From a bacterium (GTDB lineage: Bacteria; SAR324; NAC60-12): a DNA stretch of 64,000 bases. Where the stretch lies: positions 416,001 to 480,000 of the forward strand of contig CBDDTI010000746.1 in NCBI GenBank assembly GCA_965233585.1, written 5' to 3'. Position 1 is the stretch's first letter. The number at the start of each line of letters is the position of its first letter. A program made the translations under genes and the position numbers. Under the pieces are notes generated by a model that was not told the origin of the DNA, did no database searches, and worked only from the letters and a program-made list of their open reading frames with translations. This document shows positions 1 through 64,000 of this stretch, one piece after another.

Positions 1-1
1 G

Positions 2-247
2 ATTGCCGCACGGCTTGCCCTCAAAACAGGAGCATTAGTTGTCAGCTCAAACATTGTGAGGCAATCTGATGGACACTTCGTCCTTGAACTAGAAAGGGTG
101 GGGGCTTTTGATAAACAACATGATGATGTTGAAAGTGTAACAACAAAATTCAACCAACATATTGAGACGATGATTAGGAGAACTCCAGCACAATGGTCAT
201 GGTTTCACAGACGTTGGAAGTCAAAGCCTGAACAAATTGAAGCATGA
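2..247 (+). CDS. lpxL: Lipid A late acyltransferase (LpxL/HtrB family), 3' part; gene runs off the left edge
   Basis: Frame open from position 2 (IAARLALKTGALVV...) and ends with IRRTPAQWSWFHRRWK, the C-terminal signature of this family. Confidence 0.8.
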   Translation: MAARLALKTGALVVSSNIVRQSDGHFVLELERVGAFDKQHDDVESVTTKFNQHIETMIRRTPAQWSWFHRRWKSKPEQIEA

Positions 248-930
248 ACCAGACTTATTGCGATTTAGGTTTTGCAAAAATAGACTCCAGCCGTCAGACA
301 CGCAAAGGGTTTCCAGAAGTGATTTATGGTCAAGGAAAGACACTAGAGCAGTTGACAAAAATTTTAGAGTTGTATCAAAAAAACCAAACAAACCTTTTCA
401 TCACACGCTTGCCTGAACACTTTGAACCAGTCATCAAAAGTGAATGGAATTTTGGACATTATAACTCTGTTGCCAAAACCTTCACTTACACTCCAATACC
501 TGTTCAAGCCTTTGGTGATGCTGTGATTATCAGTGCGGGAACGTCGGACATTCCTGTCGCTGAAGAAGCAAAAGAGACCTTGGCAGTGATGGGCAATCAT
601 GTTGAGGTCATTTATGACTGCGGGGTCGCAGGTTTGCATCGTTTGTTAGACTGTGTGGAACGATTGAGGCAGGCTCGTGTTGTGATTGTCATCGCTGGAA
701 TGGACGGGGCATTGCCTTCTGTTGTGGGTGGTTTAATTTCAACTCCGATTATTGCTGTTCCAACATCAGCGGGCTATGGTGCATCTTTTCATGGTGTTTC
801 TGCATTGCTTGCCATGTTGAACACCTGTGCGCCGGGGGTGGTCGTTGTCAACATTGACAATGGATTTGGTGCAGGGTATTTTGCCAGCTCTATCAATCGT
901 TATGATGCACCCGTTCAACAAAGTTCTTGA
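244..930 (+). CDS. larB: Nickel-pincer cofactor biosynthesis protein LarB (PurE/AIR-carboxylase-like)
   Basis: GFPEVIYGQGKT, SAGTSDIPVAEEA, DCGVAGLHRL, AGMDGALPSVVGGL, AVPTSAGYG, VVNIDNGFGA. Confidence 0.9.
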   Translation: MNQTYCDLGFAKIDSSRQTRKGFPEVIYGQGKTLEQLTKILELYQKNQTNLFITRLPEHFEPVIKSEWNFGHYNSVAKTFTYTPIPVQAFGDAVIISAGTSDIPVAEEAKETLAVMGNHVEVIYDCGVAGLHRLLDCVERLRQARVVIVIAGMDGALPSVVGGLISTPIIAVPTSAGYGASFHGVSALLAMLNTCAPGVVVVNIDNGFGAGYFASSINRYDAPVQQSS

Positions 931-1733
931 CTATGCCTGTTGCATTATTTCAAAAACAAAAAGTTCACTTTCAGGTAGAAGGAGACCATGGGGCTTGGAT
1001 TATGTTGTACCCTCCACTTGGTGAAAGCATACAGAACTGGTACCGCCAATCTTTTGTCAAATCCCTTGCCAAATCCTATCGCTTAATTTTGATTGACCCT
1101 CTAGGACAAGGTTTAAGTGACTGCCCTGATGAGCCTTATTTTTATACGCTTGCACATCGTTCAAAACAAATTGTAGAAGTACTACGAGAATTGAGAGTGA
1201 CTCATGCTTATTTTGTTGGCTTAGGTTTAGGTTCACAAACAGGCTTTGCACTGGCAGACCGCCTTCCTAAAATTTTGCGTTCTCTAATCATTATGAAGTC
1301 GCACCCCTACCCTATCACGATTGGTGCGCCAGAAATTCAAAACTTGGCTGAACGCATTCAAAAGAAAGGCTCGCAAGCCTATTGTCAATATCTGTCAAAA
1401 GGCACTTCTCTTGATAAAGCAAGGGAACAAGACATTTTGCAAATTCCGCCTCATGCTTTAATTCATGCTTTACAGGCACTTTGTCAATGGCAAGGTTTAA
1501 GCGTCCCTTTAGAAGAGTTTCAAAGTTCAGGCATGTTTATTATTGGTAGAAATGAAGAGCAGTTTGCAACGATTCGTGATGCCTCCAACAGAATGCCCAA
1601 GTTCCGCTATCAGATTTTGTCTCATTTAGAATTTGTGCAGGGGTGGCCTGACCATCACGTTTTAGTCCCTGAATTGACCAACTTTTTTGAACGTAGAAGA
1701 ACATCACGCATTGAACCAGTTGATGAACCTTGA
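927..1733 (+). CDS. Alpha/beta-hydrolase fold protein, probably lacking the catalytic Ser
   Basis: YRLILIDPLGQGLSD motif; nucleophile elbow reads VGLGLGS rather than GxSxG. Confidence 0.7.
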   Translation: MTMPVALFQKQKVHFQVEGDHGAWIMLYPPLGESIQNWYRQSFVKSLAKSYRLILIDPLGQGLSDCPDEPYFYTLAHRSKQIVEVLRELRVTHAYFVGLGLGSQTGFALADRLPKILRSLIIMKSHPYPITIGAPEIQNLAERIQKKGSQAYCQYLSKGTSLDKAREQDILQIPPHALIHALQALCQWQGLSVPLEEFQSSGMFIIGRNEEQFATIRDASNRMPKFRYQILSHLEFVQGWPDHHVLVPELTNFFERRRTSRIEPVDEP

Positions 1734-1736
1734 GAC

Positions 1737-2732
1737 ATGAAATGGTTGCTTTTTTTCACCATTGCCTATTGCAGTCATGTATACGCACAAAGTTTGATTA
1801 AAAATCAAAATGCACCGGGTGTTTTGACACAGTTGTCGGGCAAAGTAGAAGTCATCAAACAAGATGTTCCTGACCCTATCAGGGCAGAAGAAGGGACGTT
1901 GCTTTACATAGGAGACCAGCTTCAAACTTCTGAAACGGCACAAGCTACATTGCTTCTGCGTGGCGGTTCAGTCATTCGGCTTTATGCAGGAACTCAGCTA
2001 AGCCTTGATGAATCCATTGAAAACCAAGAGTCTCAAGCCCGTTTTTTTCATCATCAACTTCGTTTGGTCTCCGGTGAGTTATGGGCAAATTTTTTGCCTT
2101 TTAGACAATCATTGAAAATCCATCTTTCGCAAGTTGCTGTTGATGTTTGGTCTGGAATTTTACGTTTTCAGGAGGCTCAACAAGCAAGCTCTGTTTTAGT
2201 TGCAGAAGGCTTAGCCTCTGTCTCAAACTCAAATTCTCAAACTAAACTTTCTGCTGGACTCTGGCTTCCTCAAGTCAAAAAAGAAGATGATTTAAAGCAA
2301 AAAACAAAACCCATTCCATATCATCTAAAATTGTTTACTGAAGATCACAGCTTTCGCCTCCAGTCATCTGATGAGGTGTTTTTTAGACTTGGTTTACAAC
2401 TGGTCAAAACAGAAACAGGAGAAAACCTGCATCGCTCTATGAAAGTTTATTTGGATTCTGATTACTACCACCTCACTTTTCCTAAAGAAGTGGAGTTAGA
2501 CCAATATGGTTTTGCAGTGGTGTTGCTTTCTATCAAAGCGCCTAGATTTGATGACAAATCATTCAATGGTCAGGTGATTATCAGGGCAGGAGTCCATCAA
2601 CTCGGGGGATATGATCAAGGTGATGGAAACCTTTTGTTAAACATCAATGCACTACCACAATTCAAAAGATTTCGTAGTCATGCCCAAACGGGCAAATTGA
2701 CCCAAGAAGATAGATTGCGTAGCCTATTTTAA
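1737..2732 (+). CDS. Secreted FecR-domain protein
   Basis: Signal peptide (…VYA), LSGKVEV, GDQLQT, GSVIRLYAGTQL, VLVAEG beta-strand pattern. Confidence 0.7.
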   Translation: MKWLLFFTIAYCSHVYAQSLIKNQNAPGVLTQLSGKVEVIKQDVPDPIRAEEGTLLYIGDQLQTSETAQATLLLRGGSVIRLYAGTQLSLDESIENQESQARFFHHQLRLVSGELWANFLPFRQSLKIHLSQVAVDVWSGILRFQEAQQASSVLVAEGLASVSNSNSQTKLSAGLWLPQVKKEDDLKQKTKPIPYHLKLFTEDHSFRLQSSDEVFFRLGLQLVKTETGENLHRSMKVYLDSDYYHLTFPKEVELDQYGFAVVLLSIKAPRFDDKSFNGQVIIRAGVHQLGGYDQGDGNLLLNINALPQFKRFRSHAQTGKLTQEDRLRSLF

Positions 2733-2826
2733 TTCATCATTAATGGCAAAAGACTTTGGAGTACAAATTGTCTATAATGATTAACTTAGATTTCATTTTT
2801 CGTTTTAATTGATTAATTTTAAATAC

Positions 2827-3915
2827 ATGAAAGCATCGTTAGTTTTAAAAAGTGGTTTAGTGTTTGAGGGCGTTTTGAGGGGGGCGATTCGCAAGGTTTC
2901 AGGCGAGGTTGTTTTTAATACAGGAATGACAGGTTATCAGGAAGTTTTAACTGACCCATCGTATGCAGGGCAAATTGTGGTGATGACTTATCCTCATATT
3001 GGCAACTATGGAATCAATGATGCAGATTTTCAGTCTAGGCAGGCTTTTCTTTCTGCATTGGTTGTGAGTGAATTAAACGACATTCCAAGTAACTGGCAGT
3101 CCTCGCAATCACTGGAGACATGGCTTGTTTCCCAAAACGTCCCATTGTTAGAAGGCATTGACACCCGTGCTTTAGTCCGTGCCATTCGCAATTCTGGAGC
3201 AGAGCCTGCTGTGCTGATTCCCCACGATTCAGAAGATGCAATGCAGTCTTTGCATCAGGAGTCTCAGAATTTGTTGAACATGGAAGGCATGAACCTTGTC
3301 AGCCAAGTTTCTACTTCCAAAGTCATTCAACACAAACTCAACGCCCATGCCAAGTACAAAATCATTGCCTACGATTTTGGAATCAAACGCAACATTATTT
3401 CACTTTTAGAGCAACAAGGTATGCAACTCACCATTGTCCCTTGGGACTACTCTGCTGAAAAAGTGTTGCAAGCCAAACCTGATGGAGTCTTTCTGTCTAA
3501 CGGACCCGGAGACCCTAGTGCTGTAACTTGTGCCATTGGAAATGTGAAAGCGTTGCTTGGGAAAGTGCCAATTTTTGGAATTTGCTTGGGACACCAAATT
3601 TTATCATTGGCATTAGGTGCAACGACCTATAAATTGAAGTTTGGGCATCATGGTTCAAACCACCCTGTGATGGATTACACCACAGGCAAGGTTGAAATCA
3701 CCAGCCAAAATCATGGTTTTGCAGTCACAGAAGAATCTTTGACAACCATCGCAAAAGTCACGCATAGGAACTTAAACGACCAAACCATTGCAGGCATAGA
3801 GTCTTTAAAGTATCCTGCGTATTCAGTGCAGTATCACCCCGAAGGTGGTCCTGGTCCAAATGATTCTCACTATCTATTTGAACGTTTTGCACAACTGATC
3901 AATCAATCTTCCTAA
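2827..3915 (+). CDS. carA: Carbamoyl-phosphate synthase small chain
   Basis: GEVVFNTGMTGYQEVLTDPSY, SNGPGDP, GICLGHQ, QYHPE. Confidence 0.97.
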   Translation: MKASLVLKSGLVFEGVLRGAIRKVSGEVVFNTGMTGYQEVLTDPSYAGQIVVMTYPHIGNYGINDADFQSRQAFLSALVVSELNDIPSNWQSSQSLETWLVSQNVPLLEGIDTRALVRAIRNSGAEPAVLIPHDSEDAMQSLHQESQNLLNMEGMNLVSQVSTSKVIQHKLNAHAKYKIIAYDFGIKRNIISLLEQQGMQLTIVPWDYSAEKVLQAKPDGVFLSNGPGDPSAVTCAIGNVKALLGKVPIFGICLGHQILSLALGATTYKLKFGHHGSNHPVMDYTTGKVEITSQNHGFAVTEESLTTIAKVTHRNLNDQTIAGIESLKYPAYSVQYHPEGGPGPNDSHYLFERFAQLINQSS

Positions 3916-4115
3916 AAAGAAATTTGATGATTAGTGAGCAAACCTTGACCCTAAAATTCCCAATTTGAGCATTGAGCAAGAATGCCCTGAAATTGGAAAA
4001 ATCTAGTTTTCACGCATTTTAATCTTTAATCCTAACCTCTCTTCAGGCAGGCGTAGAATCTCGCCTTCACTCCAAATGACAAAAACTCAAGAGCCTTTGA
4101 AAACATTTAAAAAAC

Positions 4116-7100
4116 ATGTATTTCCCTCAATCTTTTATAAAAAGTGAAAACATTCCTCTTTGGATTCCAAAGAAAGTTCAAAAACATTTTGAATATTCTG
4201 ATGAAACAGAGGATGAACAATATTTGTTGGAATGTATCAGAACAACTGATGATCTGAGCAATCAGTCAAGTGAATTGGTCAGTCAAGTGAGGGCTTGGTC
4301 TTCTGAATACCATTTTTCACTCCGAAGGAGCAACCTGCTACGTCCCCTGAAGCTCAACAAAAATCATTCTATACTAGAACTCGGTGCTGGTTGTGGAGCA
4401 ATCACACGTTACTTAGGGGAAACTTGCAAAAGTGTCGTTGCTATTGAAGGTAAGCTATCAAGAGCAACGATTGCCGCAAATCGTTGTAGAGATTTGGACA
4501 ATGTCAACGTTCTTTGCAATGATTTTTTTGATGTTCAAATGGAACAAAAGTTTGATATTGTGACCTTGATTGGAGTTTTAGAACATAGTCAAACTTTTGC
4601 CAAACATCATTCCAATCCTTATGAAGCAACGATTAAAATTGCCCAAAGTTTTCTCTCTCCAAATGGAATACTAATCATTGCTATTGAAAATAAGTTGGGT
4701 TTGAAATACTTCAGTGGTTGTGTAGAAGACCACACAGGTCTTTTATACAAGGGATTGGAAGGATACGATCCTCATAGTCAAGTCAAAACTTTTGGTAAAT
4801 ATGAATTGCAACAACTTTTAAAAAAGGCAGGCTTCGCCTCACAAGAATTTCTTTACCCCTTTCCAGATTACAAGATTCCTTCTTGTGTTTTAAGACTAGA
4901 TCACTATGATTCCTCGCAAAAGCCATTTTTTTACCAGTGGTTAGATTTTGGTAATTGCATTGAACACACTTACAAAAGAACGCATTTTTTCCAAGAATAT
5001 CTTGTCGCAAAAGAGTTAGAAAAAAATTTTTTATTGGCAGATTTTGCTAATTCTTTTCTAATCGTTTCATCTGCGAATCAAACGAACATTGAAAAGCTTT
5101 TTGAAAAAGAATGGCTCGCTAAAAAGTACAGTGTCTTGAGAAAAAAGAAATACACGACCGAAGTTTGTTTATCATTAGAAAATGATCATTTTTTTATCAA
5201 AAGAAGTCTCCTATATCCACAACAAAGTTGTGTTGAAGAATCTAAAAAGCTGATTCAACATCAGTTGGTAGAAAATCAAGAATTTATAGAAGGTACTTTA
5301 TTGATTGAAGATTTGATAAGAGAACTCAAAACAAAAGGGAAAAATCTTACACTAATCTTGGGAGACTGGTACCATTTTTTAAATCAAAATCTTAATGAAA
5401 ATGGAAAGTTAGACGGAAAATATTTTGATTGTTCTCCTTGGAATCTTATGAGGGACAGTCAGGGGAACATCCATTTTTTTGATCAAGAATGGTGTTGTGT
5501 CAAGGACATTGACCCAAATTTTGTCATAGTGCGTTGTCTAATCGGGCTTTATTCTTCTTTAGAAGATTTAATTCAAAAATATCTTGAATTTCAAGGTTGT
5601 CAGCAGACATGTTCTCATTTTATCAAGCATTGTTTTCAATCTTTAAAAATCCCTCCTTTGAGTAATAGACAGATTCTTGATTTATTAGACCAAGAATTTA
5701 ATATCCAAAAAGAAATCCATCACGGAGAAGTCCTTGATAAAAAAGACTTTATGGGCTTGTTCTTTCCAGAGTACGATTCTTTACAAAAACAACATTCTAA
5801 AATAGACAATATTTTTTCTAAAATGAAAAATAAGATCTTTAAAAAAATCAAATCATGGAGGGAGATTCCAAATAAAAATAAAATTGATTTTATTTTTAAA
5901 GACATTTGTAGTATTGCTTACCATAAAACAAGAAACTTGACGCTCCCAATCGTAACTAAAGGGGTCATCGTTTTAGATCAAATCATTTTCAAAAATCAAT
6001 GGGGCATTCCTATTTCAAGAGAGTGGGGATATCAACAATGGTTGCTGCAGTATTATCCCAAAATGGGAGACTTAAATACGATGAAGGTGAGACAAAATGA
6101 GTTTCAATACAGACCTAAAATCAGCATCATTGTCCCTGTCTATAACACGCCTAAAGATTTTCTGACTAAAATGTTAGATTCTGTATTAAATCAAGTTTAC
6201 ACAAACTGGGAGCTTTGCATTGCAGATGATTGTTCAAACCAACCCCATGTGAAGAAAATTTTGGAAGAATACATCAAAAGAGACCAGCGAATTAAAGTAG
6301 TGTACCGAGCAGAAAACGGACACATTTCTGCTGCTTCAAATTCTGCCATAGAGATTGCCACAGGTGAGTTTATTTCTTTGTTGGATCATGATGACGCAAT
6401 CACACTGCATGCACTGTATAAAGTTGTGGAACTCTTAAATCAGTTTCCTGAGGCAGACATGATCTATTCTGACGAAGACAAGATTGATGAAAATGATATT
6501 ATCAGTCATCCTTTTTTCAAACCAGATTGGTCTCCTGATTATTTTCTCAGCACCATGTACACCTGCCATTTGGGGACTTACCGCAAGTCACTGGTTGACA
6601 AAATTGGTGGTTTTCGTATTGGCTATGAAGGGTCACAGGATTATGACTTAGTACTAAGATTGACAGAAGAGACAGACAAAATCTTTCATATTCCAGACAT
6701 TTTATACCACTGGAGAATGCACGAAAACTCAACAGCATTAAATTCAAATTCAAAACTATACGCTTATGAAATCGCTTTAAAAGTCGTTGATGATGCACTT
6801 AAGAGAAGAAACGAATTGGCAACAGTCCATCACGTGCAAAATTATCTAGGAGACTATCGTGTCCGTTACATAATCAGAGAATACAAACTTGTCAGCATCA
6901 TTATTCCTACAAGGGATCGTAGCGAGATGTTGTCAAATTGCTTAAAATCCATTTTTAACAAAAGCTTCTATCCAAACTTTGAAGTCATCATCTTAGACAA
7001 TGGTAGCAAAGAAAAAGCAACACATGATTTATTTGAAAAGTGGAAACGACAAGAAAAAAATAGATTTAAGGTGGTGTCATTAGATGAGCCTTTCAATTAT

Positions 7101-7808
7101 TCTGCAGTGAATAATCATGCTGTCAGATATGCAGATGGAAAATACTTGTTATTTCTGAATAATGATATAGAAGTCATTTCCTCTGACTGGATTGATGCAA
7201 TGGTAGAACAAGCTCAAAGACCAAGTATTGGTGCGGTGGGAGGATTGTTACTTTATGCTGACGATACAATACAACATGCAGGGGTTGTGGTAGGTTTAGG
7301 CGGAACTGCGGCACATAGTCATCGTGGTTTAAACAAAAATGATGCTGGATATTTTGGACGGGTGGTTTGCATCTCTAATTGTAGTGCTGTGACGGGTGCA
7401 TGCCTAATGTGCCGCAAAGAAGTCTTTGAGGAAGTTGGAGGGTTTGAGGAAAAGCTAGCCGTCAATTACAACGATGTGGACTTGTGCCTGAAAATGCTGG
7501 AGAAGGGTTATAGAAATGTTTACTTACCTCACGTTCAGTTATACCATTACGAGTCACAAACAAGAAAAACTGTGGGAGACAGCCATCAGCAAGAAAAAGA
7601 TTTTTTAATCAAAAAATGGGGTCAATATGTTGAAAACGACCCCTATTACAACCCTAATCTCAGAAAGGACAACGAACATTTTCTTTATCATAAAGCCCCA
7701 CATATTTCATTAGCTAAAAAAATTTATAACTGGTTTTATTTACGGAAAGGGTCAACTCTGTTAGAATATTTGAATGATTTTTGTTTTGCCATCAAAAAAC
7801 GAATTTAA
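4116..7808 (+). CDS. Multidomain class I SAM methyltransferase + kinase-like segment + two GT2 glycosyltransferase domains
   Basis: ILELGAGCGAITRYLGE; AIENKLGLKYF; ISIIVPVYNT…IADDCS…LLDHDD…SQDYDL; SIIIPTRD…FLNNDIE…VTGACL…NDVDLCL. Confidence 0.88.
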   Translation: MYFPQSFIKSENIPLWIPKKVQKHFEYSDETEDEQYLLECIRTTDDLSNQSSELVSQVRAWSSEYHFSLRRSNLLRPLKLNKNHSILELGAGCGAITRYLGETCKSVVAIEGKLSRATIAANRCRDLDNVNVLCNDFFDVQMEQKFDIVTLIGVLEHSQTFAKHHSNPYEATIKIAQSFLSPNGILIIAIENKLGLKYFSGCVEDHTGLLYKGLEGYDPHSQVKTFGKYELQQLLKKAGFASQEFLYPFPDYKIPSCVLRLDHYDSSQKPFFYQWLDFGNCIEHTYKRTHFFQEYLVAKELEKNFLLADFANSFLIVSSANQTNIEKLFEKEWLAKKYSVLRKKKYTTEVCLSLENDHFFIKRSLLYPQQSCVEESKKLIQHQLVENQEFIEGTLLIEDLIRELKTKGKNLTLILGDWYHFLNQNLNENGKLDGKYFDCSPWNLMRDSQGNIHFFDQEWCCVKDIDPNFVIVRCLIGLYSSLEDLIQKYLEFQGCQQTCSHFIKHCFQSLKIPPLSNRQILDLLDQEFNIQKEIHHGEVLDKKDFMGLFFPEYDSLQKQHSKIDNIFSKMKNKIFKKIKSWREIPNKNKIDFIFKDICSIAYHKTRNLTLPIVTKGVIVLDQIIFKNQWGIPISREWGYQQWLLQYYPKMGDLNTMKVRQNEFQYRPKISIIVPVYNTPKDFLTKMLDSVLNQVYTNWELCIADDCSNQPHVKKILEEYIKRDQRIKVVYRAENGHISAASNSAIEIATGEFISLLDHDDAITLHALYKVVELLNQFPEADMIYSDEDKIDENDIISHPFFKPDWSPDYFLSTMYTCHLGTYRKSLVDKIGGFRIGYEGSQDYDLVLRLTEETDKIFHIPDILYHWRMHENSTALNSNSKLYAYEIALKVVDDALKRRNELATVHHVQNYLGDYRVRYIIREYKLVSIIIPTRDRSEMLSNCLKSIFNKSFYPNFEVIILDNGSKEKATHDLFEKWKRQEKNRFKVVSLDEPFNYSAVNNHAVRYADGKYLLFLNNDIEVISSDWIDAMVEQAQRPSIGAVGGLLLYADDTIQHAGVVVGLGGTAAHSHRGLNKNDAGYFGRVVCISNCSAVTGACLMCRKEVFEEVGGFEEKLAVNYNDVDLCLKMLEKGYRNVYLPHVQLYHYESQTRKTVGDSHQQEKDFLIKKWGQYVENDPYYNPNLRKDNEHFLYHKAPHISLAKKIYNWFYLRKGSTLLEYLNDFCFAIKKRI

Positions 7809-8020
7809 AAAATATGCAAAAAAATAATTCAACCATCTTTTACCGTCTTTTGTTTTTTCTGACCATAGCTAAAAAAATTTATAACTGGTTTTATTTACGG
7901 AAAGGGTCAACTCTGTTAGAATATTTGAATGATTTTTGTTTTGCCATCAAAAAACGAATTTAAAAAATATGCAAAAAAATAATTCAACCATCTTTTACCG
8001 TCTTTTGTTTTTTCTGACCA
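7711..8020. repeat. Exact 155-bp tandem duplication (7711-7865 = 7866-8020)
   Basis: TAGCTAAAAAAATTTATAAC…TTTTCTGACCA occurs twice head-to-tail. Confidence 0.95.
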
Positions 8021-8895
8021 TGTTTCTCCTTCCTTTTATGGCTTCAGGTTGCCAAAGCTGTCAAGAAAAATCAGGTTCATCTTCAGATTTAGCTAGATGT
8101 ACGGGGAACATTTTTAGACCAGAAGAAACAGACAATGACATTAAAGATTTAGTTGATGATATTGACAACATTGAAAGCCCCGCAGAAGTCAGCATTTCAG
8201 AAGAAGGTACGGAGTTTGACGTCTTCAAAACAGAAGTCACCAATAAGCAGTTTGCATCTTTTCTTCGTGAAAAAAATACAAAAGAAAGCGAAAAAGATGA
8301 TGGTGAAACCAATGACTGCAATTTAGATGATGACGAATCCGCTTTGTGCTACCAATTCAATGGAGGAGGAAGTGACGGCGAGGCTGAATCCAGAATCAAT
8401 TCAGACTATTCTGTTGATTCAGGTCACGATGACCACCCTGTTAATTACGTCTCTTGGTATGCCGCTGATGCTTATTGTAAAGTCCTTGATAAAAGATTGC
8501 CAACAGCGGCAGAATGGAAATTGATTGCCAAAGGTAATAACTCTGATGTTTATCCTTGGGGAAGTAGTGCAGATTGTGCTTCTGTGAATGCCAAAGTGAA
8601 CGATGGTGATTTTTGTTCCGACAAAGGAATCACTTCTGCCAATGGTGCAAAAGGAGTTGCAAATCACGATGATGGTGATGTGCTGCACATCTCAGGCAAT
8701 GTTGCAGAATGGGTTTCTGACAAAGTTGGTGATGATGACGACGATGACGAAACAGAAGACAAAGACAAGAAAAGGCTTGCCAAAGGAGGTTCTTGGGATA
8801 GCAATGCTGATTCTCTGAAAATAGAGGCATCTGGACGAGAGCTGACCCCAAGTGCAACTGACCATAACATAGGCTTCCGATGTGTCTCTGATTAG
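7969..8895 (+). CDS. Lipoprotein with formylglycine-generating-enzyme (FGE/SUMF1) domain
   Basis: Lipobox MASG-C; TEVTNKQF, HPVNYVSWYAADAYC, RLPTAAEW, YPWG, SGNVAEW, KGGSW, NIGFRC. Confidence 0.88.
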   Translation: MQKNNSTIFYRLLFFLTMFLLPFMASGCQSCQEKSGSSSDLARCTGNIFRPEETDNDIKDLVDDIDNIESPAEVSISEEGTEFDVFKTEVTNKQFASFLREKNTKESEKDDGETNDCNLDDDESALCYQFNGGGSDGEAESRINSDYSVDSGHDDHPVNYVSWYAADAYCKVLDKRLPTAAEWKLIAKGNNSDVYPWGSSADCASVNAKVNDGDFCSDKGITSANGAKGVANHDDGDVLHISGNVAEWVSDKVGDDDDDDETEDKDKKRLAKGGSWDSNADSLKIEASGRELTPSATDHNIGFRCVSD

Positions 8896-8925
8896 GCATT
8901 TACAAAATTGGGTAGTAACGGAGAG

Positions 8926-11163
8926 ATGCTAGAATACTTTGAACGACCTTTTTTGGAAAAACGTCTTCATTCCAATGACAAAAGAATCCAAATGTGGTCA
9001 GCTTATCATCTGGCATTATTTTGGGAAAAAGAAGCCCCCCAGTTTGTTCAAATCCTACTTCATTCCAAAGTCCCTGAAGTCTCTGAAATTGGTATTTTTT
9101 TAGTTGAAAAACATCAAATTCATCAACTCGCATTTGCCGTCTTCCGCTTGTTTACCTCCACTTCTGACAGAACTTTAAAGTTTGTCTGTGCTAACACATT
9201 GGTTCATCTTCAGTATCAAGAGTCCGTCTCACACATCCAAAAATGGCTCACGTACGAGATTGAACCGCTGGAAGTCCAAACATCTGAAATTCAATGTATT
9301 GTTGAAAATTTACTACTGCTCAATCCCCGTAAATATTGGTCTTTTTTAATACAAAAACTGATTCACTCCGAATCGTTTCCCATCAAAACGTTGAACATCT
9401 TCCGTGAATTAGTCAAAGCCTCTTCTTCCAACGAACAACTTCAAGATTTGCTACATCATTATTGCCGTTATCGTCATTTATTTCACGATGTGCATTTCTT
9501 GTATGCTTTTTTCCCGTTGTTTGACAATCAAAAAACTCTCAAGCACCTTGAAAATTTAAAAGCGAGCCAAATCCCTATTTCACAAACTTATACGCAACTT
9601 TTGGCAATGCTTCAAATTTCACAAACGACACAGCAATCCAAAGCATTGCAGAAGCTGGCACAAAATCAGTTTGACCGTGAGGCATTGGGACAATTCACCT
9701 TGTCTTTAGAAGAAGATTCACAAGAGTTTCTTTTTTTCCAAACACTGACAGAAGTAGAAAAGCAAAGCCAAAAACCTATCTTGAGAGTCCAAGAACAAGA
9801 ACACCTGTTTTTACTTTCATTGCCAGTTGTGATGATGCTGAATTTGAGGAAATCAGAAATTTTGGGAATGTCTGAAGAGTGGGGAGAATTGATTGCGAAG
9901 GTGTATCATTCCCCATTTTTAAGTGATTCATTCATGTTAAAAATTGCCAATCAACTTCACCAAAAATTAAAAGGGAATCAAAAGGAGATGCCAGCGCTTT
10001 CTGACCCCAAATATGACACACCCCACGATGCCATCTGGAAGGTGATTGTTGGATATGAAAACTTTGAACACTATCCTTTTTCTTCGGTCTTGCCCAATCC
10101 TGAAAAATATTCTGAACTTGCGTTTTTACTTCCTAGTCTAGTCCAAATTCACAAAGCCAAATTTGAAACCTTAATCTCACAAAATCAAAAAGAAGAAGTC
10201 AGCTATGCTTTAAAACTTTTTTGTCGTCAACCTGATGAGGAGGTGATTCAAATGCTTCTGAGTCACTTTCATACACTCATCCATCATCATTTTTATACTT
10301 TTTTTGAGTTTATTGAGCATGTTCCAGACCCTCAATTTGTTCCTAAACTAGAAGATTATTGTTGTTATGGTGAGCATGAGGTGTATCAGCTCATTCTTTC
10401 TATTTGTGAAATTCACCAAATCCAGCCTCCTCCATCTCTCAATGAACATCAAAATGAACATCAGTTTGACTCGGCAAGTTATAACGTTCGTTTGTCTTGT
10501 CAAGAATGCGAACGCACCTATCATTACTCTCTCCAAACAGTCTATTTCAACCCTGAAGTTTTGGAGCAAAGACGCCTGTTTGCACCCCATGAATTGTGGC
10601 ATCGTGAGCCGTTGTCATGCAAGAATTGTGGGGCAGAAGTCCCTTTTGACACCCCCGAAAGTTTTCGTGCCAACATCTATGCTGATTTGCTTACCTCAAA
10701 AATCACTTCGCTAGAAGGGCTTCAACATTTAAAGATTTTTAAACCTCTTGAAGTCCCCCGCCTTCATGGTGAGAAAATTCCCTTTGCAGAATTTCAAGAA
10801 TACGCAGAAAATAGACTTGCACAAGACGGATTATTGCCCCAAGAACGATTAGAGACTTTGTTAGAAATTGGCAAATTTTGCTTCTCCCTCTCTGATTTTG
10901 CAAATGCCAGAAAATACTTTTTACAAAGCCTGACGTTAGAGCGGCATCTTGCTGTTGCTTTGTTTCACCTTGGTATGATTGCCTTTCAAGAAAAGAACTT
11001 GCGTGACACCAGAATTTACTTTTCCCCTCTGCTTGAAATGGAGACGACAACCGACCAAGAAAAGGAGTGGAAAACATTGGCAAAACACTACATGAATATT
11101 TTGGACACTCCAGATTTTAGAAGGGCGTCATTCAAAGTGATCCCATCTTCTCGTCAGTTTTAA
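8926..11163 (+). CDS. Hypothetical helical-repeat protein with CxxC…CxxC zinc ribbon and C-terminal TPRs
   Basis: Long ORF; CQEC and CKNC; TPR-like LEIGKFCFSLSDFANARKYF and FHLGMIAFQEKN. Confidence 0.7.
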   Translation: MLEYFERPFLEKRLHSNDKRIQMWSAYHLALFWEKEAPQFVQILLHSKVPEVSEIGIFLVEKHQIHQLAFAVFRLFTSTSDRTLKFVCANTLVHLQYQESVSHIQKWLTYEIEPLEVQTSEIQCIVENLLLLNPRKYWSFLIQKLIHSESFPIKTLNIFRELVKASSSNEQLQDLLHHYCRYRHLFHDVHFLYAFFPLFDNQKTLKHLENLKASQIPISQTYTQLLAMLQISQTTQQSKALQKLAQNQFDREALGQFTLSLEEDSQEFLFFQTLTEVEKQSQKPILRVQEQEHLFLLSLPVVMMLNLRKSEILGMSEEWGELIAKVYHSPFLSDSFMLKIANQLHQKLKGNQKEMPALSDPKYDTPHDAIWKVIVGYENFEHYPFSSVLPNPEKYSELAFLLPSLVQIHKAKFETLISQNQKEEVSYALKLFCRQPDEEVIQMLLSHFHTLIHHHFYTFFEFIEHVPDPQFVPKLEDYCCYGEHEVYQLILSICEIHQIQPPPSLNEHQNEHQFDSASYNVRLSCQECERTYHYSLQTVYFNPEVLEQRRLFAPHELWHREPLSCKNCGAEVPFDTPESFRANIYADLLTSKITSLEGLQHLKIFKPLEVPRLHGEKIPFAEFQEYAENRLAQDGLLPQERLETLLEIGKFCFSLSDFANARKYFLQSLTLERHLAVALFHLGMIAFQEKNLRDTRIYFSPLLEMETTTDQEKEWKTLAKHYMNILDTPDFRRASFKVIPSSRQF

Positions 11164-11188
11164 ACAACTTTATGAAAGGCTTAGAAAA

Positions 11189-12064
11189 ATGGAAAAAATT
11201 GCTTTTATTGGTCTTGGTGTGATGGGCTTCCCCATGGCAGGTTTTTTAAAAAATGCAGGATATGAAACGACTGTTTACAACAGGACAACTGTGAAGGCTC
11301 AACGGTGGCAAGAGAAGTATCAAGGTCAAGTGGCTTTGACTCCTTGTGACGCAGCAAAAGACTGCGATTTGGTGATGGCATGCGTGGGATCAGACGACGA
11401 TTTGCGTGAAGTCACACTTGGTGAAACAGGTGCTTTTGCAGGTATGAAACAAGGTGCAATCTTTGTAGACCATACCACTACCTCAGCAACCGTTGCCAGA
11501 GAACTCCACACAGAGGCTCAAAAACAGGGTCTTGCATTTGTTGACGCTCCTGTCTCAGGCGGACAATCAGGAGCAGAAAATGGAACTTTGACCATCATGT
11601 GTGGTGCAGAGCAAAACATCTTTCAGAAGGTCAAACCTATTTTGTCAAGTTATGCCAAAAGCATTGTGCGAATCGGTGAGGTTGGAAGTGGGCAACTTTG
11701 CAAAATGATGAATCAAATTTGCATTGCAGGCTTAGTACAGGGTTTGAGTGAAGCTGTCAATTTTGGTCAACGTGCAGGTCTTGACCTTGAGGCAGTTTTT
11801 GATGCCATTTCTCAAGGAGCGGCAGGCTCATGGCAGATGCAAAATCGCTTTCACACCATGTCTCAAGACAAGTTTGACTTTGGCTTTGCCGTAGATTTGA
11901 TGCGCAAAGACTTAGGGCTTTGTTTACAAGAAGCCAAACAGATTCAAGCAAGACTTCCTGTGACTGCATTGGTGGATCAATTTTATGCAGAAGTGCAAGA
12001 CCGAAGCGGTGGTCGTTGGGACACTAGCAGTCTGGTGAGACTACTCCAGTCTTCTAAAACTTAA
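11189..12064 (+). CDS. NAD(P)-dependent beta-hydroxyacid dehydrogenase (MmsB/GarR family)
   Basis: IAFIGLGVMGFPMA, FVDAPVSGG, GSGQLCKMMNQ. Confidence 0.92.
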   Translation: MEKIAFIGLGVMGFPMAGFLKNAGYETTVYNRTTVKAQRWQEKYQGQVALTPCDAAKDCDLVMACVGSDDDLREVTLGETGAFAGMKQGAIFVDHTTTSATVARELHTEAQKQGLAFVDAPVSGGQSGAENGTLTIMCGAEQNIFQKVKPILSSYAKSIVRIGEVGSGQLCKMMNQICIAGLVQGLSEAVNFGQRAGLDLEAVFDAISQGAAGSWQMQNRFHTMSQDKFDFGFAVDLMRKDLGLCLQEAKQIQARLPVTALVDQFYAEVQDRSGGRWDTSSLVRLLQSSKT

Positions 12065-12084
12065 CCCCACCTCAAAATTCGCCC

Positions 12085-12113
12085 TTGTTTTTTGATGAGG
12101 TAGGCATTAGACT
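12085..12113 (+). promoter_or_regulatory. Sigma70-type promoter for tRNA-Pro
   Basis: TTGTTT-N17-TAGACT, 15 nt upstream of the tRNA. Confidence 0.5.
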
Positions 12114-12128
12114 ATTGCGTTTGCTTGA

Positions 12129-12205
12129 CGGGGTATAGCGCAGTTTGGTAGCGCACCTGCTTTGGGAGCAGGGGGTCGCAGGTTCAAATCCTGCTACCCC
12201 GACCA
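12129..12205 (+). tRNA. tRNA-Pro(TGG)
   Basis: CGGGGTA…TACCCCG acceptor stem, CCTGC-TTTGGGA-GCAGG anticodon arm, GGTTCAAATCC T-arm, encoded CCA. Confidence 0.98.
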
Positions 12206-12245
12206 TTTCTAATCATCGTTCTTGTCTCACTTCCCTAAATCAAAT

Positions 12246-13175
12246 ATGAAAATTGAACAGCTGAATTATCATGGCTGGGAGAATAGCTATTGTTTGAGCA
12301 ATGACTATGTAGAGCTTGTCATCTTGACTGATGTTGGTCCAAGAATCATGCACTTTGCCAAAAAATTAGACAACCAAAATGGTCGCAACTTCTTCAAAGA
12401 ATTTGCTGAAGTACTTGGCACAACAAATCATCGTCATTGGGTGAATTATGGAGGACACCGCCTTTGGCATGCTCCTGAAGACAAAGAACGTACCTACATG
12501 CCAGACAACGACCCTGTTCACTTTGAAACAACAGCAAACTCTGTGACTGTCACCCAGATTCCAGAGCTTGTGACGGGGGTTCAAAAGCAAATCAAAGTCA
12601 TCTTGCAACCAAAAAGTGTCAAGGTGGTTCATCATGTTTTCAATAAAAATTTATGGGAAGTTGAGCTTGCTCCGTGGGCGATTTCTATGATGGCTCAAGG
12701 TGGTTCTATTCTGATGCCAACCACTCAAAAGCAAGAAGGTCGCCTTCAAGCAACTCATTCACTGAACCTTTGGGAGTATTCAGATTTAAGTGATTCAAGA
12801 TGGGAATTTGGAAAACATTGCATCTTACTGCATCAAGACTCATCAAAAGAGACTGCCGAAAAAGGGGGGGTGAGTTCAGCATCTTGGGGAGCGTACTTTA
12901 GAGGCACTGAAGTTTTTTTAAAGGTTTATGCTTTGATTGACAATCAAAACTATCCCGATTTTGGCTCTGCTTTAGAAGCCTATTCTCACAAAGATTTTAT
13001 GGAACTTGAAACTCTTGCACCTTTGCAAAAAATTGCTCCTCAAGGTGTGGCAACCCATGTAGAAGAATGGCATGTTTTTGATTTGGAACAAAAACCCACT
13101 TCACCAAACGAAGCGTGGGAAATGATTTCCCCACTTGCCGAGGAAGCTGTCAACCAATTTGACACAACTTTTTAA
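12246..13175 (+). CDS. Conserved hypothetical protein, galactose-mutarotase-like fold likely
   Basis: DVGPRIMHF, YGGHRLWHAPE, YPDFG, FMELETLAPL motifs. Confidence 0.6.
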   Translation: MKIEQLNYHGWENSYCLSNDYVELVILTDVGPRIMHFAKKLDNQNGRNFFKEFAEVLGTTNHRHWVNYGGHRLWHAPEDKERTYMPDNDPVHFETTANSVTVTQIPELVTGVQKQIKVILQPKSVKVVHHVFNKNLWEVELAPWAISMMAQGGSILMPTTQKQEGRLQATHSLNLWEYSDLSDSRWEFGKHCILLHQDSSKETAEKGGVSSASWGAYFRGTEVFLKVYALIDNQNYPDFGSALEAYSHKDFMELETLAPLQKIAPQGVATHVEEWHVFDLEQKPTSPNEAWEMISPLAEEAVNQFDTTF

Positions 13176-13202
13176 CTTCAACCTTTAGCTTTTTAAAAAA
13201 TT

Positions 13203-14534
13203 ATGTTCACTCGCCTCTTTTCATTCCTCTTCTCTATTTTTATGCCTATGATGATTTATGCTGATTTGAAGGAAGGACTTTATGCTAAGTTAGAGACTTC
13301 CAAAGGAGACATTACTTTTCAACTCTTCTATGACAAAACCCCAAACACTGTTGCCAATTTTGTTGGTTTAAGTGAGGGAACTAAAACATGGTATGACCCC
13401 ATCACTCAAGAAGAGAAAAAAAGTAAATTTTACGATGGGCTTTTGTTTCATCGTGTCATTGCAGATTTTATGATTCAAGGTGGTGACCCGCTGGGCAATG
13501 GCACAGGTGGACCGGGTTATCAATTTGCCGATGAATTTCACCCAGATTTAAAGCACGACCAAGCAGGTATTGTGTCTATGGCAAACTCTGGACCTGGTAC
13601 GAATGGAAGCCAGTTTTTCATCACACACAAAGAAACCCCGTGGCTTGATAACAAACACTCTGTTTTTGGTAAAGTCGTAGAAGGTCAAGAGGTGGTTGAT
13701 GCTATTGTGCAAGGCGACGTCATCAAACATGTCACCATCATCAGAATTGGCAAAAATGCTGAAGATTTTGACCCTGCCAAGATTTCACAAAAACTGGAAA
13801 AAGAACAAGCCCAAAGGAGAGAAAAGAACAAAAAGGTGATTCCCAAAGCATCAGGGAAAATTGACAAATCTCGTATCCCTCAAGACAATCAAGCCATTGC
13901 AAATGAGGCATCTGCTAAGGTCTTAGTGATTGCTTATCAAGGGTCAAATTCTTCTAAGTCTGACATTTATTACGACAAAACAGGTGCTTTGGAAGTGGCA
14001 AAACAATTAAGCAACCTTGCAAGGCATGAAAAGACAAATTTTGACGACTTGATTGAACAATTTAGTGATATGCCAGAACAAGCCCTTCTGCCTTTGATTA
14101 AAAAAGATGATGCAAGACTGCCCCAGTTTCTTAAAGAAGGGGCGTTGTCTTTAAAAGAAGGACAAATTAGCGACCCTGTGGATTCTCCTTTTGGATACTT
14201 GGTTTTTCAACGGATTACTTTGGAGACTGCAAAGGCAAGGCATATTCTAATTGCTTATCAAGGGGCTGCGAGGTCAACACAATCCCGCAGTCAAGACGAA
14301 GCAAAGAAGCGAGCAGAGGAAGTCCTTAAAAAAGCTAAAGCAGGGGAAGATTTTGCAACACTAGCCGAACAATTTTCTGATGGTCCTACCAAAGAACGTG
14401 GGGGGGATTTGGGTGAATTTCCACAAGGAGTGATGACTCCAGAATTTGACGAGGCTGTTTTTTCTATGAAAGCAGGAGAGATTAGCAACATTGTTGAAAC
14501 TCCCTTCGGGTTTCACATCATTCAAAGATATTAA
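13203..14534 (+). CDS. Peptidyl-prolyl isomerase: cyclophilin domain fused to two parvulin domains
   Basis: [40 protein letters not shown]…FSDGPT…GGDLG…[10 protein letters not shown]; a more degenerate parvulin copy ending SPFGYLV. Confidence 0.92.
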
Positions 14535-14569
14535 ACCAAATAAAGACCCTCAATCAAAGTCAACCAAAA

Positions 14570-15577
14570 TTAAAGTTCAAAGATTTCATCAACTTGAGGC
14601 GGTCTGTATAAAAGTTCGTCAATTTGCACTGCCTTGTGTCCTTTGTAACTTCCTTGAAAGCCTGTAAATTTTTGCTCTCCATTGACCAAAATTTTAAGGG
14701 GTTTGTTCTTTTCATGGTTAAGCATAATCACTTCTCCTTGAGAAAGCCTTAAAAATTCCTTCACCGTTGCTGAACACCTGCCTAATTCTACGACCATTTC
14801 TACTGGCGTTTGGTCTAAATTCTTTTTAAAACGATTGCTCCATGTGTTGTCTTTTTCATCTTGCTCACTTTGAAAACCTGCATTCAGTTTGCCACGAATA
14901 GGTTCAATCATAGAATAAGGAATGCACAAAGTGATAGACATGGGAGCGCGTCCCAGCTCAATGTCAAAAGTCACAACAATCACAATCTCACTATGAGGCA
15001 CAATGGCAACAAACTGAGGGTTGACTTCATTCCTTGTGTAGTTGACTTGCAAAGGAAACACAGGTCTCCATGAGCTTTGCAGGTCTTCCAGTCCACTGAT
15101 GACCACACGTTTGATCATACGTTGTTCAATCTCTGTAAAATCCCGACCCTCTGCCTTCACTTCTAATTCTCCTGTCCCTCCAAAAAATAAATCAATCAAT
15201 GTAAACACAAGCCGTGTTTCCAGCACCATGATTCCATTACCACGCAGGGGGTTCATACGGAACAAATTGAGAGAAGACGGCACAGGCAGGGTTTTCAAAA
15301 ACTCTCCAAATTTGATCAATTCCATAGAACGAACACTAATGTCAGCAACTTTACGTAACGCACTTGACACTGTGAGGCGGAACAGACGAACAAAACGGTC
15401 ATGGATGATCTCCAATGTTGGCATTCTTCCCCGAATGATACGGTCTTGAGCAGTCAAGTCAAATGGAACGACCTCATCGGGGTCATATTCTGTCTCATCT
15501 TCTCCGACGCCAAAATCATCTTCGCTAATTCCACGCAAGAGCGCATCTACTTCATTTTGCGAAAGTACTTGTCCCAT
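14570..15577 (-). CDS. fliM: Flagellar motor switch protein FliM
   Basis: N-terminal LSQNEVDALL CheY-binding motif, GRDFTEIE, EVNPQF, C-terminal SpoA domain. Confidence 0.96.
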   Translation of the reverse strand: MGQVLSQNEVDALLRGISEDDFGVGEDETEYDPDEVVPFDLTAQDRIIRGRMPTLEIIHDRFVRLFRLTVSSALRKVADISVRSMELIKFGEFLKTLPVPSSLNLFRMNPLRGNGIMVLETRLVFTLIDLFFGGTGELEVKAEGRDFTEIEQRMIKRVVISGLEDLQSSWRPVFPLQVNYTRNEVNPQFVAIVPHSEIVIVVTFDIELGRAPMSITLCIPYSMIEPIRGKLNAGFQSEQDEKDNTWSNRFKKNLDQTPVEMVVELGRCSATVKEFLRLSQGEVIMLNHEKNKPLKILVNGEQKFTGFQGSYKGHKAVQIDELLYRPPQVDEIFEL

Positions 15578-15698
15578 AATTGATTCCCTTTCTTAAAAAT
15601 GATTGATTAAATTTAATTTCAAATTCATACAACGTGGCGTTTGGTCTATTTTATGCTTTTCTTTGACATTTTGTTCATCTCTTTCATTTCTTGTGTTT

Positions 15699-16118
15699 AT
15701 GGAATCACTTCTACTCAATTTCACACTGTTTTCTTTTTCATTTGCCAGTGTTGCTGTCATCGCAGAGCTAATTAAGGACTACTTAAAAAGAAAGCGTCTG
15801 AAACAACCAAATCAAATTGGGTCAGCACTGCAAGCCATCAAGCCGATTGTTCAACCATCAGGCACTGTCAAAACCCCTCACAAAAGCAAGCTGTTTCTTT
15901 TAGATGAGAAGCTGGCTCAGATGGGTTACGTCTCAACAGAGCAACAACTCGGATTCATCAACTGGGTTTTGAACAGTCGTTTAAGGAGTGTGAACGAAGT
16001 AGATGCCAAAGAGATTCAATATCTTTTCCGAACCATCAAACGTTACGCTCCTGCTTCAATAGATAAACCTGTGAGTGATGCCAATGTTGCTGCGATTGTC
16101 AAAGCATTTGCAGTCTAA
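15699..16118 (+). CDS. Hypothetical membrane-anchored protein
   Basis: ORF fills the gap between fliM and rng; N-terminal hydrophobic segment followed by KRKRLK; start uncertain. Confidence 0.55.
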   Translation: MESLLLNFTLFSFSFASVAVIAELIKDYLKRKRLKQPNQIGSALQAIKPIVQPSGTVKTPHKSKLFLLDEKLAQMGYVSTEQQLGFINWVLNSRLRSVNEVDAKEIQYLFRTIKRYAPASIDKPVSDANVAAIVKAFAV

Positions 16119-16121
16119 AAT

Positions 16122-17609
16122 TTAGTAGGGGCAAAACTCAAATTGTTCATGATGAAACGACACTTGAGAGTTGCAAGTCAGTTGGATTGACATGTGCTTC
16201 TGCTTTTCTTCTATGAGATTGGTTTGATTGGCTAAGTAATCATGGACGTCAGGGTGAACAAGGATAGAAAGTGAGCCGTTTTGATGTTCAGGTTTATAAC
16301 GTTCTAACTCACGCATAATCTCATGGCTGACAGTGGCTGGCGATTTAATCACACCATTGCCGTCACAATGAGGGCATGGGTTAGATAAATATCTAGTGAT
16401 ATTTTCACGGTCTCTCTTGCGCGTCATTTCCACTAATCCCATCTCGCTAATCTGCAAAATACGGCTCCGAGTCTTGTCAGATTTTAATTCTTCCTTCAAT
16501 GCACGATACACACGATCTCGGTGTTCTGGTGTATTCATATCAATAAAATCAATGATAATGATGCCCCCAATGTTCCTTAATTGAATTTGGATGACGATTT
16601 GTTCCACTGCCTCAAGATTCGTTTTAAGAATCGTTTGTTCATGGTTTTCTTGCCCAACAAAACGACCTGTGTTGACATCAATGGCAGTCAAGGCTTCTGT
16701 TTGGTCAAAGACTAAAAACCCACCTGATGGCAGGCTGATTTTACGACTGAGAATGGAGTCAATCCCATATTCCACACCATAATAATCAAAAATAGGTAGA
16801 GGTCGTTTGTAAAGAGACAAGATAGGCAAATAGCGGGGCATGTATTTGCTAAAAAACAATTTGAGCTTTTCAAACTGCATGGAATCATCAATGACAAGCT
16901 GATCAATGTCTGGTGAAAGTGTGTCTCTGACGATACGAAATAGAATATTTAAATCTTCATGGAGCAATGCAGGAGCTTGCATGTTTTTAGAGTTGTATTC
17001 TACCTCATGCCATGCAGAAACCAAGTAATTGAGGTCAGTTTGGATGTCTTCTTCAGACCGAGACTCTGCAACGGTGCGAATGATGACTCCAGAAGGGTCA
17101 GGTTTCTTTTTTTGAACGAATGTTTTAAGTCGGTTGCGTTCTTCTGCAGAAGAAATATAGCGTGAGACACCTATCATATCTTCTTGGGGCAAAAAGACTA
17201 AATTGCGCCCAGCAAATGAGATGCTCGTCGTGACTCTTGCCCCCTTGGTACCAATAGCGCCCTTAGCAATTTGAACAAGAATTTCTTGTCCTTCTTTGAT
17301 TAATTTTTGAATAGAGGGTCTTTCAGAATCTCTCGTGAGGGCGTGTTCTCCCAACTCAATCATCGCATCATATCCAGAACGTTGAGGCTGATACAGGTCA
17401 TCAATGTACAAAAATGCAGAACGTTCACTACCAATGTCAATAAACGCTGATTCCATACCCGGTAAGATTTTTTGAACGACTCCTTTATAAATATTTCCAA
17501 CATGACCTTTGTCTTGTGGACGTTCATAAAATAATTCCGTGACACGTTTGTCTTCAATCACAGCAACACGTGTTTCATAAAAAGCACAATTGATAACAAT
17601 AGATTTCAT
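16122..17609 (-). CDS. rng: Ribonuclease G (Rne/Rng family)
   Basis: GNIYKGVVQKILPGMESAFIDIG, TEALTAIDVNTG, IGGIIIIDFIDM, CPHCDG. Confidence 0.93.
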   Translation of the reverse strand: MKSIVINCAFYETRVAVIEDKRVTELFYERPQDKGHVGNIYKGVVQKILPGMESAFIDIGSERSAFLYIDDLYQPQRSGYDAMIELGEHALTRDSERPSIQKLIKEGQEILVQIAKGAIGTKGARVTTSISFAGRNLVFLPQEDMIGVSRYISSAEERNRLKTFVQKKKPDPSGVIIRTVAESRSEEDIQTDLNYLVSAWHEVEYNSKNMQAPALLHEDLNILFRIVRDTLSPDIDQLVIDDSMQFEKLKLFFSKYMPRYLPILSLYKRPLPIFDYYGVEYGIDSILSRKISLPSGGFLVFDQTEALTAIDVNTGRFVGQENHEQTILKTNLEAVEQIVIQIQLRNIGGIIIIDFIDMNTPEHRDRVYRALKEELKSDKTRSRILQISEMGLVEMTRKRDRENITRYLSNPCPHCDGNGVIKSPATVSHEIMRELERYKPEHQNGSLSILVHPDVHDYLANQTNLIEEKQKHMSIQLTCNSQVSFHHEQFEFCPY

Positions 17610-17642
17610 ATAAAAAAGTGTAGAGAAGTTTTGAGAAGAATG

Positions 17643-18374
17643 TTAGACGTCTGAAATCAATGTGAGCATCTCTTGGACAGCATGAGAAACCCCTTTGATG
17701 AGTGAATAGCTGACAATACTGTGTCCGATATTGAGTTCTTTCAAATGGGGTAGTTCGCAAACTGCTTGTACATTTTGATAATCCAAGCCATGTCCTGCAT
17801 TGACCTGTAACCCGTGCTGGTGTGCCTCTAATGCTGATTCTTCCAGTGCCTCCAGTGCCTGCAAACGTGTGAGTGTGTCATGTGCTTGTGCATAAGTCCC
17901 TGTGTGGAGTTCAATCTGGTCGGCATGCACCTCATGGGAGGCTCGGATTTGCTTGACATTGGGGTCAACAAACAAACTCACTAAAATTTGATTTTGTCTT
18001 AAAGTTTCAATGGTCTGTTTCAGTTGGTCAGATTGTTGAATGAGCGTCACAACATCTAATCCTCCTTCAGTTGTCAATTCTTCTCTTCTTTCAGGAACAA
18101 GTGTCACCATGTCAGGTTGGACTTCCAAAGCAAATGCCAACATTTCTTCAGTTGCTGCTATTTCCAAATTCAAGCGAGTTTGCACTTGATGACGCAAATT
18201 GATGACATCTTGGTCTTGAATATGGCGTCTGTCCTCCCGAAGATGCACAGTGATTCCATGAACCCCTGACTGTTCTGCAAGCTCTGCATATTTTAAAGGA
18301 CAAGGCTCAACACCTTTCCTTGCCTCCCGCAATGTGGCAACATGGTCTATGTTGACATGCAAACAAATTGTCAT
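17643..18374 (-). CDS. pdxJ: Pyridoxine 5'-phosphate synthase
   Basis: VNIDHVATLREAR, ITVHLREDRRHI, TTEGGLD, NAGHGL, ELNIGHSIV. Confidence 0.97.
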   Translation of the reverse strand: MTICLHVNIDHVATLREARKGVEPCPLKYAELAEQSGVHGITVHLREDRRHIQDQDVINLRHQVQTRLNLEIAATEEMLAFALEVQPDMVTLVPERREELTTEGGLDVVTLIQQSDQLKQTIETLRQNQILVSLFVDPNVKQIRASHEVHADQIELHTGTYAQAHDTLTRLQALEALEESALEAHQHGLQVNAGHGLDYQNVQAVCELPHLKELNIGHSIVSYSLIKGVSHAVQEMLTLISDV

Positions 18375-18392
18375 AATCTCTCTTCTTTCATC

Positions 18393-18512
18393 TTAAATTT
18401 TGATTTCAATTTCCTTGGGCCAGCACTGAACAATGACCTTTTGATTTTTTGGTTTAAGCCAGTTGACCAAGTTTTTTATAAAAGGGAAGTATTTTATCAG
18501 AAACTCCGTCAA
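18393..18512 (-). CDS. Possible 39-aa small protein (MTEFLIKYFPFIKNLVNWLKPKNQKVIVQCWPKEIEIKI)
   Basis: TTG-started ORF that fills the lpxH-pdxJ gap; no clear RBS or known motif. Confidence 0.25.
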   Translation of the reverse strand: MTEFLIKYFPFIKNLVNWLKPKNQKVIVQCWPKEIEIKI

Positions 18513-18514
18513 TC

Positions 18515-19285
18515 TCAAGCTGAAGACCAGACCTGTTCTTTCCAAACCAGTTTGTTGATTCTTCCATCTGGTGCAATAGCCAACACAGATTTAGAAGCAA
18601 GCCAGTCTGGGACAACTCTCATTTTGGCAATGCCTTGAGAATTAGACACGACACGGTCTTGGTGAAAATGTCCTACAAAATAAGTTGTGAATTGGTCAGG
18701 CAGTTGGTCTGCAAAAGACTGGCATTGTTGTTCAGGAAAGCAGATTTTAAAGGCTTGGTCTGTTTTGGCTAATGTGGACTCTCCTTTCATTGCAAGTTTT
18801 TGGGCATAAAATGTAGGAATCTGCCGAATCAGCCATTCTGTAAGAGGGTGTCGGATCAATTTCTTCCAACGCAAATATTGCTTGTCTTGCTGATTGATTT
18901 CATCGCCATGTGTGAAGCCAAAAAAAGAGGTTGCCCACCTGATTTGCAGTTCGTGATGTGTGATGTGTGTGAAATACTTGGCTTGTGCAAAGATGGCAAA
19001 CTTTGAGGTCAATAAATCACGATTGCCCACTGTGAAACAAGTCACGATGCCCCGTTGAGTCAGTTCTTTCCAAGTTTCCAAAAGCAGACGTTGCGAGGCA
19101 TTCCAAAATTTTTCTTCTCCAAGCCAGATGTGAAATAAATCACCTAAACAAACAATACAATGAGCATCAGGTAATTTTTGGAGTGCCAAAGCAAGCTCTT
19201 CAGCAGGGGCGTTGGGAGACCCAATATGAGAGTCTGCAATCAGATACAAAAAGCCACGGGTTTCAGACAAGTCAATCAAAGACAT
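18515..19285 (-). CDS. lpxH: UDP-2,3-diacylglucosamine hydrolase (LpxH-type metallophosphoesterase)
   Basis: IADSH, LGDLFHIW, GNRD, THGD, GHFH. Confidence 0.8.
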   Translation of the reverse strand: MSLIDLSETRGFLYLIADSHIGSPNAPAEELALALQKLPDAHCIVCLGDLFHIWLGEEKFWNASQRLLLETWKELTQRGIVTCFTVGNRDLLTSKFAIFAQAKYFTHITHHELQIRWATSFFGFTHGDEINQQDKQYLRWKKLIRHPLTEWLIRQIPTFYAQKLAMKGESTLAKTDQAFKICFPEQQCQSFADQLPDQFTTYFVGHFHQDRVVSNSQGIAKMRVVPDWLASKSVLAIAPDGRINKLVWKEQVWSSA

Positions 19286-19287
19286 GA

Positions 19288-19920
19288 CTACATTTGAAGC
19301 GAAAGCATCGTCAGACTTTGACCTTGTGAAAAAATCCAACGCAGAGGCTGCCAACCGGGAATCATAAACTCAGCCAAAATCATTGCAGCAAGTGCAAAAG
19401 TCCCCCATTTTTGATTCCAGTAAATGTAAGGGATTCTGGCAAATTTGGGCAGAATGAAAGGCAAGACAGAAGCACCATCAAGGGGACCGAGTGGAATCAT
19501 GTTAAACAAGAATAAGACAACATTGACTAAAATCAGAACAAACACAAGCGTCAAAAGAGTGTCATTGTAAAAACCTGTCATGTAAAAAACGTTGACCATG
19601 AAGAGACTCACAATGACAACTAACACGTTCATCATAGGTCCTGCCAGGGCAACGTAGAGGTATGCAAAACGACTTTGCAAATTTCTTGGCTCAACAGGCA
19701 CAGGTTTTCCATAGCCGATGCCAATCAAAATAATCATCGCCGCACCCACTATGTCCAAATGAGACAGGGGGTTGATGTTCATTCTGCCTTGGTCTTTAGC
19801 AGTAGAATCCCCGCAAAGGTAGGCTACATAAGCGTGACCAAATTCATGCACACATAGTCCAAAAATCAAAGCAAGCACTTGCAAAATGGCAACTTTGGGA
19901 TTGTCTAACAAAAATAACAT
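19288..19920 (-). CDS. Site-2 protease (peptidase M50)
   Basis: HEFGH, ALAGP, FNMIPLGPLDG. Confidence 0.93.
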   Translation of the reverse strand: MLFLLDNPKVAILQVLALIFGLCVHEFGHAYVAYLCGDSTAKDQGRMNINPLSHLDIVGAAMIILIGIGYGKPVPVEPRNLQSRFAYLYVALAGPMMNVLVVIVSLFMVNVFYMTGFYNDTLLTLVFVLILVNVVLFLFNMIPLGPLDGASVLPFILPKFARIPYIYWNQKWGTFALAAMILAEFMIPGWQPLRWIFSQGQSLTMLSLQM

Positions 19921-19926
19921 AAGCGA

Positions 19927-21201
19927 CTACCAAATCCTTTCTATATTAATGGTTTCTTCCCTTTTAGACCCCAAAGACAGAATCGCAATCGGCACGCCAA
20001 TCAATTCTTCTATCCTCCTCATGTATTGCAATGCTTCTTCGGGCAGTGTTTCTATGGAGGTACATTTTGTAATGGAACAATTCCAGCCTGCCATCTCTTC
20101 ATAGACAGGTTCTAGGTCTTCAAATTGGGAAAAAGGAGCTTCTTCGTGAATGACACCTTGTGGGTCTCGGTAATGTGTGGCAATTTTAAGAGTATCTAAA
20201 AAACCTAACACGTCAATTTTTGTCAAAACAATCTGGTCAATGCCATTCAACCTGACAGCCTGTTTGACCAACGCCGCATCAAACCAACCGCAACGTCTTG
20301 GACGCCCTGTTGTTGCACCAAATTCTTGACCCTGTTCACGCAATGTTTCTCCTATTTCGCCATGCAGTTCAGAAGGGAAGGGACCATCACCAACTCTTGT
20401 CGTATAGGCTTTGACAATCCCAACCGTTTTAGACAAGACTTTCGCACCAACTCCTGAACCCACAGACGCATAGCCTGCTAAAGCATTTGATGAAGTGACG
20501 AAAGGATATGTTCCATAATCTATGTCAAGGAACGTCCCTTGCGCACCTTCAAATAAAATGTTCCCTCCTGCTTCTGCAATGCTTTGAACTAACAAAGAGC
20601 TATCAGCTATCAAAGGCTCAACCTCTTCAAAATAAAGACGATATTCCTCAAAAATCTCTTGAGGAGAAAACTCTTGGTCTGCCCCTAGATATTTGAGAAT
20701 GGCATTTTTGTAAGGGACAATGATTTCTAAGGTCTTTTTAAATTTTTGTGGATTTTTGAGGTCAATCAAACGGATCCCATGCCTTGCAAATTTGTCTGAA
20801 TAGACGGGCCCAATACCGTTTTTGGTTGTTCCTATCTTTTGACTGCCAGCTTCAAATGCCTGATCCATCGCATGATGATATGGCATGATGATATGGCACA
20901 GACCACTGACTTTCAGCAACTTTCGCACATCAAGACCATGACCTTCAAACTCACGAACTTCTTTTAATAACGCCTTGAGATTCAGAACAACTCCATTGCC
21001 AATCAAACAAATTTTCTCATGTAAGATTCCAGAGGGAATCAAGTGTAAAATGCGGGTTTCCTTGCCAAATTTGACAGTATGCCCTGCATTATTCCCACCC
21101 TGATAACGCACCACCAGTTCTGCATCTTTGGTGAGAAAATCTACAATCTTCCCTTTCCCTTCGTCGCCCCATTGAGCGCCAACCACTACAACACCTGCCA
21201 T
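19927..21201 (-). CDS. purA: Adenylosuccinate synthetase
   Basis: GAQWGDEGKGK, GGNNAGHT, GTYPFVTSS, TTGRPRRCGWFD. Confidence 0.98.
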   Translation of the reverse strand: MAGVVVVGAQWGDEGKGKIVDFLTKDAELVVRYQGGNNAGHTVKFGKETRILHLIPSGILHEKICLIGNGVVLNLKALLKEVREFEGHGLDVRKLLKVSGLCHIIMPYHHAMDQAFEAGSQKIGTTKNGIGPVYSDKFARHGIRLIDLKNPQKFKKTLEIIVPYKNAILKYLGADQEFSPQEIFEEYRLYFEEVEPLIADSSLLVQSIAEAGGNILFEGAQGTFLDIDYGTYPFVTSSNALAGYASVGSGVGAKVLSKTVGIVKAYTTRVGDGPFPSELHGEIGETLREQGQEFGATTGRPRRCGWFDAALVKQAVRLNGIDQIVLTKIDVLGFLDTLKIATHYRDPQGVIHEEAPFSQFEDLEPVYEEMAGWNCSITKCTSIETLPEEALQYMRRIEELIGVPIAILSLGSKREETINIERIW

Positions 21202-21372
21202 AAAATTAATAGTATAAAGTTCATCACTTGCAGTGCTAAAATGACCTTGAAACCTAAACAGGTGACGATGTGAAAACCTATTTTGTGATTTAGCAGTAGC
21301 ATTTGTAGCACAAAACTCCAATTCTAACATATTCACCTCAAAGAAACAGACCCAAATTACTTTTAAATTTTT

Positions 21373-21858
21373 ATGACAACAAGGTTGTTGTTTGTCTGTC
21401 TTGGCAACATCTGTCGCTCTCCTGCTGCAGAAGGAATCATGCAGACGCTTGTCAAAAAGAATGGATTGGAATCAGAAATCAAATGCGATTCGGCAGGCAC
21501 TTATGGTCATGTAGGAAGTCCCCCAGATGCGAGAATGCAACAGCATGCACAAAAGAGAGGCTACGTTTTAAACTCACAAGGCAGAAGATTTGACCCCAAA
21601 CGAGATTTTGAAGCATTTGACCTCATTTTAACAATGGACGAAGGAAACTTGAGAGACATCAGACAAATGGACTATCTGGGAGTCTATCAAGATAAAATTC
21701 AACGTATGTGTCATTTCTGCTTGGTGCATTCTTGTTTGGAAGTACCAGACCCCTACTATGGAGGAGCGAAAGGGTTTGAGAACGTCTTAGACCTATTGGA
21801 AGATGCGGCACAAGGGTTGTTAGAGCAACTCAGAAAAAACGGAGTGGCTTCTCAATGA
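21373..21858 (+). CDS. Low-molecular-weight protein-tyrosine phosphatase
   Basis: FVCLGNICRSP P-loop and VPDPYYGG. Confidence 0.95.
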   Translation: MTTRLLFVCLGNICRSPAAEGIMQTLVKKNGLESEIKCDSAGTYGHVGSPPDARMQQHAQKRGYVLNSQGRRFDPKRDFEAFDLILTMDEGNLRDIRQMDYLGVYQDKIQRMCHFCLVHSCLEVPDPYYGGAKGFENVLDLLEDAAQGLLEQLRKNGVASQ

Positions 21859-21966
21859 AACCTCAAAATGAGGTCAAAAACTATAACGATTTGAAAATTA
21901 AAAACTTTTCTTTTTAGCAATCTATTGTGATAATTAACGCTATTTGAAATTTTGACTTAAAAAACT

Positions 21967-22557
21967 ATGGCAGAATTAAAAGTTAAAACGGTAGACCGAA
22001 CTGATGGTTTCAAGGAGTCTTTGTATTTACCTGCAATTTGGAGCGGGTTGAAATTGACTGTCTCCCATCTGTTTTCTAATTTTTTTGGCAGTCGTCAAAC
22101 GGTTACCTATCAATACCCTGAACAACAAAGACCTGTCTCTAAAAGGTGGCGTGGCAGACATCGGCTGACTCGCAAAGATGATGGCTTTTTAAATTGCACT
22201 GCTTGTTATATGTGCGAGACCGTTTGCCCTGCACAATGTATCCACATAGAAGCAGGAGACCACCCCGATTTGTCCATTGAAAAGTATCCTGTCGTTTTTG
22301 ACATTGATGAACTCCGTTGCGTTTTTTGTGGACTGTGCGTGGAAGTTTGCCCCAAAGAAGCAATTCGCATGGACACAGGCATTGTTGCCATGTCTTATTC
22401 TTCACGAAACCGCTTTGAATTTACAAGAGATTTGCTTAAAGACTCATATAGACCTAATAAAGATACTAAATACTTGGATATTCCTAGCCCTAAAAACGTT
22501 GATGAAGCCTTGCCTAATTCTCGTGGCATTCCTGCAACTCACCAACCTCATGCTTGA
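21967..22557 (+). CDS. nuoI: NADH-quinone oxidoreductase subunit I (2x[4Fe-4S])
   Basis: TYQYPE, RGRHRL, CTACYMCETVCP, CVFCGLCVEVCP. Confidence 0.88.
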   Translation: MAELKVKTVDRTDGFKESLYLPAIWSGLKLTVSHLFSNFFGSRQTVTYQYPEQQRPVSKRWRGRHRLTRKDDGFLNCTACYMCETVCPAQCIHIEAGDHPDLSIEKYPVVFDIDELRCVFCGLCVEVCPKEAIRMDTGIVAMSYSSRNRFEFTRDLLKDSYRPNKDTKYLDIPSPKNVDEALPNSRGIPATHQPHA

Positions 22558-24141
22558 ATGTCAGACAAACTAACCCCAGAAGAGTTGCAGAAACTCCAAC
22601 CTTTTGTCTCTAACCTTGATGGCAACATCTTTGTTTTAAGAAACCTTCCTGAGGTCGTCAAGGGTGCTTTGTTTTCAAGATATTCTAGGAGTTCATTGGG
22701 CGTTAGAAAACTCTTGGTTCAAGAATTTTTACCACAAGTGAATCAGGTTTTAGATGGAGAGTCTGAAGAATTAGCCAAGCAAGCTGTAGAATTTTATGAC
22801 CGAGTGCTAGATGGATATGGTGATGATTCTATTGGCGAGCTAGGGGGTGCGCATTTGGCTTTGGAAAATATTTCTATCTTGGCAACAAAAGTCATTCAAG
22901 ATGCACGAATTGGCGGTTCTCCGCTGGAAAAATCAACGCGTTATGTGAACTTTGCCAAACAAATCAACGGAGACTTTCCATTCTATAAACCTTGCAAAAT
23001 CCTACAATCAGATTTGCAAGCTCAATATCTCAAAGTGTGTCGTTTGCTTTTTGAGACCTATCAAGAACTTTTTCAGCAACTTTTTGCAAAACTCTGTCAG
23101 TATCCCTCCAAGCAAGACTTTGGTCAAAACTCTGTCAAAGCACTAGAGCGAGCGGCAAGAGCAAAGACGTATGACCTTGTCCGTGGACTGCTACCTGCGG
23201 CAACTTTAACCAACATGGGTGTTTTTGGAAACGGACGTTTTTTTGAAACGCTTTTGATGAAGATGCAATGTTCCAAACTGCAAGAAGTTCAAGGCATTGC
23301 TCAAACCTCTTTTTTGGAGTTAAACAAAACCATTCCCTCTTTTGTCAGACGTGCGGACGGCTCGCATCGCCATTTTGTTAGCTTTCAAAACTTCCACGAA
23401 GCATCTCAAAGCCTCCTACAAAAGTTTGCAGAACGTCAAGGTGTTGTGAAAGCTATTGTTTCCGAACCTCAAAATGATGTGAAATTGATTGATTACGATG
23501 CCAATGCAGAGGAAAAGATCATCGCTACTCTACTTTTTCCAAAATCTCACAGAAGTTTTCATCAGGTTTTGGAGGTTGCAAAGTCTTTGTCTGAACAAGA
23601 GCGGATTAAGCTGATTGAGGAACTGAAGGAGGCTAGGCAGGATCGCCGTCATAAGCTCCCCAGAGCTTTGGAGATGGCAACGTACACTTTTGAGATTGTG
23701 GCAGATTATGGTGCATACCGTGACCTCCATCGGCATAGAACGCTGACACAAGAGAGGCAACTCTTGTCAACACATCTTGGCTTTGAGACTCCCAGTGAGT
23801 TGACCGAGCCAGATGTCGTCAATCAGTATTCTGATGCCATGCAGTTTGCAGGAGAAGTGGCTACTCAAATTGCAAAAGAACTTCCCGAAGAATCGCAATA
23901 TGTGGTCCCTTTGGGGTATCGGATTCGTTGGGTGATGCAGGTCAATTTGCGTGCATTGTGTTGGTTGATTGAGTTACGTTCTCAACCTCAGGGGCATACA
24001 AGCTACCGCTTCATTGCTGCTGAAATGTACAGGCAAGTTGCAAAGGCGCAACCCAACCTTGCAACATTCATCAAGTTTGTTGACTTAAACGAATACGAAC
24101 TTGGTAGAATGTCTGCAGAAGCTAAACAACATCCTCTTTGA
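22558..24141 (+). CDS. thyX: FAD-dependent thymidylate synthase, long tandem-domain (Chlamydia-like) type
   Basis: GALFSRYSRS, YGDDSIGELGG, EKSTRY, RDLHRHR, IELRSQPQGH. Confidence 0.88.
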   Translation: MSDKLTPEELQKLQPFVSNLDGNIFVLRNLPEVVKGALFSRYSRSSLGVRKLLVQEFLPQVNQVLDGESEELAKQAVEFYDRVLDGYGDDSIGELGGAHLALENISILATKVIQDARIGGSPLEKSTRYVNFAKQINGDFPFYKPCKILQSDLQAQYLKVCRLLFETYQELFQQLFAKLCQYPSKQDFGQNSVKALERAARAKTYDLVRGLLPAATLTNMGVFGNGRFFETLLMKMQCSKLQEVQGIAQTSFLELNKTIPSFVRRADGSHRHFVSFQNFHEASQSLLQKFAERQGVVKAIVSEPQNDVKLIDYDANAEEKIIATLLFPKSHRSFHQVLEVAKSLSEQERIKLIEELKEARQDRRHKLPRALEMATYTFEIVADYGAYRDLHRHRTLTQERQLLSTHLGFETPSELTEPDVVNQYSDAMQFAGEVATQIAKELPEESQYVVPLGYRIRWVMQVNLRALCWLIELRSQPQGHTSYRFIAAEMYRQVAKAQPNLATFIKFVDLNEYELGRMSAEAKQHPL

Positions 24142-24229
24142 CAAAAGTTATGAAGTCATTCAATTTTTTGGTAGAGAGGACATAACAATTTTTATTTTCT
24201 GATGTTTTATATTTTATTGAAGGAGAACC

Positions 24230-25240
24230 ATGCAAGAATCTAACAACAAGGACAATCAACCTAAATGGTTGAAAGAAATCTTTTCAGTCAAAGGTCTTTT
24301 AGTGGGAGTCATTCTGTTGATGGGCTATTGGATTTTTTTTGACAATTCTAAGGAGACGACAGATTTTTCAAATCTGGTAGGAGTTGGGCAAGCCATCAAT
24401 TCTGAAACTGCCAAACAGCTGAATGTGGACTTGTCCCAATATTTAGACCCCCAAATTGTGCCTGCCATTGTGGAGGAATCTTTGAAAAACGTCGCTCAAT
24501 CAGGGGCAACAGAAGACGCCTTTGTGCAAGGTTTTGTCAATGAAGTCTCTGCACGCCTGCAAAGTGTCAGCACCATAGATTTAAATGCTGACGGCATAGC
24601 AGACCCATTGCTTGTGATTCCAAAACAGGTGGCAGAAGGAGGAGAACACATGACGTTGTCTATTCGTGTGCCAGATTTTTCAGAAGTCAAGACGCTACCT
24701 GAAGGCACAGACCAACAGGCATGGCAAGACATTGCTGACAACAAATCGCTGGAAATTATGACAGCCTCTGCAGTGAAGTCTCAAGCAGACCAAATGACTG
24801 TGCAAGCTGCTGCCAATCCACAAACCTATCCTTCGCACCCACCTTATTATTCCAGTAGCTTTGGGTCAGTTTTTATGACAGCCATGATGGTCAACTGGAT
24901 GATGACCCCACGTGTCTATCCTATGTATGGGGGCTACGGCGCACCTCCGCGTCAAGTCTCTGACGTTCAAAGAAACCGAGCCTCAAACTCCTCCCAATAC
25001 AACCGTTCTACTGGGACAAGCAATGCGGCAAGAACAGCATCAGGACAATCTATTGCCTCTAATAAATTCTCCAAAATCAAACCAACTGCGATGAATCAAG
25101 TGAGGTCATCAGAATTTAGAAAACGTTCTCAATCTTCTGTCCGTTCAGGGGGTTTTGGTCGCTCTGTGCAAAAACCTCAAGTTCGTCAAAGCAGACGTTC
25201 TACCGCACCAAGAAGAAGTTTTGGACGCAGAAGACGTTGA
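24230..25240 (+). CDS. Hypothetical membrane-anchored protein with DxNxDG motif and Ser/Arg-rich basic tail
   Basis: RBS GAAGGAG; N-terminal TM; IDLNADGIAD; ends RSGGFGRS…RRSFGRRRR. Confidence 0.75.
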   Translation: MQESNNKDNQPKWLKEIFSVKGLLVGVILLMGYWIFFDNSKETTDFSNLVGVGQAINSETAKQLNVDLSQYLDPQIVPAIVEESLKNVAQSGATEDAFVQGFVNEVSARLQSVSTIDLNADGIADPLLVIPKQVAEGGEHMTLSIRVPDFSEVKTLPEGTDQQAWQDIADNKSLEIMTASAVKSQADQMTVQAAANPQTYPSHPPYYSSSFGSVFMTAMMVNWMMTPRVYPMYGGYGAPPRQVSDVQRNRASNSSQYNRSTGTSNAARTASGQSIASNKFSKIKPTAMNQVRSSEFRKRSQSSVRSGGFGRSVQKPQVRQSRRSTAPRRSFGRRRR

Positions 25241-25262
25241 GCTTTCAAAAAGACTCACAAGA

Positions 25263-25302
25263 CTTCCAAGACCTGTCCCTTTCTCAAGACTGGTCTTGGA
25301 AG
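25263..25302 (+). terminator. Hairpin (11-bp perfect stem) downstream of the 24230 gene; possible terminator
   Basis: CTTCCAAGACC…GGTCTTGGAAG; large loop and no strong U-tract. Confidence 0.35.
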
Positions 25303-25448
25303 CCCTACTTCCCTCTTGTCTCAATGATGTCAACTTCTTTTCCTAAGGCAGTCAAGTTTCTGATGAGATTAACAAATGACAGGAGGGACTGCAGTCTCTT
25401 TTGATGAGAACAATTCTAGCCAAAGCTCCAAGGGTTTAATACCAAACC

Positions 25449-27548
25449 ATGAAACTAAATTATTATTTTTTCTCAATCCTTTTTCTGACAGATTTAGTTT
25501 TGAATGGACTCAGCTCAGCTTTGGGTGAAAGGCTATTGTTGCGTGAAGAAAAAAAATACACGGTTCAAACACAGCATTTGAAATTTTTGAAAGACCCCAG
25601 CCACGAACTCAGCATCATTGATATTTTGCAGAGGTCAGAAGAGTTCCAAGATGCTCTTTCTGTACCTTTAAACTTTGGCATGAGCCAGTCCACTTATTGG
25701 CTGAAAATAGACCTTAGTAATCTGGTGGGAGGCATGGAAGAAGTCAAATGGGCTTTGGTGCTTCAAAACCCTTTTTTGAAGGAGGCATCAGTTTTCTTAG
25801 AGAACGGAGAACAACTGTGGGGTTCAGGTGATTTGATCAAATTCCGCGGGGTGGACCGTAAGCTCGTTGACTACCGTTTCCCCTCAGTCGTTTTAGACCT
25901 TAAATTAGCTGAAGAAACGACAGCTTATGTCCAGATCCAAACAGACCTTGAGGCTTATTACCCTGTCTATTTAATCCCTCATCATCAGCTGACGACTCTT
26001 TCACGCAACGAAAGCAGCATCTTTGGTATCACCATAGGTGCCGCTGTTTTAGTGGTGGTCTCCTCACTTTTTTTGTTCTTCTCCACTAAAAAACCTGCGT
26101 TTTTGTGCATGATTTTATATTCAGCAATGATCCCCGCAACGAGTTACACGCAAGTGGGATATGTGCAATTCTTTTTACCAAATTCTTGGTATGGGGAGGG
26201 TGATGTGTTGTTTACTTTGATGGTCGCTTTGGTTGTGCCAGTTTTTTGCCTGTTTATCATTGTTTTTCTAGAGCTACCAGAGAATTACCCTAAACTGAAT
26301 CGTTTGTTCAAAGGTTGCAGCATCTTTTCTTTGATGTGTGGTTTCATTCCGTTTGTTGATGTGCAGATTTCAATGATCATAGGGATTATGCTTTCAATTG
26401 TGATGGTGATAGGCGTGGTCATTACTTGTGTTCATGTTTACAGGTCTCACGCTCCAAATCGTAAGGAGGCAATCCGTTATCTGATTACTTGGTGTCCTAT
26501 CGTTGCAGCAATTCTTACTAAAATTACAGTGACTTTAGGGATTCCTGTACCGGGGGTCATTTTAGAAAACAGCATGTCTTTTGGAATCTTGGGACATGTG
26601 TATTTGGTGATGTTCCTGCTTTTGATCTGTGTCAAAGCGATTGAGCAAGATAGAATCAGGGCAAACGAAGAAGTGGCTACACTCTTAGATGCCTTCAAAG
26701 TCTTTGTCCCTGCAAAAGTTTTAGATAAGACAGGACACGGTGCGACTTCTGCCAACATCAACCAATCTTACGAGGAGTTCATCACTTTGTTTTTTGCTGA
26801 CATGCGGGGATTTACCAAAATTTCAGAATCCATGACACCGGGAAGTTTAATGAGGTTTCTTAACCTTTACTTTGAAAGGTTTCACAGAGTCACTGCCAAA
26901 CATGGAGGAGTGATTGACAAATACATTGGGGACGCCGCGATGGTGATTTACAGCCTACACAATGCACTACCTTCTGAGTCTGCCAGTGCTGCCTTAGCAT
27001 CTGCTGTGGGATTGCAAGACAAGCTACAATGTTACTCAAAAAAATGGGGGGCAAAGCATATTCCCCAAATGGGTGTTGGCATTCACAGCGGTCAAGTCAT
27101 CATGGGAACAGTTGGCTCAAAAAATAGAAAAGACTTCACAGTCATTGGGGACGCTGTCAATGTTGCCGCAAGGCTAGAATCCCTAACCAAATACTATGGT
27201 GTCAAAATGTTACTCACTGACACAACTTACGAACTTTTGAACGACAAAAATTATATTCGTTTTGTAGATCACATTGCTGTTTACGGAAAAACAGAACCGA
27301 CAAAGATTTATCAAAGACTCATTTATGAAGAAATTGGAGAGTTTGAAAAGATTCAAATACTCTACCAAGAAGCCATAAATGACTACTACCAACGAAATTT
27401 CAAGGAGGCTCTGGAGTCCTTCCAAAACATGCAACAGCTCTCGCCAAATGACCAAGTCTTGAACGTCTTCATTCAAAGATGCCAACACTTCCTCCAATCA
27501 CCACCCAAAGCAGATTGGGATGGGGTGTTCTACCTAAACTCTAAGTAA
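25449..27548 (+). CDS. 7TMR-DISM sensor class III adenylate cyclase, copy 1
   Basis: DISMED2-like N-terminus (LNFG…TYWLK), about 7 TM segments, FFADMRGFT, IDKYIGDA, DFTVIGDAVNVAARLE, WDGVF. Confidence 0.9.
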   Translation: MKLNYYFFSILFLTDLVLNGLSSALGERLLLREEKKYTVQTQHLKFLKDPSHELSIIDILQRSEEFQDALSVPLNFGMSQSTYWLKIDLSNLVGGMEEVKWALVLQNPFLKEASVFLENGEQLWGSGDLIKFRGVDRKLVDYRFPSVVLDLKLAEETTAYVQIQTDLEAYYPVYLIPHHQLTTLSRNESSIFGITIGAAVLVVVSSLFLFFSTKKPAFLCMILYSAMIPATSYTQVGYVQFFLPNSWYGEGDVLFTLMVALVVPVFCLFIIVFLELPENYPKLNRLFKGCSIFSLMCGFIPFVDVQISMIIGIMLSIVMVIGVVITCVHVYRSHAPNRKEAIRYLITWCPIVAAILTKITVTLGIPVPGVILENSMSFGILGHVYLVMFLLLICVKAIEQDRIRANEEVATLLDAFKVFVPAKVLDKTGHGATSANINQSYEEFITLFFADMRGFTKISESMTPGSLMRFLNLYFERFHRVTAKHGGVIDKYIGDAAMVIYSLHNALPSESASAALASAVGLQDKLQCYSKKWGAKHIPQMGVGIHSGQVIMGTVGSKNRKDFTVIGDAVNVAARLESLTKYYGVKMLLTDTTYELLNDKNYIRFVDHIAVYGKTEPTKIYQRLIYEEIGEFEKIQILYQEAINDYYQRNFKEALESFQNMQQLSPNDQVLNVFIQRCQHFLQSPPKADWDGVFYLNSK

Positions 27549-27816
27549 TTTCTTCATCAGTTGCCCAACGTTGCAAAAGAGAGTCTTCTGATTCTTGATT
27601 GAAAGGTTTGGTCACAGAAGACATTGAGCTTTCAAAAAGACTCACAAGAGTTCAAAGGCTCATCTTTAAATCCACTTCTCTTTTGATCTGAGTCATGGTA
27701 AGCTCCCTATCCAAGACCATGAGATTTCTGATGAGGTCAACAAATTGCAGGGACACCAGAAATCTGTTTTGGTAGGAAAAGCTGTACTCAAAATTCAAAA
27801 GATTGAACACGAAACA

Positions 27817-29910
27817 ATGAAACTCAATTCTTATCTTTTCTCAATTCTTTTTCTGGCAATTTTACTTTTGAATGGATTCGGCTTGGCTTTTGGCGAGACG
27901 TTGTTGCTGCTAGAAGAAGCAAAATATCCAATCCAACAACAGTATTTAAAATTTTTGGAAGACCCCACCAACCAGCTCAGTATCATAGATGTTTTGCAGA
28001 GGTCAGAGGATTTTCAAGATGCTCCTTCTGTACCTTTAAACTTTGGCACGAGTCAGTCCACTTATTGGTTAAAAATAGACCTCAGTTTGGTAGGAGTCTC
28101 TGAAGAAATCCAATGGGCTTTAGTAGTTCAAAACCCTTTTTTGAAAAAGGCATCAGTTCACTTGGAACAAGGAGTACAACTATGGAGTTCAGAGGATTTG
28201 GTCAAGTTTCGTGGCTTGAGCCATCGTCTCCCCAACTACCGCTTCCCTGCCACCATTTTAAACCTCAAATTCTTTGCAACAACGACAGTTTATATCCAGC
28301 TTCAATCACAACTTGAGGCTTATTATCCTGTCCATTTAATCCCTCATCATCAGCTGATGAACCTTTCACGCACCGAAAACACCATCTTTGGTATCACCAT
28401 AGGTGCTATTTTTCTGGTGATGTTTTGCTCACTTTTTTTGTTCTTTTCCACTAAGAAACCTGCGTTTTTGTGCATGGTTTTATATTCAGCTCTGCTCCCC
28501 ACAGCAAGCTACATGCAAGTGGGATATGTGCAATTCTTCTTACCAAATTCTTGGTATGGGAGGGGTGATGAATTGTTTGCTTTTACAGTCTTTCTGGCTA
28601 TATCAGGCGTTTGCCTGTTTACAATCTTCTTTCTGGAGTTACCAAAGTGGTCTCCCAAGCTGACATCTGTGTTTAAAAGTAGTGTCATCTTTTCTTTAGC
28701 ATTTAGTACTGTTCCATTTTTTAATGTGCAGTTTTCTGTATTTTTGGGAATTTTTGGAGTAGTGATGATGTTGATACAGGTTGTGACTGCTTGTCTTCAT
28801 ACTTACACAAAAGTCCCAAATCGTCAGGAAGTCATCGGTTATTTACTCACTTGGTGTCCTATCGTGATAGCAATTCTTGTTAAAATTGCAGTGGCTGCAG
28901 GAGCCTTTGTGCCAGAGATTTTTGTAGAAAACAGTATGTCTCTTGGAGTCGTAGTTCATGTGTATTTGGTGATGTCCCTGCTTTTGATGCGTGTCAGAGC
29001 TATGGAGAAGGACAGAATCCGAGCAAATGAAGAAGTCGCTACACTGCTAGATGCCTTCAAGGTCTTTGTCCCTGCAAAAGTTTTGAACACTGCACAACAC
29101 AGCTCTACCACTACCAACCTTCATCAATCTTACGAGGAGTTCATCACCTTATTCTTTGCTGACATGCGGGGATTTTCCAGAATTTCAGAGTCCATGGCTC
29201 CGGGCGTTTTGATGAAGTTTCTCAATCTTTACTTTGAAAGATTTCACAGAGTCACTGCCAAACATGGAGGAGTGATTGACAAATACATTGGGGACGCCGC
29301 GATGGTGATTTTCTCACACAATGCACGACCTGCAGAGTCTGCCAGTGCTGCCTTAGCATCTGCTGTGGGATTGCAAGACAAGCTCCAACGTTACCAAGCA
29401 AAATGGGGAACGAACTACCTGATTCCTCAAATGGGCGTTGGCATTCACAGCGGTCAAGTCATCATGGGAACAATCGGCTCAAAAAATAGAAAAGATTTCA
29501 CAGTCATTGGGGATTCTGTCAATGTTGCCGCAAGGCTAGAATCCCTAACCAAATACTATGGTGTCAAAGTGTTACTCACTGAAACCACTTACCGACTTTT
29601 GAATGACAAAAACTACCTTCGTTTTGTAGATCACATTGCTGTTTATGGAAAAACTGAGCCAACAAAGATTTATCAACGACTCATTTATCAAGAAATAGAT
29701 GAGTTTGAAAAAATCCAAATGCTCTACCAAGAAGCAATAGATACCTACTATCAACAAAACTTCAAAGCTGCTTTGGAGTCCTTCCAAAATATGCAACAGC
29801 TCTCACCAAATGACCAAGTCTTGAATGTCTTCATTCAAAGATGCCAACACTTCCTCCAATCGCCACCCAAAGCAGATTGGGACGGGGTGTTCTATCTAAA
29901 CTCTAAATAG
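27817..29910 (+). CDS. 7TMR-DISM sensor class III adenylate cyclase, copy 2
   Basis: Same architecture; start placed at the MKLN shared by all copies. Confidence 0.9.
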   Translation: MKLNSYLFSILFLAILLLNGFGLAFGETLLLLEEAKYPIQQQYLKFLEDPTNQLSIIDVLQRSEDFQDAPSVPLNFGTSQSTYWLKIDLSLVGVSEEIQWALVVQNPFLKKASVHLEQGVQLWSSEDLVKFRGLSHRLPNYRFPATILNLKFFATTTVYIQLQSQLEAYYPVHLIPHHQLMNLSRTENTIFGITIGAIFLVMFCSLFLFFSTKKPAFLCMVLYSALLPTASYMQVGYVQFFLPNSWYGRGDELFAFTVFLAISGVCLFTIFFLELPKWSPKLTSVFKSSVIFSLAFSTVPFFNVQFSVFLGIFGVVMMLIQVVTACLHTYTKVPNRQEVIGYLLTWCPIVIAILVKIAVAAGAFVPEIFVENSMSLGVVVHVYLVMSLLLMRVRAMEKDRIRANEEVATLLDAFKVFVPAKVLNTAQHSSTTTNLHQSYEEFITLFFADMRGFSRISESMAPGVLMKFLNLYFERFHRVTAKHGGVIDKYIGDAAMVIFSHNARPAESASAALASAVGLQDKLQRYQAKWGTNYLIPQMGVGIHSGQVIMGTIGSKNRKDFTVIGDSVNVAARLESLTKYYGVKVLLTETTYRLLNDKNYLRFVDHIAVYGKTEPTKIYQRLIYQEIDEFEKIQMLYQEAIDTYYQQNFKAALESFQNMQQLSPNDQVLNVFIQRCQHFLQSPPKADWDGVFYLNSK

Positions 29911-30114
29911 TTCTTTGTCCTGTCCTTCTGTCGGTTGGTGCTTGAGTTTGCTCTGTGCAAAACTCAACTCACTTTTACTTTTTATCTGAGGCATGGTAAG
30001 CTCCCTATCCGAGACAGTCAAATTTTGGGTCAGGTCAACAAGTTGTCTTGACGTTAGCAGTCTATTTTGGTAGAGGGAGCTTCAGCCAAAGCTCAACAGA
30101 TTGAACACGAACTC

Positions 30115-32214
30115 ATGAAACTCAATTATTATCTCTTCTCAATCCTTTTTCTAATCAGCTTCGTTTTAGATGGATTCAGTCTAGCTTTTGGTGAGAAGTT
30201 GTTGTTGAAAGAAGAAACAAGGTATCCGATTGAAAAACAGCATTTAGAATTTTTGGAAGACCCCAGCAATCAGCTCAGTATCATTGATGTTTTGCAGAGG
30301 TCAACAGACTTCCAAGATGCCCCTGCAACTCCCCTTAACTTTGGCTTAAGCAAATCTACTTATTGGCTGAGGATAGACCTCCAAAATTTTATAGGAACTG
30401 CTCAAAGAACAGACTGGGTTTTGGTGATTAGAAACCCTTTTTTGAAAAAAGCATCGGTGTATTTGGTAGGGAGGTCTTTATGGGGTTCAGGTGATTTGAT
30501 CAGTTTTCGTGGCTTAACCAAGCATCTCCTTAACTACCGTTTCCCCTCTGTCATTTTGGATCTCAAAATCGCTGAAGAGAATACACTTTACATTCAAGTC
30601 CAATCACACGGTGAGGTTTATTATCCTATCTATTTAACATCCCATCATCAGCTGATGGACCTCTCACGCACCGAAAACACCATCTTTGGTATCACAGTAG
30701 GTGCTGTTCTTTTGGTGATTGTCTCCTCATTTTTTCTATTTCTTTCCACTAAAAAATCTGTCTTTTTGTGCATGATTTTATATTCAGCTCTCATCCCTGC
30801 AACAAGTTATATGCAAGTAGGATACATGCAGTTCTTCTTGCCAGATACTTGGTATGGACAGAGTGGTGTTTTGTTTACTTCCCTAGTTTTTCTGGCGATG
30901 GCAAGTATTTACCTGTTTGCCATCGTCTTTTTAGAGTTGCCCAAGCAGTATCCCAAACTCACACTCATCTTCAAAGGCTTCCTCATCCTGTCTTTGGCAT
31001 TTAGTGTCATTCCATTTTTCAATCTACACTTTTCGGTGGTTCTAGCGGTTGTGACTTCGTCCTTGATGATTGTGAATGTGACGGTGACTTGTCTTCACAT
31101 CTTCAGGTCTAAAGCCCCAAATCGTAGGGAGGCTATCCGTTATCTGGTCACTTGGAGTCCCATTGCTTCAGTCATTGTAGCCAAAATTGTAGTGCTTGTA
31201 GGGATTCCTGTGCCGGAGGTGATTATAGAAAACAATACGTCTTTTGGCATCTTAGTTCATGTGTATTTAGTGATGTTCCTGCTTTTGATGCGAGTCAAAG
31301 CAATGGAAAGAGATAGAATCAGGGCAAACGAAGAAGTGAATAAGCTGCTAGATGCCTTCCGGGTCTTTGTCCCTGCAAAAATCTTAGACACTGCAGAACA
31401 TCACTCTGCCTCTATCAACATCAATCAATCTTACGAGGAGTTCATCACCTTGTTTTTTGCTGACATGCGGGGATTTACCGAAATTTCAGAGTCCATGCTT
31501 CCGGGTACTTTGATGAGATTCCTCAACCTTTACTTTCAAAGGTTTCACAGAGTCACTGCCAAACATGGAGGAGTGATTGACAAATACATTGGCGATGCTG
31601 CCATGGTGATTTATGGCTCACACGATGCACGACCTTCAGAGTCTGCAGGAGCCTCTTTAGCATCTGCTGTGGGCTTGCAAGACAAGCTCCAACGTTACTC
31701 AAGAAAATGGGGTTCAAAGCATCTGATTCCCCAAATGGGCATCGGGATTCACAGTGGGCAAGTGATTATGGGAACAGTTGGTTCAACAAATAGAAAAGAT
31801 TTTACAGTCATTGGGGACGCTGTCAATGTTGCTGCAAGACTAGAATCCCTCACCAAATACTATGGTGTCAAAGTGTTACTCACTGAAACAACTTACCGAC
31901 TTTTGGATGACAAAAACAACATTCGTTTTGTAGATCACATTGCTGTTTATGGAAAAACCGAACCCACAAAGATTTATCAACGACTCATTTATGAAGAAAT
32001 TGGTGAGTTTGCAAAAATTCAAATGTTCTACCAAGAAGCCATAGGTAGCTACTATCAACAAAATTTTAAGTATGCTCTGGATTCCTTCCAAAACATGCAG
32101 CAACTCTCACCCAATGACCAAGTCTTGAATGTCTTCATTCAAAGATGCCAACACTTCTTGCAATACCCCCCAGAGTCAAATTGGGACGGTGTGTTTTACT
32201 TAAAGTCTAAATAG
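30115..32214 (+). CDS. 7TMR-DISM sensor class III adenylate cyclase, copy 3
   Basis: Same architecture; MKLN start. Confidence 0.9.
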   Translation: MKLNYYLFSILFLISFVLDGFSLAFGEKLLLKEETRYPIEKQHLEFLEDPSNQLSIIDVLQRSTDFQDAPATPLNFGLSKSTYWLRIDLQNFIGTAQRTDWVLVIRNPFLKKASVYLVGRSLWGSGDLISFRGLTKHLLNYRFPSVILDLKIAEENTLYIQVQSHGEVYYPIYLTSHHQLMDLSRTENTIFGITVGAVLLVIVSSFFLFLSTKKSVFLCMILYSALIPATSYMQVGYMQFFLPDTWYGQSGVLFTSLVFLAMASIYLFAIVFLELPKQYPKLTLIFKGFLILSLAFSVIPFFNLHFSVVLAVVTSSLMIVNVTVTCLHIFRSKAPNRREAIRYLVTWSPIASVIVAKIVVLVGIPVPEVIIENNTSFGILVHVYLVMFLLLMRVKAMERDRIRANEEVNKLLDAFRVFVPAKILDTAEHHSASININQSYEEFITLFFADMRGFTEISESMLPGTLMRFLNLYFQRFHRVTAKHGGVIDKYIGDAAMVIYGSHDARPSESAGASLASAVGLQDKLQRYSRKWGSKHLIPQMGIGIHSGQVIMGTVGSTNRKDFTVIGDAVNVAARLESLTKYYGVKVLLTETTYRLLDDKNNIRFVDHIAVYGKTEPTKIYQRLIYEEIGEFAKIQMFYQEAIGSYYQQNFKYALDSFQNMQQLSPNDQVLNVFIQRCQHFLQYPPESNWDGVFYLKSK

Positions 32215-32256
32215 CTTCTTAATCAGTCCAAAGCTCAAAGGGTTTAATACCAAACC

Positions 32257-34359
32257 ATGAAACTCAATTCTTATTTTTTCTCAATCTTTTTTCTAACAAG
32301 TTTCGTTTTGAATGGCTTCAGCTTAGCCTTTGGTCAAAGACTGTTGTTGAACGAAGACAAAAAATATCCGATTGAAAAACAGTATTTAAAGTTTTTGAAA
32401 GACCCCAACAATCAGCTCAGTATCATAGATGTTTTAAAGAAGTCAGCAGATTTTCAAGATGCCACTTCTGCACCCTTAAACTTTGGCTTGAGCAAATCCA
32501 CTTATTGGCTTCAAATAAACCTTCAAAACTTCGTAGGAATCTCTGATAACATGAAATGGGCTTTGGTGATTCAAAACCCTTTTTTGAAACAGGCATCAGT
32601 TCACTTAAAGCAGGGAGAGCGACTATGGAGTTCAGTTGATTTGATCAAATTCTATGGGCTAGAACATCACCTCCCCAGCTACCGCTTCCCTACTGTCATC
32701 TTGGATATTGAATTAGCTGAAGAAACGACAATTTATATCCAACTCCAATCACACCTTGAGGCTTATTACCCTATCTATCTAATCCCTCATCATCAGCTGA
32801 TGGACGTCTCACGCACCGAAAACACCTCCTTTGGTATCACCATAGGTGCCATTTTTATAGTGGTTGTCTCCTCGCTTTTTTTGTTCTTTTCTACTAAAAA
32901 ATCTATATTTTTGTATATGATTTTATACTCATTGCTGAGCCCTACAGTAACTCATATACAAGTAGGATATGTTCAATTCTTCTTACCAGATTCTTGGTAT
33001 GGGAAAAGTGATGTGTTGTTTACTTTTATAGTCTCTGTTGCCATGTCAAGCGTTTACCTCTTTGCCATGGTCTTTATAGGGTTACCAGAGAGGTACCCTA
33101 AACTGACGTTTTTGTTCAAAGGTTGCCTCATCTTCTCTTTGGTGTGTAGTTTCATTGCGTTTGTTGATGTGCAGGTTTCAATGATAGTCACAACTGTGTC
33201 TGCAATCATCATGGTCACAAATTTGACGATTGCTTGTGTTCATGTTTACAGGTCAAAAGCCCCAAATCGTAAGGAAGCCATCTGTTATCTGATTGCTTGG
33301 TGTCCTGTCGTGATTGCAATTCTTGCCAAAACTATAGTGCTTGCAGGAGTTCCTGTACCAAAGATGATTGTAGATCACAGCATGTCTGTTGGAATCTTGG
33401 TGCATGTGTATTTGGTGATGTTACTGCTTTTGATGTGTGTCAGAGCGATTGAGCAAGATAGACTCAGAGCAAATGCAGAATTGGCTACACTCTTAGATGC
33501 CTTCAAAGTCTTTGTCCCTGCCAAAATTCTGGACACTGCAGAACATAGCTCTACCTCTATCAACATTAATCAATCTTACGAGGAGTTCATCACTTTGTTT
33601 TTTGCTGACATGCGGGGCTTTACCAAAATCTCAGAGTCTATGTCTCCGGGAAGTCTGATGAAATTTCTTAACCTTTACTTTGAAAGGTTTCACAGAGTGA
33701 CTGCCAAACATGGAGGAGTGATTGACAAATACATTGGGGACGCTGCCATGGTGATTTATAGCTTACACAATGCACGACCTGCAGAGTCTGCCAGTGCTGC
33801 TTTAGCATCTGCTGTGGGATTGCAAGACAAGCTCCAACGTTACTCAGCAAAATGGGGGTCAAAGCATCTGATTCCCCAAATGGGCATCGGGATTCACAGC
33901 GGTCAAGTCACCATGGGAACAGTTGGCTCAACAAATAGAAAAGATTTCACAGTCATTGGGGACGCTGTCAATGTTGCCGCAAGACTAGAATCCCTCACTA
34001 AGTACTATGGGATTAAGTTGTTACTCACTGAAACAACTTATCAACTTTTGAATGACAAAAATTATATTCGTTTTGTAGATCACATTGCTGTTTACGGAAA
34101 AACCGAACCCACCAAGATTTATCAACGACTCATTCACCAAGAAATAGATGAGTTTGAAAAAATTCAAATGTTCTACCAAGAAGCGATAGATGCCTACTAT
34201 CAACAAAACTTCAAGGAGGCTTTAGATTCATTCCAAAACATGCAACAGCTCTCGCCAAATGACCAAGTCTTGAATGTCTTCATTCAAAGATGCCAGCACT
34301 TCCTCCAATCACCCCCAGAAGCAGATTGGGACGGAGTGTTTTATTTAGACACTAAATAA
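32257..34359 (+). CDS. 7TMR-DISM sensor class III adenylate cyclase, copy 4
   Basis: Same architecture. Confidence 0.9.
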   Translation: MKLNSYFFSIFFLTSFVLNGFSLAFGQRLLLNEDKKYPIEKQYLKFLKDPNNQLSIIDVLKKSADFQDATSAPLNFGLSKSTYWLQINLQNFVGISDNMKWALVIQNPFLKQASVHLKQGERLWSSVDLIKFYGLEHHLPSYRFPTVILDIELAEETTIYIQLQSHLEAYYPIYLIPHHQLMDVSRTENTSFGITIGAIFIVVVSSLFLFFSTKKSIFLYMILYSLLSPTVTHIQVGYVQFFLPDSWYGKSDVLFTFIVSVAMSSVYLFAMVFIGLPERYPKLTFLFKGCLIFSLVCSFIAFVDVQVSMIVTTVSAIIMVTNLTIACVHVYRSKAPNRKEAICYLIAWCPVVIAILAKTIVLAGVPVPKMIVDHSMSVGILVHVYLVMLLLLMCVRAIEQDRLRANAELATLLDAFKVFVPAKILDTAEHSSTSININQSYEEFITLFFADMRGFTKISESMSPGSLMKFLNLYFERFHRVTAKHGGVIDKYIGDAAMVIYSLHNARPAESASAALASAVGLQDKLQRYSAKWGSKHLIPQMGIGIHSGQVTMGTVGSTNRKDFTVIGDAVNVAARLESLTKYYGIKLLLTETTYQLLNDKNYIRFVDHIAVYGKTEPTKIYQRLIHQEIDEFEKIQMFYQEAIDAYYQQNFKEALDSFQNMQQLSPNDQVLNVFIQRCQHFLQSPPEADWDGVFYLDTK

Positions 34360-34619
34360 TTTCTGAATCCGCTTATCAATTTGGTGACAAAAAGCAACCA
34401 GCAATTTTTTAGGGAAGCTCCAAAAGACTCACAAGGTCTCAAAGACTCATTCCTTCTCAGGCTCATCTTTAAATCCACTTGCTCTTTTTATCTGAGTCGT
34501 GGTAAGCTCCCTAGCCTAAGACCATGAGATTTCTGATGAGGTCAACAAATTGCGGGACACCTACGTTCTATTTTGATGGGAACGGTTCTACTAAAGCTCA
34601 AAAGGTTTAACACTGACTT

Positions 34620-36740
34620 ATGAAACTAAATCATCATCTGTTTTTTATGTTTTTTTTGACAAGTGTCATTTTAGATGGCTTCAGCTTAGCCTTTGGTCAA
34701 AGACTGTTGTTGAACGAAGACAAAAAATATCCGATTGAAAAACAGTATTTAAAGTTTTTGAAAGACTCTAGCAATCAGCTGAGTATCATAGATGTTTTAC
34801 AGAGGTCGGAAGATTTCCAACAAGTCTCTGTTACACCTGTCAACTTTGGTCTGAATCGTTCTACTTATTGGTTTAAAATAGACCTGCTCAATTTGTCATA
34901 CTTTGAAAGACAAGAATGGGTTCTAATTGTTCGCAATCCTTTTTTAAAAACGGTGTCTGTTTACATAGAGAATGGAGAACAACTATGGAGTTCAGGTCAT
35001 GTGCTAGAGTCTCATGGTCTGCAAGCTCAGCCTTTTGACTACCGCTTCCCCAATGTGTCTTTAGCCCTTCACATGGCTGAAGAATTGACAGTGTACGTCA
35101 AAGTGCAGTCCAATGTTGAGGCTTATTATCCCATCGTTTTGCTACCTGCGCACGAGATGGCTAACTCAATCCAAATGGAAAACATTGTGCTTGGTACTAC
35201 GGTGGGGGCATTGTTTTTATTGACGATTGCCACCATCGCTCTCTTTCTTTCTACCAGAAGTCCTGTCTTTTTATACATGGTTTTATATACCATTTTGGCA
35301 TCCATGGCTGCTCAGATGCAACTTGGTCATGTTCAGTTTTTCTTGCCCAGTCATTGGTACCCCTACAATCACGTTTTGTTTTCATTCATCATCTGTATTG
35401 CAGTGGCATCAAGTTATTTGTTCTCTATGACATTTCTGCAACTCTCAAGTTCTTACCCTAAGCTCACACTTCTTTTTAGGGGCAATCTGTTAGTTGCTTT
35501 ATTAGGGAGTCTGTCCCCATTTTATGATGGACATTGGGGAATGATCACAGCCAATGTGGTCTCGTTCATAATGATTGTCAATCTGTTGACAGCTTGTTAC
35601 ACCATTTGTCGCTCAGAGAGCAAAGTCCGTTGGGAGGCAGTTTACTATCTCTTGACTTGGGTTCCTCCAATCATTGCCATTTTGACCAAATTTTTCTTGT
35701 CTGCAGGGGTACGTTTTTCAGAATTTTTTGTAGAAAGCAGTATGTCTTTTGCATTTTTATTACATACTTATTTGATCATGTTCCTTCTGTTCATGCGGGT
35801 CAAAAAGATAGAACAAGACAGAATCAAAGCCGACAAAAAATCGCTAGAGATTGCCGAAAAACAACTGAAGTTATTGGACACCTTCCAAATTTTTGTCCCT
35901 GCCAAAATTCTGGACACTGCAGAACATAGCTCTACCTCTATCAACATCAATCAATCTTACGAGGAGTTCATCACTTTGTTTTTTGCTGACATGCGGGGCT
36001 TTACCAAAATCTCAGAGTCCATGACACCGGGAAGTTTGATGAAATTTCTCAATCTTTACTTTGAAAGGTTTCACAGAGTGACTGCCAAATATGGAGGAGT
36101 GATTGATAAGTACATTGGCGATGCTGCCATGGTGATTTACAGCTTACACAATGCACGACCTGCAGAGTCTGCCAGTGCTGCTTTAGCATCTGCTGTGGGA
36201 TTGCAAGACAAGCTCCAACGTTACCAAGCAAAATGGGGTGCCAACTATCCTATTCCCCAAATGGGCATTGGGATTCACAGCGGTCAGGTCATCATGGGAA
36301 CAGTTGGCTCAAAAAATAGAAAAGATTTCACAGTCATTGGGGACGCTGTCAATGTTGCCGCAAGGCTAGAATCCCTCACTAAATACTATGGAATTAAGTT
36401 GTTACTCACTGAAACAACTTACCAACTTTTGAATGACAAAAATTATATTCGTTTTATAGATCACATTGCCGTTTATGGAAAAACCGAACCCACCAAGATT
36501 TATCAAAGGCTTATTTATCAAGAAATAGATGAGTTTGAAAAAATTCAAATGTTCTACCAAGATGCGATAGATGACTACTATCAACAAAACTTCAAGGAGG
36601 CTTTGACCTTACTCCAAAGCATGCAGCAACTCTCACCCAATGACCAAGTCTTGAACGTCTTCATTCAAAGATGCCAGCACTTCCTCCAATCACCTCCGAA
36701 AAAGAATTGGGACGGCGTGTTCTATTTAAACTCTAAGTAG
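34620..36740 (+). CDS. 7TMR-DISM sensor class III adenylate cyclase, copy 5
   Basis: Same architecture; most divergent sensor; linker 7 aa longer. Confidence 0.9.
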   Translation: MKLNHHLFFMFFLTSVILDGFSLAFGQRLLLNEDKKYPIEKQYLKFLKDSSNQLSIIDVLQRSEDFQQVSVTPVNFGLNRSTYWFKIDLLNLSYFERQEWVLIVRNPFLKTVSVYIENGEQLWSSGHVLESHGLQAQPFDYRFPNVSLALHMAEELTVYVKVQSNVEAYYPIVLLPAHEMANSIQMENIVLGTTVGALFLLTIATIALFLSTRSPVFLYMVLYTILASMAAQMQLGHVQFFLPSHWYPYNHVLFSFIICIAVASSYLFSMTFLQLSSSYPKLTLLFRGNLLVALLGSLSPFYDGHWGMITANVVSFIMIVNLLTACYTICRSESKVRWEAVYYLLTWVPPIIAILTKFFLSAGVRFSEFFVESSMSFAFLLHTYLIMFLLFMRVKKIEQDRIKADKKSLEIAEKQLKLLDTFQIFVPAKILDTAEHSSTSININQSYEEFITLFFADMRGFTKISESMTPGSLMKFLNLYFERFHRVTAKYGGVIDKYIGDAAMVIYSLHNARPAESASAALASAVGLQDKLQRYQAKWGANYPIPQMGIGIHSGQVIMGTVGSKNRKDFTVIGDAVNVAARLESLTKYYGIKLLLTETTYQLLNDKNYIRFIDHIAVYGKTEPTKIYQRLIYQEIDEFEKIQMFYQDAIDDYYQQNFKEALTLLQSMQQLSPNDQVLNVFIQRCQHFLQSPPKKNWDGVFYLNSK

Positions 36741-36818
36741 TTTCTTAATCCATCACCAATTTGATGACAAGAAGCAACCAGCAATTTTTAGGGAAGGTTC
36801 AAAAATCCACAGTCTGCC

Positions 36819-38123
36819 TCAACACGATGAAAGTTGAGTAAGGCTTGGGGTTTGGAAGAAATGAGAAAAGACTTGCTGAGTGGCATGTAAATCATGGACT
36901 CCGCAAATTTCGCGAACAGAGTGCATAGAAAGCATGGCAGCCCCAACATCAATGGTCGTGATTCCAAGATGAGATGCCAAATAAGGTGCAATGGTACTGC
37001 CACAACCCATGTCATTTCTGCTGGCAAAATTTTGCACAGGTTGGTTGATGGATTGGCAAAGATTTTCAAAAATTGCCACAGATTCACCTGAAGTCATGTA
37101 CCTGCCATTGACATTGGATTTGACCACCAAACCCGCATTCATTTTGGGGTGCAAGTGTTCGTCATGGCGATCTACATAATTGGGGTGAAGGGCATGAGCC
37201 ATGTCAGCAGAGATCAAAAACGACTTGGCAAAGGCACGAGCGACGTCTTCAGTCTGAAGTTTTGGACAGTAGGACTCACAAATCCGATTCAAGACACAAG
37301 CCGCAAATGACGATTTAGCCCCCGCTCCTGTTTCGCTCCCAATTTCTTCATGGTCAAAGCCCAGACTGACGCACGTCCCATCAAATCCTTCTCCTGCTTT
37401 GATCAAGGCTTGGGTTGCACAAAATCCTGAAAACAAATTGTCTAGTCTTGGTGCGGCAATCCATTCATCATGTAACCCCAGCAATGTGGAGGGCTGTGTG
37501 TCGCACAAAGCCAAATCATAACTTAAAATTCGTTCTGCTTCTGCTTCCTTTGCCAAAAACTGCAAAAGAGAGTCTTCTGATTCTTCAAGCGAATAGATGG
37601 GCTTCAGATGCCTTTGGGGATTCAGCTTTAAACCTTCGCGGTTGACATCACGATTTAAATGAATGGCAAGCAAAGGAATCCGCAATAATGGCTTTTTGAC
37701 ATGAATGAGCTTATCAGAAATTTTGCCTTCTTCTTCCACCAGCAAACGTCCTGCAAGGGACAAATCACGGTCTAACCAACTTGACAGCAACACGCCTCCG
37801 TACACCTCCACGTTCAGCTGACGGTAGCCTTGTTGACAAAATGTTGCTTCAGGCTTCAGCCGTAAATTTGGGGAATCCGTATGCCACCCGATTAAACGAA
37901 ACCCTGTTGCCGTTGGGGACTGCCTTCCCATCGTCCAAGCAATGATGGCACCACCTGCACGTGTGGTGTAATACTTTTGACCTTGCTCCAAATTCCATGC
38001 TTCTGACTCATCAAGTGCCTGAAAGCCGTGAGCGTCTAGCTGCTGCCTGACGTTTTGTGTGGCATGAAAAGGAGTGGGTGAATTGTCAATGAATGTCAGC
38101 AGTTGTTGGGTCAGTGGTTTCAT
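36819..38123 (-). CDS. apeB: M18 family aminopeptidase (aspartyl aminopeptidase, ApeB-like)
   Basis: SPTPFHA, HTDSP, WLDRDLSLAGR, RLDNL, DHEEIGS, SADMAHALHPNY, MHSVRE. Confidence 0.9.
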   Translation of the reverse strand: MKPLTQQLLTFIDNSPTPFHATQNVRQQLDAHGFQALDESEAWNLEQGQKYYTTRAGGAIIAWTMGRQSPTATGFRLIGWHTDSPNLRLKPEATFCQQGYRQLNVEVYGGVLLSSWLDRDLSLAGRLLVEEEGKISDKLIHVKKPLLRIPLLAIHLNRDVNREGLKLNPQRHLKPIYSLEESEDSLLQFLAKEAEAERILSYDLALCDTQPSTLLGLHDEWIAAPRLDNLFSGFCATQALIKAGEGFDGTCVSLGFDHEEIGSETGAGAKSSFAACVLNRICESYCPKLQTEDVARAFAKSFLISADMAHALHPNYVDRHDEHLHPKMNAGLVVKSNVNGRYMTSGESVAIFENLCQSINQPVQNFASRNDMGCGSTIAPYLASHLGITTIDVGAAMLSMHSVREICGVHDLHATQQVFSHFFQTPSLTQLSSC

Positions 38124-38136
38124 CAAAAAAATTTCT

Positions 38137-38187
38137 GTTGAATTGATTGAGTTGATTGAGTTGATTAAATGAATTGAATTGATTGAA
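38137..38187. repeat. Short low-complexity TTGA/TTGATTGAG repeat tract
   Basis: GTTGAATTGATTGAGTTGATTGAGTTGATTAAATGAATTGAATTGATTGAA. Confidence 0.6.
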
Positions 38188-38195
38188 AGAAGAGT

Positions 38196-38891
38196 TTACT
38201 GAAGTTTAAATTTGGTGACTTTAATCAGCTCAATCAAAGCATTGCGGGTTTGCCTTTGACTTTGGAATCGTTCAATGTTGGCAAAGGCGATGCGCTGCAC
38301 GGCAACGACAAGCTGGGGAGATTGCGATGCTGTAACCAGTTGAGCAAGAAAGTCAATTAATTTCTGGCTTTCTTGTGGAACAGTAGAACTTTGCAAAAAG
38401 GTTTGAAGAGTGCCAAGTAGCTCCATAGAATACTTGTTGTCTGGCAGTTGAAGCAGAATGGGCATCATTTGGCTGATGATGTCAAGCCTTGCCTGCATGA
38501 GTGGGGTTTGCATGAGTTGGTCTTTTAAGACACGAAATTGGATTTGCAATTTAAGCAAGTCTGCTTGTTTTTTGTTGTGAAAATAGTCTGCCACTTCTCC
38601 AAGCTCAATCATCGCCTGCTGATAATTCCCTGAAGCCAAAGCATCTTTGGCACGTTCCACAGGGATTCGCTCAATCATTTTCAAAGAGTTTTGATATTCT
38701 TCAGAAGTGGGGGGAACTTTACGAAAAAAAACAACCGAATTGGCATAATTCTTTTTTTCAAACGAGGCAACCCCTGCTTGATAAAAACAATTTGCCACAC
38801 CTTCAAAACCGACAGGGCATTCAGGTTCAAAAGTCAACAATGAACAACCTGCCACCACCAAAACAAGTCCCAGCTTAAAACGTCTTACCAT
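38196..38891 (-). CDS. Hypothetical helical (TPR-like) lipoprotein
   Basis: MVRRFKLGLVLVVAG-C lipobox; FYQAGVASFEKKNY TPR-like helix. Confidence 0.65.
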   Translation of the reverse strand: MVRRFKLGLVLVVAGCSLLTFEPECPVGFEGVANCFYQAGVASFEKKNYANSVVFFRKVPPTSEEYQNSLKMIERIPVERAKDALASGNYQQAMIELGEVADYFHNKKQADLLKLQIQFRVLKDQLMQTPLMQARLDIISQMMPILLQLPDNKYSMELLGTLQTFLQSSTVPQESQKLIDFLAQLVTASQSPQLVVAVQRIAFANIERFQSQRQTRNALIELIKVTKFKLQ

Positions 38892-38970
38892 GTTCTTAAT
38901 CCAAATCAAAGCATGTAGCAAACTTTGCACCAAATGACTCACTTTTTTCACTTTTATTCTTCCTTCTTGA

Positions 38971-38981
38971 TGTGCTAGAAT
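38971..38981 (+). promoter_or_regulatory. Extended -10 promoter for the small ORF-xth unit
   Basis: TGTGC-TAGAAT, 45 nt upstream of the ATG at 39027. Confidence 0.45.
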
Positions 38982-39026
38982 GTTTGGTTTTTATTTTTGC
39001 TGATTATTTTTATTGAAAGGGGAATC

Positions 39027-39167
39027 ATGTCTAAAACACAAAAAACGCGTCTTCGTCGCCTTCGTCATCACCGAGCCAATCGTTGCAACCTGCAAAAATC
39101 CCAAAAACGCATGGCAAGCAATGTCAATGTCATCCGCCAGCTGGAGGCGATTCTGACTTCTAAGTGA
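39027..39167 (+). CDS. 46-aa small basic protein (not in the ORF track)
   Basis: RBS GAAAGGGG; MSKTQKTRLRRLRHHRANRCNLQKSQKRMASNVNVIRQLEAILTSK; stop overlaps the xth start (GTGA). Confidence 0.7.
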   Translation: MSKTQKTRLRRLRHHRANRCNLQKSQKRMASNVNVIRQLEAILTSK

Positions 39168-40159
39168 GTCAGTCTTTTGAGTCTCTTTTGACTCAACCCA
39201 TTTGCCTTGATGACCTTCGTCATGCGGTTGATTCTGACTTTCAGCAAGTGGTTGAAAGTCTTTACCAGTGGTTAAGAGAAGATCGTCTTGTGGTCACAAG
39301 GCATTCAAAGGCTCTTTCCTATTCTTCTTTTTTCTTTTTCCTGCCCACTGACATTGTTCAGCTGAAAACCTCTCAAACTCTACGAATTGCCACATGGAAT
39401 GTCAACTCCATTCGCAAACGTTTAGAGTTGTTATGCGACTTTTTAAAAGCGCAACGACCAACCCTTGTAGTGTTGCAAGAGACCAAAACGCCAGATGCGT
39501 CCTTCCCTCATGGTGAGTTGCTACTTCATGGCTACAGCTGTGTTTTTCATGGTCAGCGAACGTACAATGGGGTTGCTGTGCTGGCAAACTGTGCGATTGA
39601 TGACGTCCGCTATGGTTTTACAAATGGCTGGGATAGTTCAAACAAACGATTGATTGCCGCACTGGTTCAAGGTGTGTGGGTCATCAACGTCTATGCGCCG
39701 CAGGGTGAAAGTGTGGAGTCTGACAAATTTGAGTACAAACTTTCATTTTATGAACAGCTACACCAAGAGTTGCAAGCTCATTACTCTGCCTCGCAACCTG
39801 TCGTTTTGCTTGGAGATTTGAACATTGCACCAGAGGCAAGAGATTTGTCGTGTCCTGAAGCAATGGCAGGACACGTGAGTTTTCACCCCAAAGAACTTGA
39901 GGCATTGCAAAAGCTAAAAGACTGGGGCTTGCATGACGTCTTCCGTAACTTTCAGGAATCAAACGGACATTACAGCTGGTGGGATTACAGAGGCAATGCC
40001 TTTGCAAAAGATGAAGGCATGAGGATTGACCATATTTGGGTCACCAAGCCTTTGTTAGAACAAGCAGACTCTTGTTGGATAGACAAAGCTATGCGCACCT
40101 TGCCTTCTCCTTCTGACCACGTGCCTGTCATTGCTGATTTCAATCACTTGAGTCTTTAA
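39164..40159 (+). CDS. xth: Exodeoxyribonuclease III with ~70-aa N-terminal extension
   Basis: IATWNVNSIR, LQETK, YNGVA, NVYAPQG, GDLNIAP, YSWWDYR, RIDH, PSDHVP. Confidence 0.93.
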   Translation: MSQSFESLLTQPICLDDLRHAVDSDFQQVVESLYQWLREDRLVVTRHSKALSYSSFFFFLPTDIVQLKTSQTLRIATWNVNSIRKRLELLCDFLKAQRPTLVVLQETKTPDASFPHGELLLHGYSCVFHGQRTYNGVAVLANCAIDDVRYGFTNGWDSSNKRLIAALVQGVWVINVYAPQGESVESDKFEYKLSFYEQLHQELQAHYSASQPVVLLGDLNIAPEARDLSCPEAMAGHVSFHPKELEALQKLKDWGLHDVFRNFQESNGHYSWWDYRGNAFAKDEGMRIDHIWVTKPLLEQADSCWIDKAMRTLPSPSDHVPVIADFNHLSL

Positions 40160-40826
40160 AGACACGCCTTGCCAAAGTCAAAGAACACACCGTTTTTGCC
40201 CCTTGCATCTTCAAAACTTTGGCAGCCTCATTGAGTGTCTCGCCTGAAGTCATCACATCATCTATTAGCAGGATTGAGCAATCTTTGACATGTTTTTCGC
40301 AATGTTTTTGGACAGCAAAGGCGTTTTGTATGTTTTCAATCCGTCCTTTGCGTGAAAGTTTCGCTTGTTCTTGAGTGTAACGTGTTCTGATAAGTAAATT
40401 TTCAATACGTTGCTGATTCCAAATGGGAGTCCGTACTAACTCTAAGGATTGATTGAAGCCTCTTTGCCTGAATCGTTTTTTGTGCAATGGAATGGGTGTG
40501 ATATAATCAAATGTTTTCAGACTGGGCAATGTTTGGTACATCAAACGGCTCAGCATGGGAATCAAACGTTCTTGCTGATGAAATTTTAAACCAAGCACCC
40601 ACTGCCTAACTTGTGCATGATAAAAGAACGTAGAATAGCAGTGGTCTAAATAAGTTGGGGTTTGCAAAGCCTGTTTGGGATTGTACCACGGCAGGCTTTG
40701 ACTGCATTTGAAGCAAAGGAAAGGAGAGGCTGAAAGCTCCTTGCTTTTTAAATGAGCTTGGCAAACCAAGCATTGTGGCAATAACAAATAGGTTGTGATG
40801 ACATCTATACTTTTTTTAAAAAACAT
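40140..40826 (-). CDS. comF: ComF-family protein (Zn ribbon + phosphoribosyltransferase)
   Basis: CLVC…CFKC, PIPLHKKR…RGFNQS, LLIDDVMTSGET. Confidence 0.9.
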   Translation of the reverse strand: MFFKKSIDVITTYLLLPQCLVCQAHLKSKELSASPFLCFKCSQSLPWYNPKQALQTPTYLDHCYSTFFYHAQVRQWVLGLKFHQQERLIPMLSRLMYQTLPSLKTFDYITPIPLHKKRFRQRGFNQSLELVRTPIWNQQRIENLLIRTRYTQEQAKLSRKGRIENIQNAFAVQKHCEKHVKDCSILLIDDVMTSGETLNEAAKVLKMQGAKTVCSLTLARRVFKDSSD

Positions 40827-41379
40827 GAAGATTTTCAAGTTTGGCGTCTCTTGTCAGATGATGCTTTTGTTCTTGTTTGGCTGTTCTACCAATTTTTATC
40901 CTCCTAACATGGATTATGAAGTTGGTTTTTTTACTGACAGAATTGCAGGGTTGGTGACTGATGAAGAAGGGCGGTTTATAGAGGGGTCGTTTGTCATTGT
41001 CAGAAAGTATTACTCACACGTGGTGTCTTTGGAAGAAAAAATTTACACCCCTGAAGCCTCATTGGTTTTTCCCAATGAATATGGTGATTTTTCAGTGACG
41101 ATGGAGTCCAGTGTTGCCAAATTAGATTTAATTTTTATTGCATCAGGTTATGTGATGCAAAGTTTTTCATTTCAAAGGCAGATTGGGATTGGCAACCTGT
41201 CTTACTATGCTCAGTTGAAACCAACAGAAGCATGGCGGGAACATTTCTTGGTGAATATCCAACCACTCTTGCAACATCTCATTTTAGAGGAACGTTATCT
41301 TTTGCCAGCCATTCACCTTGCCTTTTTAGATGAATGGCAAGACAAGGAAAAGGCAGGATTTACAGACCTTCAAAATTGA
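40825..41379 (+). CDS. Hypothetical lipoprotein
   Basis: MKIFKFGVSCQMMLLFLFG-C lipobox; ends 6 nt before engB. Confidence 0.65.
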   Translation: MKIFKFGVSCQMMLLFLFGCSTNFYPPNMDYEVGFFTDRIAGLVTDEEGRFIEGSFVIVRKYYSHVVSLEEKIYTPEASLVFPNEYGDFSVTMESSVAKLDLIFIASGYVMQSFSFQRQIGIGNLSYYAQLKPTEAWREHFLVNIQPLLQHLILEERYLLPAIHLAFLDEWQDKEKAGFTDLQN

Positions 41380-41385
41380 CCAGAC

Positions 41386-41991
41386 ATGAAGATTCAATCT
41401 GCAGAGTTTGTTTTAAGCGCTGCCAAAACATCGCAATTTCCCCAAACAAACTTCCCTGAAATTGCTTTTTGTGGCAAATCTAATGTTGGCAAGTCCACTT
41501 TGATTAATTCATTATTGAGGCGGAAAAGCCTTGTCAAAACCAGCTCTGTCCCCGGCAAAACACAACTCATCAACTTCTTTTGTATCAATCAATCTTTTCA
41601 TTTGGTAGATTTACCGGGATATGGCTTTGCCCGTGTGCCTGTTCATGTTAGGCAAAGTTGGAAGGTATTGATTGAATCTTACTTGAAAGAAAGGCAGGCT
41701 TTAAAAGCCGCCGTTTTGATTGTTGACAGCAGGCATGGCGCCACACCGCAAGACCTTGCCTTGTACGAATGGTTTCAACACGAAGCTAAACCTGTCATTG
41801 TCATTGCCAACAAAATTGACAAGCTCAAATCTAGTCAAATCAAAAAGCAATTACAAAGCATTCAAACAGCCTTTGCACTGACTTCAGAACCTTTGCCTCA
41901 TTCTTCTTCAAAAAAAATAGGACAGCCCCAGATTTGGCAAGCACTGCAAGAACATCTTCAATCCTCCCCCCTCAAAGACACCACGCCTTAA
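41386..41991 (+). CDS. engB: Ribosome biogenesis GTPase YihA/EngB
   Basis: GKSNVGKS, PGKTQLINFF, DLPGYGFA, NKID. Confidence 0.95.
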   Translation: MKIQSAEFVLSAAKTSQFPQTNFPEIAFCGKSNVGKSTLINSLLRRKSLVKTSSVPGKTQLINFFCINQSFHLVDLPGYGFARVPVHVRQSWKVLIESYLKERQALKAAVLIVDSRHGATPQDLALYEWFQHEAKPVIVIANKIDKLKSSQIKKQLQSIQTAFALTSEPLPHSSSKKIGQPQIWQALQEHLQSSPLKDTTP

Positions 41992-42076
41992 AAACCTTAA
42001 TCCTTCCTTAAATTCTTTCAAAGCCTGCACTTTTTGACTGACGTTATTTTGGTTTGTCTGTTGCATACATTTTGAG

Positions 42077-42400
42077 ATGCAAAATAAACTTCTTTTCTTC
42101 ACTTCCTTGCTGATGGTGCTATGGCTTTCAGCATGTCGCTCGTCTGAAACTCAGAACGTCTTCCGTACGCAGTATCTGGAATCTACAAGTTTGGGATACA
42201 AGCCTCCTAAGCAAATTAAAATGATGGCTGTCGGCTGTGGACTCACTTTGCTTGATGCCCAAAAAACTGCCAAACAAAATGCACAATTCAACCTCCGTTC
42301 TGTCATGGGCAACCAACGTTATTTGGAGTCGTTCCGTGAAAAACGTAGGTTTATGAAAGGCAATCAAATTTGTGTGCAAATCAATGCAATCGCTAGATAG
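42077..42400 (+). CDS. Hypothetical small lipoprotein
   Basis: MQNKLLFFTSLLMVLWLSA-C lipobox. Confidence 0.65.
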   Translation: MQNKLLFFTSLLMVLWLSACRSSETQNVFRTQYLESTSLGYKPPKQIKMMAVGCGLTLLDAQKTAKQNAQFNLRSVMGNQRYLESFREKRRFMKGNQICVQINAIAR

Positions 42401-42424
42401 TCCAGTCAAAGCGACGTTGGTGTG

Positions 42425-43456
42425 TTAATCCCTTTTGACGTCATTGAGTCGTTGTTTGGCAAGCTGATTGGCAACGTCGTGTGTAGATTGCTGTTGTCCT
42501 GCTTGCTGGAAGATGGTGTCTAGTTGCGAACCTATCTGTTCTATACGTTCTTTGCAGACTGCCTCACCTTCACCGCTGATGTGGGAGGAAATACTGATGA
42601 CACCACCAGCATTGATGACATAATCGGGTGCATAGAGAATACTACGTTGTGCAAGTAATTGGGCAATATCGGGACTTTGAAGCTGGTTATTTGCAGCACC
42701 TGCGACGATGCTCACCTGTAATTGTTCCACAGACTGTAAGTTGAGCGTCCCGCCAAAGGCACAAGGTGCATAAACATCAGCTTCTACATGCACATCTTCA
42801 ATCACACGAGCATCAAAATCTTCTTGAACACGTTTTAATGCTGACTCTGAAACATCTTTGACGAGTAATTCAGCACCTTCTTGATGCAGATGCTTTGCCA
42901 GTCCGTAGCCCACGCTACCAATGCCTTCAATAATGACTCTGACACCTTTCAAGTCATCAGACTGTAGCCGATGACGTGCGGCACTTTTGATGCCAAGAAA
43001 CACACCATAAGCGGTGTAAGGGGACGGAGAACCCCCGCCATCTTTGCCAGCATACACGACATGCTTGCTGAACTGACTCATACATTTGAGGTCATCAACG
43101 GTGATACCAGAGTCTTGAGTTGTGACGTAGAGACCATTCAAACGATTGACAAAGCCACTCAACGCCTTGAGTAACTCCGTTTTATCCGTACGATGAGGGT
43201 CTGCAATGACAACACATTTACCCCCACCAAAAGGCAGATTAGCCATCGCTGATTTGTAACTCATGCCCTCTGACAATCGCAAGACATCGGTCAACGCATC
43301 GTCATCGCTGGCATAGGGGAACATACGGCAGCCACCCAAAGCAGGACCTAAATTGGTGTTATGAATGCCGATGATGGCTTTGAGACCACTCTTGCGGTCT
43401 TGACAAAAAACAACTTGTTCATGGTCATTGAACTCTAAATGAGAAAAGGTACTCAT
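42425..43456 (-). CDS. Glu/Leu/Phe/Val dehydrogenase (leucine dehydrogenase-like)
   Basis: HEQVVFC, LGPALGGCR, GMSYK, GGGK, GAANNQL, PDYVINAGG. Confidence 0.92.
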   Translation of the reverse strand: MSTFSHLEFNDHEQVVFCQDRKSGLKAIIGIHNTNLGPALGGCRMFPYASDDDALTDVLRLSEGMSYKSAMANLPFGGGKCVVIADPHRTDKTELLKALSGFVNRLNGLYVTTQDSGITVDDLKCMSQFSKHVVYAGKDGGGSPSPYTAYGVFLGIKSAARHRLQSDDLKGVRVIIEGIGSVGYGLAKHLHQEGAELLVKDVSESALKRVQEDFDARVIEDVHVEADVYAPCAFGGTLNLQSVEQLQVSIVAGAANNQLQSPDIAQLLAQRSILYAPDYVINAGGVISISSHISGEGEAVCKERIEQIGSQLDTIFQQAGQQQSTHDVANQLAKQRLNDVKRD

Positions 43457-43778
43457 GTATTGACTCCTGTTAGTAAAGTTAGTTAAAAGCTAGTGAAACG
43501 TGTCTTTGGCTCATCATCTGTTTGTTCTCTCTTGAGACGTATTATTCTGCTGAACAGCAAAAAAACTTGATGACAAAACCACATATTGAGAATCATCACA
43601 AAACTAACCAAGAATTGTAGCATCATCATCATTTTTTACAACTCTACACTGTCATCTACTATGATGCCTCATCATCACAAGCATTCATTCACACTAGCAA
43701 ACAATGCCAACAAGCTAGGTTTGACAATGACCTCTTGACTCCCTCCCTCTTCAATTTCAAATTATTTTAAGCAAGGGC

Positions 43779-43807
43779 TTGCGTTTTTTTTTGTACATGT
43801 ATATTAT
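43779..43807 (+). promoter_or_regulatory. Sigma70-type promoter for the 43939 lipoprotein
   Basis: TTGCGT-N17-TATTAT with an AT-rich upstream tract. Confidence 0.55.
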
Positions 43808-43848
43808 ATCGCTAATTATTCTTTAACTCTCATTTAAAAAAGTTTCAG

Positions 43849-43901
43849 GCAAAGAAAAGTCTTTGAAACCTGCAAGCATGCAGACTTCAAAGACCTTTTG
43901 C
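43849..43901 (+). other. Long hairpin in the 5' leader
   Basis: GTCTTTGAA-AC-CTGCA-AGCA-TGCAG-AC-TTCAAAGAC, extended by GCAAA…TTTGC. Confidence 0.55.
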
Positions 43902-43938
43902 AAATCATTTTTCTAACTCCAACATCAAAGGAATCATC

Positions 43939-44517
43939 ATGCAACATCTCATCTTCAACACAAAAAAACTCATCAAACTCACAACAGCAGGTGTTATAGG
44001 TTTAAGTAGTATTACAGGTTGTGGAAGTGGAGATTCAGGTTCTCCCGGAAGTAATAATAATAATAAAGATGGTGAAAAAGTAGAAGAAGAAAAAGTAGAA
44101 ATGTGTAATAATATTTATTCTAAAAGTGATAAAGAAGCTTTTAAAAAAGAATTCAATAAAATAAATAATTCCAGAGTCAATTATATGACTCATTTAGATA
44201 GAAATGGAAATATTTGTGTAGTAGGAGGAGGAGATGTAGAAGTTTTTACTTTTTTGAAAGAATTTAGAGATGCCCCTGAAGAGATTCGTTATGTAGATAA
44301 TATGGGATGTGGCCATCTTCCATTTTCTCCTATCAAGTATTCCAAAAATATTAGGTATTTACTTGATACTAATAGTAGTTCTATAAAAGAAGGAATTAAA
44401 CGATTAAGAGAGGGAATGCATTATTTAAAATTGGAAGATAAGATACAAGAAGATCCAGGATTTGATATTAATTCAACTCAAAAATATATTAAGGTTAGAA
44501 TTTCAAAAGAGTGTTAA
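43939..44517 (+). CDS. AT-rich orphan lipoprotein
   Basis: RBS AAGGA; …GVIGLSSITG-C lipobox; GS/N/E-rich linker; A/T-ending codons. Confidence 0.7.
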   Translation: MQHLIFNTKKLIKLTTAGVIGLSSITGCGSGDSGSPGSNNNNKDGEKVEEEKVEMCNNIYSKSDKEAFKKEFNKINNSRVNYMTHLDRNGNICVVGGGDVEVFTFLKEFRDAPEEIRYVDNMGCGHLPFSPIKYSKNIRYLLDTNSSSIKEGIKRLREGMHYLKLEDKIQEDPGFDINSTQKYIKVRISKEC

Positions 44518-44522
44518 ATGAT

Positions 44523-45896
44523 TCAAAAACGAATCTGTAGTTTTTTGATGTGTTGAATGAATCTTTGGTTAATGGTGGATTCTTGGGCATGTTGGTTGTC
44601 TTTGATAACCCAACGTCCTTTGACAAGCGTCCCGTAAAAATGGGGGTGCGTGTAAAGCATGGTCGCAGTTAAGTTTTGGGTGCTAGTGCAAGCCAGCAGT
44701 GGAGTCTTGGCATCAATGATGAGCGCATTCAAAGGGAATCCTTCTTTGAAAAAACGAGGTTCTGCATGCCCCATCGCCTTTCTGCCTGTAATGGTGCATC
44801 GCTGCAATGCCATCAATGCTGCGTCTCCTTGAAAAGTATCCCGTTGGTGAGAAACAAGACGTTGTCCGTAATCTAGCCATCGCAATTCCTCCAATGGATT
44901 CAATCCGATGTGGCTATCTGTGCCAATGCTGAAAGACCCACCAGAGTTGATGAAAGTTTGCACATCAAACAACCCATCGCCTAAATTCCCCTCCGTGCTA
45001 GGACACAACACAACATTTGCTTGACTTTTCACAATCATTTGCAACTCATCTTGGCTTAAATGTGTGGCATGGACAAGGTGGTAATTTTCATTGACAGGCA
45101 GATGCTGACAAAGCCACTGGACAGGTCGTTGTCCCAGATGAGCAAGACAATCGTCCACTTCTTGCAACTGTTCGCTGATGTGTATGTGTAACGGCACGTC
45201 ATCGGGTTTGTCTAGGGCAACCTGTTTCATCTCTTCTGTGCCAACTCCACGCATGGAGTGTAGCCCATAAGCAACGTTGGCATCTTCATACAAGCTGGCA
45301 CTTTTGATGCTGGCTTCTAACAGCTTGTAGTATTCATCAACATTTTTAGAGATAAAGCGAATTTGACGGGGATTAGGAGGCTGACCAAATCCCCCTTTTT
45401 GATAGAAAATTGGGATTAAAGTCAGCCCGATTCCTACTTCTTTTGCGGCACAAATCAAACGTTCTCCCATTTCAGCAAGATGACGATAAGCATTGCCAGA
45501 TGACTCGTGATGCAAATAATGAAATTCGGCAACATGCGTGTAGCCATGCTTCAACATCTCTTTATACAACATGGAGGCAATGGCTTCTAAATCCTCTGGT
45601 TCTAAGGTCAAAGCGATTTGATACATCGCCTCTCTCCAGCTCCAAAAACTGTCTTGCAAACCATTGGTTGCGTGGTTTTCTGCCAAGCCTGCCATCGCAT
45701 ATTGAAAAGCGTGAGAATGAGCATTTTGAAACCCGGGTAACGCATACCCATCAACAGACTCTACTAAGGCTTGGTCGTCATCTTGGATTGTTGATGCAAT
45801 AGAAACGATGTTGCCTGCATCATTGACTTTGACAAAGGCGTCTTGCAACCAACCTTCATTTTGTAAAATCCCTTTGAAATAATAGACTTTTTCCAT
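44523..45896 (-). CDS. hutF: Formimidoylglutamate deiminase
   Basis: PGFQNAHSHAFQYAMAG, SFWSWREAMY, AEFHYLH, HIHISEQ, CPSTEGNLGDG, GTDSH. Confidence 0.93.
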   Translation of the reverse strand: MEKVYYFKGILQNEGWLQDAFVKVNDAGNIVSIASTIQDDDQALVESVDGYALPGFQNAHSHAFQYAMAGLAENHATNGLQDSFWSWREAMYQIALTLEPEDLEAIASMLYKEMLKHGYTHVAEFHYLHHESSGNAYRHLAEMGERLICAAKEVGIGLTLIPIFYQKGGFGQPPNPRQIRFISKNVDEYYKLLEASIKSASLYEDANVAYGLHSMRGVGTEEMKQVALDKPDDVPLHIHISEQLQEVDDCLAHLGQRPVQWLCQHLPVNENYHLVHATHLSQDELQMIVKSQANVVLCPSTEGNLGDGLFDVQTFINSGGSFSIGTDSHIGLNPLEELRWLDYGQRLVSHQRDTFQGDAALMALQRCTITGRKAMGHAEPRFFKEGFPLNALIIDAKTPLLACTSTQNLTATMLYTHPHFYGTLVKGRWVIKDNQHAQESTINQRFIQHIKKLQIRF

Positions 45897-45930
45897 TTTT
45901 TAATTCTCTTAAATCTTTTTTCAAGTCTTT

Positions 45931-46737
45931 TTAAATCTTTTCTAACGTTTGAATGAGATTGACAAACATGTCTTTTAAAATGCCTCTGATGTGTTGTGCT
46001 TTGCTTTCATTGTAATGACGTTCGGTCTCGTCCATGTAATTTGTCTTTGCCATCTCCAGTTGGAGTGCATGAATCTTTTGTTTAGGATTGCCGAAGTTTC
46101 TGGTGATATAGCCCCCTTTGAATGGGTGATTGTGTGAAAACTCATATTGAGAGTCATTGAGGCTTTGCAAAGCCGTTTCTATGAGTTCTTGGCTGGCACT
46201 TTGTAAATCATTATCCCCCAAAATCAAATCAGGGAAAGGAGTGTTTTGAATGGTGGGGACAGATTTTTTGATAGAGTGTGCATCAAACAACAACACGTGT
46301 CCAAATGTTCTTTGGTGTTGTTCCAGCAATTCTTTGACCTTGTTGTGATAGGGCATGTAATAAGCGTCAAGTCGTCTTTGAATCTCTTTTTGTGTTGGAA
46401 TGTTGCTTGGCTGTCTGTAAATCTGATGCCCAAGAAAATCACAATGAGGCACTAAAGAAGTCGTGACTCTCCCATCATTATAAAGTGGTTGGTCGTGTAA
46501 AGAACGATTGAGGTCAATCACATATCTACTATACTTTGCACGAATCATGGTGATTCCCAAATCCCCTACAAAATCATAAAGCCTGTCAACAAACCAATCT
46601 GTGTCATCAGGATTTTGCAAGACTTGGGGCATGTAATCAGCAGCAATATCTTGCGGAAAGAGTTCGCCACAATGGGGGACGCTCACAACGATTGGCACAG
46701 AAGGCGTTGTCGGTTCAATCACATCATAAGGTAACAT
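45931..46737 (-). CDS. hutG: N-formylglutamate amidohydrolase
   Basis: SVPHCG, DTDWFVDRLY, SRYVIDLNR, DAHSI, FKGGYITR, HALQLE. Confidence 0.93.
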   Translation of the reverse strand: MLPYDVIEPTTPSVPIVVSVPHCGELFPQDIAADYMPQVLQNPDDTDWFVDRLYDFVGDLGITMIRAKYSRYVIDLNRSLHDQPLYNDGRVTTSLVPHCDFLGHQIYRQPSNIPTQKEIQRRLDAYYMPYHNKVKELLEQHQRTFGHVLLFDAHSIKKSVPTIQNTPFPDLILGDNDLQSASQELIETALQSLNDSQYEFSHNHPFKGGYITRNFGNPKQKIHALQLEMAKTNYMDETERHYNESKAQHIRGILKDMFVNLIQTLEKI

Positions 46738-46749
46738 ATCAATTTTTGA

Positions 46750-47457
46750 CTAAAGGACGGGTTCTGACACAGAGTAAAGTTTATATCTGGAAGAGGGGTA
46801 ATAAAGTTTGGAATAACTGGCAACTTTGTGATTGCAAAAGACCACTCTTGAGACAGCCAGACAAGGTTCAGATTCTCCTATTTCCAAAGCATGACAGGTT
46901 TCAGGCTGGCTTTTAACTGCTTCTATCGTATTTTCTACTTTTTGTGCAGGACAACGTTTTTGTAAGTATTCATTGGGGGTCATTTTTTTAAAATCTTGCT
47001 GCAGATAGTCAGGGCATAACGCTGGGTTGATATAGCGAACGTCAAAGCGGACTGGAACGTCATTTTCTTGATGTATGATTTGGGAAGTAAAGATTTTCTG
47101 GTCTGTGACAACTCCCATGACTGCAGCAACTTCTACACTGGCTTTGATTTCTTCTAATTTGTTAATTTTGTTGCTGTAACAATTCCCTCGTTGCTGAATC
47201 TCATCAACAATGTTTCTCAGCTCCAAAATGGAGGTCTGCGGCTTTTGAAAGCAAACAAAACTTCCACTCCTTGGAAACCTCCGAATCCAACCTTCTATGG
47301 CTAATTGACTCAATGCTTTATTGACAGTCTGCCTTGTTGTCTTGAATTGAATAGATAACTCACTCTCTGTGGGAATCTTGTCGTTGAACACAAATGTCTT
47401 GTCCAATATCTGTTGCTTAATAAAGTTCTTAATCTGCTTAAAAATCGCTTCACTCAT
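46750..47457 (-). CDS. hutC: Histidine utilization repressor (GntR HTH + UTRA)
   Basis: IPTESEL…TRQTVNKAL…SGSFV; LELRNIVDEIQQRG; HQENDVPV; adjacent to hutG/hutF. Confidence 0.9.
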   Translation of the reverse strand: MSEAIFKQIKNFIKQQILDKTFVFNDKIPTESELSIQFKTTRQTVNKALSQLAIEGWIRRFPRSGSFVCFQKPQTSILELRNIVDEIQQRGNCYSNKINKLEEIKASVEVAAVMGVVTDQKIFTSQIIHQENDVPVRFDVRYINPALCPDYLQQDFKKMTPNEYLQKRCPAQKVENTIEAVKSQPETCHALEIGESEPCLAVSRVVFCNHKVASYSKLYYPSSRYKLYSVSEPVL

Positions 47458-47522
47458 AAATTTTTTAAATCATAGACAGAATGCAAAGGTTTGTTGTTCG
47501 GTTTTAAAAGTCTTAAATAGAA

Positions 47523-48287
47523 TTAAATAGAATTGACAAATCCACCATCTATGTAGAGAATCTGCCCCGTGATGTAAGATGCTGAGTCAGAACATAAAAA
47601 GACACTTGCCCCCATGAGGTCTTCTAAATTCCCAAAACGTTGCATTGGAATCTTGCTAAGCATTTGGTCTTGCCATGCTTGGTTTTCGTAAAATCCTGCT
47701 GTCATGTCCGTATAAAAATAACCTGGGGCAATGCCATTGACCCGAATCCCAACGCTTGCCCACTCGCTAGACAAGGCTTTGGTCATGCCTGCTAATCCTG
47801 ATTTGGAGGAGGTATAAGGAACGGCAGTAGGTATGCCAACGGCACTGGTCAAGGAACAGACGTTTAAAATGCTTCTCTTGTTGTGTTGGCAAGGCAAATT
47901 GGCAAAGGCACGTGAACAAAAAAATGCCCCTTTTAAATTGGTGTCAAGAATCATATCCCAAAGGCTTTCATCAACGTCTTGACTGGCTTGAACTTGTTCT
48001 ATTCCTGCATTGTTGACCAAGATGTCTATTGCACCAAACTTTTGATGAATCTCTTCAAAAAACTGATCAATCGCTTGTTTGTTTTTGACGTCTAACTCAT
48101 AAGCAGATGCTTTGATGCCCAGTGCCTCAAGCTCTTGCTTCTTCTGTGATAGTTGTTCTAGCTTTCTTCCTGTGATGATGATGTTTGCCCCTGCTTGGGC
48201 AAATGCCGTAGCGATTGCCCCCCCAATGCCTTTTCTGCTACCTGTCATCACAGCGGTTTTTTCTGTTAAATCAATCGTAAAACTCAT
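47523..48287 (-). CDS. SDR oxidoreductase (KduD/gluconate-5-dehydrogenase-like)
   Basis: TGSRKGIG, NNAG, YTSSK, NGIAPGYF, YITGQ. Confidence 0.9.
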   Translation of the reverse strand: MSFTIDLTEKTAVMTGSRKGIGGAIATAFAQAGANIIITGRKLEQLSQKKQELEALGIKASAYELDVKNKQAIDQFFEEIHQKFGAIDILVNNAGIEQVQASQDVDESLWDMILDTNLKGAFFCSRAFANLPCQHNKRSILNVCSLTSAVGIPTAVPYTSSKSGLAGMTKALSSEWASVGIRVNGIAPGYFYTDMTAGFYENQAWQDQMLSKIPMQRFGNLEDLMGASVFLCSDSASYITGQILYIDGGFVNSI

Positions 48288-48290
48288 TTG

Positions 48291-49442
48291 TTATAGTTGG
48301 ATTAAATGTTGGTTCAAGTCTTCAAGCCTTTGGCATCGGATCTGTTCCAAGACTTGCTTCAGTTGAACTTTTAAAATGTTGATGGTGTGTGTTCCCCCTT
48401 TTTTCCCAAGGGTTGCAACGCCATACATCAAAGGACGTCCCACTAACACAGCTTTTGCTCCCACTGCCAGTGCTTTGGCAATGTCCACACCAGAGCGAAT
48501 GCCACTGTCAAAAAGAATCGTCATTTGATGTCCATAAGTCTGGCTAATCTCTCCAAGCACTTCCAAAGGGGACAATCCTGCATCAAACTGCCTTGCTCCA
48601 TGGTTGGAAACCACAATGCCATCTGCCCCAATTTCATAAGCACGTTGAGCATCTTGCAGACTCATCACTCCTTTTAAAATCAAAACACCCTTCCATTCAT
48701 CACGGAAACGTTTGAGCAATTCAAAGGTCACCTGTTGTTTGTCTAAAAGGGTTTGAGTGATTTGTAAGTGAGTTGGGTTTTTGGGCAAGTAAGGGGTAAA
48801 GTTTTCAAAGGTAGGCAAGCCATGTTTGAGTGTTTCCAGACACCAATAAGGTTTTTTGATGGCTTGGGCAAACATTTTTGGTCCGACTCTGGGGGGAATG
48901 CCTAAACCATTTTTGATGTCATCAGGGCGAAAAGTGACGCTTGGAATGTCAATGGTATAAACCAACACTTGGTAACCAGCCCTGTGAATCCGTTGCATCA
49001 AGTCTTTTTGAACATCAGGATTTTTGGGTTGGTAAAGTTGAAACCATGCCTTGCCTTCACTCAAACTCGCCGCTTTTTCTAAACTGATGGTCGTCACCGT
49101 GCTAGTAACCACAGGGACATTTGCTTGGACTGCCGCTTGAATGAGGATTTTGGGAGATTGAGGCCACATCATGTCCTGAAATCCGATGGGGGCAACACCC
49201 ATAGGTGCATCATAAACCCTGCCAAAAAGGTCAACTTTGGTCTCTACTGACTCACAAGTTTTAATATAGTGAGGTTCTAACTTGATTTTTTTAAACGCCT
49301 GTTGATTATGCGCTAAACCTTCATCTTCATTGGCGCCTCCTTCCAAATAATCCCAAGCAAATTGAGGCAGTCGCCGATGGGCAACCTTTCTTAAATCTCT
49401 GACGCTAGGGTAGCGGTAATCATACCAAAGTTGGTCATTCAT
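48291..49442 (-). CDS. FMN-dependent alpha-hydroxy-acid dehydrogenase/oxidase (LldD/mandelate dehydrogenase family)
   Basis: DYLEGGA, WFQLY, LKGV, VSNHGARQFD, DSGIRSGVD, GRP. Confidence 0.92.
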   Translation of the reverse strand: MNDQLWYDYRYPSVRDLRKVAHRRLPQFAWDYLEGGANEDEGLAHNQQAFKKIKLEPHYIKTCESVETKVDLFGRVYDAPMGVAPIGFQDMMWPQSPKILIQAAVQANVPVVTSTVTTISLEKAASLSEGKAWFQLYQPKNPDVQKDLMQRIHRAGYQVLVYTIDIPSVTFRPDDIKNGLGIPPRVGPKMFAQAIKKPYWCLETLKHGLPTFENFTPYLPKNPTHLQITQTLLDKQQVTFELLKRFRDEWKGVLILKGVMSLQDAQRAYEIGADGIVVSNHGARQFDAGLSPLEVLGEISQTYGHQMTILFDSGIRSGVDIAKALAVGAKAVLVGRPLMYGVATLGKKGGTHTINILKVQLKQVLEQIRCQRLEDLNQHLIQL

Positions 49443-50575
49443 CAATGTTGCTTGGCTTGGAATTGTTGCGCATATTGACTTGCTAAGTGGATATTGTCAA
49501 TGATGAGCTGGTTCGTCACGTCTGGCAAAGAAGCGTGAATGCCTGTGGAATCTTGATTGATTACAGAAGCAACCTCTTCCCATCTTTCTGATGAAAGGTG
49601 TGCAAGACCCAGCTCTTCCAAAGTGGTAGGCAACCCTAGCTGGGTCAGTAATTCCAACAATTCATCAATTTCTTCATCAGGATAGTTTTCTATCATCATC
49701 AAAACAATCACCCCAAAAGCCACGAGTTCCCCATGATAGAATTGATGAGCCTCTTCAAGTGTAGAAATTCCAATGTAAACTGCATGAGCAGCAGACACAC
49801 CGCAGTTTTCAAAACCCAAGCCACTAAGTAAAGTATTGGCTTCAATGACCTTCTCCAAAGATTCAGTACAAAGATGATGTTCTGCACTCATTTTTGCCTT
49901 GACTCCATGTTGTTTGATGGTGTCATAGCAACTTTGGGCAATCGCCATGGAGGCAAGAGTCGGCTGGTATCCTGTCTGATATGCAGTAGAAACAAAATTG
50001 AATCCTTGCGTTTGATGGTTAGAAAGTGCCTCAAAAGAAGTCGCAATGCAATCGCCCATGCCTGCCACTAAAAACCTAACAGGTGCTTGGGCAATCAATG
50101 CACTATCTACCAACACTAAAGACGGACTTTGACGGCATTGATGGATAGAGTCAAATTGTCCGCAAGCTGAATTGACCACTGCAATCGCACTGGTTGGTGC
50201 ATCGTTAGCAACGATCGTAGGAACAGAGACCATGATGGCTTGGGACTGGTCTGCAACTACTTTGGCACAATCAATGGCTTTTCCACCGCCTATGCCAACG
50301 ATGACACGACTCTTGAAATCATGTGCTTTCTGTCTCAAACGTTCTATCTCCTCCGGACAACACTCCCCACCAAAAACACATCGCTCTGCCTCCATTTTTT
50401 CAGAATGGAATAATTTCTGAATCATGCCTCCCATTTTTTGTTCTATCAACGCATCAATGATGATGAAGATAGGCATGTTCTCACCCAAAAAATCCTTAAG
50501 ATGCTTGGCTAAGGTTTGAATTGCATCTTGACCTTGTATGTATCTGCTAGGACTACCAAATCCTCTATAACTCAT
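49442..50575 (-). CDS. gldA: Glycerol dehydrogenase-like polyol dehydrogenase
   Basis: SPSRYIQG, FGGECC, GGGKAIDCAK, AGMGD, SGLGFEN, AAHA, YHGELVAFG. Confidence 0.85.
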   Translation of the reverse strand: MSYRGFGSPSRYIQGQDAIQTLAKHLKDFLGENMPIFIIIDALIEQKMGGMIQKLFHSEKMEAERCVFGGECCPEEIERLRQKAHDFKSRVIVGIGGGKAIDCAKVVADQSQAIMVSVPTIVANDAPTSAIAVVNSACGQFDSIHQCRQSPSLVLVDSALIAQAPVRFLVAGMGDCIATSFEALSNHQTQGFNFVSTAYQTGYQPTLASMAIAQSCYDTIKQHGVKAKMSAEHHLCTESLEKVIEANTLLSGLGFENCGVSAAHAVYIGISTLEEAHQFYHGELVAFGVIVLMMIENYPDEEIDELLELLTQLGLPTTLEELGLAHLSSERWEEVASVINQDSTGIHASLPDVTNQLIIDNIHLASQYAQQFQAKQH

Positions 50576-51893
50576 CATTAAATGCCTTTTTTCTGAGGTG
50601 AGAGACAGCGTTGGCATGTCCGTCAAATCCTTCATATTTGGCAAAATCATGCACATAAGAAGACACAGAGTCGTATCCTTTTTGAGTCACGTAACCAATG
50701 GAGATGGTTTTGAAGTAATCATACACCCCTAATGCTGATTTGGTACGTGCGGCAAAATGAGTTGGCAACACGGCATTAGGTCCCAAAGTAAAGTTTCCAA
50801 TACAACAAGGAAGATGCTCACCAAGCAAGATTTCCCCAGCATTTTGAATGGCATCTAAATAGTCATAGGGAGTTTTGCTGTGAATTTGCAAATGTTCAGG
50901 TGCGAAGTCATTGACAAAGTTGATGGCATCTTGCATCGTTTTTGTCAGAATGACTCCGCCACTTTGGGAAAGCACTGTCTGGGAATACCCCGCACGTTCT
51001 TCTCCCATCTTCTGCCAAAACTTTGGAATCGCACCTAAGGCTTCTTTGGCAACCCTTTCACAATCGGTCACCAAATAAGCAGAACTATCAGGACCATGTT
51101 CTGACTCTACTAACATATCCAACGCTGCCACTTGTCCATTGGCAGTGTCATCAGCCAAAACAATCGCTTCACTCGGACCTGCCTCAATTCCTGGGTCCAA
51201 AAACTCACTTAACAAGACTTTAGCAGCCAAGACAAAAGGGCTTCCCGGTCCAATGATTTTTTGGCATTTGGGAACGGTTTTTGTGCCATAAGCCACCGCT
51301 GCAACACCAACAGCCCCACCGCATTTATAAACTTTTTCTATGCCTGCTAATTTTGCAGCAACCAACGTAGCAGTGTCTATTTGCCCATCAGGTCCCGGGG
51401 GGGTGATGATGATTGGATTCTTCACACCTGCCACAACTGCTGGGACAGCAGTCATCATCACAACGCTAGGAAACGAACCTTTTCCACGGGGGACGTAACA
51501 TGCCACAGACTCTAGGGAGACAATTTTTTCTCCTGCAAAGACGCCTGGGTGCATCTCTTTAAGCCACATAGATTGGGGCATTTGTGCTTGGTGAAACCGC
51601 TTGACATTGTCAATGGAAAATTTCAAAACCTCCAGCATTCTTGGACTGATTTTTTGGAAAGCTTCGTCAAAGTCTGATTCACTTGCGGCGATGGTTTGTG
51701 TCGTGATTTCAGCGTGGTCTAAATCTTTTGCAAAGCGAACGATGGCATCATCACCTTCTGCTTGAACTGCCTGAATAATCGGTTTCACCTTGTCTTGAAA
51801 ACTTGCTAAATCAAGACTAGAACGTTGTAAAAGTTTGTGTCTATCTGATTCATTTAAATCGGATAATTGATAGTAGTTGATTGTATGAGTCAT
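50565..51893 (-). CDS. Histidinol dehydrogenase homolog with non-canonical active site
   Basis: YVPRGKG, IIGPGS, AGPSE, ESEH, FAPEHL, GNFTLGPNAVLPT, EGFDGHA. Confidence 0.88.
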   Translation of the reverse strand: MTHTINYYQLSDLNESDRHKLLQRSSLDLASFQDKVKPIIQAVQAEGDDAIVRFAKDLDHAEITTQTIAASESDFDEAFQKISPRMLEVLKFSIDNVKRFHQAQMPQSMWLKEMHPGVFAGEKIVSLESVACYVPRGKGSFPSVVMMTAVPAVVAGVKNPIIITPPGPDGQIDTATLVAAKLAGIEKVYKCGGAVGVAAVAYGTKTVPKCQKIIGPGSPFVLAAKVLLSEFLDPGIEAGPSEAIVLADDTANGQVAALDMLVESEHGPDSSAYLVTDCERVAKEALGAIPKFWQKMGEERAGYSQTVLSQSGGVILTKTMQDAINFVNDFAPEHLQIHSKTPYDYLDAIQNAGEILLGEHLPCCIGNFTLGPNAVLPTHFAARTKSALGVYDYFKTISIGYVTQKGYDSVSSYVHDFAKYEGFDGHANAVSHLRKKAFNDEL

Positions 51894-52019
51894 ATTGATT
51901 TTTGATGAAATAGAATGAGATATTTAGCAAATTTTTAGCAATAATTAGTCATGTTTGGAAGTGTTTAGTCATTTAACCGTATTGTCAACAATGCCTGCTT
52001 TGTTACCTCCTTTGTAAAA

Positions 52020-52077
52020 ACATAACGTTTAAGTTTATCCACCGAGGAACGACGTCGGCTGGGGCGATTTGTTATAC
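52020..52077 (-). mobile_element. attC-like integron recombination site (58 bp) downstream of the MTase
   Basis: Minus strand GTATAAC-AAATC-GCCCCAGCCGACG…-GTTATGT; MTase stop TAA lies inside the R'' box; L' box degenerate. Confidence 0.75.
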
Positions 52078-52983
52078 ACTATAGACTACTCCTTGTTCAA
52101 ACAATGCCAACTGAACTGGATTTTCTTGCTCTACACTTTTAGGTGTTGGAATATCGTAGTTAGTAATAAGAGCTTCAATCATTGGGTTTCTATTTTTTTC
52201 ACTTCCACCAATATGATAAAAATGTTCTCTTGTTAAAACATTAAACTGCCTCCATATTAAATCAATATGCTTATTTTCACGGAAATCATTGTGGTGCCAT
52301 GTTGATAGAATGAATTTACTTTTACTTTTGGATAAAGCATCAAAAAGCAATCTTTCCATGTCTACATTCCACCCATTGAAATAGTCTGTGTGTCTATCTA
52401 TGTAGGGTGGGTCGCAATAAATAATGTCAGAATTTTGTGCTTCTGCAATCGTTTTTTCAAATGATTGACATATCAATTCAATTTTTTTTGAGGACATTAT
52501 ATGGCTAATATGGTCAATCTGATTGGTAATTTTGGTAATGTAAGCTTGCGCAAATCGTTGTGGCTTTCTGCAAAAAGGCGTATTAAAATCACCTTTTCGG
52601 TTAAACCGAATCATTCCATTAAAACTTGCTCTATTCAAAAACAAAAAATCCAGTGGACAATGTTTATTATTAAATCTATCTCTCACTTTATAATAATGAG
52701 AATTACCTTCTTCAAGCAGTAAAGACCCCTCTTTAATAAGATATGATTTAACTCTGCTAGGAGTAATTTCACCATTTGCTATTGCTTGATAAAATTCTAT
52801 TAAGTGTGGGTTAGTGTCACTTAATAAAGCATCATTTGGAATAAGATTAAATCCAACAACGCCTGTTCCCATGAACGGTTCTATCCATCTTCCTCTGAAA
52901 TTTGAAGGAATAATTGAATTTATCCAGGGGACTAATTTGGTTTTTATCCCTTGGGATTTTATGGGAGGAACATGAACTTTCAT
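52072..52983 (-). CDS. DNA N6-adenine methyltransferase, M.EcoRV-like (Dam family)
   Basis: [47 protein letters not shown]; closely follows M.EcoRV as I recall it. Confidence 0.93.
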
Positions 52984-53816
52984 TCTATGTTATGACGCTT
53001 TTTAATGATTTTAGTGACATCTCCTTTTCGGTACAATACGAAATCCTCAAGAGAGGTGATTTTCTTGGTCTTGCCATTGCTCTCAAATACAGTGATTTTA
53101 TTGTAATTCATCCAATAATCATCAAACCATTTCTCTCCCAGTTTAGCAAACATTCCATTGCCATTAATAATATCATCAATGTTGTTAACACTCCCAATGT
53201 TAGCTGTATTTCCACTGCCACTCTTATCACTGGCAATACGCCATTTTTCTGCAACAAAAAATTGGAAGTCTTTTATCACTGAAGCTATGGACTGTAAATC
53301 ACTTACCCTATGCGCTTTTGTTTCATCAATAGTTGAGTTATCAACTCTGCTGTAAATAATTCCTAAACAAAAGTGTCCTGAGTATTGACCATAAGGAAAT
53401 TGAATATTCTTAGTACTTGCACGATCTTCAAAATACTTACCATGCGAACCCAAAGTAAAGCCATTGCACAGAAAAGGTTTATTAGGATTTTTATAGGTCG
53501 TTTTAAAGTCCACAGCAAATTTGATTTTTTCATTACCCATTTTCACAAATGAAATATCAGGATAATAGTTTTGGTGATCTGCCAAGACAATCTTGTATTT
53601 ATGCTTCTTGGCAAATTCTATGATTTTGGGAAATAAATGAATTTCCAAAATTTTTGATATGATTTTTGTGTCTGAAGAGATGGTATAAATATTTTGGAAT
53701 ACATCAATAAAGCCCTTGATTGTCCATTGACCATTTGGTGTGCTTATATATTCTTGTAAACCATCAACGAACTCTTTTAATTGCATTTCAAATTCTGTTT
53801 TAATCTTTTGATTCAT
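52980..53816 (-). CDS. Type II restriction endonuclease, EcoRV family
   Basis: [25 protein letters not shown] (PD-D/ExK), [10 protein letters not shown] recognition loop, DYWMNY. Confidence 0.9.
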
Positions 53817-53831
53817 GGTAATGATTTCACC

Positions 53832-53889
53832 GCATAACGACAAAATCTAGCAAGCGGGCTAAAGCCCATCTGCTGGAGTCATGTTCTGG
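53832..53889 (-). mobile_element. attC-like integron recombination site (58 bp) upstream of the REase
   Basis: Minus strand CCAGAAC…AGCAGATGGGC-TTTA-GCCCGCTTGCT…GTTATGC; R' ends 16 nt before the REase ATG. Confidence 0.65.
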
Positions 53890-53946
53890 GCTTGAGTTGA
53901 GATTGACAAAAATTAGATAAATATCGTTATTATTTTATATTTACTT

Positions 53947-54744
53947 TCAATCCTTCTTACCTTGTAAAAAGATTTCCAACCCAACCAGTTTGTCTAAAAT
54001 ATAGATGGTGATGAGTGCCATCACAACATACACGACAGACACAGCCGCTAAATCTGGAGTAATGATAGAACGTATAGAATTATAAATTTGGACAGGAAGC
54101 GTCACAATTCTAGCGTCTGTCAAAAAGAGGCTGACCAAAAATTCATTAAAAGCCAGAATAAACATCAACAATGCCCCCGTGATGATGCCCGGTGCCAATG
54201 CTGGTATGGTGATGGTGAAAAAAACTTGCACGGGATTGGCTCCGCAATTTGCCCCAGCTTCTTCTAACTGCGTGTCTAATTTGTTGACTGTTGCACTGAC
54301 TGTCCAGATCATAAAAGGTAGATTGATGATGCAAAGCCCTAATCCCACAGGAAAGAGGCTGCCCAATATTCTGATTTCACCAAAAAACAACATCATTCCA
54401 ATCCCAGAGACCACCAAAGGAATTGTGAAGGGTAGCAATAAATAGACTTGTAAGGCTTTTTCAAACCTCACTTTGTAACGCATCAATGCTAAGGCACACA
54501 AAGTGCCTGAAGGAATGCTGATGATTGTGCAGATGACAGAGACGTATAAAGTCCGCCAAAAAGCGTCAATAAATTCCTCCAGCTCAAACAGCTTGGCATA
54601 CCATTGAAGGGACAAGCCACGGGGAGGAAACTCCAAAATCTCTCCTGCAGTCAAAGACGCCCCAATGATAATGACAGTAGGCAGGCTTAACATGATGACA
54701 ATGCCAATCACAATGGGATAAAGCACTTTGTTTTGATGACTCAT
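53947..54744 (-). CDS. ABC transporter permease (PotC-like)
   Basis: FPPRGLSLQWY, LEEAGANCGA EAA loop, TLPVQIY. Confidence 0.9.
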   Translation of the reverse strand: MSHQNKVLYPIVIGIVIMLSLPTVIIIGASLTAGEILEFPPRGLSLQWYAKLFELEEFIDAFWRTLYVSVICTIISIPSGTLCALALMRYKVRFEKALQVYLLLPFTIPLVVSGIGMMLFFGEIRILGSLFPVGLGLCIINLPFMIWTVSATVNKLDTQLEEAGANCGANPVQVFFTITIPALAPGIITGALLMFILAFNEFLVSLFLTDARIVTLPVQIYNSIRSIITPDLAAVSVVYVVMALITIYILDKLVGLEIFLQGKKD

Positions 54745-55613
54745 GTTCGTTCTCCAAGTAAGGTGCTATGAGTGCCAAAGATTCTGAATAAAATCACGAC
54801 TAAAAGACTCCCAATGGTGACTAATATCATGGAAATTGCTGACCCCAAACCTGCATTAGAAAGTTGGAAAAAGCTGTCATAGACACTGCTTGCTATAAAA
54901 TCATTCTGACCACCTCCTAAAATTTCTGGCATGGCAAAATCTGTTAAGGTGAGTGTAAACACGACAACACAAGCCCCGACGATTCCCGGTTTGGCAAGAG
55001 GAATGATGACTTGGAATAAGGTTTCACCCCAACTAGCCCCTAAACTTTCTGACGCCCATTCTAAGTCTTCACTGATGGCTGTCATTGCTGGAATCAGTAG
55101 CAACACCGCAAAAGGTAGCATGTATTGAATTAAACCAAAAATGACTGCAGGGTAGTTATAAATCAAAGTCAAAGATTCCACCCCAAGAACATTCAAGATT
55201 TGGTTCAAAATGCCTTCTTGACCAAGAATGATAAGCCACCCATAAGCCCTGACGACTTGACCAATAAAAAAAGGCAAAAAAAGTGTGATGAGTAAAAACT
55301 TTCTCATCATTGCAGAACGGCATCTGACCAAGACGTAAGCATAAGGGAATGCAAGAATGAGTGTAAAAAAGGTCACCAACACTGCACCCAAAAAGGTACG
55401 CCAAAGGACTTTTAGATTGGTTGGCTCAAAGAATTCTAAGTAATTGGACAAAGTGTAGGCTTCCTTCAGCCGATAAGTCGCAAGGTCTAGTTCATGTAAA
55501 CTTGCCTCCAAAATATAACCAAGCCCTATGACTAAAACGCCCACTAAAGCAATAGCAGGCAATAAAAAGCCAAAGGGAATCCAAAATTTTTGGTAAGGTG
55601 ATTTAGCAAACAT
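54741..55613 (-). CDS. ABC transporter permease (PotB-like)
   Basis: VVRAYGWLIILG, LEWASESLGAS, PEILGG. Confidence 0.9.
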   Translation of the reverse strand: MFAKSPYQKFWIPFGFLLPAIALVGVLVIGLGYILEASLHELDLATYRLKEAYTLSNYLEFFEPTNLKVLWRTFLGAVLVTFFTLILAFPYAYVLVRCRSAMMRKFLLITLFLPFFIGQVVRAYGWLIILGQEGILNQILNVLGVESLTLIYNYPAVIFGLIQYMLPFAVLLLIPAMTAISEDLEWASESLGASWGETLFQVIIPLAKPGIVGACVVVFTLTLTDFAMPEILGGGQNDFIASSVYDSFFQLSNAGLGSAISMILVTIGSLLVVILFRIFGTHSTLLGERT

Positions 55614-55644
55614 GAACTTTGACCTAACTCCCAATCAGTTGACT

Positions 55645-56766
55645 TTATCCTTTGAAGATTTTGTTAAATTCTCTAAACCAAATCGGCTGATTTTCAACAA
55701 GGACAGGGGAAGGCACGCTGACCAACTTTGCAAAATCTTCAGGCTTGGTTGGATAAGAGGGGTCTCCCACTAAGTCAGCAGGGGGTTCAATTCCCGGATA
55801 AACAGGAGGTAAGCCCAGCAAAGAACACCATTTTTGTTGAGCATTTTTGCTGATTGCAAAGTTGACTAACTCCTTTGCCCAATATTCTTCATTTTCAGGC
55901 AGTCCTTTTGGAATCCAAAGCCCATCAGTATCTACTTTGCAACCCTCCTGTGGAATTGTCCACTGGACGTCAATCCCTTTTTGTTTGGCGGCTCTAGCAT
56001 TGACTGAAATGGTGCAAGCCACGTCAATCTCACCTTTCTGAAACCACGTGGTAAAGTCAGGGTCTTCACCAAGCAAGGGTTCATTTTGCTTGAGCAAGCG
56101 ATAAAAGTTGTAGCCTGCCTCCATATTTTTAGGAATGTCTTCAAAAGTTCCACCGCCTGCAATCACAGCAATCGGGTTAAAGCCGATACCGTCATCGTAG
56201 AGAGCAGAACGTCTTTTGAATTTGGGATTTAATAAAACATTCCAAAATTTAGGAGGACCATAAGGAAAGGCTTCTGTTCGGTAAGCACAAACATAGACAT
56301 AGGCATAAGTATTGACCAATGGGTAGCCTGTTAAGCCCTTAGGCTTTGCCAATGGGAGTAAATTTTTAAGATTGGATAAACCGCTTAAATCCACAGTCGC
56401 ACCCCTTAATGCTGAAATAGTGGCATTCGTGGTGGTATCCCAGTTGACATGAATAGGGGGAACTCGTCCCTGGTCCACAGCCGCCCAAATCTTAGGCTTA
56501 ATTTCATTGTCTTCTGTAAAATCTAAGCGGACTTTAACTCCTGTTTGCTCAGTGAACGGGTCAGTCACTCCTGCCTTCAGAGCTTCTCCCCACGAGCCAC
56601 CCCATGCACGAATGATCAACTCCTTAGGTTTTCTAGGTGCTGCGCTTAAAATAGAGGGCATGACCATTGCCCCAGCGGCAGTCACGGCGACACCTTTGAC
56701 AAAATCCCTTCGGTCTATTTCATTAGTTGTAGCTTCTTTTTGATTTGACAAATTAGATGTTTTCAT
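55645..56766 (-). CDS. Tat-exported ABC substrate-binding protein (PotD/PotF-like family)
   Basis: DRRDFVKG twin-arginine signal; WGGSW, PFTEQTGVKV, IPQEG, WIPKG. Confidence 0.88.
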   Translation of the reverse strand: MKTSNLSNQKEATTNEIDRRDFVKGVAVTAAGAMVMPSILSAAPRKPKELIIRAWGGSWGEALKAGVTDPFTEQTGVKVRLDFTEDNEIKPKIWAAVDQGRVPPIHVNWDTTTNATISALRGATVDLSGLSNLKNLLPLAKPKGLTGYPLVNTYAYVYVCAYRTEAFPYGPPKFWNVLLNPKFKRRSALYDDGIGFNPIAVIAGGGTFEDIPKNMEAGYNFYRLLKQNEPLLGEDPDFTTWFQKGEIDVACTISVNARAAKQKGIDVQWTIPQEGCKVDTDGLWIPKGLPENEEYWAKELVNFAISKNAQQKWCSLLGLPPVYPGIEPPADLVGDPSYPTKPEDFAKLVSVPSPVLVENQPIWFREFNKIFKG

Positions 56767-56830
56767 AATCTTTTCTCTTGTTAGGATAAATAAAAATACA
56801 ATTAAAAATGGGTTAAAAAAATCAATATTG

Positions 56831-57928
56831 TTATGTCACAGCACCCTCCTTTGACAATAGTGGAAAGAGATGAATGTCTTTTGCATGACAACCTAACTGC
56901 ACACTCGCCCCAATTTCTAAAAGTGTATGCTGGTGATGTAGCAAAACCGACAAAGATTGACCGCAAGCAGAGATTTTATAGACGATTCTGTCCCCTTCAA
57001 AAATCATCTGTTCTACAAGACCTTGCCAGACATTGTCAAATGGCTGATTCTGTGTGGAATCCTCCCCTGTGACGATGTGCAAATTTTCTGCTTTGATGTT
57101 GCAAAACAAGGGGTCTCCTGCCTGAACGTTTTTAAGCAGATTTGTAGATTTCATTTCAGTCTGGAAAGCATTGAATCTGATACATGTTTGGTCAATAGAC
57201 TGAATGTGAGCTTGAAAGGTATTGCTTAACCCTATAAAATTTGCCACAAAAAGCGTTTGAGGTTTTTGATAGACCGCAGTAGGTTTGTCATGCTGTTCTA
57301 CTTGAGCCTCATTCATTACCACGATATGGTCTGACATGACCAGAGCTTCTTTTTGATTGTGTGTCACATTGATTGTCGTGATTCCTAATTCCTGTTGAAT
57401 GCGTCTAAATTCCAGTTGCATCTCTTCTTGGAGTTTTTTGTCTAGTGCTGACAAAGGTTCGTCTAACAACAACACATCTGGACTAAAGGACAAGGCTCTT
57501 GCAATGGCAATACGTTGTTGTTGACCCCCAGAGAGTTCATGGATTCTTCGGTCTCCTAAGCCTTCCAGACGGACTAACTTCAAATAATGTTGAACAATTT
57601 CAGGAATGTCCTGTTTGGGAAATTTCCGCATTTTCAAAGGATACGCAATATTTTGTGAAGCGTTCATGTGTGGAAACAAAGCCAATTTTTGAAACACCAT
57701 GCCGATAGAACGACGATGCGGAGGAAGGTTTTCACTAGACTGTCCATCAATCAGAATATGCCCCTCATCAGGAGAATCAAACCCTGCAATAATTTTGAGC
57801 AGTGTCGTTTTACCACAGCCACTAGGTCCAACAATCGTCAAGAACGTACCTTGGTCAACTACAATACTGACGTTTTTTAAGGCTTGCAACGTCCCAAAAG
57901 ATTTAGAGATGTTTTGAATTTCAATCAT
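56831..57928 (-). CDS. ABC transporter ATP-binding protein (PotA-like)
   Basis: GPSGCGKTT, LSGGQQQR, LLDEPLSALD, THNQKEA, TOBE-like tail. Confidence 0.93.
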   Translation of the reverse strand: MIEIQNISKSFGTLQALKNVSIVVDQGTFLTIVGPSGCGKTTLLKIIAGFDSPDEGHILIDGQSSENLPPHRRSIGMVFQKLALFPHMNASQNIAYPLKMRKFPKQDIPEIVQHYLKLVRLEGLGDRRIHELSGGQQQRIAIARALSFSPDVLLLDEPLSALDKKLQEEMQLEFRRIQQELGITTINVTHNQKEALVMSDHIVVMNEAQVEQHDKPTAVYQKPQTLFVANFIGLSNTFQAHIQSIDQTCIRFNAFQTEMKSTNLLKNVQAGDPLFCNIKAENLHIVTGEDSTQNQPFDNVWQGLVEQMIFEGDRIVYKISACGQSLSVLLHHQHTLLEIGASVQLGCHAKDIHLFPLLSKEGAVT

Positions 57929-57936
57929 TTTACATT

Positions 57937-59265
57937 TCAACCATGATGAGCGTTTTCAGATTTAATATATTCAAAAAACTTGACAAAGTCATCACTTCCT
58001 TTGAGGGGTTTTTGTGCCGCTTTTATAGCTTGGCAGAATCCGATGAGGGAGCTTGTTGGATTGTGTGATGAATCAGGAGTAACCAATAAATTCATCACTA
58101 AGATAGGACAGGTAAAAAGTGCCAAACGGACGGTTCTTTCAAATGTCTCAAACGGAATGTCTTCTTTCAAAGCCTTGTACAATGGCTTCCAAAAATTCAC
58201 TGCTTTAGAAGTCAAAAATCCTTCTCTAATGTCGCTTAGAATATAGTTTGTTTCCACACAAATTTTATCTTGTTCTACACAAGCCTTGACGTCATAGTGC
58301 TGACTAAAAAAGTCGGGTTCGTAAAGCCAAAAAGGGTGTGCAAAGATGTTATGAAAAGTCGCTTTCACTTCTGCTAATAAGGCAGGAATTTGGGCATTGG
58401 CAAAAGCTGGGTCAAATAGACTAAAGGTCTGGTCTTCATGCAGCCAGACGTTCGCATGGTGGGCATCGCCATGTGAGTTAAAAGCAAAACCGGGCAACAG
58501 TGCCTGAGGGGTCAAATCAACAAGGCAGGCTTCTAAACAACTTTTTAAAGTTTCAGGATAATCTATTTGGTTAATAGACCACTTCAAATCAATCAACTCC
58601 TCAAAAGGAAGACGAAGGACTTCTCCATTGAAACCTTGAAAGACAGCCGTTTGATTTTTGTAAAATGACTGAATCCGCCCTCCGATTTCTTCATAACAAG
58701 TAGGAGGTTTTGACAAATCATTGACTAAACGGTGATAAAAAAGTTGGAAAATAGGTTGATGGATTCCTTCAATCCCTTGAGTTTGATGTAATGTCTTCAA
58801 AGCAATTTTGGAAAAGTATTGGTCTATTTTTTCTTCAATCGCAATCAATTCATTTGCATTGAAAGAGCGATTTTCTTTTGAGGACTTACCTTTTTCATAG
58901 TCTGAACAAACATCAGCAAATCTGGAGTCTTGAATACGTTTGTAAATGACAATTTGTTGGTTTGGTGTCGTGTTTGAAAATAAAGGTTCTTGGACTGGAT
59001 AGCCTGCCTCTTTGAGAACCTTGGCTTGATAATACTCGCTGACTTGTTCCTTTTCATTTTCTTCTGTATGGAACTTAAAAAAATACTCGTTAGCATGGTG
59101 GTCGCTCATCAAACCATTGACAGAATTGAGGCTATACTGATCCTGATTGATACAGAGATTTTGCACTACAAGAGGTGTGGTGTCCTGAATCAAATGTTTC
59201 AAAGCTGAAGTTGCACCTGAAAGGTCTTGGTTTTTAATCAACTGATGAATGCTTTGCGTATCCAT
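57937..59265 (-). CDS. Hypothetical protein with APH/choline-kinase-like motifs
   Basis: YFFKFH, SHGDAHHANVW (HGDxxxxN), LFDPAFA. Confidence 0.6.
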   Translation of the reverse strand: MDTQSIHQLIKNQDLSGATSALKHLIQDTTPLVVQNLCINQDQYSLNSVNGLMSDHHANEYFFKFHTEENEKEQVSEYYQAKVLKEAGYPVQEPLFSNTTPNQQIVIYKRIQDSRFADVCSDYEKGKSSKENRSFNANELIAIEEKIDQYFSKIALKTLHQTQGIEGIHQPIFQLFYHRLVNDLSKPPTCYEEIGGRIQSFYKNQTAVFQGFNGEVLRLPFEELIDLKWSINQIDYPETLKSCLEACLVDLTPQALLPGFAFNSHGDAHHANVWLHEDQTFSLFDPAFANAQIPALLAEVKATFHNIFAHPFWLYEPDFFSQHYDVKACVEQDKICVETNYILSDIREGFLTSKAVNFWKPLYKALKEDIPFETFERTVRLALFTCPILVMNLLVTPDSSHNPTSSLIGFCQAIKAAQKPLKGSDDFVKFFEYIKSENAHHG

Positions 59266-59289
59266 GTTTATTTGGTTTTTTTAGAAACT

Positions 59290-60812
59290 CTAAAGAATCC
59301 CATAATCGTTTAATTTTCCAGACATCAGCAATTCATAGATGGCAGAAATATCATCAGCAAAGTAGCGGTCTTTCTGATATGAAGGTACTTTTGCACGAAT
59401 GATTGCTTTTTTTTCTTCCAACACCGCACTAGTTTTGAGGGGTGTTAGAAAATCTAATCCTTGGGTTGAGGCTAATGCTTCAATCGCTAAAATATGAGCC
59501 ACATTTTCATTGATGCTTTGCAGACGCCTTGCGGCATAAGTCGCCATACTGACATGGTCTTCTTGATTGGCTGAGGTCGGAATGCTGTCCACGGTGCTTG
59601 GATGCGCCAGTGATTTGTTCTCACTTGCCAATGCGGCGGCGCTGACTTGAGCAATCATAAACCCAGAGTTTAACCCAGAGTTTTGCACTAAGAAGGGAGG
59701 ATGTCCGCTTAAATGTTGGTCAATCAACATCGCAACTCTCCTTTCTGACATACTGCCAATTTCAGAAAGTGCAATCGCCATCAAATCAGCTACCATGCCA
59801 ACAGGTTCTGCATGAAAGTTGCCCCCAGAGATAATTTCTTGAGTCTCATCAAAAACAAGAGGATTGTCAGACACTCCGTTTGCTTCTCTCATCAAGATTT
59901 GACCCGCATGCCTTAAATTATCCAACACTGCACCCATGACTTGAGGTTGACACCTCAGACAGTAGGGGTCTTGTACCCGCTGGCATACTTCTCCTTGATG
60001 GCTTGACCAAATAGGGCTGTCTTTCAACAAATGACGCAAATAAGCAGCAACTTCTTTTTGCCCCTCTTGATTTCTGACATGGTTGATGTTCTCACTAAAA
60101 GGAGCATGCGAGCCTTTGATAGATTCCAAAGTCAACGCCCCTACGACCAATGCAGAACCAAAAAGTCGCTCTGCAGTCAAAAAAGCTGAGAGGGCTAGGG
60201 CATTAGAAACTTGAGTTCCGTTGATCATGCCCAGACCTTCTTTGGCACTGAGAGTCAAAGGAGAAAGCCCAACTTGTGCTAATACTTCTTGAGAGTCTCT
60301 TGTTTGACCTTGATAGCAAACTTTGCCAATTCCTATCAAGGCACAAGTCAAATGTGCAAGAGGGGCTAAGTCGCCAGATGCTCCAACAGACCCTTTTTCA
60401 GGAATGATTGGATAAATTTTTTGATTGTAAAACTCAATCAATAAATCTATCAACTCCTTTCTGACCCCAGAATAACCAGCAGCTAAGCTGCAGGCTTTGA
60501 GTACCAAAATCAATCCAACAACTCTGTCATCTAGCGGCTGACCCACACCTGCAGAATGAGAAAGAATTAAATTTTTTGTAAAATACTTAAATCTTGCTTG
60601 GCAATTTTGGTGTTAGCCAATAATCCAAAACCCGTATTGATTCCATACACTGCCTTGTCAGATTCTGCTTTTTGTTGCACCAGCTCATAAGCTGCTTGGA
60701 TTTTGCCGTCATTTTCATCAGACAGCTTCACTGGTGTTTGATGAAAGTAAATGGCTTTCAGTTGTTCTATGGTAACGTCTTGAGGTTTGAGGGTGAGTTT
60801 AGCTGTGTTCAT
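59290..60812 (-). pseudogene. hutH: Histidine ammonia-lyase, frameshifted at an A6 run (60572-60577)
   Basis: VYGINTGFG in the 5' fragment; GSVGASGDLAPLAH, QDPY, SGGNFH, ANQEDHVSM in the 3' fragment; one extra A restores LQKNLILSHSAGVG. Confidence 0.88.
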
Positions 60813-60906
60813 TTGAAATTAGAAAAAGAATTGAGGTAGAAAAGTAGTGATGTTTGGCATGAACTAAAAGCGATATTTGGTCTAATTCAAGACCCAAAAT
60901 ATAGGA

Positions 60907-62487
60907 TTAAACCGATAGACATAAACCTTTGAGAAAATGACTAGTTTTTGAAATATCATCAGACATGAATCTATCACTATCAAAAAAGGGAACAATCTTT
61001 CTAAACATTTTCAGCAAAGATTTGGTTTTCTTACCAATCTTTAGATTAGCCGATTTCTGCTGACGAAGATCAATTGCCTGAGCTGCATGGAATAGTTCTA
61101 TGGCAAGAACAATGAAACTATTGTCAATTTGGTTCTGAACATTGGTCGCTACCATAACGGAATTAGTTCCTATGTCTTCAAGACCTCTTGCAAGTGGCAA
61201 ATAATCAAATGACGAAGGCATTGCCAAAGAACGAATTTCAGCAGAAACTGCCAACATTGGAATTTCCAGAGCAACCAACGAATGCTGAGTTTCATCATGG
61301 CTCAAATAACGTGGCAGTCCTGTGAAATAAGGGTCAACCAATTTAGTAACCCTTTGTGCTGAGGCACTCGCCATGTGAGCAATAAGGATGGATAATTCTT
61401 CAAGAGCTACGACCCAAAAGACTGGGCAAAAATTCCCCGTAGGTAGAACTGCACCACCATCTGTATAGAACTTCTTGGCAATTTGCAATTCAGAGGTTGG
61501 TTGTGACCCAACAATAACAGTTGGATTATCATCAGAAGAATTAATTTGTAGGCTAAGTAAACCCTCCAATCTATCCAAATTAGACCGCATAGCTGCCAAT
61601 AAATGAGGTCCATTGCGAAAACTCAGTGCATCTTGAAAGGGACGACTGGTGTCTTCGTCCCACAAATAGCTACCTTTCAATATGTCTAATAGCTCACGAG
61701 ACGTTTCCTTCAAGCCTGGGAATGCTCTTTGTCCAACCACATCAGGTAAAATTGGTGTTATATTGCCATTTACGGCTTCTAAGCTAGTGGCAAAAACTAA
61801 ATGACCAATGCTACAAAGTTGCTTTGCTTCAAACAATAGAAGGACTGCTTTGGCTGCCGCATATGAATTATTACTGAGAATAGCTAATCCGTCTTTAGCA
61901 AAGGGTTTGAGTGGTTCTTTTTTTGTGAGTTTAAGTGCCTCATAGGCAGTCATTTTGACTCCCTTGTAATACACTTTGCCATCGCCAATCATAGCAAGTC
62001 CCACATGACTCATCAAGACGACATCACCAACACCAACAGACCCCTTACTAGGAATAACAGGGCAAATATCATGATTAATAAAGTGGATAAACATATCCGC
62101 AACAGCAGGACTAACGCCGGGACCACCAGTTAAAATGGTATTCAGCCGAATTGCCATAGCTGCCCGCACTAGCTTCGTGTCGCTATCTGGTCCAACTGCC
62201 ACTGCATGAGAACGCAAAAGTCCAATATTGTATCTAACAGAGGCTTGAAATACTTCTGGGGATATTTCACCTTTGGCATTGACCATTTTACGATCTTTAT
62301 TAAGACCTACCCCAACAGTCAAACCATAAATGTCATGCCCAGCCATGGTGGCATTCAGTAAAACCTGATGCGCCTTTTCAACACATTCCAAGGCATCAGC
62401 TGATACCAACACTTGTTTCCCATTAGCGATTTTCACAATATCTTCAATACTTGCTATCGCTTTTGTCAGTTTGACACACTTATCCAT
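60907..62487 (-). CDS. Aromatic-amino-acid lyase family protein lacking the MIO tripeptide (ergothionase-like)
   Basis: IYGLTVGVGLNKD; GSVGVGD instead of GSVGASGD; QDALSFR, NSSDDNP, GLEDIGTN. Confidence 0.85.
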   Translation of the reverse strand: MDKCVKLTKAIASIEDIVKIANGKQVLVSADALECVEKAHQVLLNATMAGHDIYGLTVGVGLNKDRKMVNAKGEISPEVFQASVRYNIGLLRSHAVAVGPDSDTKLVRAAMAIRLNTILTGGPGVSPAVADMFIHFINHDICPVIPSKGSVGVGDVVLMSHVGLAMIGDGKVYYKGVKMTAYEALKLTKKEPLKPFAKDGLAILSNNSYAAAKAVLLLFEAKQLCSIGHLVFATSLEAVNGNITPILPDVVGQRAFPGLKETSRELLDILKGSYLWDEDTSRPFQDALSFRNGPHLLAAMRSNLDRLEGLLSLQINSSDDNPTVIVGSQPTSELQIAKKFYTDGGAVLPTGNFCPVFWVVALEELSILIAHMASASAQRVTKLVDPYFTGLPRYLSHDETQHSLVALEIPMLAVSAEIRSLAMPSSFDYLPLARGLEDIGTNSVMVATNVQNQIDNSFIVLAIELFHAAQAIDLRQQKSANLKIGKKTKSLLKMFRKIVPFFDSDRFMSDDISKTSHFLKGLCLSV

Positions 62488-62499
62488 AGTATTTATATG

Positions 62500-63519
62500 T
62501 TAGTTTGAGGTCACCATAGCCTCAACAGTGTCGTGTAGATTGATGTATCCCACAGATTCGCCAGAATCATTGACAACTTGGGCTTGGCTTTTTTTTGAAC
62601 GCACCATGGTACTCACTGCTTTTTCAATGAAGGTATCTTCCGTTACTGTGACCGCATCTGAAAGATTAATATTTTTTTTGAACATGATAGATTTCACAGT
62701 GACCACTTGACCTCGGTTCACATCCTTTACAAAATTACGAATATAGTCATCAGCTGGGTTAAGAATAATATTCTCTGCTGTCCCCTTTTGAATCACAGAG
62801 CCATCTCTGAGAATAGCGATATTATCACCTAATTTGATGGCTTCATCTAAGTCGTGGGTAATAAAGATGATTGTTTTTTTCAACTCCGCCTGAAGGTTTA
62901 GTAATGCCTTCTGCATATCAATACGAATCAACGGATCAAGTGCAGAAAATGCCTCGTCCATCAATAGAATCTCAGCATCATTAGTCAATGCACGAGCTAA
63001 TCCGACCCGTTGTTGCATACCTCCTGATAGTTGCTTGGGATAATGGTCTTCAAAACCTTCTAAGCCTACCCTTACAATCCATTTTTCAGCTTGTTTAAGG
63101 GCTTCTTTTTTAGGAAGACCTTGAATCGTCAAGCCGTACGCTGCATTTTCAATGACTTTGCGATGGGGAAGTAGTGCAAATTTTTGGAACACCATTGCTG
63201 TTTTGTAACGTCGGAAGTGACGTAATTCAGAAACTGACATGTTACAGATGTCAACGTCCTGATACAGAATTTGACCAACAGTGGGTTCCACCAAACGGTT
63301 AATATGACGAACGAGGGTAGATTTTCCAGAACCAGACAATCCCATGACCACCTGAATTTTTCCAGATTTGATGGTCAAATTAATATCTTTCAACCCTAAA
63401 ACGTGACCGTGTTTTTCGTTCAACTCTACTTTAGATAGTCCGTTTTTGACATCATCAATATAACGTGTGCCGTATGGTCCAAAAATTTTGTATAAATTTT
63501 CAATCCTAATATCATTCAT
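62500..63519 (-). CDS. Quaternary-amine ABC transporter ATP-binding protein (ProV/OpuAA-like) with CBS-like tail
   Basis: ENLYKIFG, MGLSGSGKST, LSGGMQQRVGLARAL, MDEAFSALDPLIR. Confidence 0.93.
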   Translation of the reverse strand: MNDIRIENLYKIFGPYGTRYIDDVKNGLSKVELNEKHGHVLGLKDINLTIKSGKIQVVMGLSGSGKSTLVRHINRLVEPTVGQILYQDVDICNMSVSELRHFRRYKTAMVFQKFALLPHRKVIENAAYGLTIQGLPKKEALKQAEKWIVRVGLEGFEDHYPKQLSGGMQQRVGLARALTNDAEILLMDEAFSALDPLIRIDMQKALLNLQAELKKTIIFITHDLDEAIKLGDNIAILRDGSVIQKGTAENIILNPADDYIRNFVKDVNRGQVVTVKSIMFKKNINLSDAVTVTEDTFIEKAVSTMVRSKKSQAQVVNDSGESVGYINLHDTVEAMVTSN

Positions 63520-64000
63520 CTTTGATTCCTAGGTGCTTTTGCAATCTTTTCCCGTATGCTTGAGTTGAGCGATCCAACAAGATGGCAATGGCAACAATAG
63601 CCAAACCATTCACTAAACCCATGGTAAAGTATTGGTTGCTAATAGCTTGTAATACAGGTTGCCCAAGTCCTTTGACACCAATCATAGAAGCGATAACAAC
63701 CATTGCCAAAGACATCATAATACATTGATTGATGCCTGCCATAATTGTTGGAAGAGCGAGTGGCAACTGCACATCTCTGAGTTTCTGCCAATCAGACGAA
63801 CCGAAGGCATCAGCAGCTTCAATCATATCTTTATCCACCAAACGAATACCAAGGTTAGTCAAACGTATCATTGGGGGCAAGGCATAAACGACAACTGCGA
63901 TCATTCCTGGAATTTTGCCCAGACCAAAAATCATGACTACTGGGATTAAATAGACAAATGGAGGCATGGTCTGCATCATATCAAGCAATGGATTTACAAA
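63512..64000 (-). CDS. Quaternary-amine ABC transporter permease (ProW-like), 3' part; runs off the right edge
   Basis: LDMMQTMPPFVYLIP, RLTNLGIR, EAADAFG, IMAGINQ. Confidence 0.92.
   Translation of the reverse strand, partial: FVNPLLDMMQTMPPFVYLIPVVMIFGLGKIPGMIAVVVYALPPMIRLTNLGIRLVDKDMIEAADAFGSSDWQKLRDVQLPLALPTIMAGINQCIMMSLAMVVIASMIGVKGLGQPVLQAISNQYFTMGLVNGLAIVAIAILLDRSTQAYGKRLQKHLGIKDE

Follow-up and report, generated by a model that had tools for sequence, protein, structure and literature searches.

A kinase-fold protein and a variant HisD as a possible reordered end of histidine biosynthesis, found in the expanded hut region of a SAR324 bacterium

The analysed stretch of 64,000 nucleotides (hereafter the window) probably combines a hut gene set with a likely histidine-betaine lyase and with a module that would import an imidazole polyol and supply the Hut pathway with histidine made from it, the job of HisB being done by a predicted kinase-fold protein named X. 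A broader proposal is made more tentatively, since we place it somewhat below an even chance. According to it, X and a variant HisD would provide an alternative last part of histidine biosynthesis with its steps in another order (IGP to imidazole glycerol, imidazole glycerate, imidazole pyruvate and histidine), bypassing HisB, HisC and histidinol by means of a kinase-fold, ATP-dependent dehydratase. This alternative would be used by several Patescibacteria and alphaproteobacterial lineages; in rhizobia, marine bacteria and enterobacteria it would have been redeployed, together with ABC transporters, for the catabolism of a putative imidazole polyol from the environment.

All the ORFs named by the sequence-only reading were present at their place on the minus strand, as given by an ORF check with which the family scans agreed, and the gaps between genes ranged from -14 to 178 nt. 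The view of an expanded hut region of co-oriented genes was therefore upheld in gene list, strand and spacing, but not in its unity. In 61 of 73 X-centred loci no hut genes accompany the module, which makes the region a composite. As read from its sequence, the locus consists of a standard hut set, ProXWV with a MIO-less lyase, and a widespread uncharacterised module. This last part is split in the window by what we interpret as an inserted restriction-modification (RM) cassette, formed by a Dam-type methylase and an EcoRV-family endonuclease (52072..53843, minus strand; PF02086 and PF09233). The G+C content of these two genes is 0.33 versus 0.41–0.44 in the flanks, and in the closest modules the permease and hisD2 genes adjoin with no cassette between them. 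Logan contigs covered positions 44000–55080 and 54218–63999, each in one piece, and the corresponding runs are possibly the source sample.

The hut genes in the window, all on the minus strand, are hutF, encoding formiminoglutamate deiminase (44523..45896; TIGR02022, 476 bits, cut-off 413), hutG, of the N-formylglutamate amidohydrolase family (45931..46737; PF05013, E 2e-62, with a TIGR02017 score of 233 under the cut-off of 279), hutC, encoding a HutC-type GntR/UTRA repressor (46750..47457; TIGR02018, 237 versus a cut-off of 220), and hutH, with an ASG motif (59290..60812; passing TIGR01225). The repressor was the only one of HutC type found in the genome by tblastn, and its closest homologues among the compared loci showed 33–36% identity. 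No intergenic match to the HutC box patterns used was found between 43000 and 70500. A frameshift of one base, lying in an A-run near 60571, breaks hutH in two. The additional base is present in two Logan contigs, both of the same sample, so this frameshift is likely an assembly error, and the reading of hutH as a pseudogene was rejected. The genes hutU and hutI had been reported as absent from the window and both were indeed located just past its end, beside proX, at window-equivalent positions 65732–67417 (minus strand) and 67443–68705 (plus strand), respectively. In comparison with the five-step pathway HutHUIFG and its regulator HutC, all six genes are thus found here within about 24 kb, but with the module, the lyase and the RM cassette lying among them.

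The second part comprises proV and the end of proW (62500..64000, minus strand; passing TIGR01186), which encode a betaine/histidine-type ABC transporter, proX outside the window (window-equivalent 64450–65460), and the gene of a MIO-less lyase of the ergothionase group (60907..62487, minus strand). The best solved relative of the lyase is ergothionase 6s7j (E 5.6e-80). As in ergothionase, ASG/MIO is absent while the Tyr base and the His-binding residues are kept (Tyr54, His94, Gln285, Arg291 and Glu437). The thiolate-binding Lys384 of ergothionase is replaced by Ile409. In addition, the window's genome, which is 92% complete, gave no PF06032 match and contains a single copy of HutU. An ergothioneine pathway was rejected on the basis of Ile409 together with the missing PF06032 match. 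The lack of MIO and the same five residues are common to the histidine-betaine trimethylammonia-lyase Swoo_3913, to SO_3299 and to the ergothionase Td_ETL, and in SO_3299, whose substrate is N-pi-methyl betaine, the position of Lys384 likewise holds a neutral residue (bioRxiv 2025.08.13.670108, 2026.04.22.720169). The window lyase shares this neutral residue with Swoo_3913 and SO_3299, being Ile instead of Asn or Gln. It differs from Td_ETL in having Val in place of Glu in the former ASG loop. It shows no evident signal peptide and is linked to HutU rather than to a urocanate reductase. It is probably a histidine-betaine lyase, of a known kind, and the earlier idea of betaine import through ProVW is favoured to the extent that the lyase, by its neutral residue, fits it.

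The module is defined, by gene content, as an ABC transporter, a variant HisD, an SDR, a second alcohol dehydrogenase, an FMN hydroxy-acid oxidase and X, all encoded here on the minus strand. The SDR (47523..48287), a predicted secondary-alcohol oxidoreductase, is 51–55% identical to SDRs beside X and occurs in 56/73 X-centred loci. The FMN-dependent 2-hydroxy-acid oxidase (48291..49445; PF01070), predicted to convert imidazole lactate into imidazole pyruvate, belongs to a family found in 17/73. The GldA-like diol dehydrogenase (49442..50578; NF006941, 396 versus 336) occupies the place of the Zn-ADH of other modules (Zn-ADH in 51 and GldA in one of the 73 loci). Next to it lies hisD2 (50565..51893; passing TIGR00069). 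The PotABCD-like transporter identified by family scans (53947..57940) includes a binding protein (SBP, 55645–56766) with the twin-arginine signal RRDF (PF10518, E 6e-4, under the cut-off). This SBP shares 75–81% identity with its counterparts in the modules of marine alphaproteobacteria, and its best solved relative is PotD (E 1e-9). No recurrent extra genes were found near the module beyond lineage-specific neighbours. The hisD2 cluster of Sinorhizobium meliloti pSymA, which we take to be the SMa0387–SMa0403 region, is the same module (HisD2 53%, SBP 62–65% and X 37–38% identity), with a Zn-ADH and HisC2 and no hut genes within 13 kb. The literature searched, main texts with few of the subscription journals, gave no function for this cluster and no description of X or of the module.

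Linkage of the module to hut genes, expected from the first reading of the window, does recur: hut genes lie within 10 kb of X in 12/73 loci (hutF only in four of them), a further case (G455) was found from the HisD side, and HutU is present in 8/8 of the alphaproteobacterial genomes whose X is of the transporter/hut form. This recurrence, the HutC-like regulators of 40/73 loci and the use of the same X and HisD2 pair in his loci lacking HisB (see below) speak against the idea of a module that breaks down some polyol or amino alcohol other than an imidazole, by a logic like that of DHPS, with its hut placement being incidental. We regard that idea as quite improbable, in spite of the free-standing loci, the three relatives that carry the module without HutU, and an imidazole ligand of the SBP which is only predicted. 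It also draws on HisD homologues that act on sulfonate diols and cysteinolate, as given in PMC11382572 and PMC12814064. As described in PMC11382572, the HpsNOP system for DHPS of Cupriavidus pinatubonensis likewise joins a HisD-family four-electron oxidase to two secondary-alcohol oxidoreductases and a transporter, whereas our module has an E259/N360 zinc site and adds X, the FMN oxidase, an aminotransferase and a HutC-like regulator. The marks of HpsN are absent from HisD2, which has G-K-G-S-F instead of G-R-Y-A/S-H (His126) and Phe at the Lys353 position. The DHPS pathway was rejected on this basis.

Protein X (57937..59265) was modelled as a bilobal PKL fold (pLDDT 93.9) and all its top structural matches were PKL kinases. 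Across 99 sequences, invariant residues include many basic ones together with K64, E77, the H265-G-D267-x-H269-x-x-N272 motif and D285, which we take to be the ATP lysine, the helix-C glutamate, the HxDxxxxN loop and the Mg-binding Asp, respectively. By predicted fold and catalytic motifs, X belongs with the APH/CAK-group small-molecule kinases, and phosphotransfer is predicted. It shares fold (VIA Z 16.7–17.3, rmsd 4.6–5.8, about 300 aligned residues) and catalytic motifs with LxmK, PsiK and methylthioribose kinase, but only 8–10% identity. LxmK, a kinase-fold dehydratase subunit, works on peptides and with a partner, whereas the neighbourhood of X has no conserved lyase partner. X gave no match in Pfam, PF00475 included, and none in a sequence search of solved structures. 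An ESM Atlas search returned only APH-like or hypothetical cluster names, and no fusions were seen among proteins of 775–2210 aa, which is weak evidence.

HisB (IGPD, PF00475) is, to our knowledge, regarded as the sole enzyme for its step. X was found directly before hisH in hisB-less his operons of four Patescibacteria loci (L072, L076, L101 and L103) and, again with no hisB, in 8/24 metagenome loci. It was also found in the his loci L191 and L134. In several of these cases the whole operon from hisG to hisIE is present, X taking the place of hisB. Among 401 alphaproteobacterial genomes X is carried by 16, a count from which G069 (E 6e-4, internal stops) was left out. Eight of them have X and HisD2 standing alone, with HisF in 8/8 and a PF00475 match in 0/8, whereas the eight of transporter/hut type keep HisB and HutU. 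HisB was found in 37/37 HisF-positive genomes among 55 X-less controls. In a class sample of Patescibacteria, 57/301 genomes were HisD-positive. None of the 45 of these with HisB had X, and the four with X all fell among the other 12, eight of which lack both. Most of the genomes in these profiles are incomplete assemblies and related genomes are not independent. On a quick tree of 66 chosen rows of X loci, X without HisB was spread over several separate branches. The operon slot, and the absence of HisB where X and HisD stand alone, indicate that X likely performs the net HisB dehydration. X would thus differ from HisB in fold and predicted ATP use, and possibly in acting on an unphosphorylated or carboxylate substrate. 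The window's genome carries its own hisB, so X is not filling a gap there.

An ordinary salvage kinase, phosphorylating imidazole glycerol, imidazole acetol or histidinol in genomes that lack HisB as scavengers or through incomplete assembly, would agree with the plain small-molecule kinases (PsiK, methylthioribose kinase) found as nearest folds and with the incomplete state of the assemblies. We consider it very improbable: HisB-less X genomes keep HisF, complete operons have X in the hisB slot, and the baseline rate of missing HisB was 0/37. A HisB substitute explains X better than the simple activating step first assigned to this kinase-like ORF.

HisD2 of the window shows E259, C356, N360 and A367 in E. 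coli numbering (E263, C363 and N367 of the protein itself), so that the canonical zinc ligands Q259 and D360, and E356, are absent. It keeps the catalytic E326 and H327, as well as H262, H419 and the imidazole-binding E414, these roles being taken from PMC11382572 and PMC5585171. The HisD beside X was non-canonical in 61/62 full-length cases, the exception (L008) being a separate housekeeping copy. The combination V/I356 with A367 was found in 14/14 X-linked loci against 1/13 others, that one a 1.9 kb contig (a HisD fragment of G256 was left unscored). In five genomes that have HisB (G378, G397, G420, G558 and G661) the sole HisD is of E259/N360 type, and G142 has an R259/V356 HisD together with canonical HisB and HisC; therefore, the variants probably also oxidise histidinol. 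Furthermore, the residue equivalent to E356 partners that of Q259 in PMC5585171, so the loss of E356 may be only compensatory, which weakens the argument that it proves a diol substrate. Concerning aminotransferases, canonical HisC is absent from the Patescibacteria-type X operons with a visible aminotransferase: three lack R335 and have R322 replaced by K, and three full-length and one partial are of class I. Those of the modules are of TyrB type or keep R335 with K322. The changes in HisD and aminotransferases suggest that the route is reordered and passes through imidazole pyruvate. In five of five stand-alone alphaproteobacterial X genomes checked, HisC has R322 and R335, which by these residues fits the standard order.

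The latter observation favours a reading that departs from ours only in substrate and order. X would be a straight non-orthologous HisB, converting IGP into imidazole-acetol phosphate, and histidinol would remain a substrate of the HisD variants. For the module, this reading would have X use imidazole glycerol taken up by the cell, with reduction of the ketone by the SDR and with HisD2 and the FMN oxidase leading on to imidazole pyruvate. The coexistence of HisD variants with HisB agrees with it, as do three relatives whose module lacks X and retains SDR, HisD2, FMN oxidase and HisC2, and the invariant basic residues of X, which could bind a phosphate. G044 has X without HisD2. Given that X almost never adjoins a canonical HisD and that the Patescibacteria-type operons have no canonical HisC, we judge this reading unlikely, while giving it more weight than the other alternatives.

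The order that we prefer runs from imidazole glycerol to imidazole glycerate by the variant HisD, to imidazole pyruvate by X and to histidine by a 2-oxo-acid aminotransferase, and we would put it just short of an even chance. X would remove the ring-adjacent hydroxyl of the imidazole-glycerol skeleton by phosphorylating the C3 hydroxyl with ATP, and elimination of the phosphate would leave the 2-oxo compound. The SDR with GldA or Zn-ADH may interconvert stereoisomers or keto and diol forms, as HpsO and HpsP do for HpsN, and the FMN oxidase may handle imidazole lactate derived from the 3-deoxy diol. Where the operon is biosynthetic, imidazole glycerol would have to be freed from IGP beforehand by a phosphatase (HAD or IMPase). 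A single route from imidazole-glycerol compounds to histidine would thus serve both nutrition and histidine synthesis. The proposed funnelling of the module's products into the urocanate pathway is disfavoured: histidine, rather than urocanate itself, is the more probable product of the module, and three relatives carry the module without HutU.

GapMind 2020 and 2026 give no alternative to HisB in the main-text parts covered. If true, a kinase-fold substitute of HisB would fill what look like gaps in the histidine pathway of uncultured lineages, alter auxotrophy calls for some Patescibacteria and extend dehydration through phosphorylation and elimination to a small molecule. The catabolic form, which the plasmid pSymA of S. 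meliloti and 8/401 alphaproteobacterial genomes carry, would point to an as-yet-unnamed imidazole nutrient in the environment.

The 17 ORFs that the sequence-only reading had listed on the minus strand between 44523 and 64000 were all present, and family scans concurred. As it had stated, hutU and hutI lie outside the window; both were located, together with proX, within 5 kb past its end. Its description of an expanded hut region was broadly right, the valuable item being a kinase-fold ORF (57937..59265, minus strand; hereafter X) rather than the region. The contig C746 belongs to a 12.0 Mb genome (G000), 92% complete, and the locus has three parts: a Hut set covering all five steps, with a single HutC-type regulator; ProXWV with a MIO-less lyase; and a module made up of an ABC transporter, a variant HisD (HisD2, 50565..51893), an SDR, an alcohol dehydrogenase, an FMN oxidase and X. 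This last part is broken by a low-GC (0.33) EcoRV-like restriction-modification pair (52072-53843) sitting between the permease gene and hisD2, which are neighbours in related modules, and the insertion may have uncoupled transcription of the downstream genes. In hutH, a one-base shift within an A-run divides an 80-residue N-terminal piece from a C-terminal piece bearing the ASG motif; since the extra base is carried by two short-read contigs, hutH is likely intact. The short-read contigs, all from one study and perhaps the assembly's own source, covered the cluster as two overlapping pieces, the hutH base being the sole difference from the assembly. Directly downstream of hutF, a Leu/Phe/Val dehydrogenase-family gene (42425-43456) has a possible link to 2-oxo-acid amination. 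About 6 kb past the window (C746:485812-488151), a 779-aa protein contains a long near-identical kelch-like repeat array, with a 509-aa overlapping frame.

The best solved relative of the MIO-less lyase was ergothionase (E 5.6e-80). Tyr54, His94, Gln285, Arg291 and Glu437 are retained, and Ile409 stands at the Lys384 position of Td_ETL; a Burkholderia homologue inside a DUF917 cluster has Lys there. No PF06032 match was found in the 92% complete window genome, which has one HutU copy. In the available parts of two preprints, enzymes with a neutral residue at this position act as lyases on histidine betaine or on its N-pi-methyl derivative (bioRxiv 2025.08.13.670108, 2026.04.22.720169). The lyase is likely a hercynine lyase that would feed HutU, an enzyme type already known. 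The 'hutH' of S. meliloti pSymA (L125:7908-9548) is likely misannotated: its product is also a MIO-less lyase, has Ala where Td_ETL has Lys384, and begins with a stretch resembling a signal peptide. S. meliloti has a HutXWV transporter.

X gave no Pfam match, and its 850 homologues are annotated mostly as 'hypothetical'. Its structure, modelled with high confidence (pLDDT 93.9), matched small-molecule kinases, with ties at about 10% identity among PsiK (Z 17.3), methylthioribose kinase (17.1) and a lexapeptide dehydratase complex (16.7). Besides the kinase motifs, R179, R197, K301, H305, H310, R347 and K354 are invariant. A search of the genome collection gave 73 X loci, many from Mesorhizobium and therefore not independent, which had within 10 kb HisD2 (60), SDR (56), Zn-ADH (51), HutC-like (40) and HisC-like aminotransferase (30) genes and, more rarely, FMN oxidase (17) and hut genes (12). 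A binding protein was found within this distance in 58 of the 73, of two unrelated types (29 each) that never occurred together. Annotated copies of the module are found on S. meliloti pSymA and on plasmids of Paroceanicella, Pacificitalea, Rhizobium and Klebsiella, and none of hutH, U, I, F or G is annotated near them. A mobilizable Klebsiella plasmid carries the module between insertion sequences (L004:3915-14949), with both a D-2-hydroxyacid reductase and an FMN oxidase.

X had no match in 40 relatives of the window's genome, and in the tree it falls inside the modules of marine Alphaproteobacteria (99% SH-aLRT), which suggests that it reached this lineage by transfer. Three relatives contain the FMN oxidase, HisC2, SDR, ABC transporter and HisD2, with neither X nor HutU found. 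At L161 and L163-L165 (genomes G013, G024 and G002) a module without X, ADH and HutC adjoins phosphonate catabolism-like genes; HutU was not found in these genomes. A second hut-like cluster holding X, a divergent HutU (51-53%) and an M20 peptidase was observed at L059:1891-12492, L050, L069 and L078, that of L059 also having a UbiD-family decarboxylase; these clusters suggest that another imidazole derivative is broken down. Imidazole lactate breakdown in Pseudomonas was the subject of older work.

Of 62 HisD proteins adjoining X, 61 were variants (E. coli numbering, taken from the K-12 operon). The module type has E259, V/I/C356, N360 and A367, the Patescibacteria type R259 and V356 (4/4 genomes, 5/5 contigs), and both retain E326, H327 and E414, whose equivalent is described as binding the imidazole ring in Medicago HisD (PMC5585171). 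Among the sampled alphaproteobacterial loci, V/I356 and A367 occurred together in 14/14 X-linked ones versus 1/13 others. As E356 partners Q259 in the Medicago structure (PMC5585171), its loss may be mere compensation. The E259/N360 type is the sole HisD in several HisB-positive genomes, and no canonical HisD was found in the 92% complete window genome, though hisB is present; HisD2 may thus double there as histidinol dehydrogenase. Also counting against the proposed role of X and HisD2, G044 has X and HisC2 within a hut cluster lacking HisD2, and HisB was present in four of five X-less HisD2-type genomes and missing in one. A second HisD paralogue in G000 (C747:100247-102255), whose neighbours are a LacI-type gene and an SDR, has V356 and K361 and lacks the His126 motif; by motif it is neither canonical HisD nor HpsN.

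X was also found in place of hisB. At L072 the gene order is hisG, hisC, hisD, HAD phosphatase, small ORF, X, hisH, hisA, and the hisG-to-hisIE operons of L101 and L103 show a phosphatase (HAD or IMPase-type), then X, then hisH. X lay immediately 5' of hisH, with hisB absent, in 8 of 24 metagenome loci. In the class of genome G041 (301 genomes), HisD was found in 57 and HisB in 45 of these, while none of the four X-bearing genomes (seed counted) had HisB (Fisher p 0.001; 0.006 minus the seed); G042 is a fifth genome with X and without HisB. At L106, L109, L110 and L112, four genomes of this class have a canonical hisD and gave no HisB match; none of the remaining his genes was matched in the roughly 8 kb around that hisD. 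Among Alphaproteobacteria, 16 of 401 genomes have X. It lies in a transporter or hut cluster in eight, all with HisB and HutU, and stands alone beside HisD2, without the module transporter, in the other eight; this class was assigned before the HisB test for seven genomes and afterwards for G592. All eight stand-alone genomes had HisF and none a PF00475 match; HutU was found, as a partial copy, in one, and HisD2 was the sole HisD found in seven. Among 55 X-less alphaproteobacterial controls, the 37 HisF-positive genomes were the same 37 with HisB (p 5e-9, which kinship overstates). HisB-less X is spread over several tree branches. On balance, X very probably substitutes for the HisB step.

Because HisB-less X genomes make IGP, we infer that the net dehydration must come from X. 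X would phosphorylate the ring-adjacent hydroxyl, and the phosphate would then leave through a diazafulvene. The alterations in HisD and the aminotransferases speak for imidazole pyruvate as the route's endpoint; the full course would run from IGP through imidazole glycerol, imidazole glycerate and imidazole pyruvate to histidine. On stereochemical grounds, the C2 hydroxyl of D-erythro-imidazole glycerol would occupy the place of the L-histidinol amine, and work on HpsN describes both amino alcohols and diols as substrates that the HisD family oxidises (PMC11382572, PMC12814064).

Canonical HisC was found in none of the Patescibacteria-type X operons where an aminotransferase was visible. Three aminotransferases of X operons have lost Y20, Y243 and R335 and have K322, whereas 9/9 controls keep Y20, Y243 and both arginines, R322 and R335 being named as phosphate holders of HisC (PMC4703992). 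Class I aminotransferases occur at X loci L131, L133, L137 and partial L129 (family scan on L133 and L137), and L127 has none. In the modules the aminotransferase either is TyrB-type or resembles HisC and combines R335 with K322 (10/10); the window's module has none, a HisC-like gene lying elsewhere in the genome (C729). However, five stand-alone X genomes have a HisC with both arginines kept, which counts against the reordered route. Also against it, the R259 HisD variant occurs alongside canonical HisB and HisC in G142 and with a canonical-type HisC in G057. In G139 and G098, R259/V356 HisD accompanies a divergent HisB in an operon without HisC. Such HisB-like proteins (L116:7756-8400, L117:4681-5319, L115 ~7450-8700; 27-29% to E. 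coli), beside R259/V356 HisD, have altered metal motifs, with a doubled form in G057, and are possibly a second dehydratase for this route. We regard the operation of the reordered route as tentative, and somewhat doubtful.

In the window, X and HisD2, with uptake and redox helpers, would convert an imidazole triol or diol to histidine for HutH, and the module probably acts on an imidazole polyol. In the titles and abstracts searched, neither X nor what the module does was described, the main texts of GapMind 2026 (PMC13759103) and 2020 (PMC7311316) mention in the available portions no alternative to HisB, and SMa0392 is treated, in the available part of its source, only as an sRNA target (PMC8844928). 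X is likely a new enzyme for a step believed to have one, common to the catabolic module and to HisB-less histidine operons.
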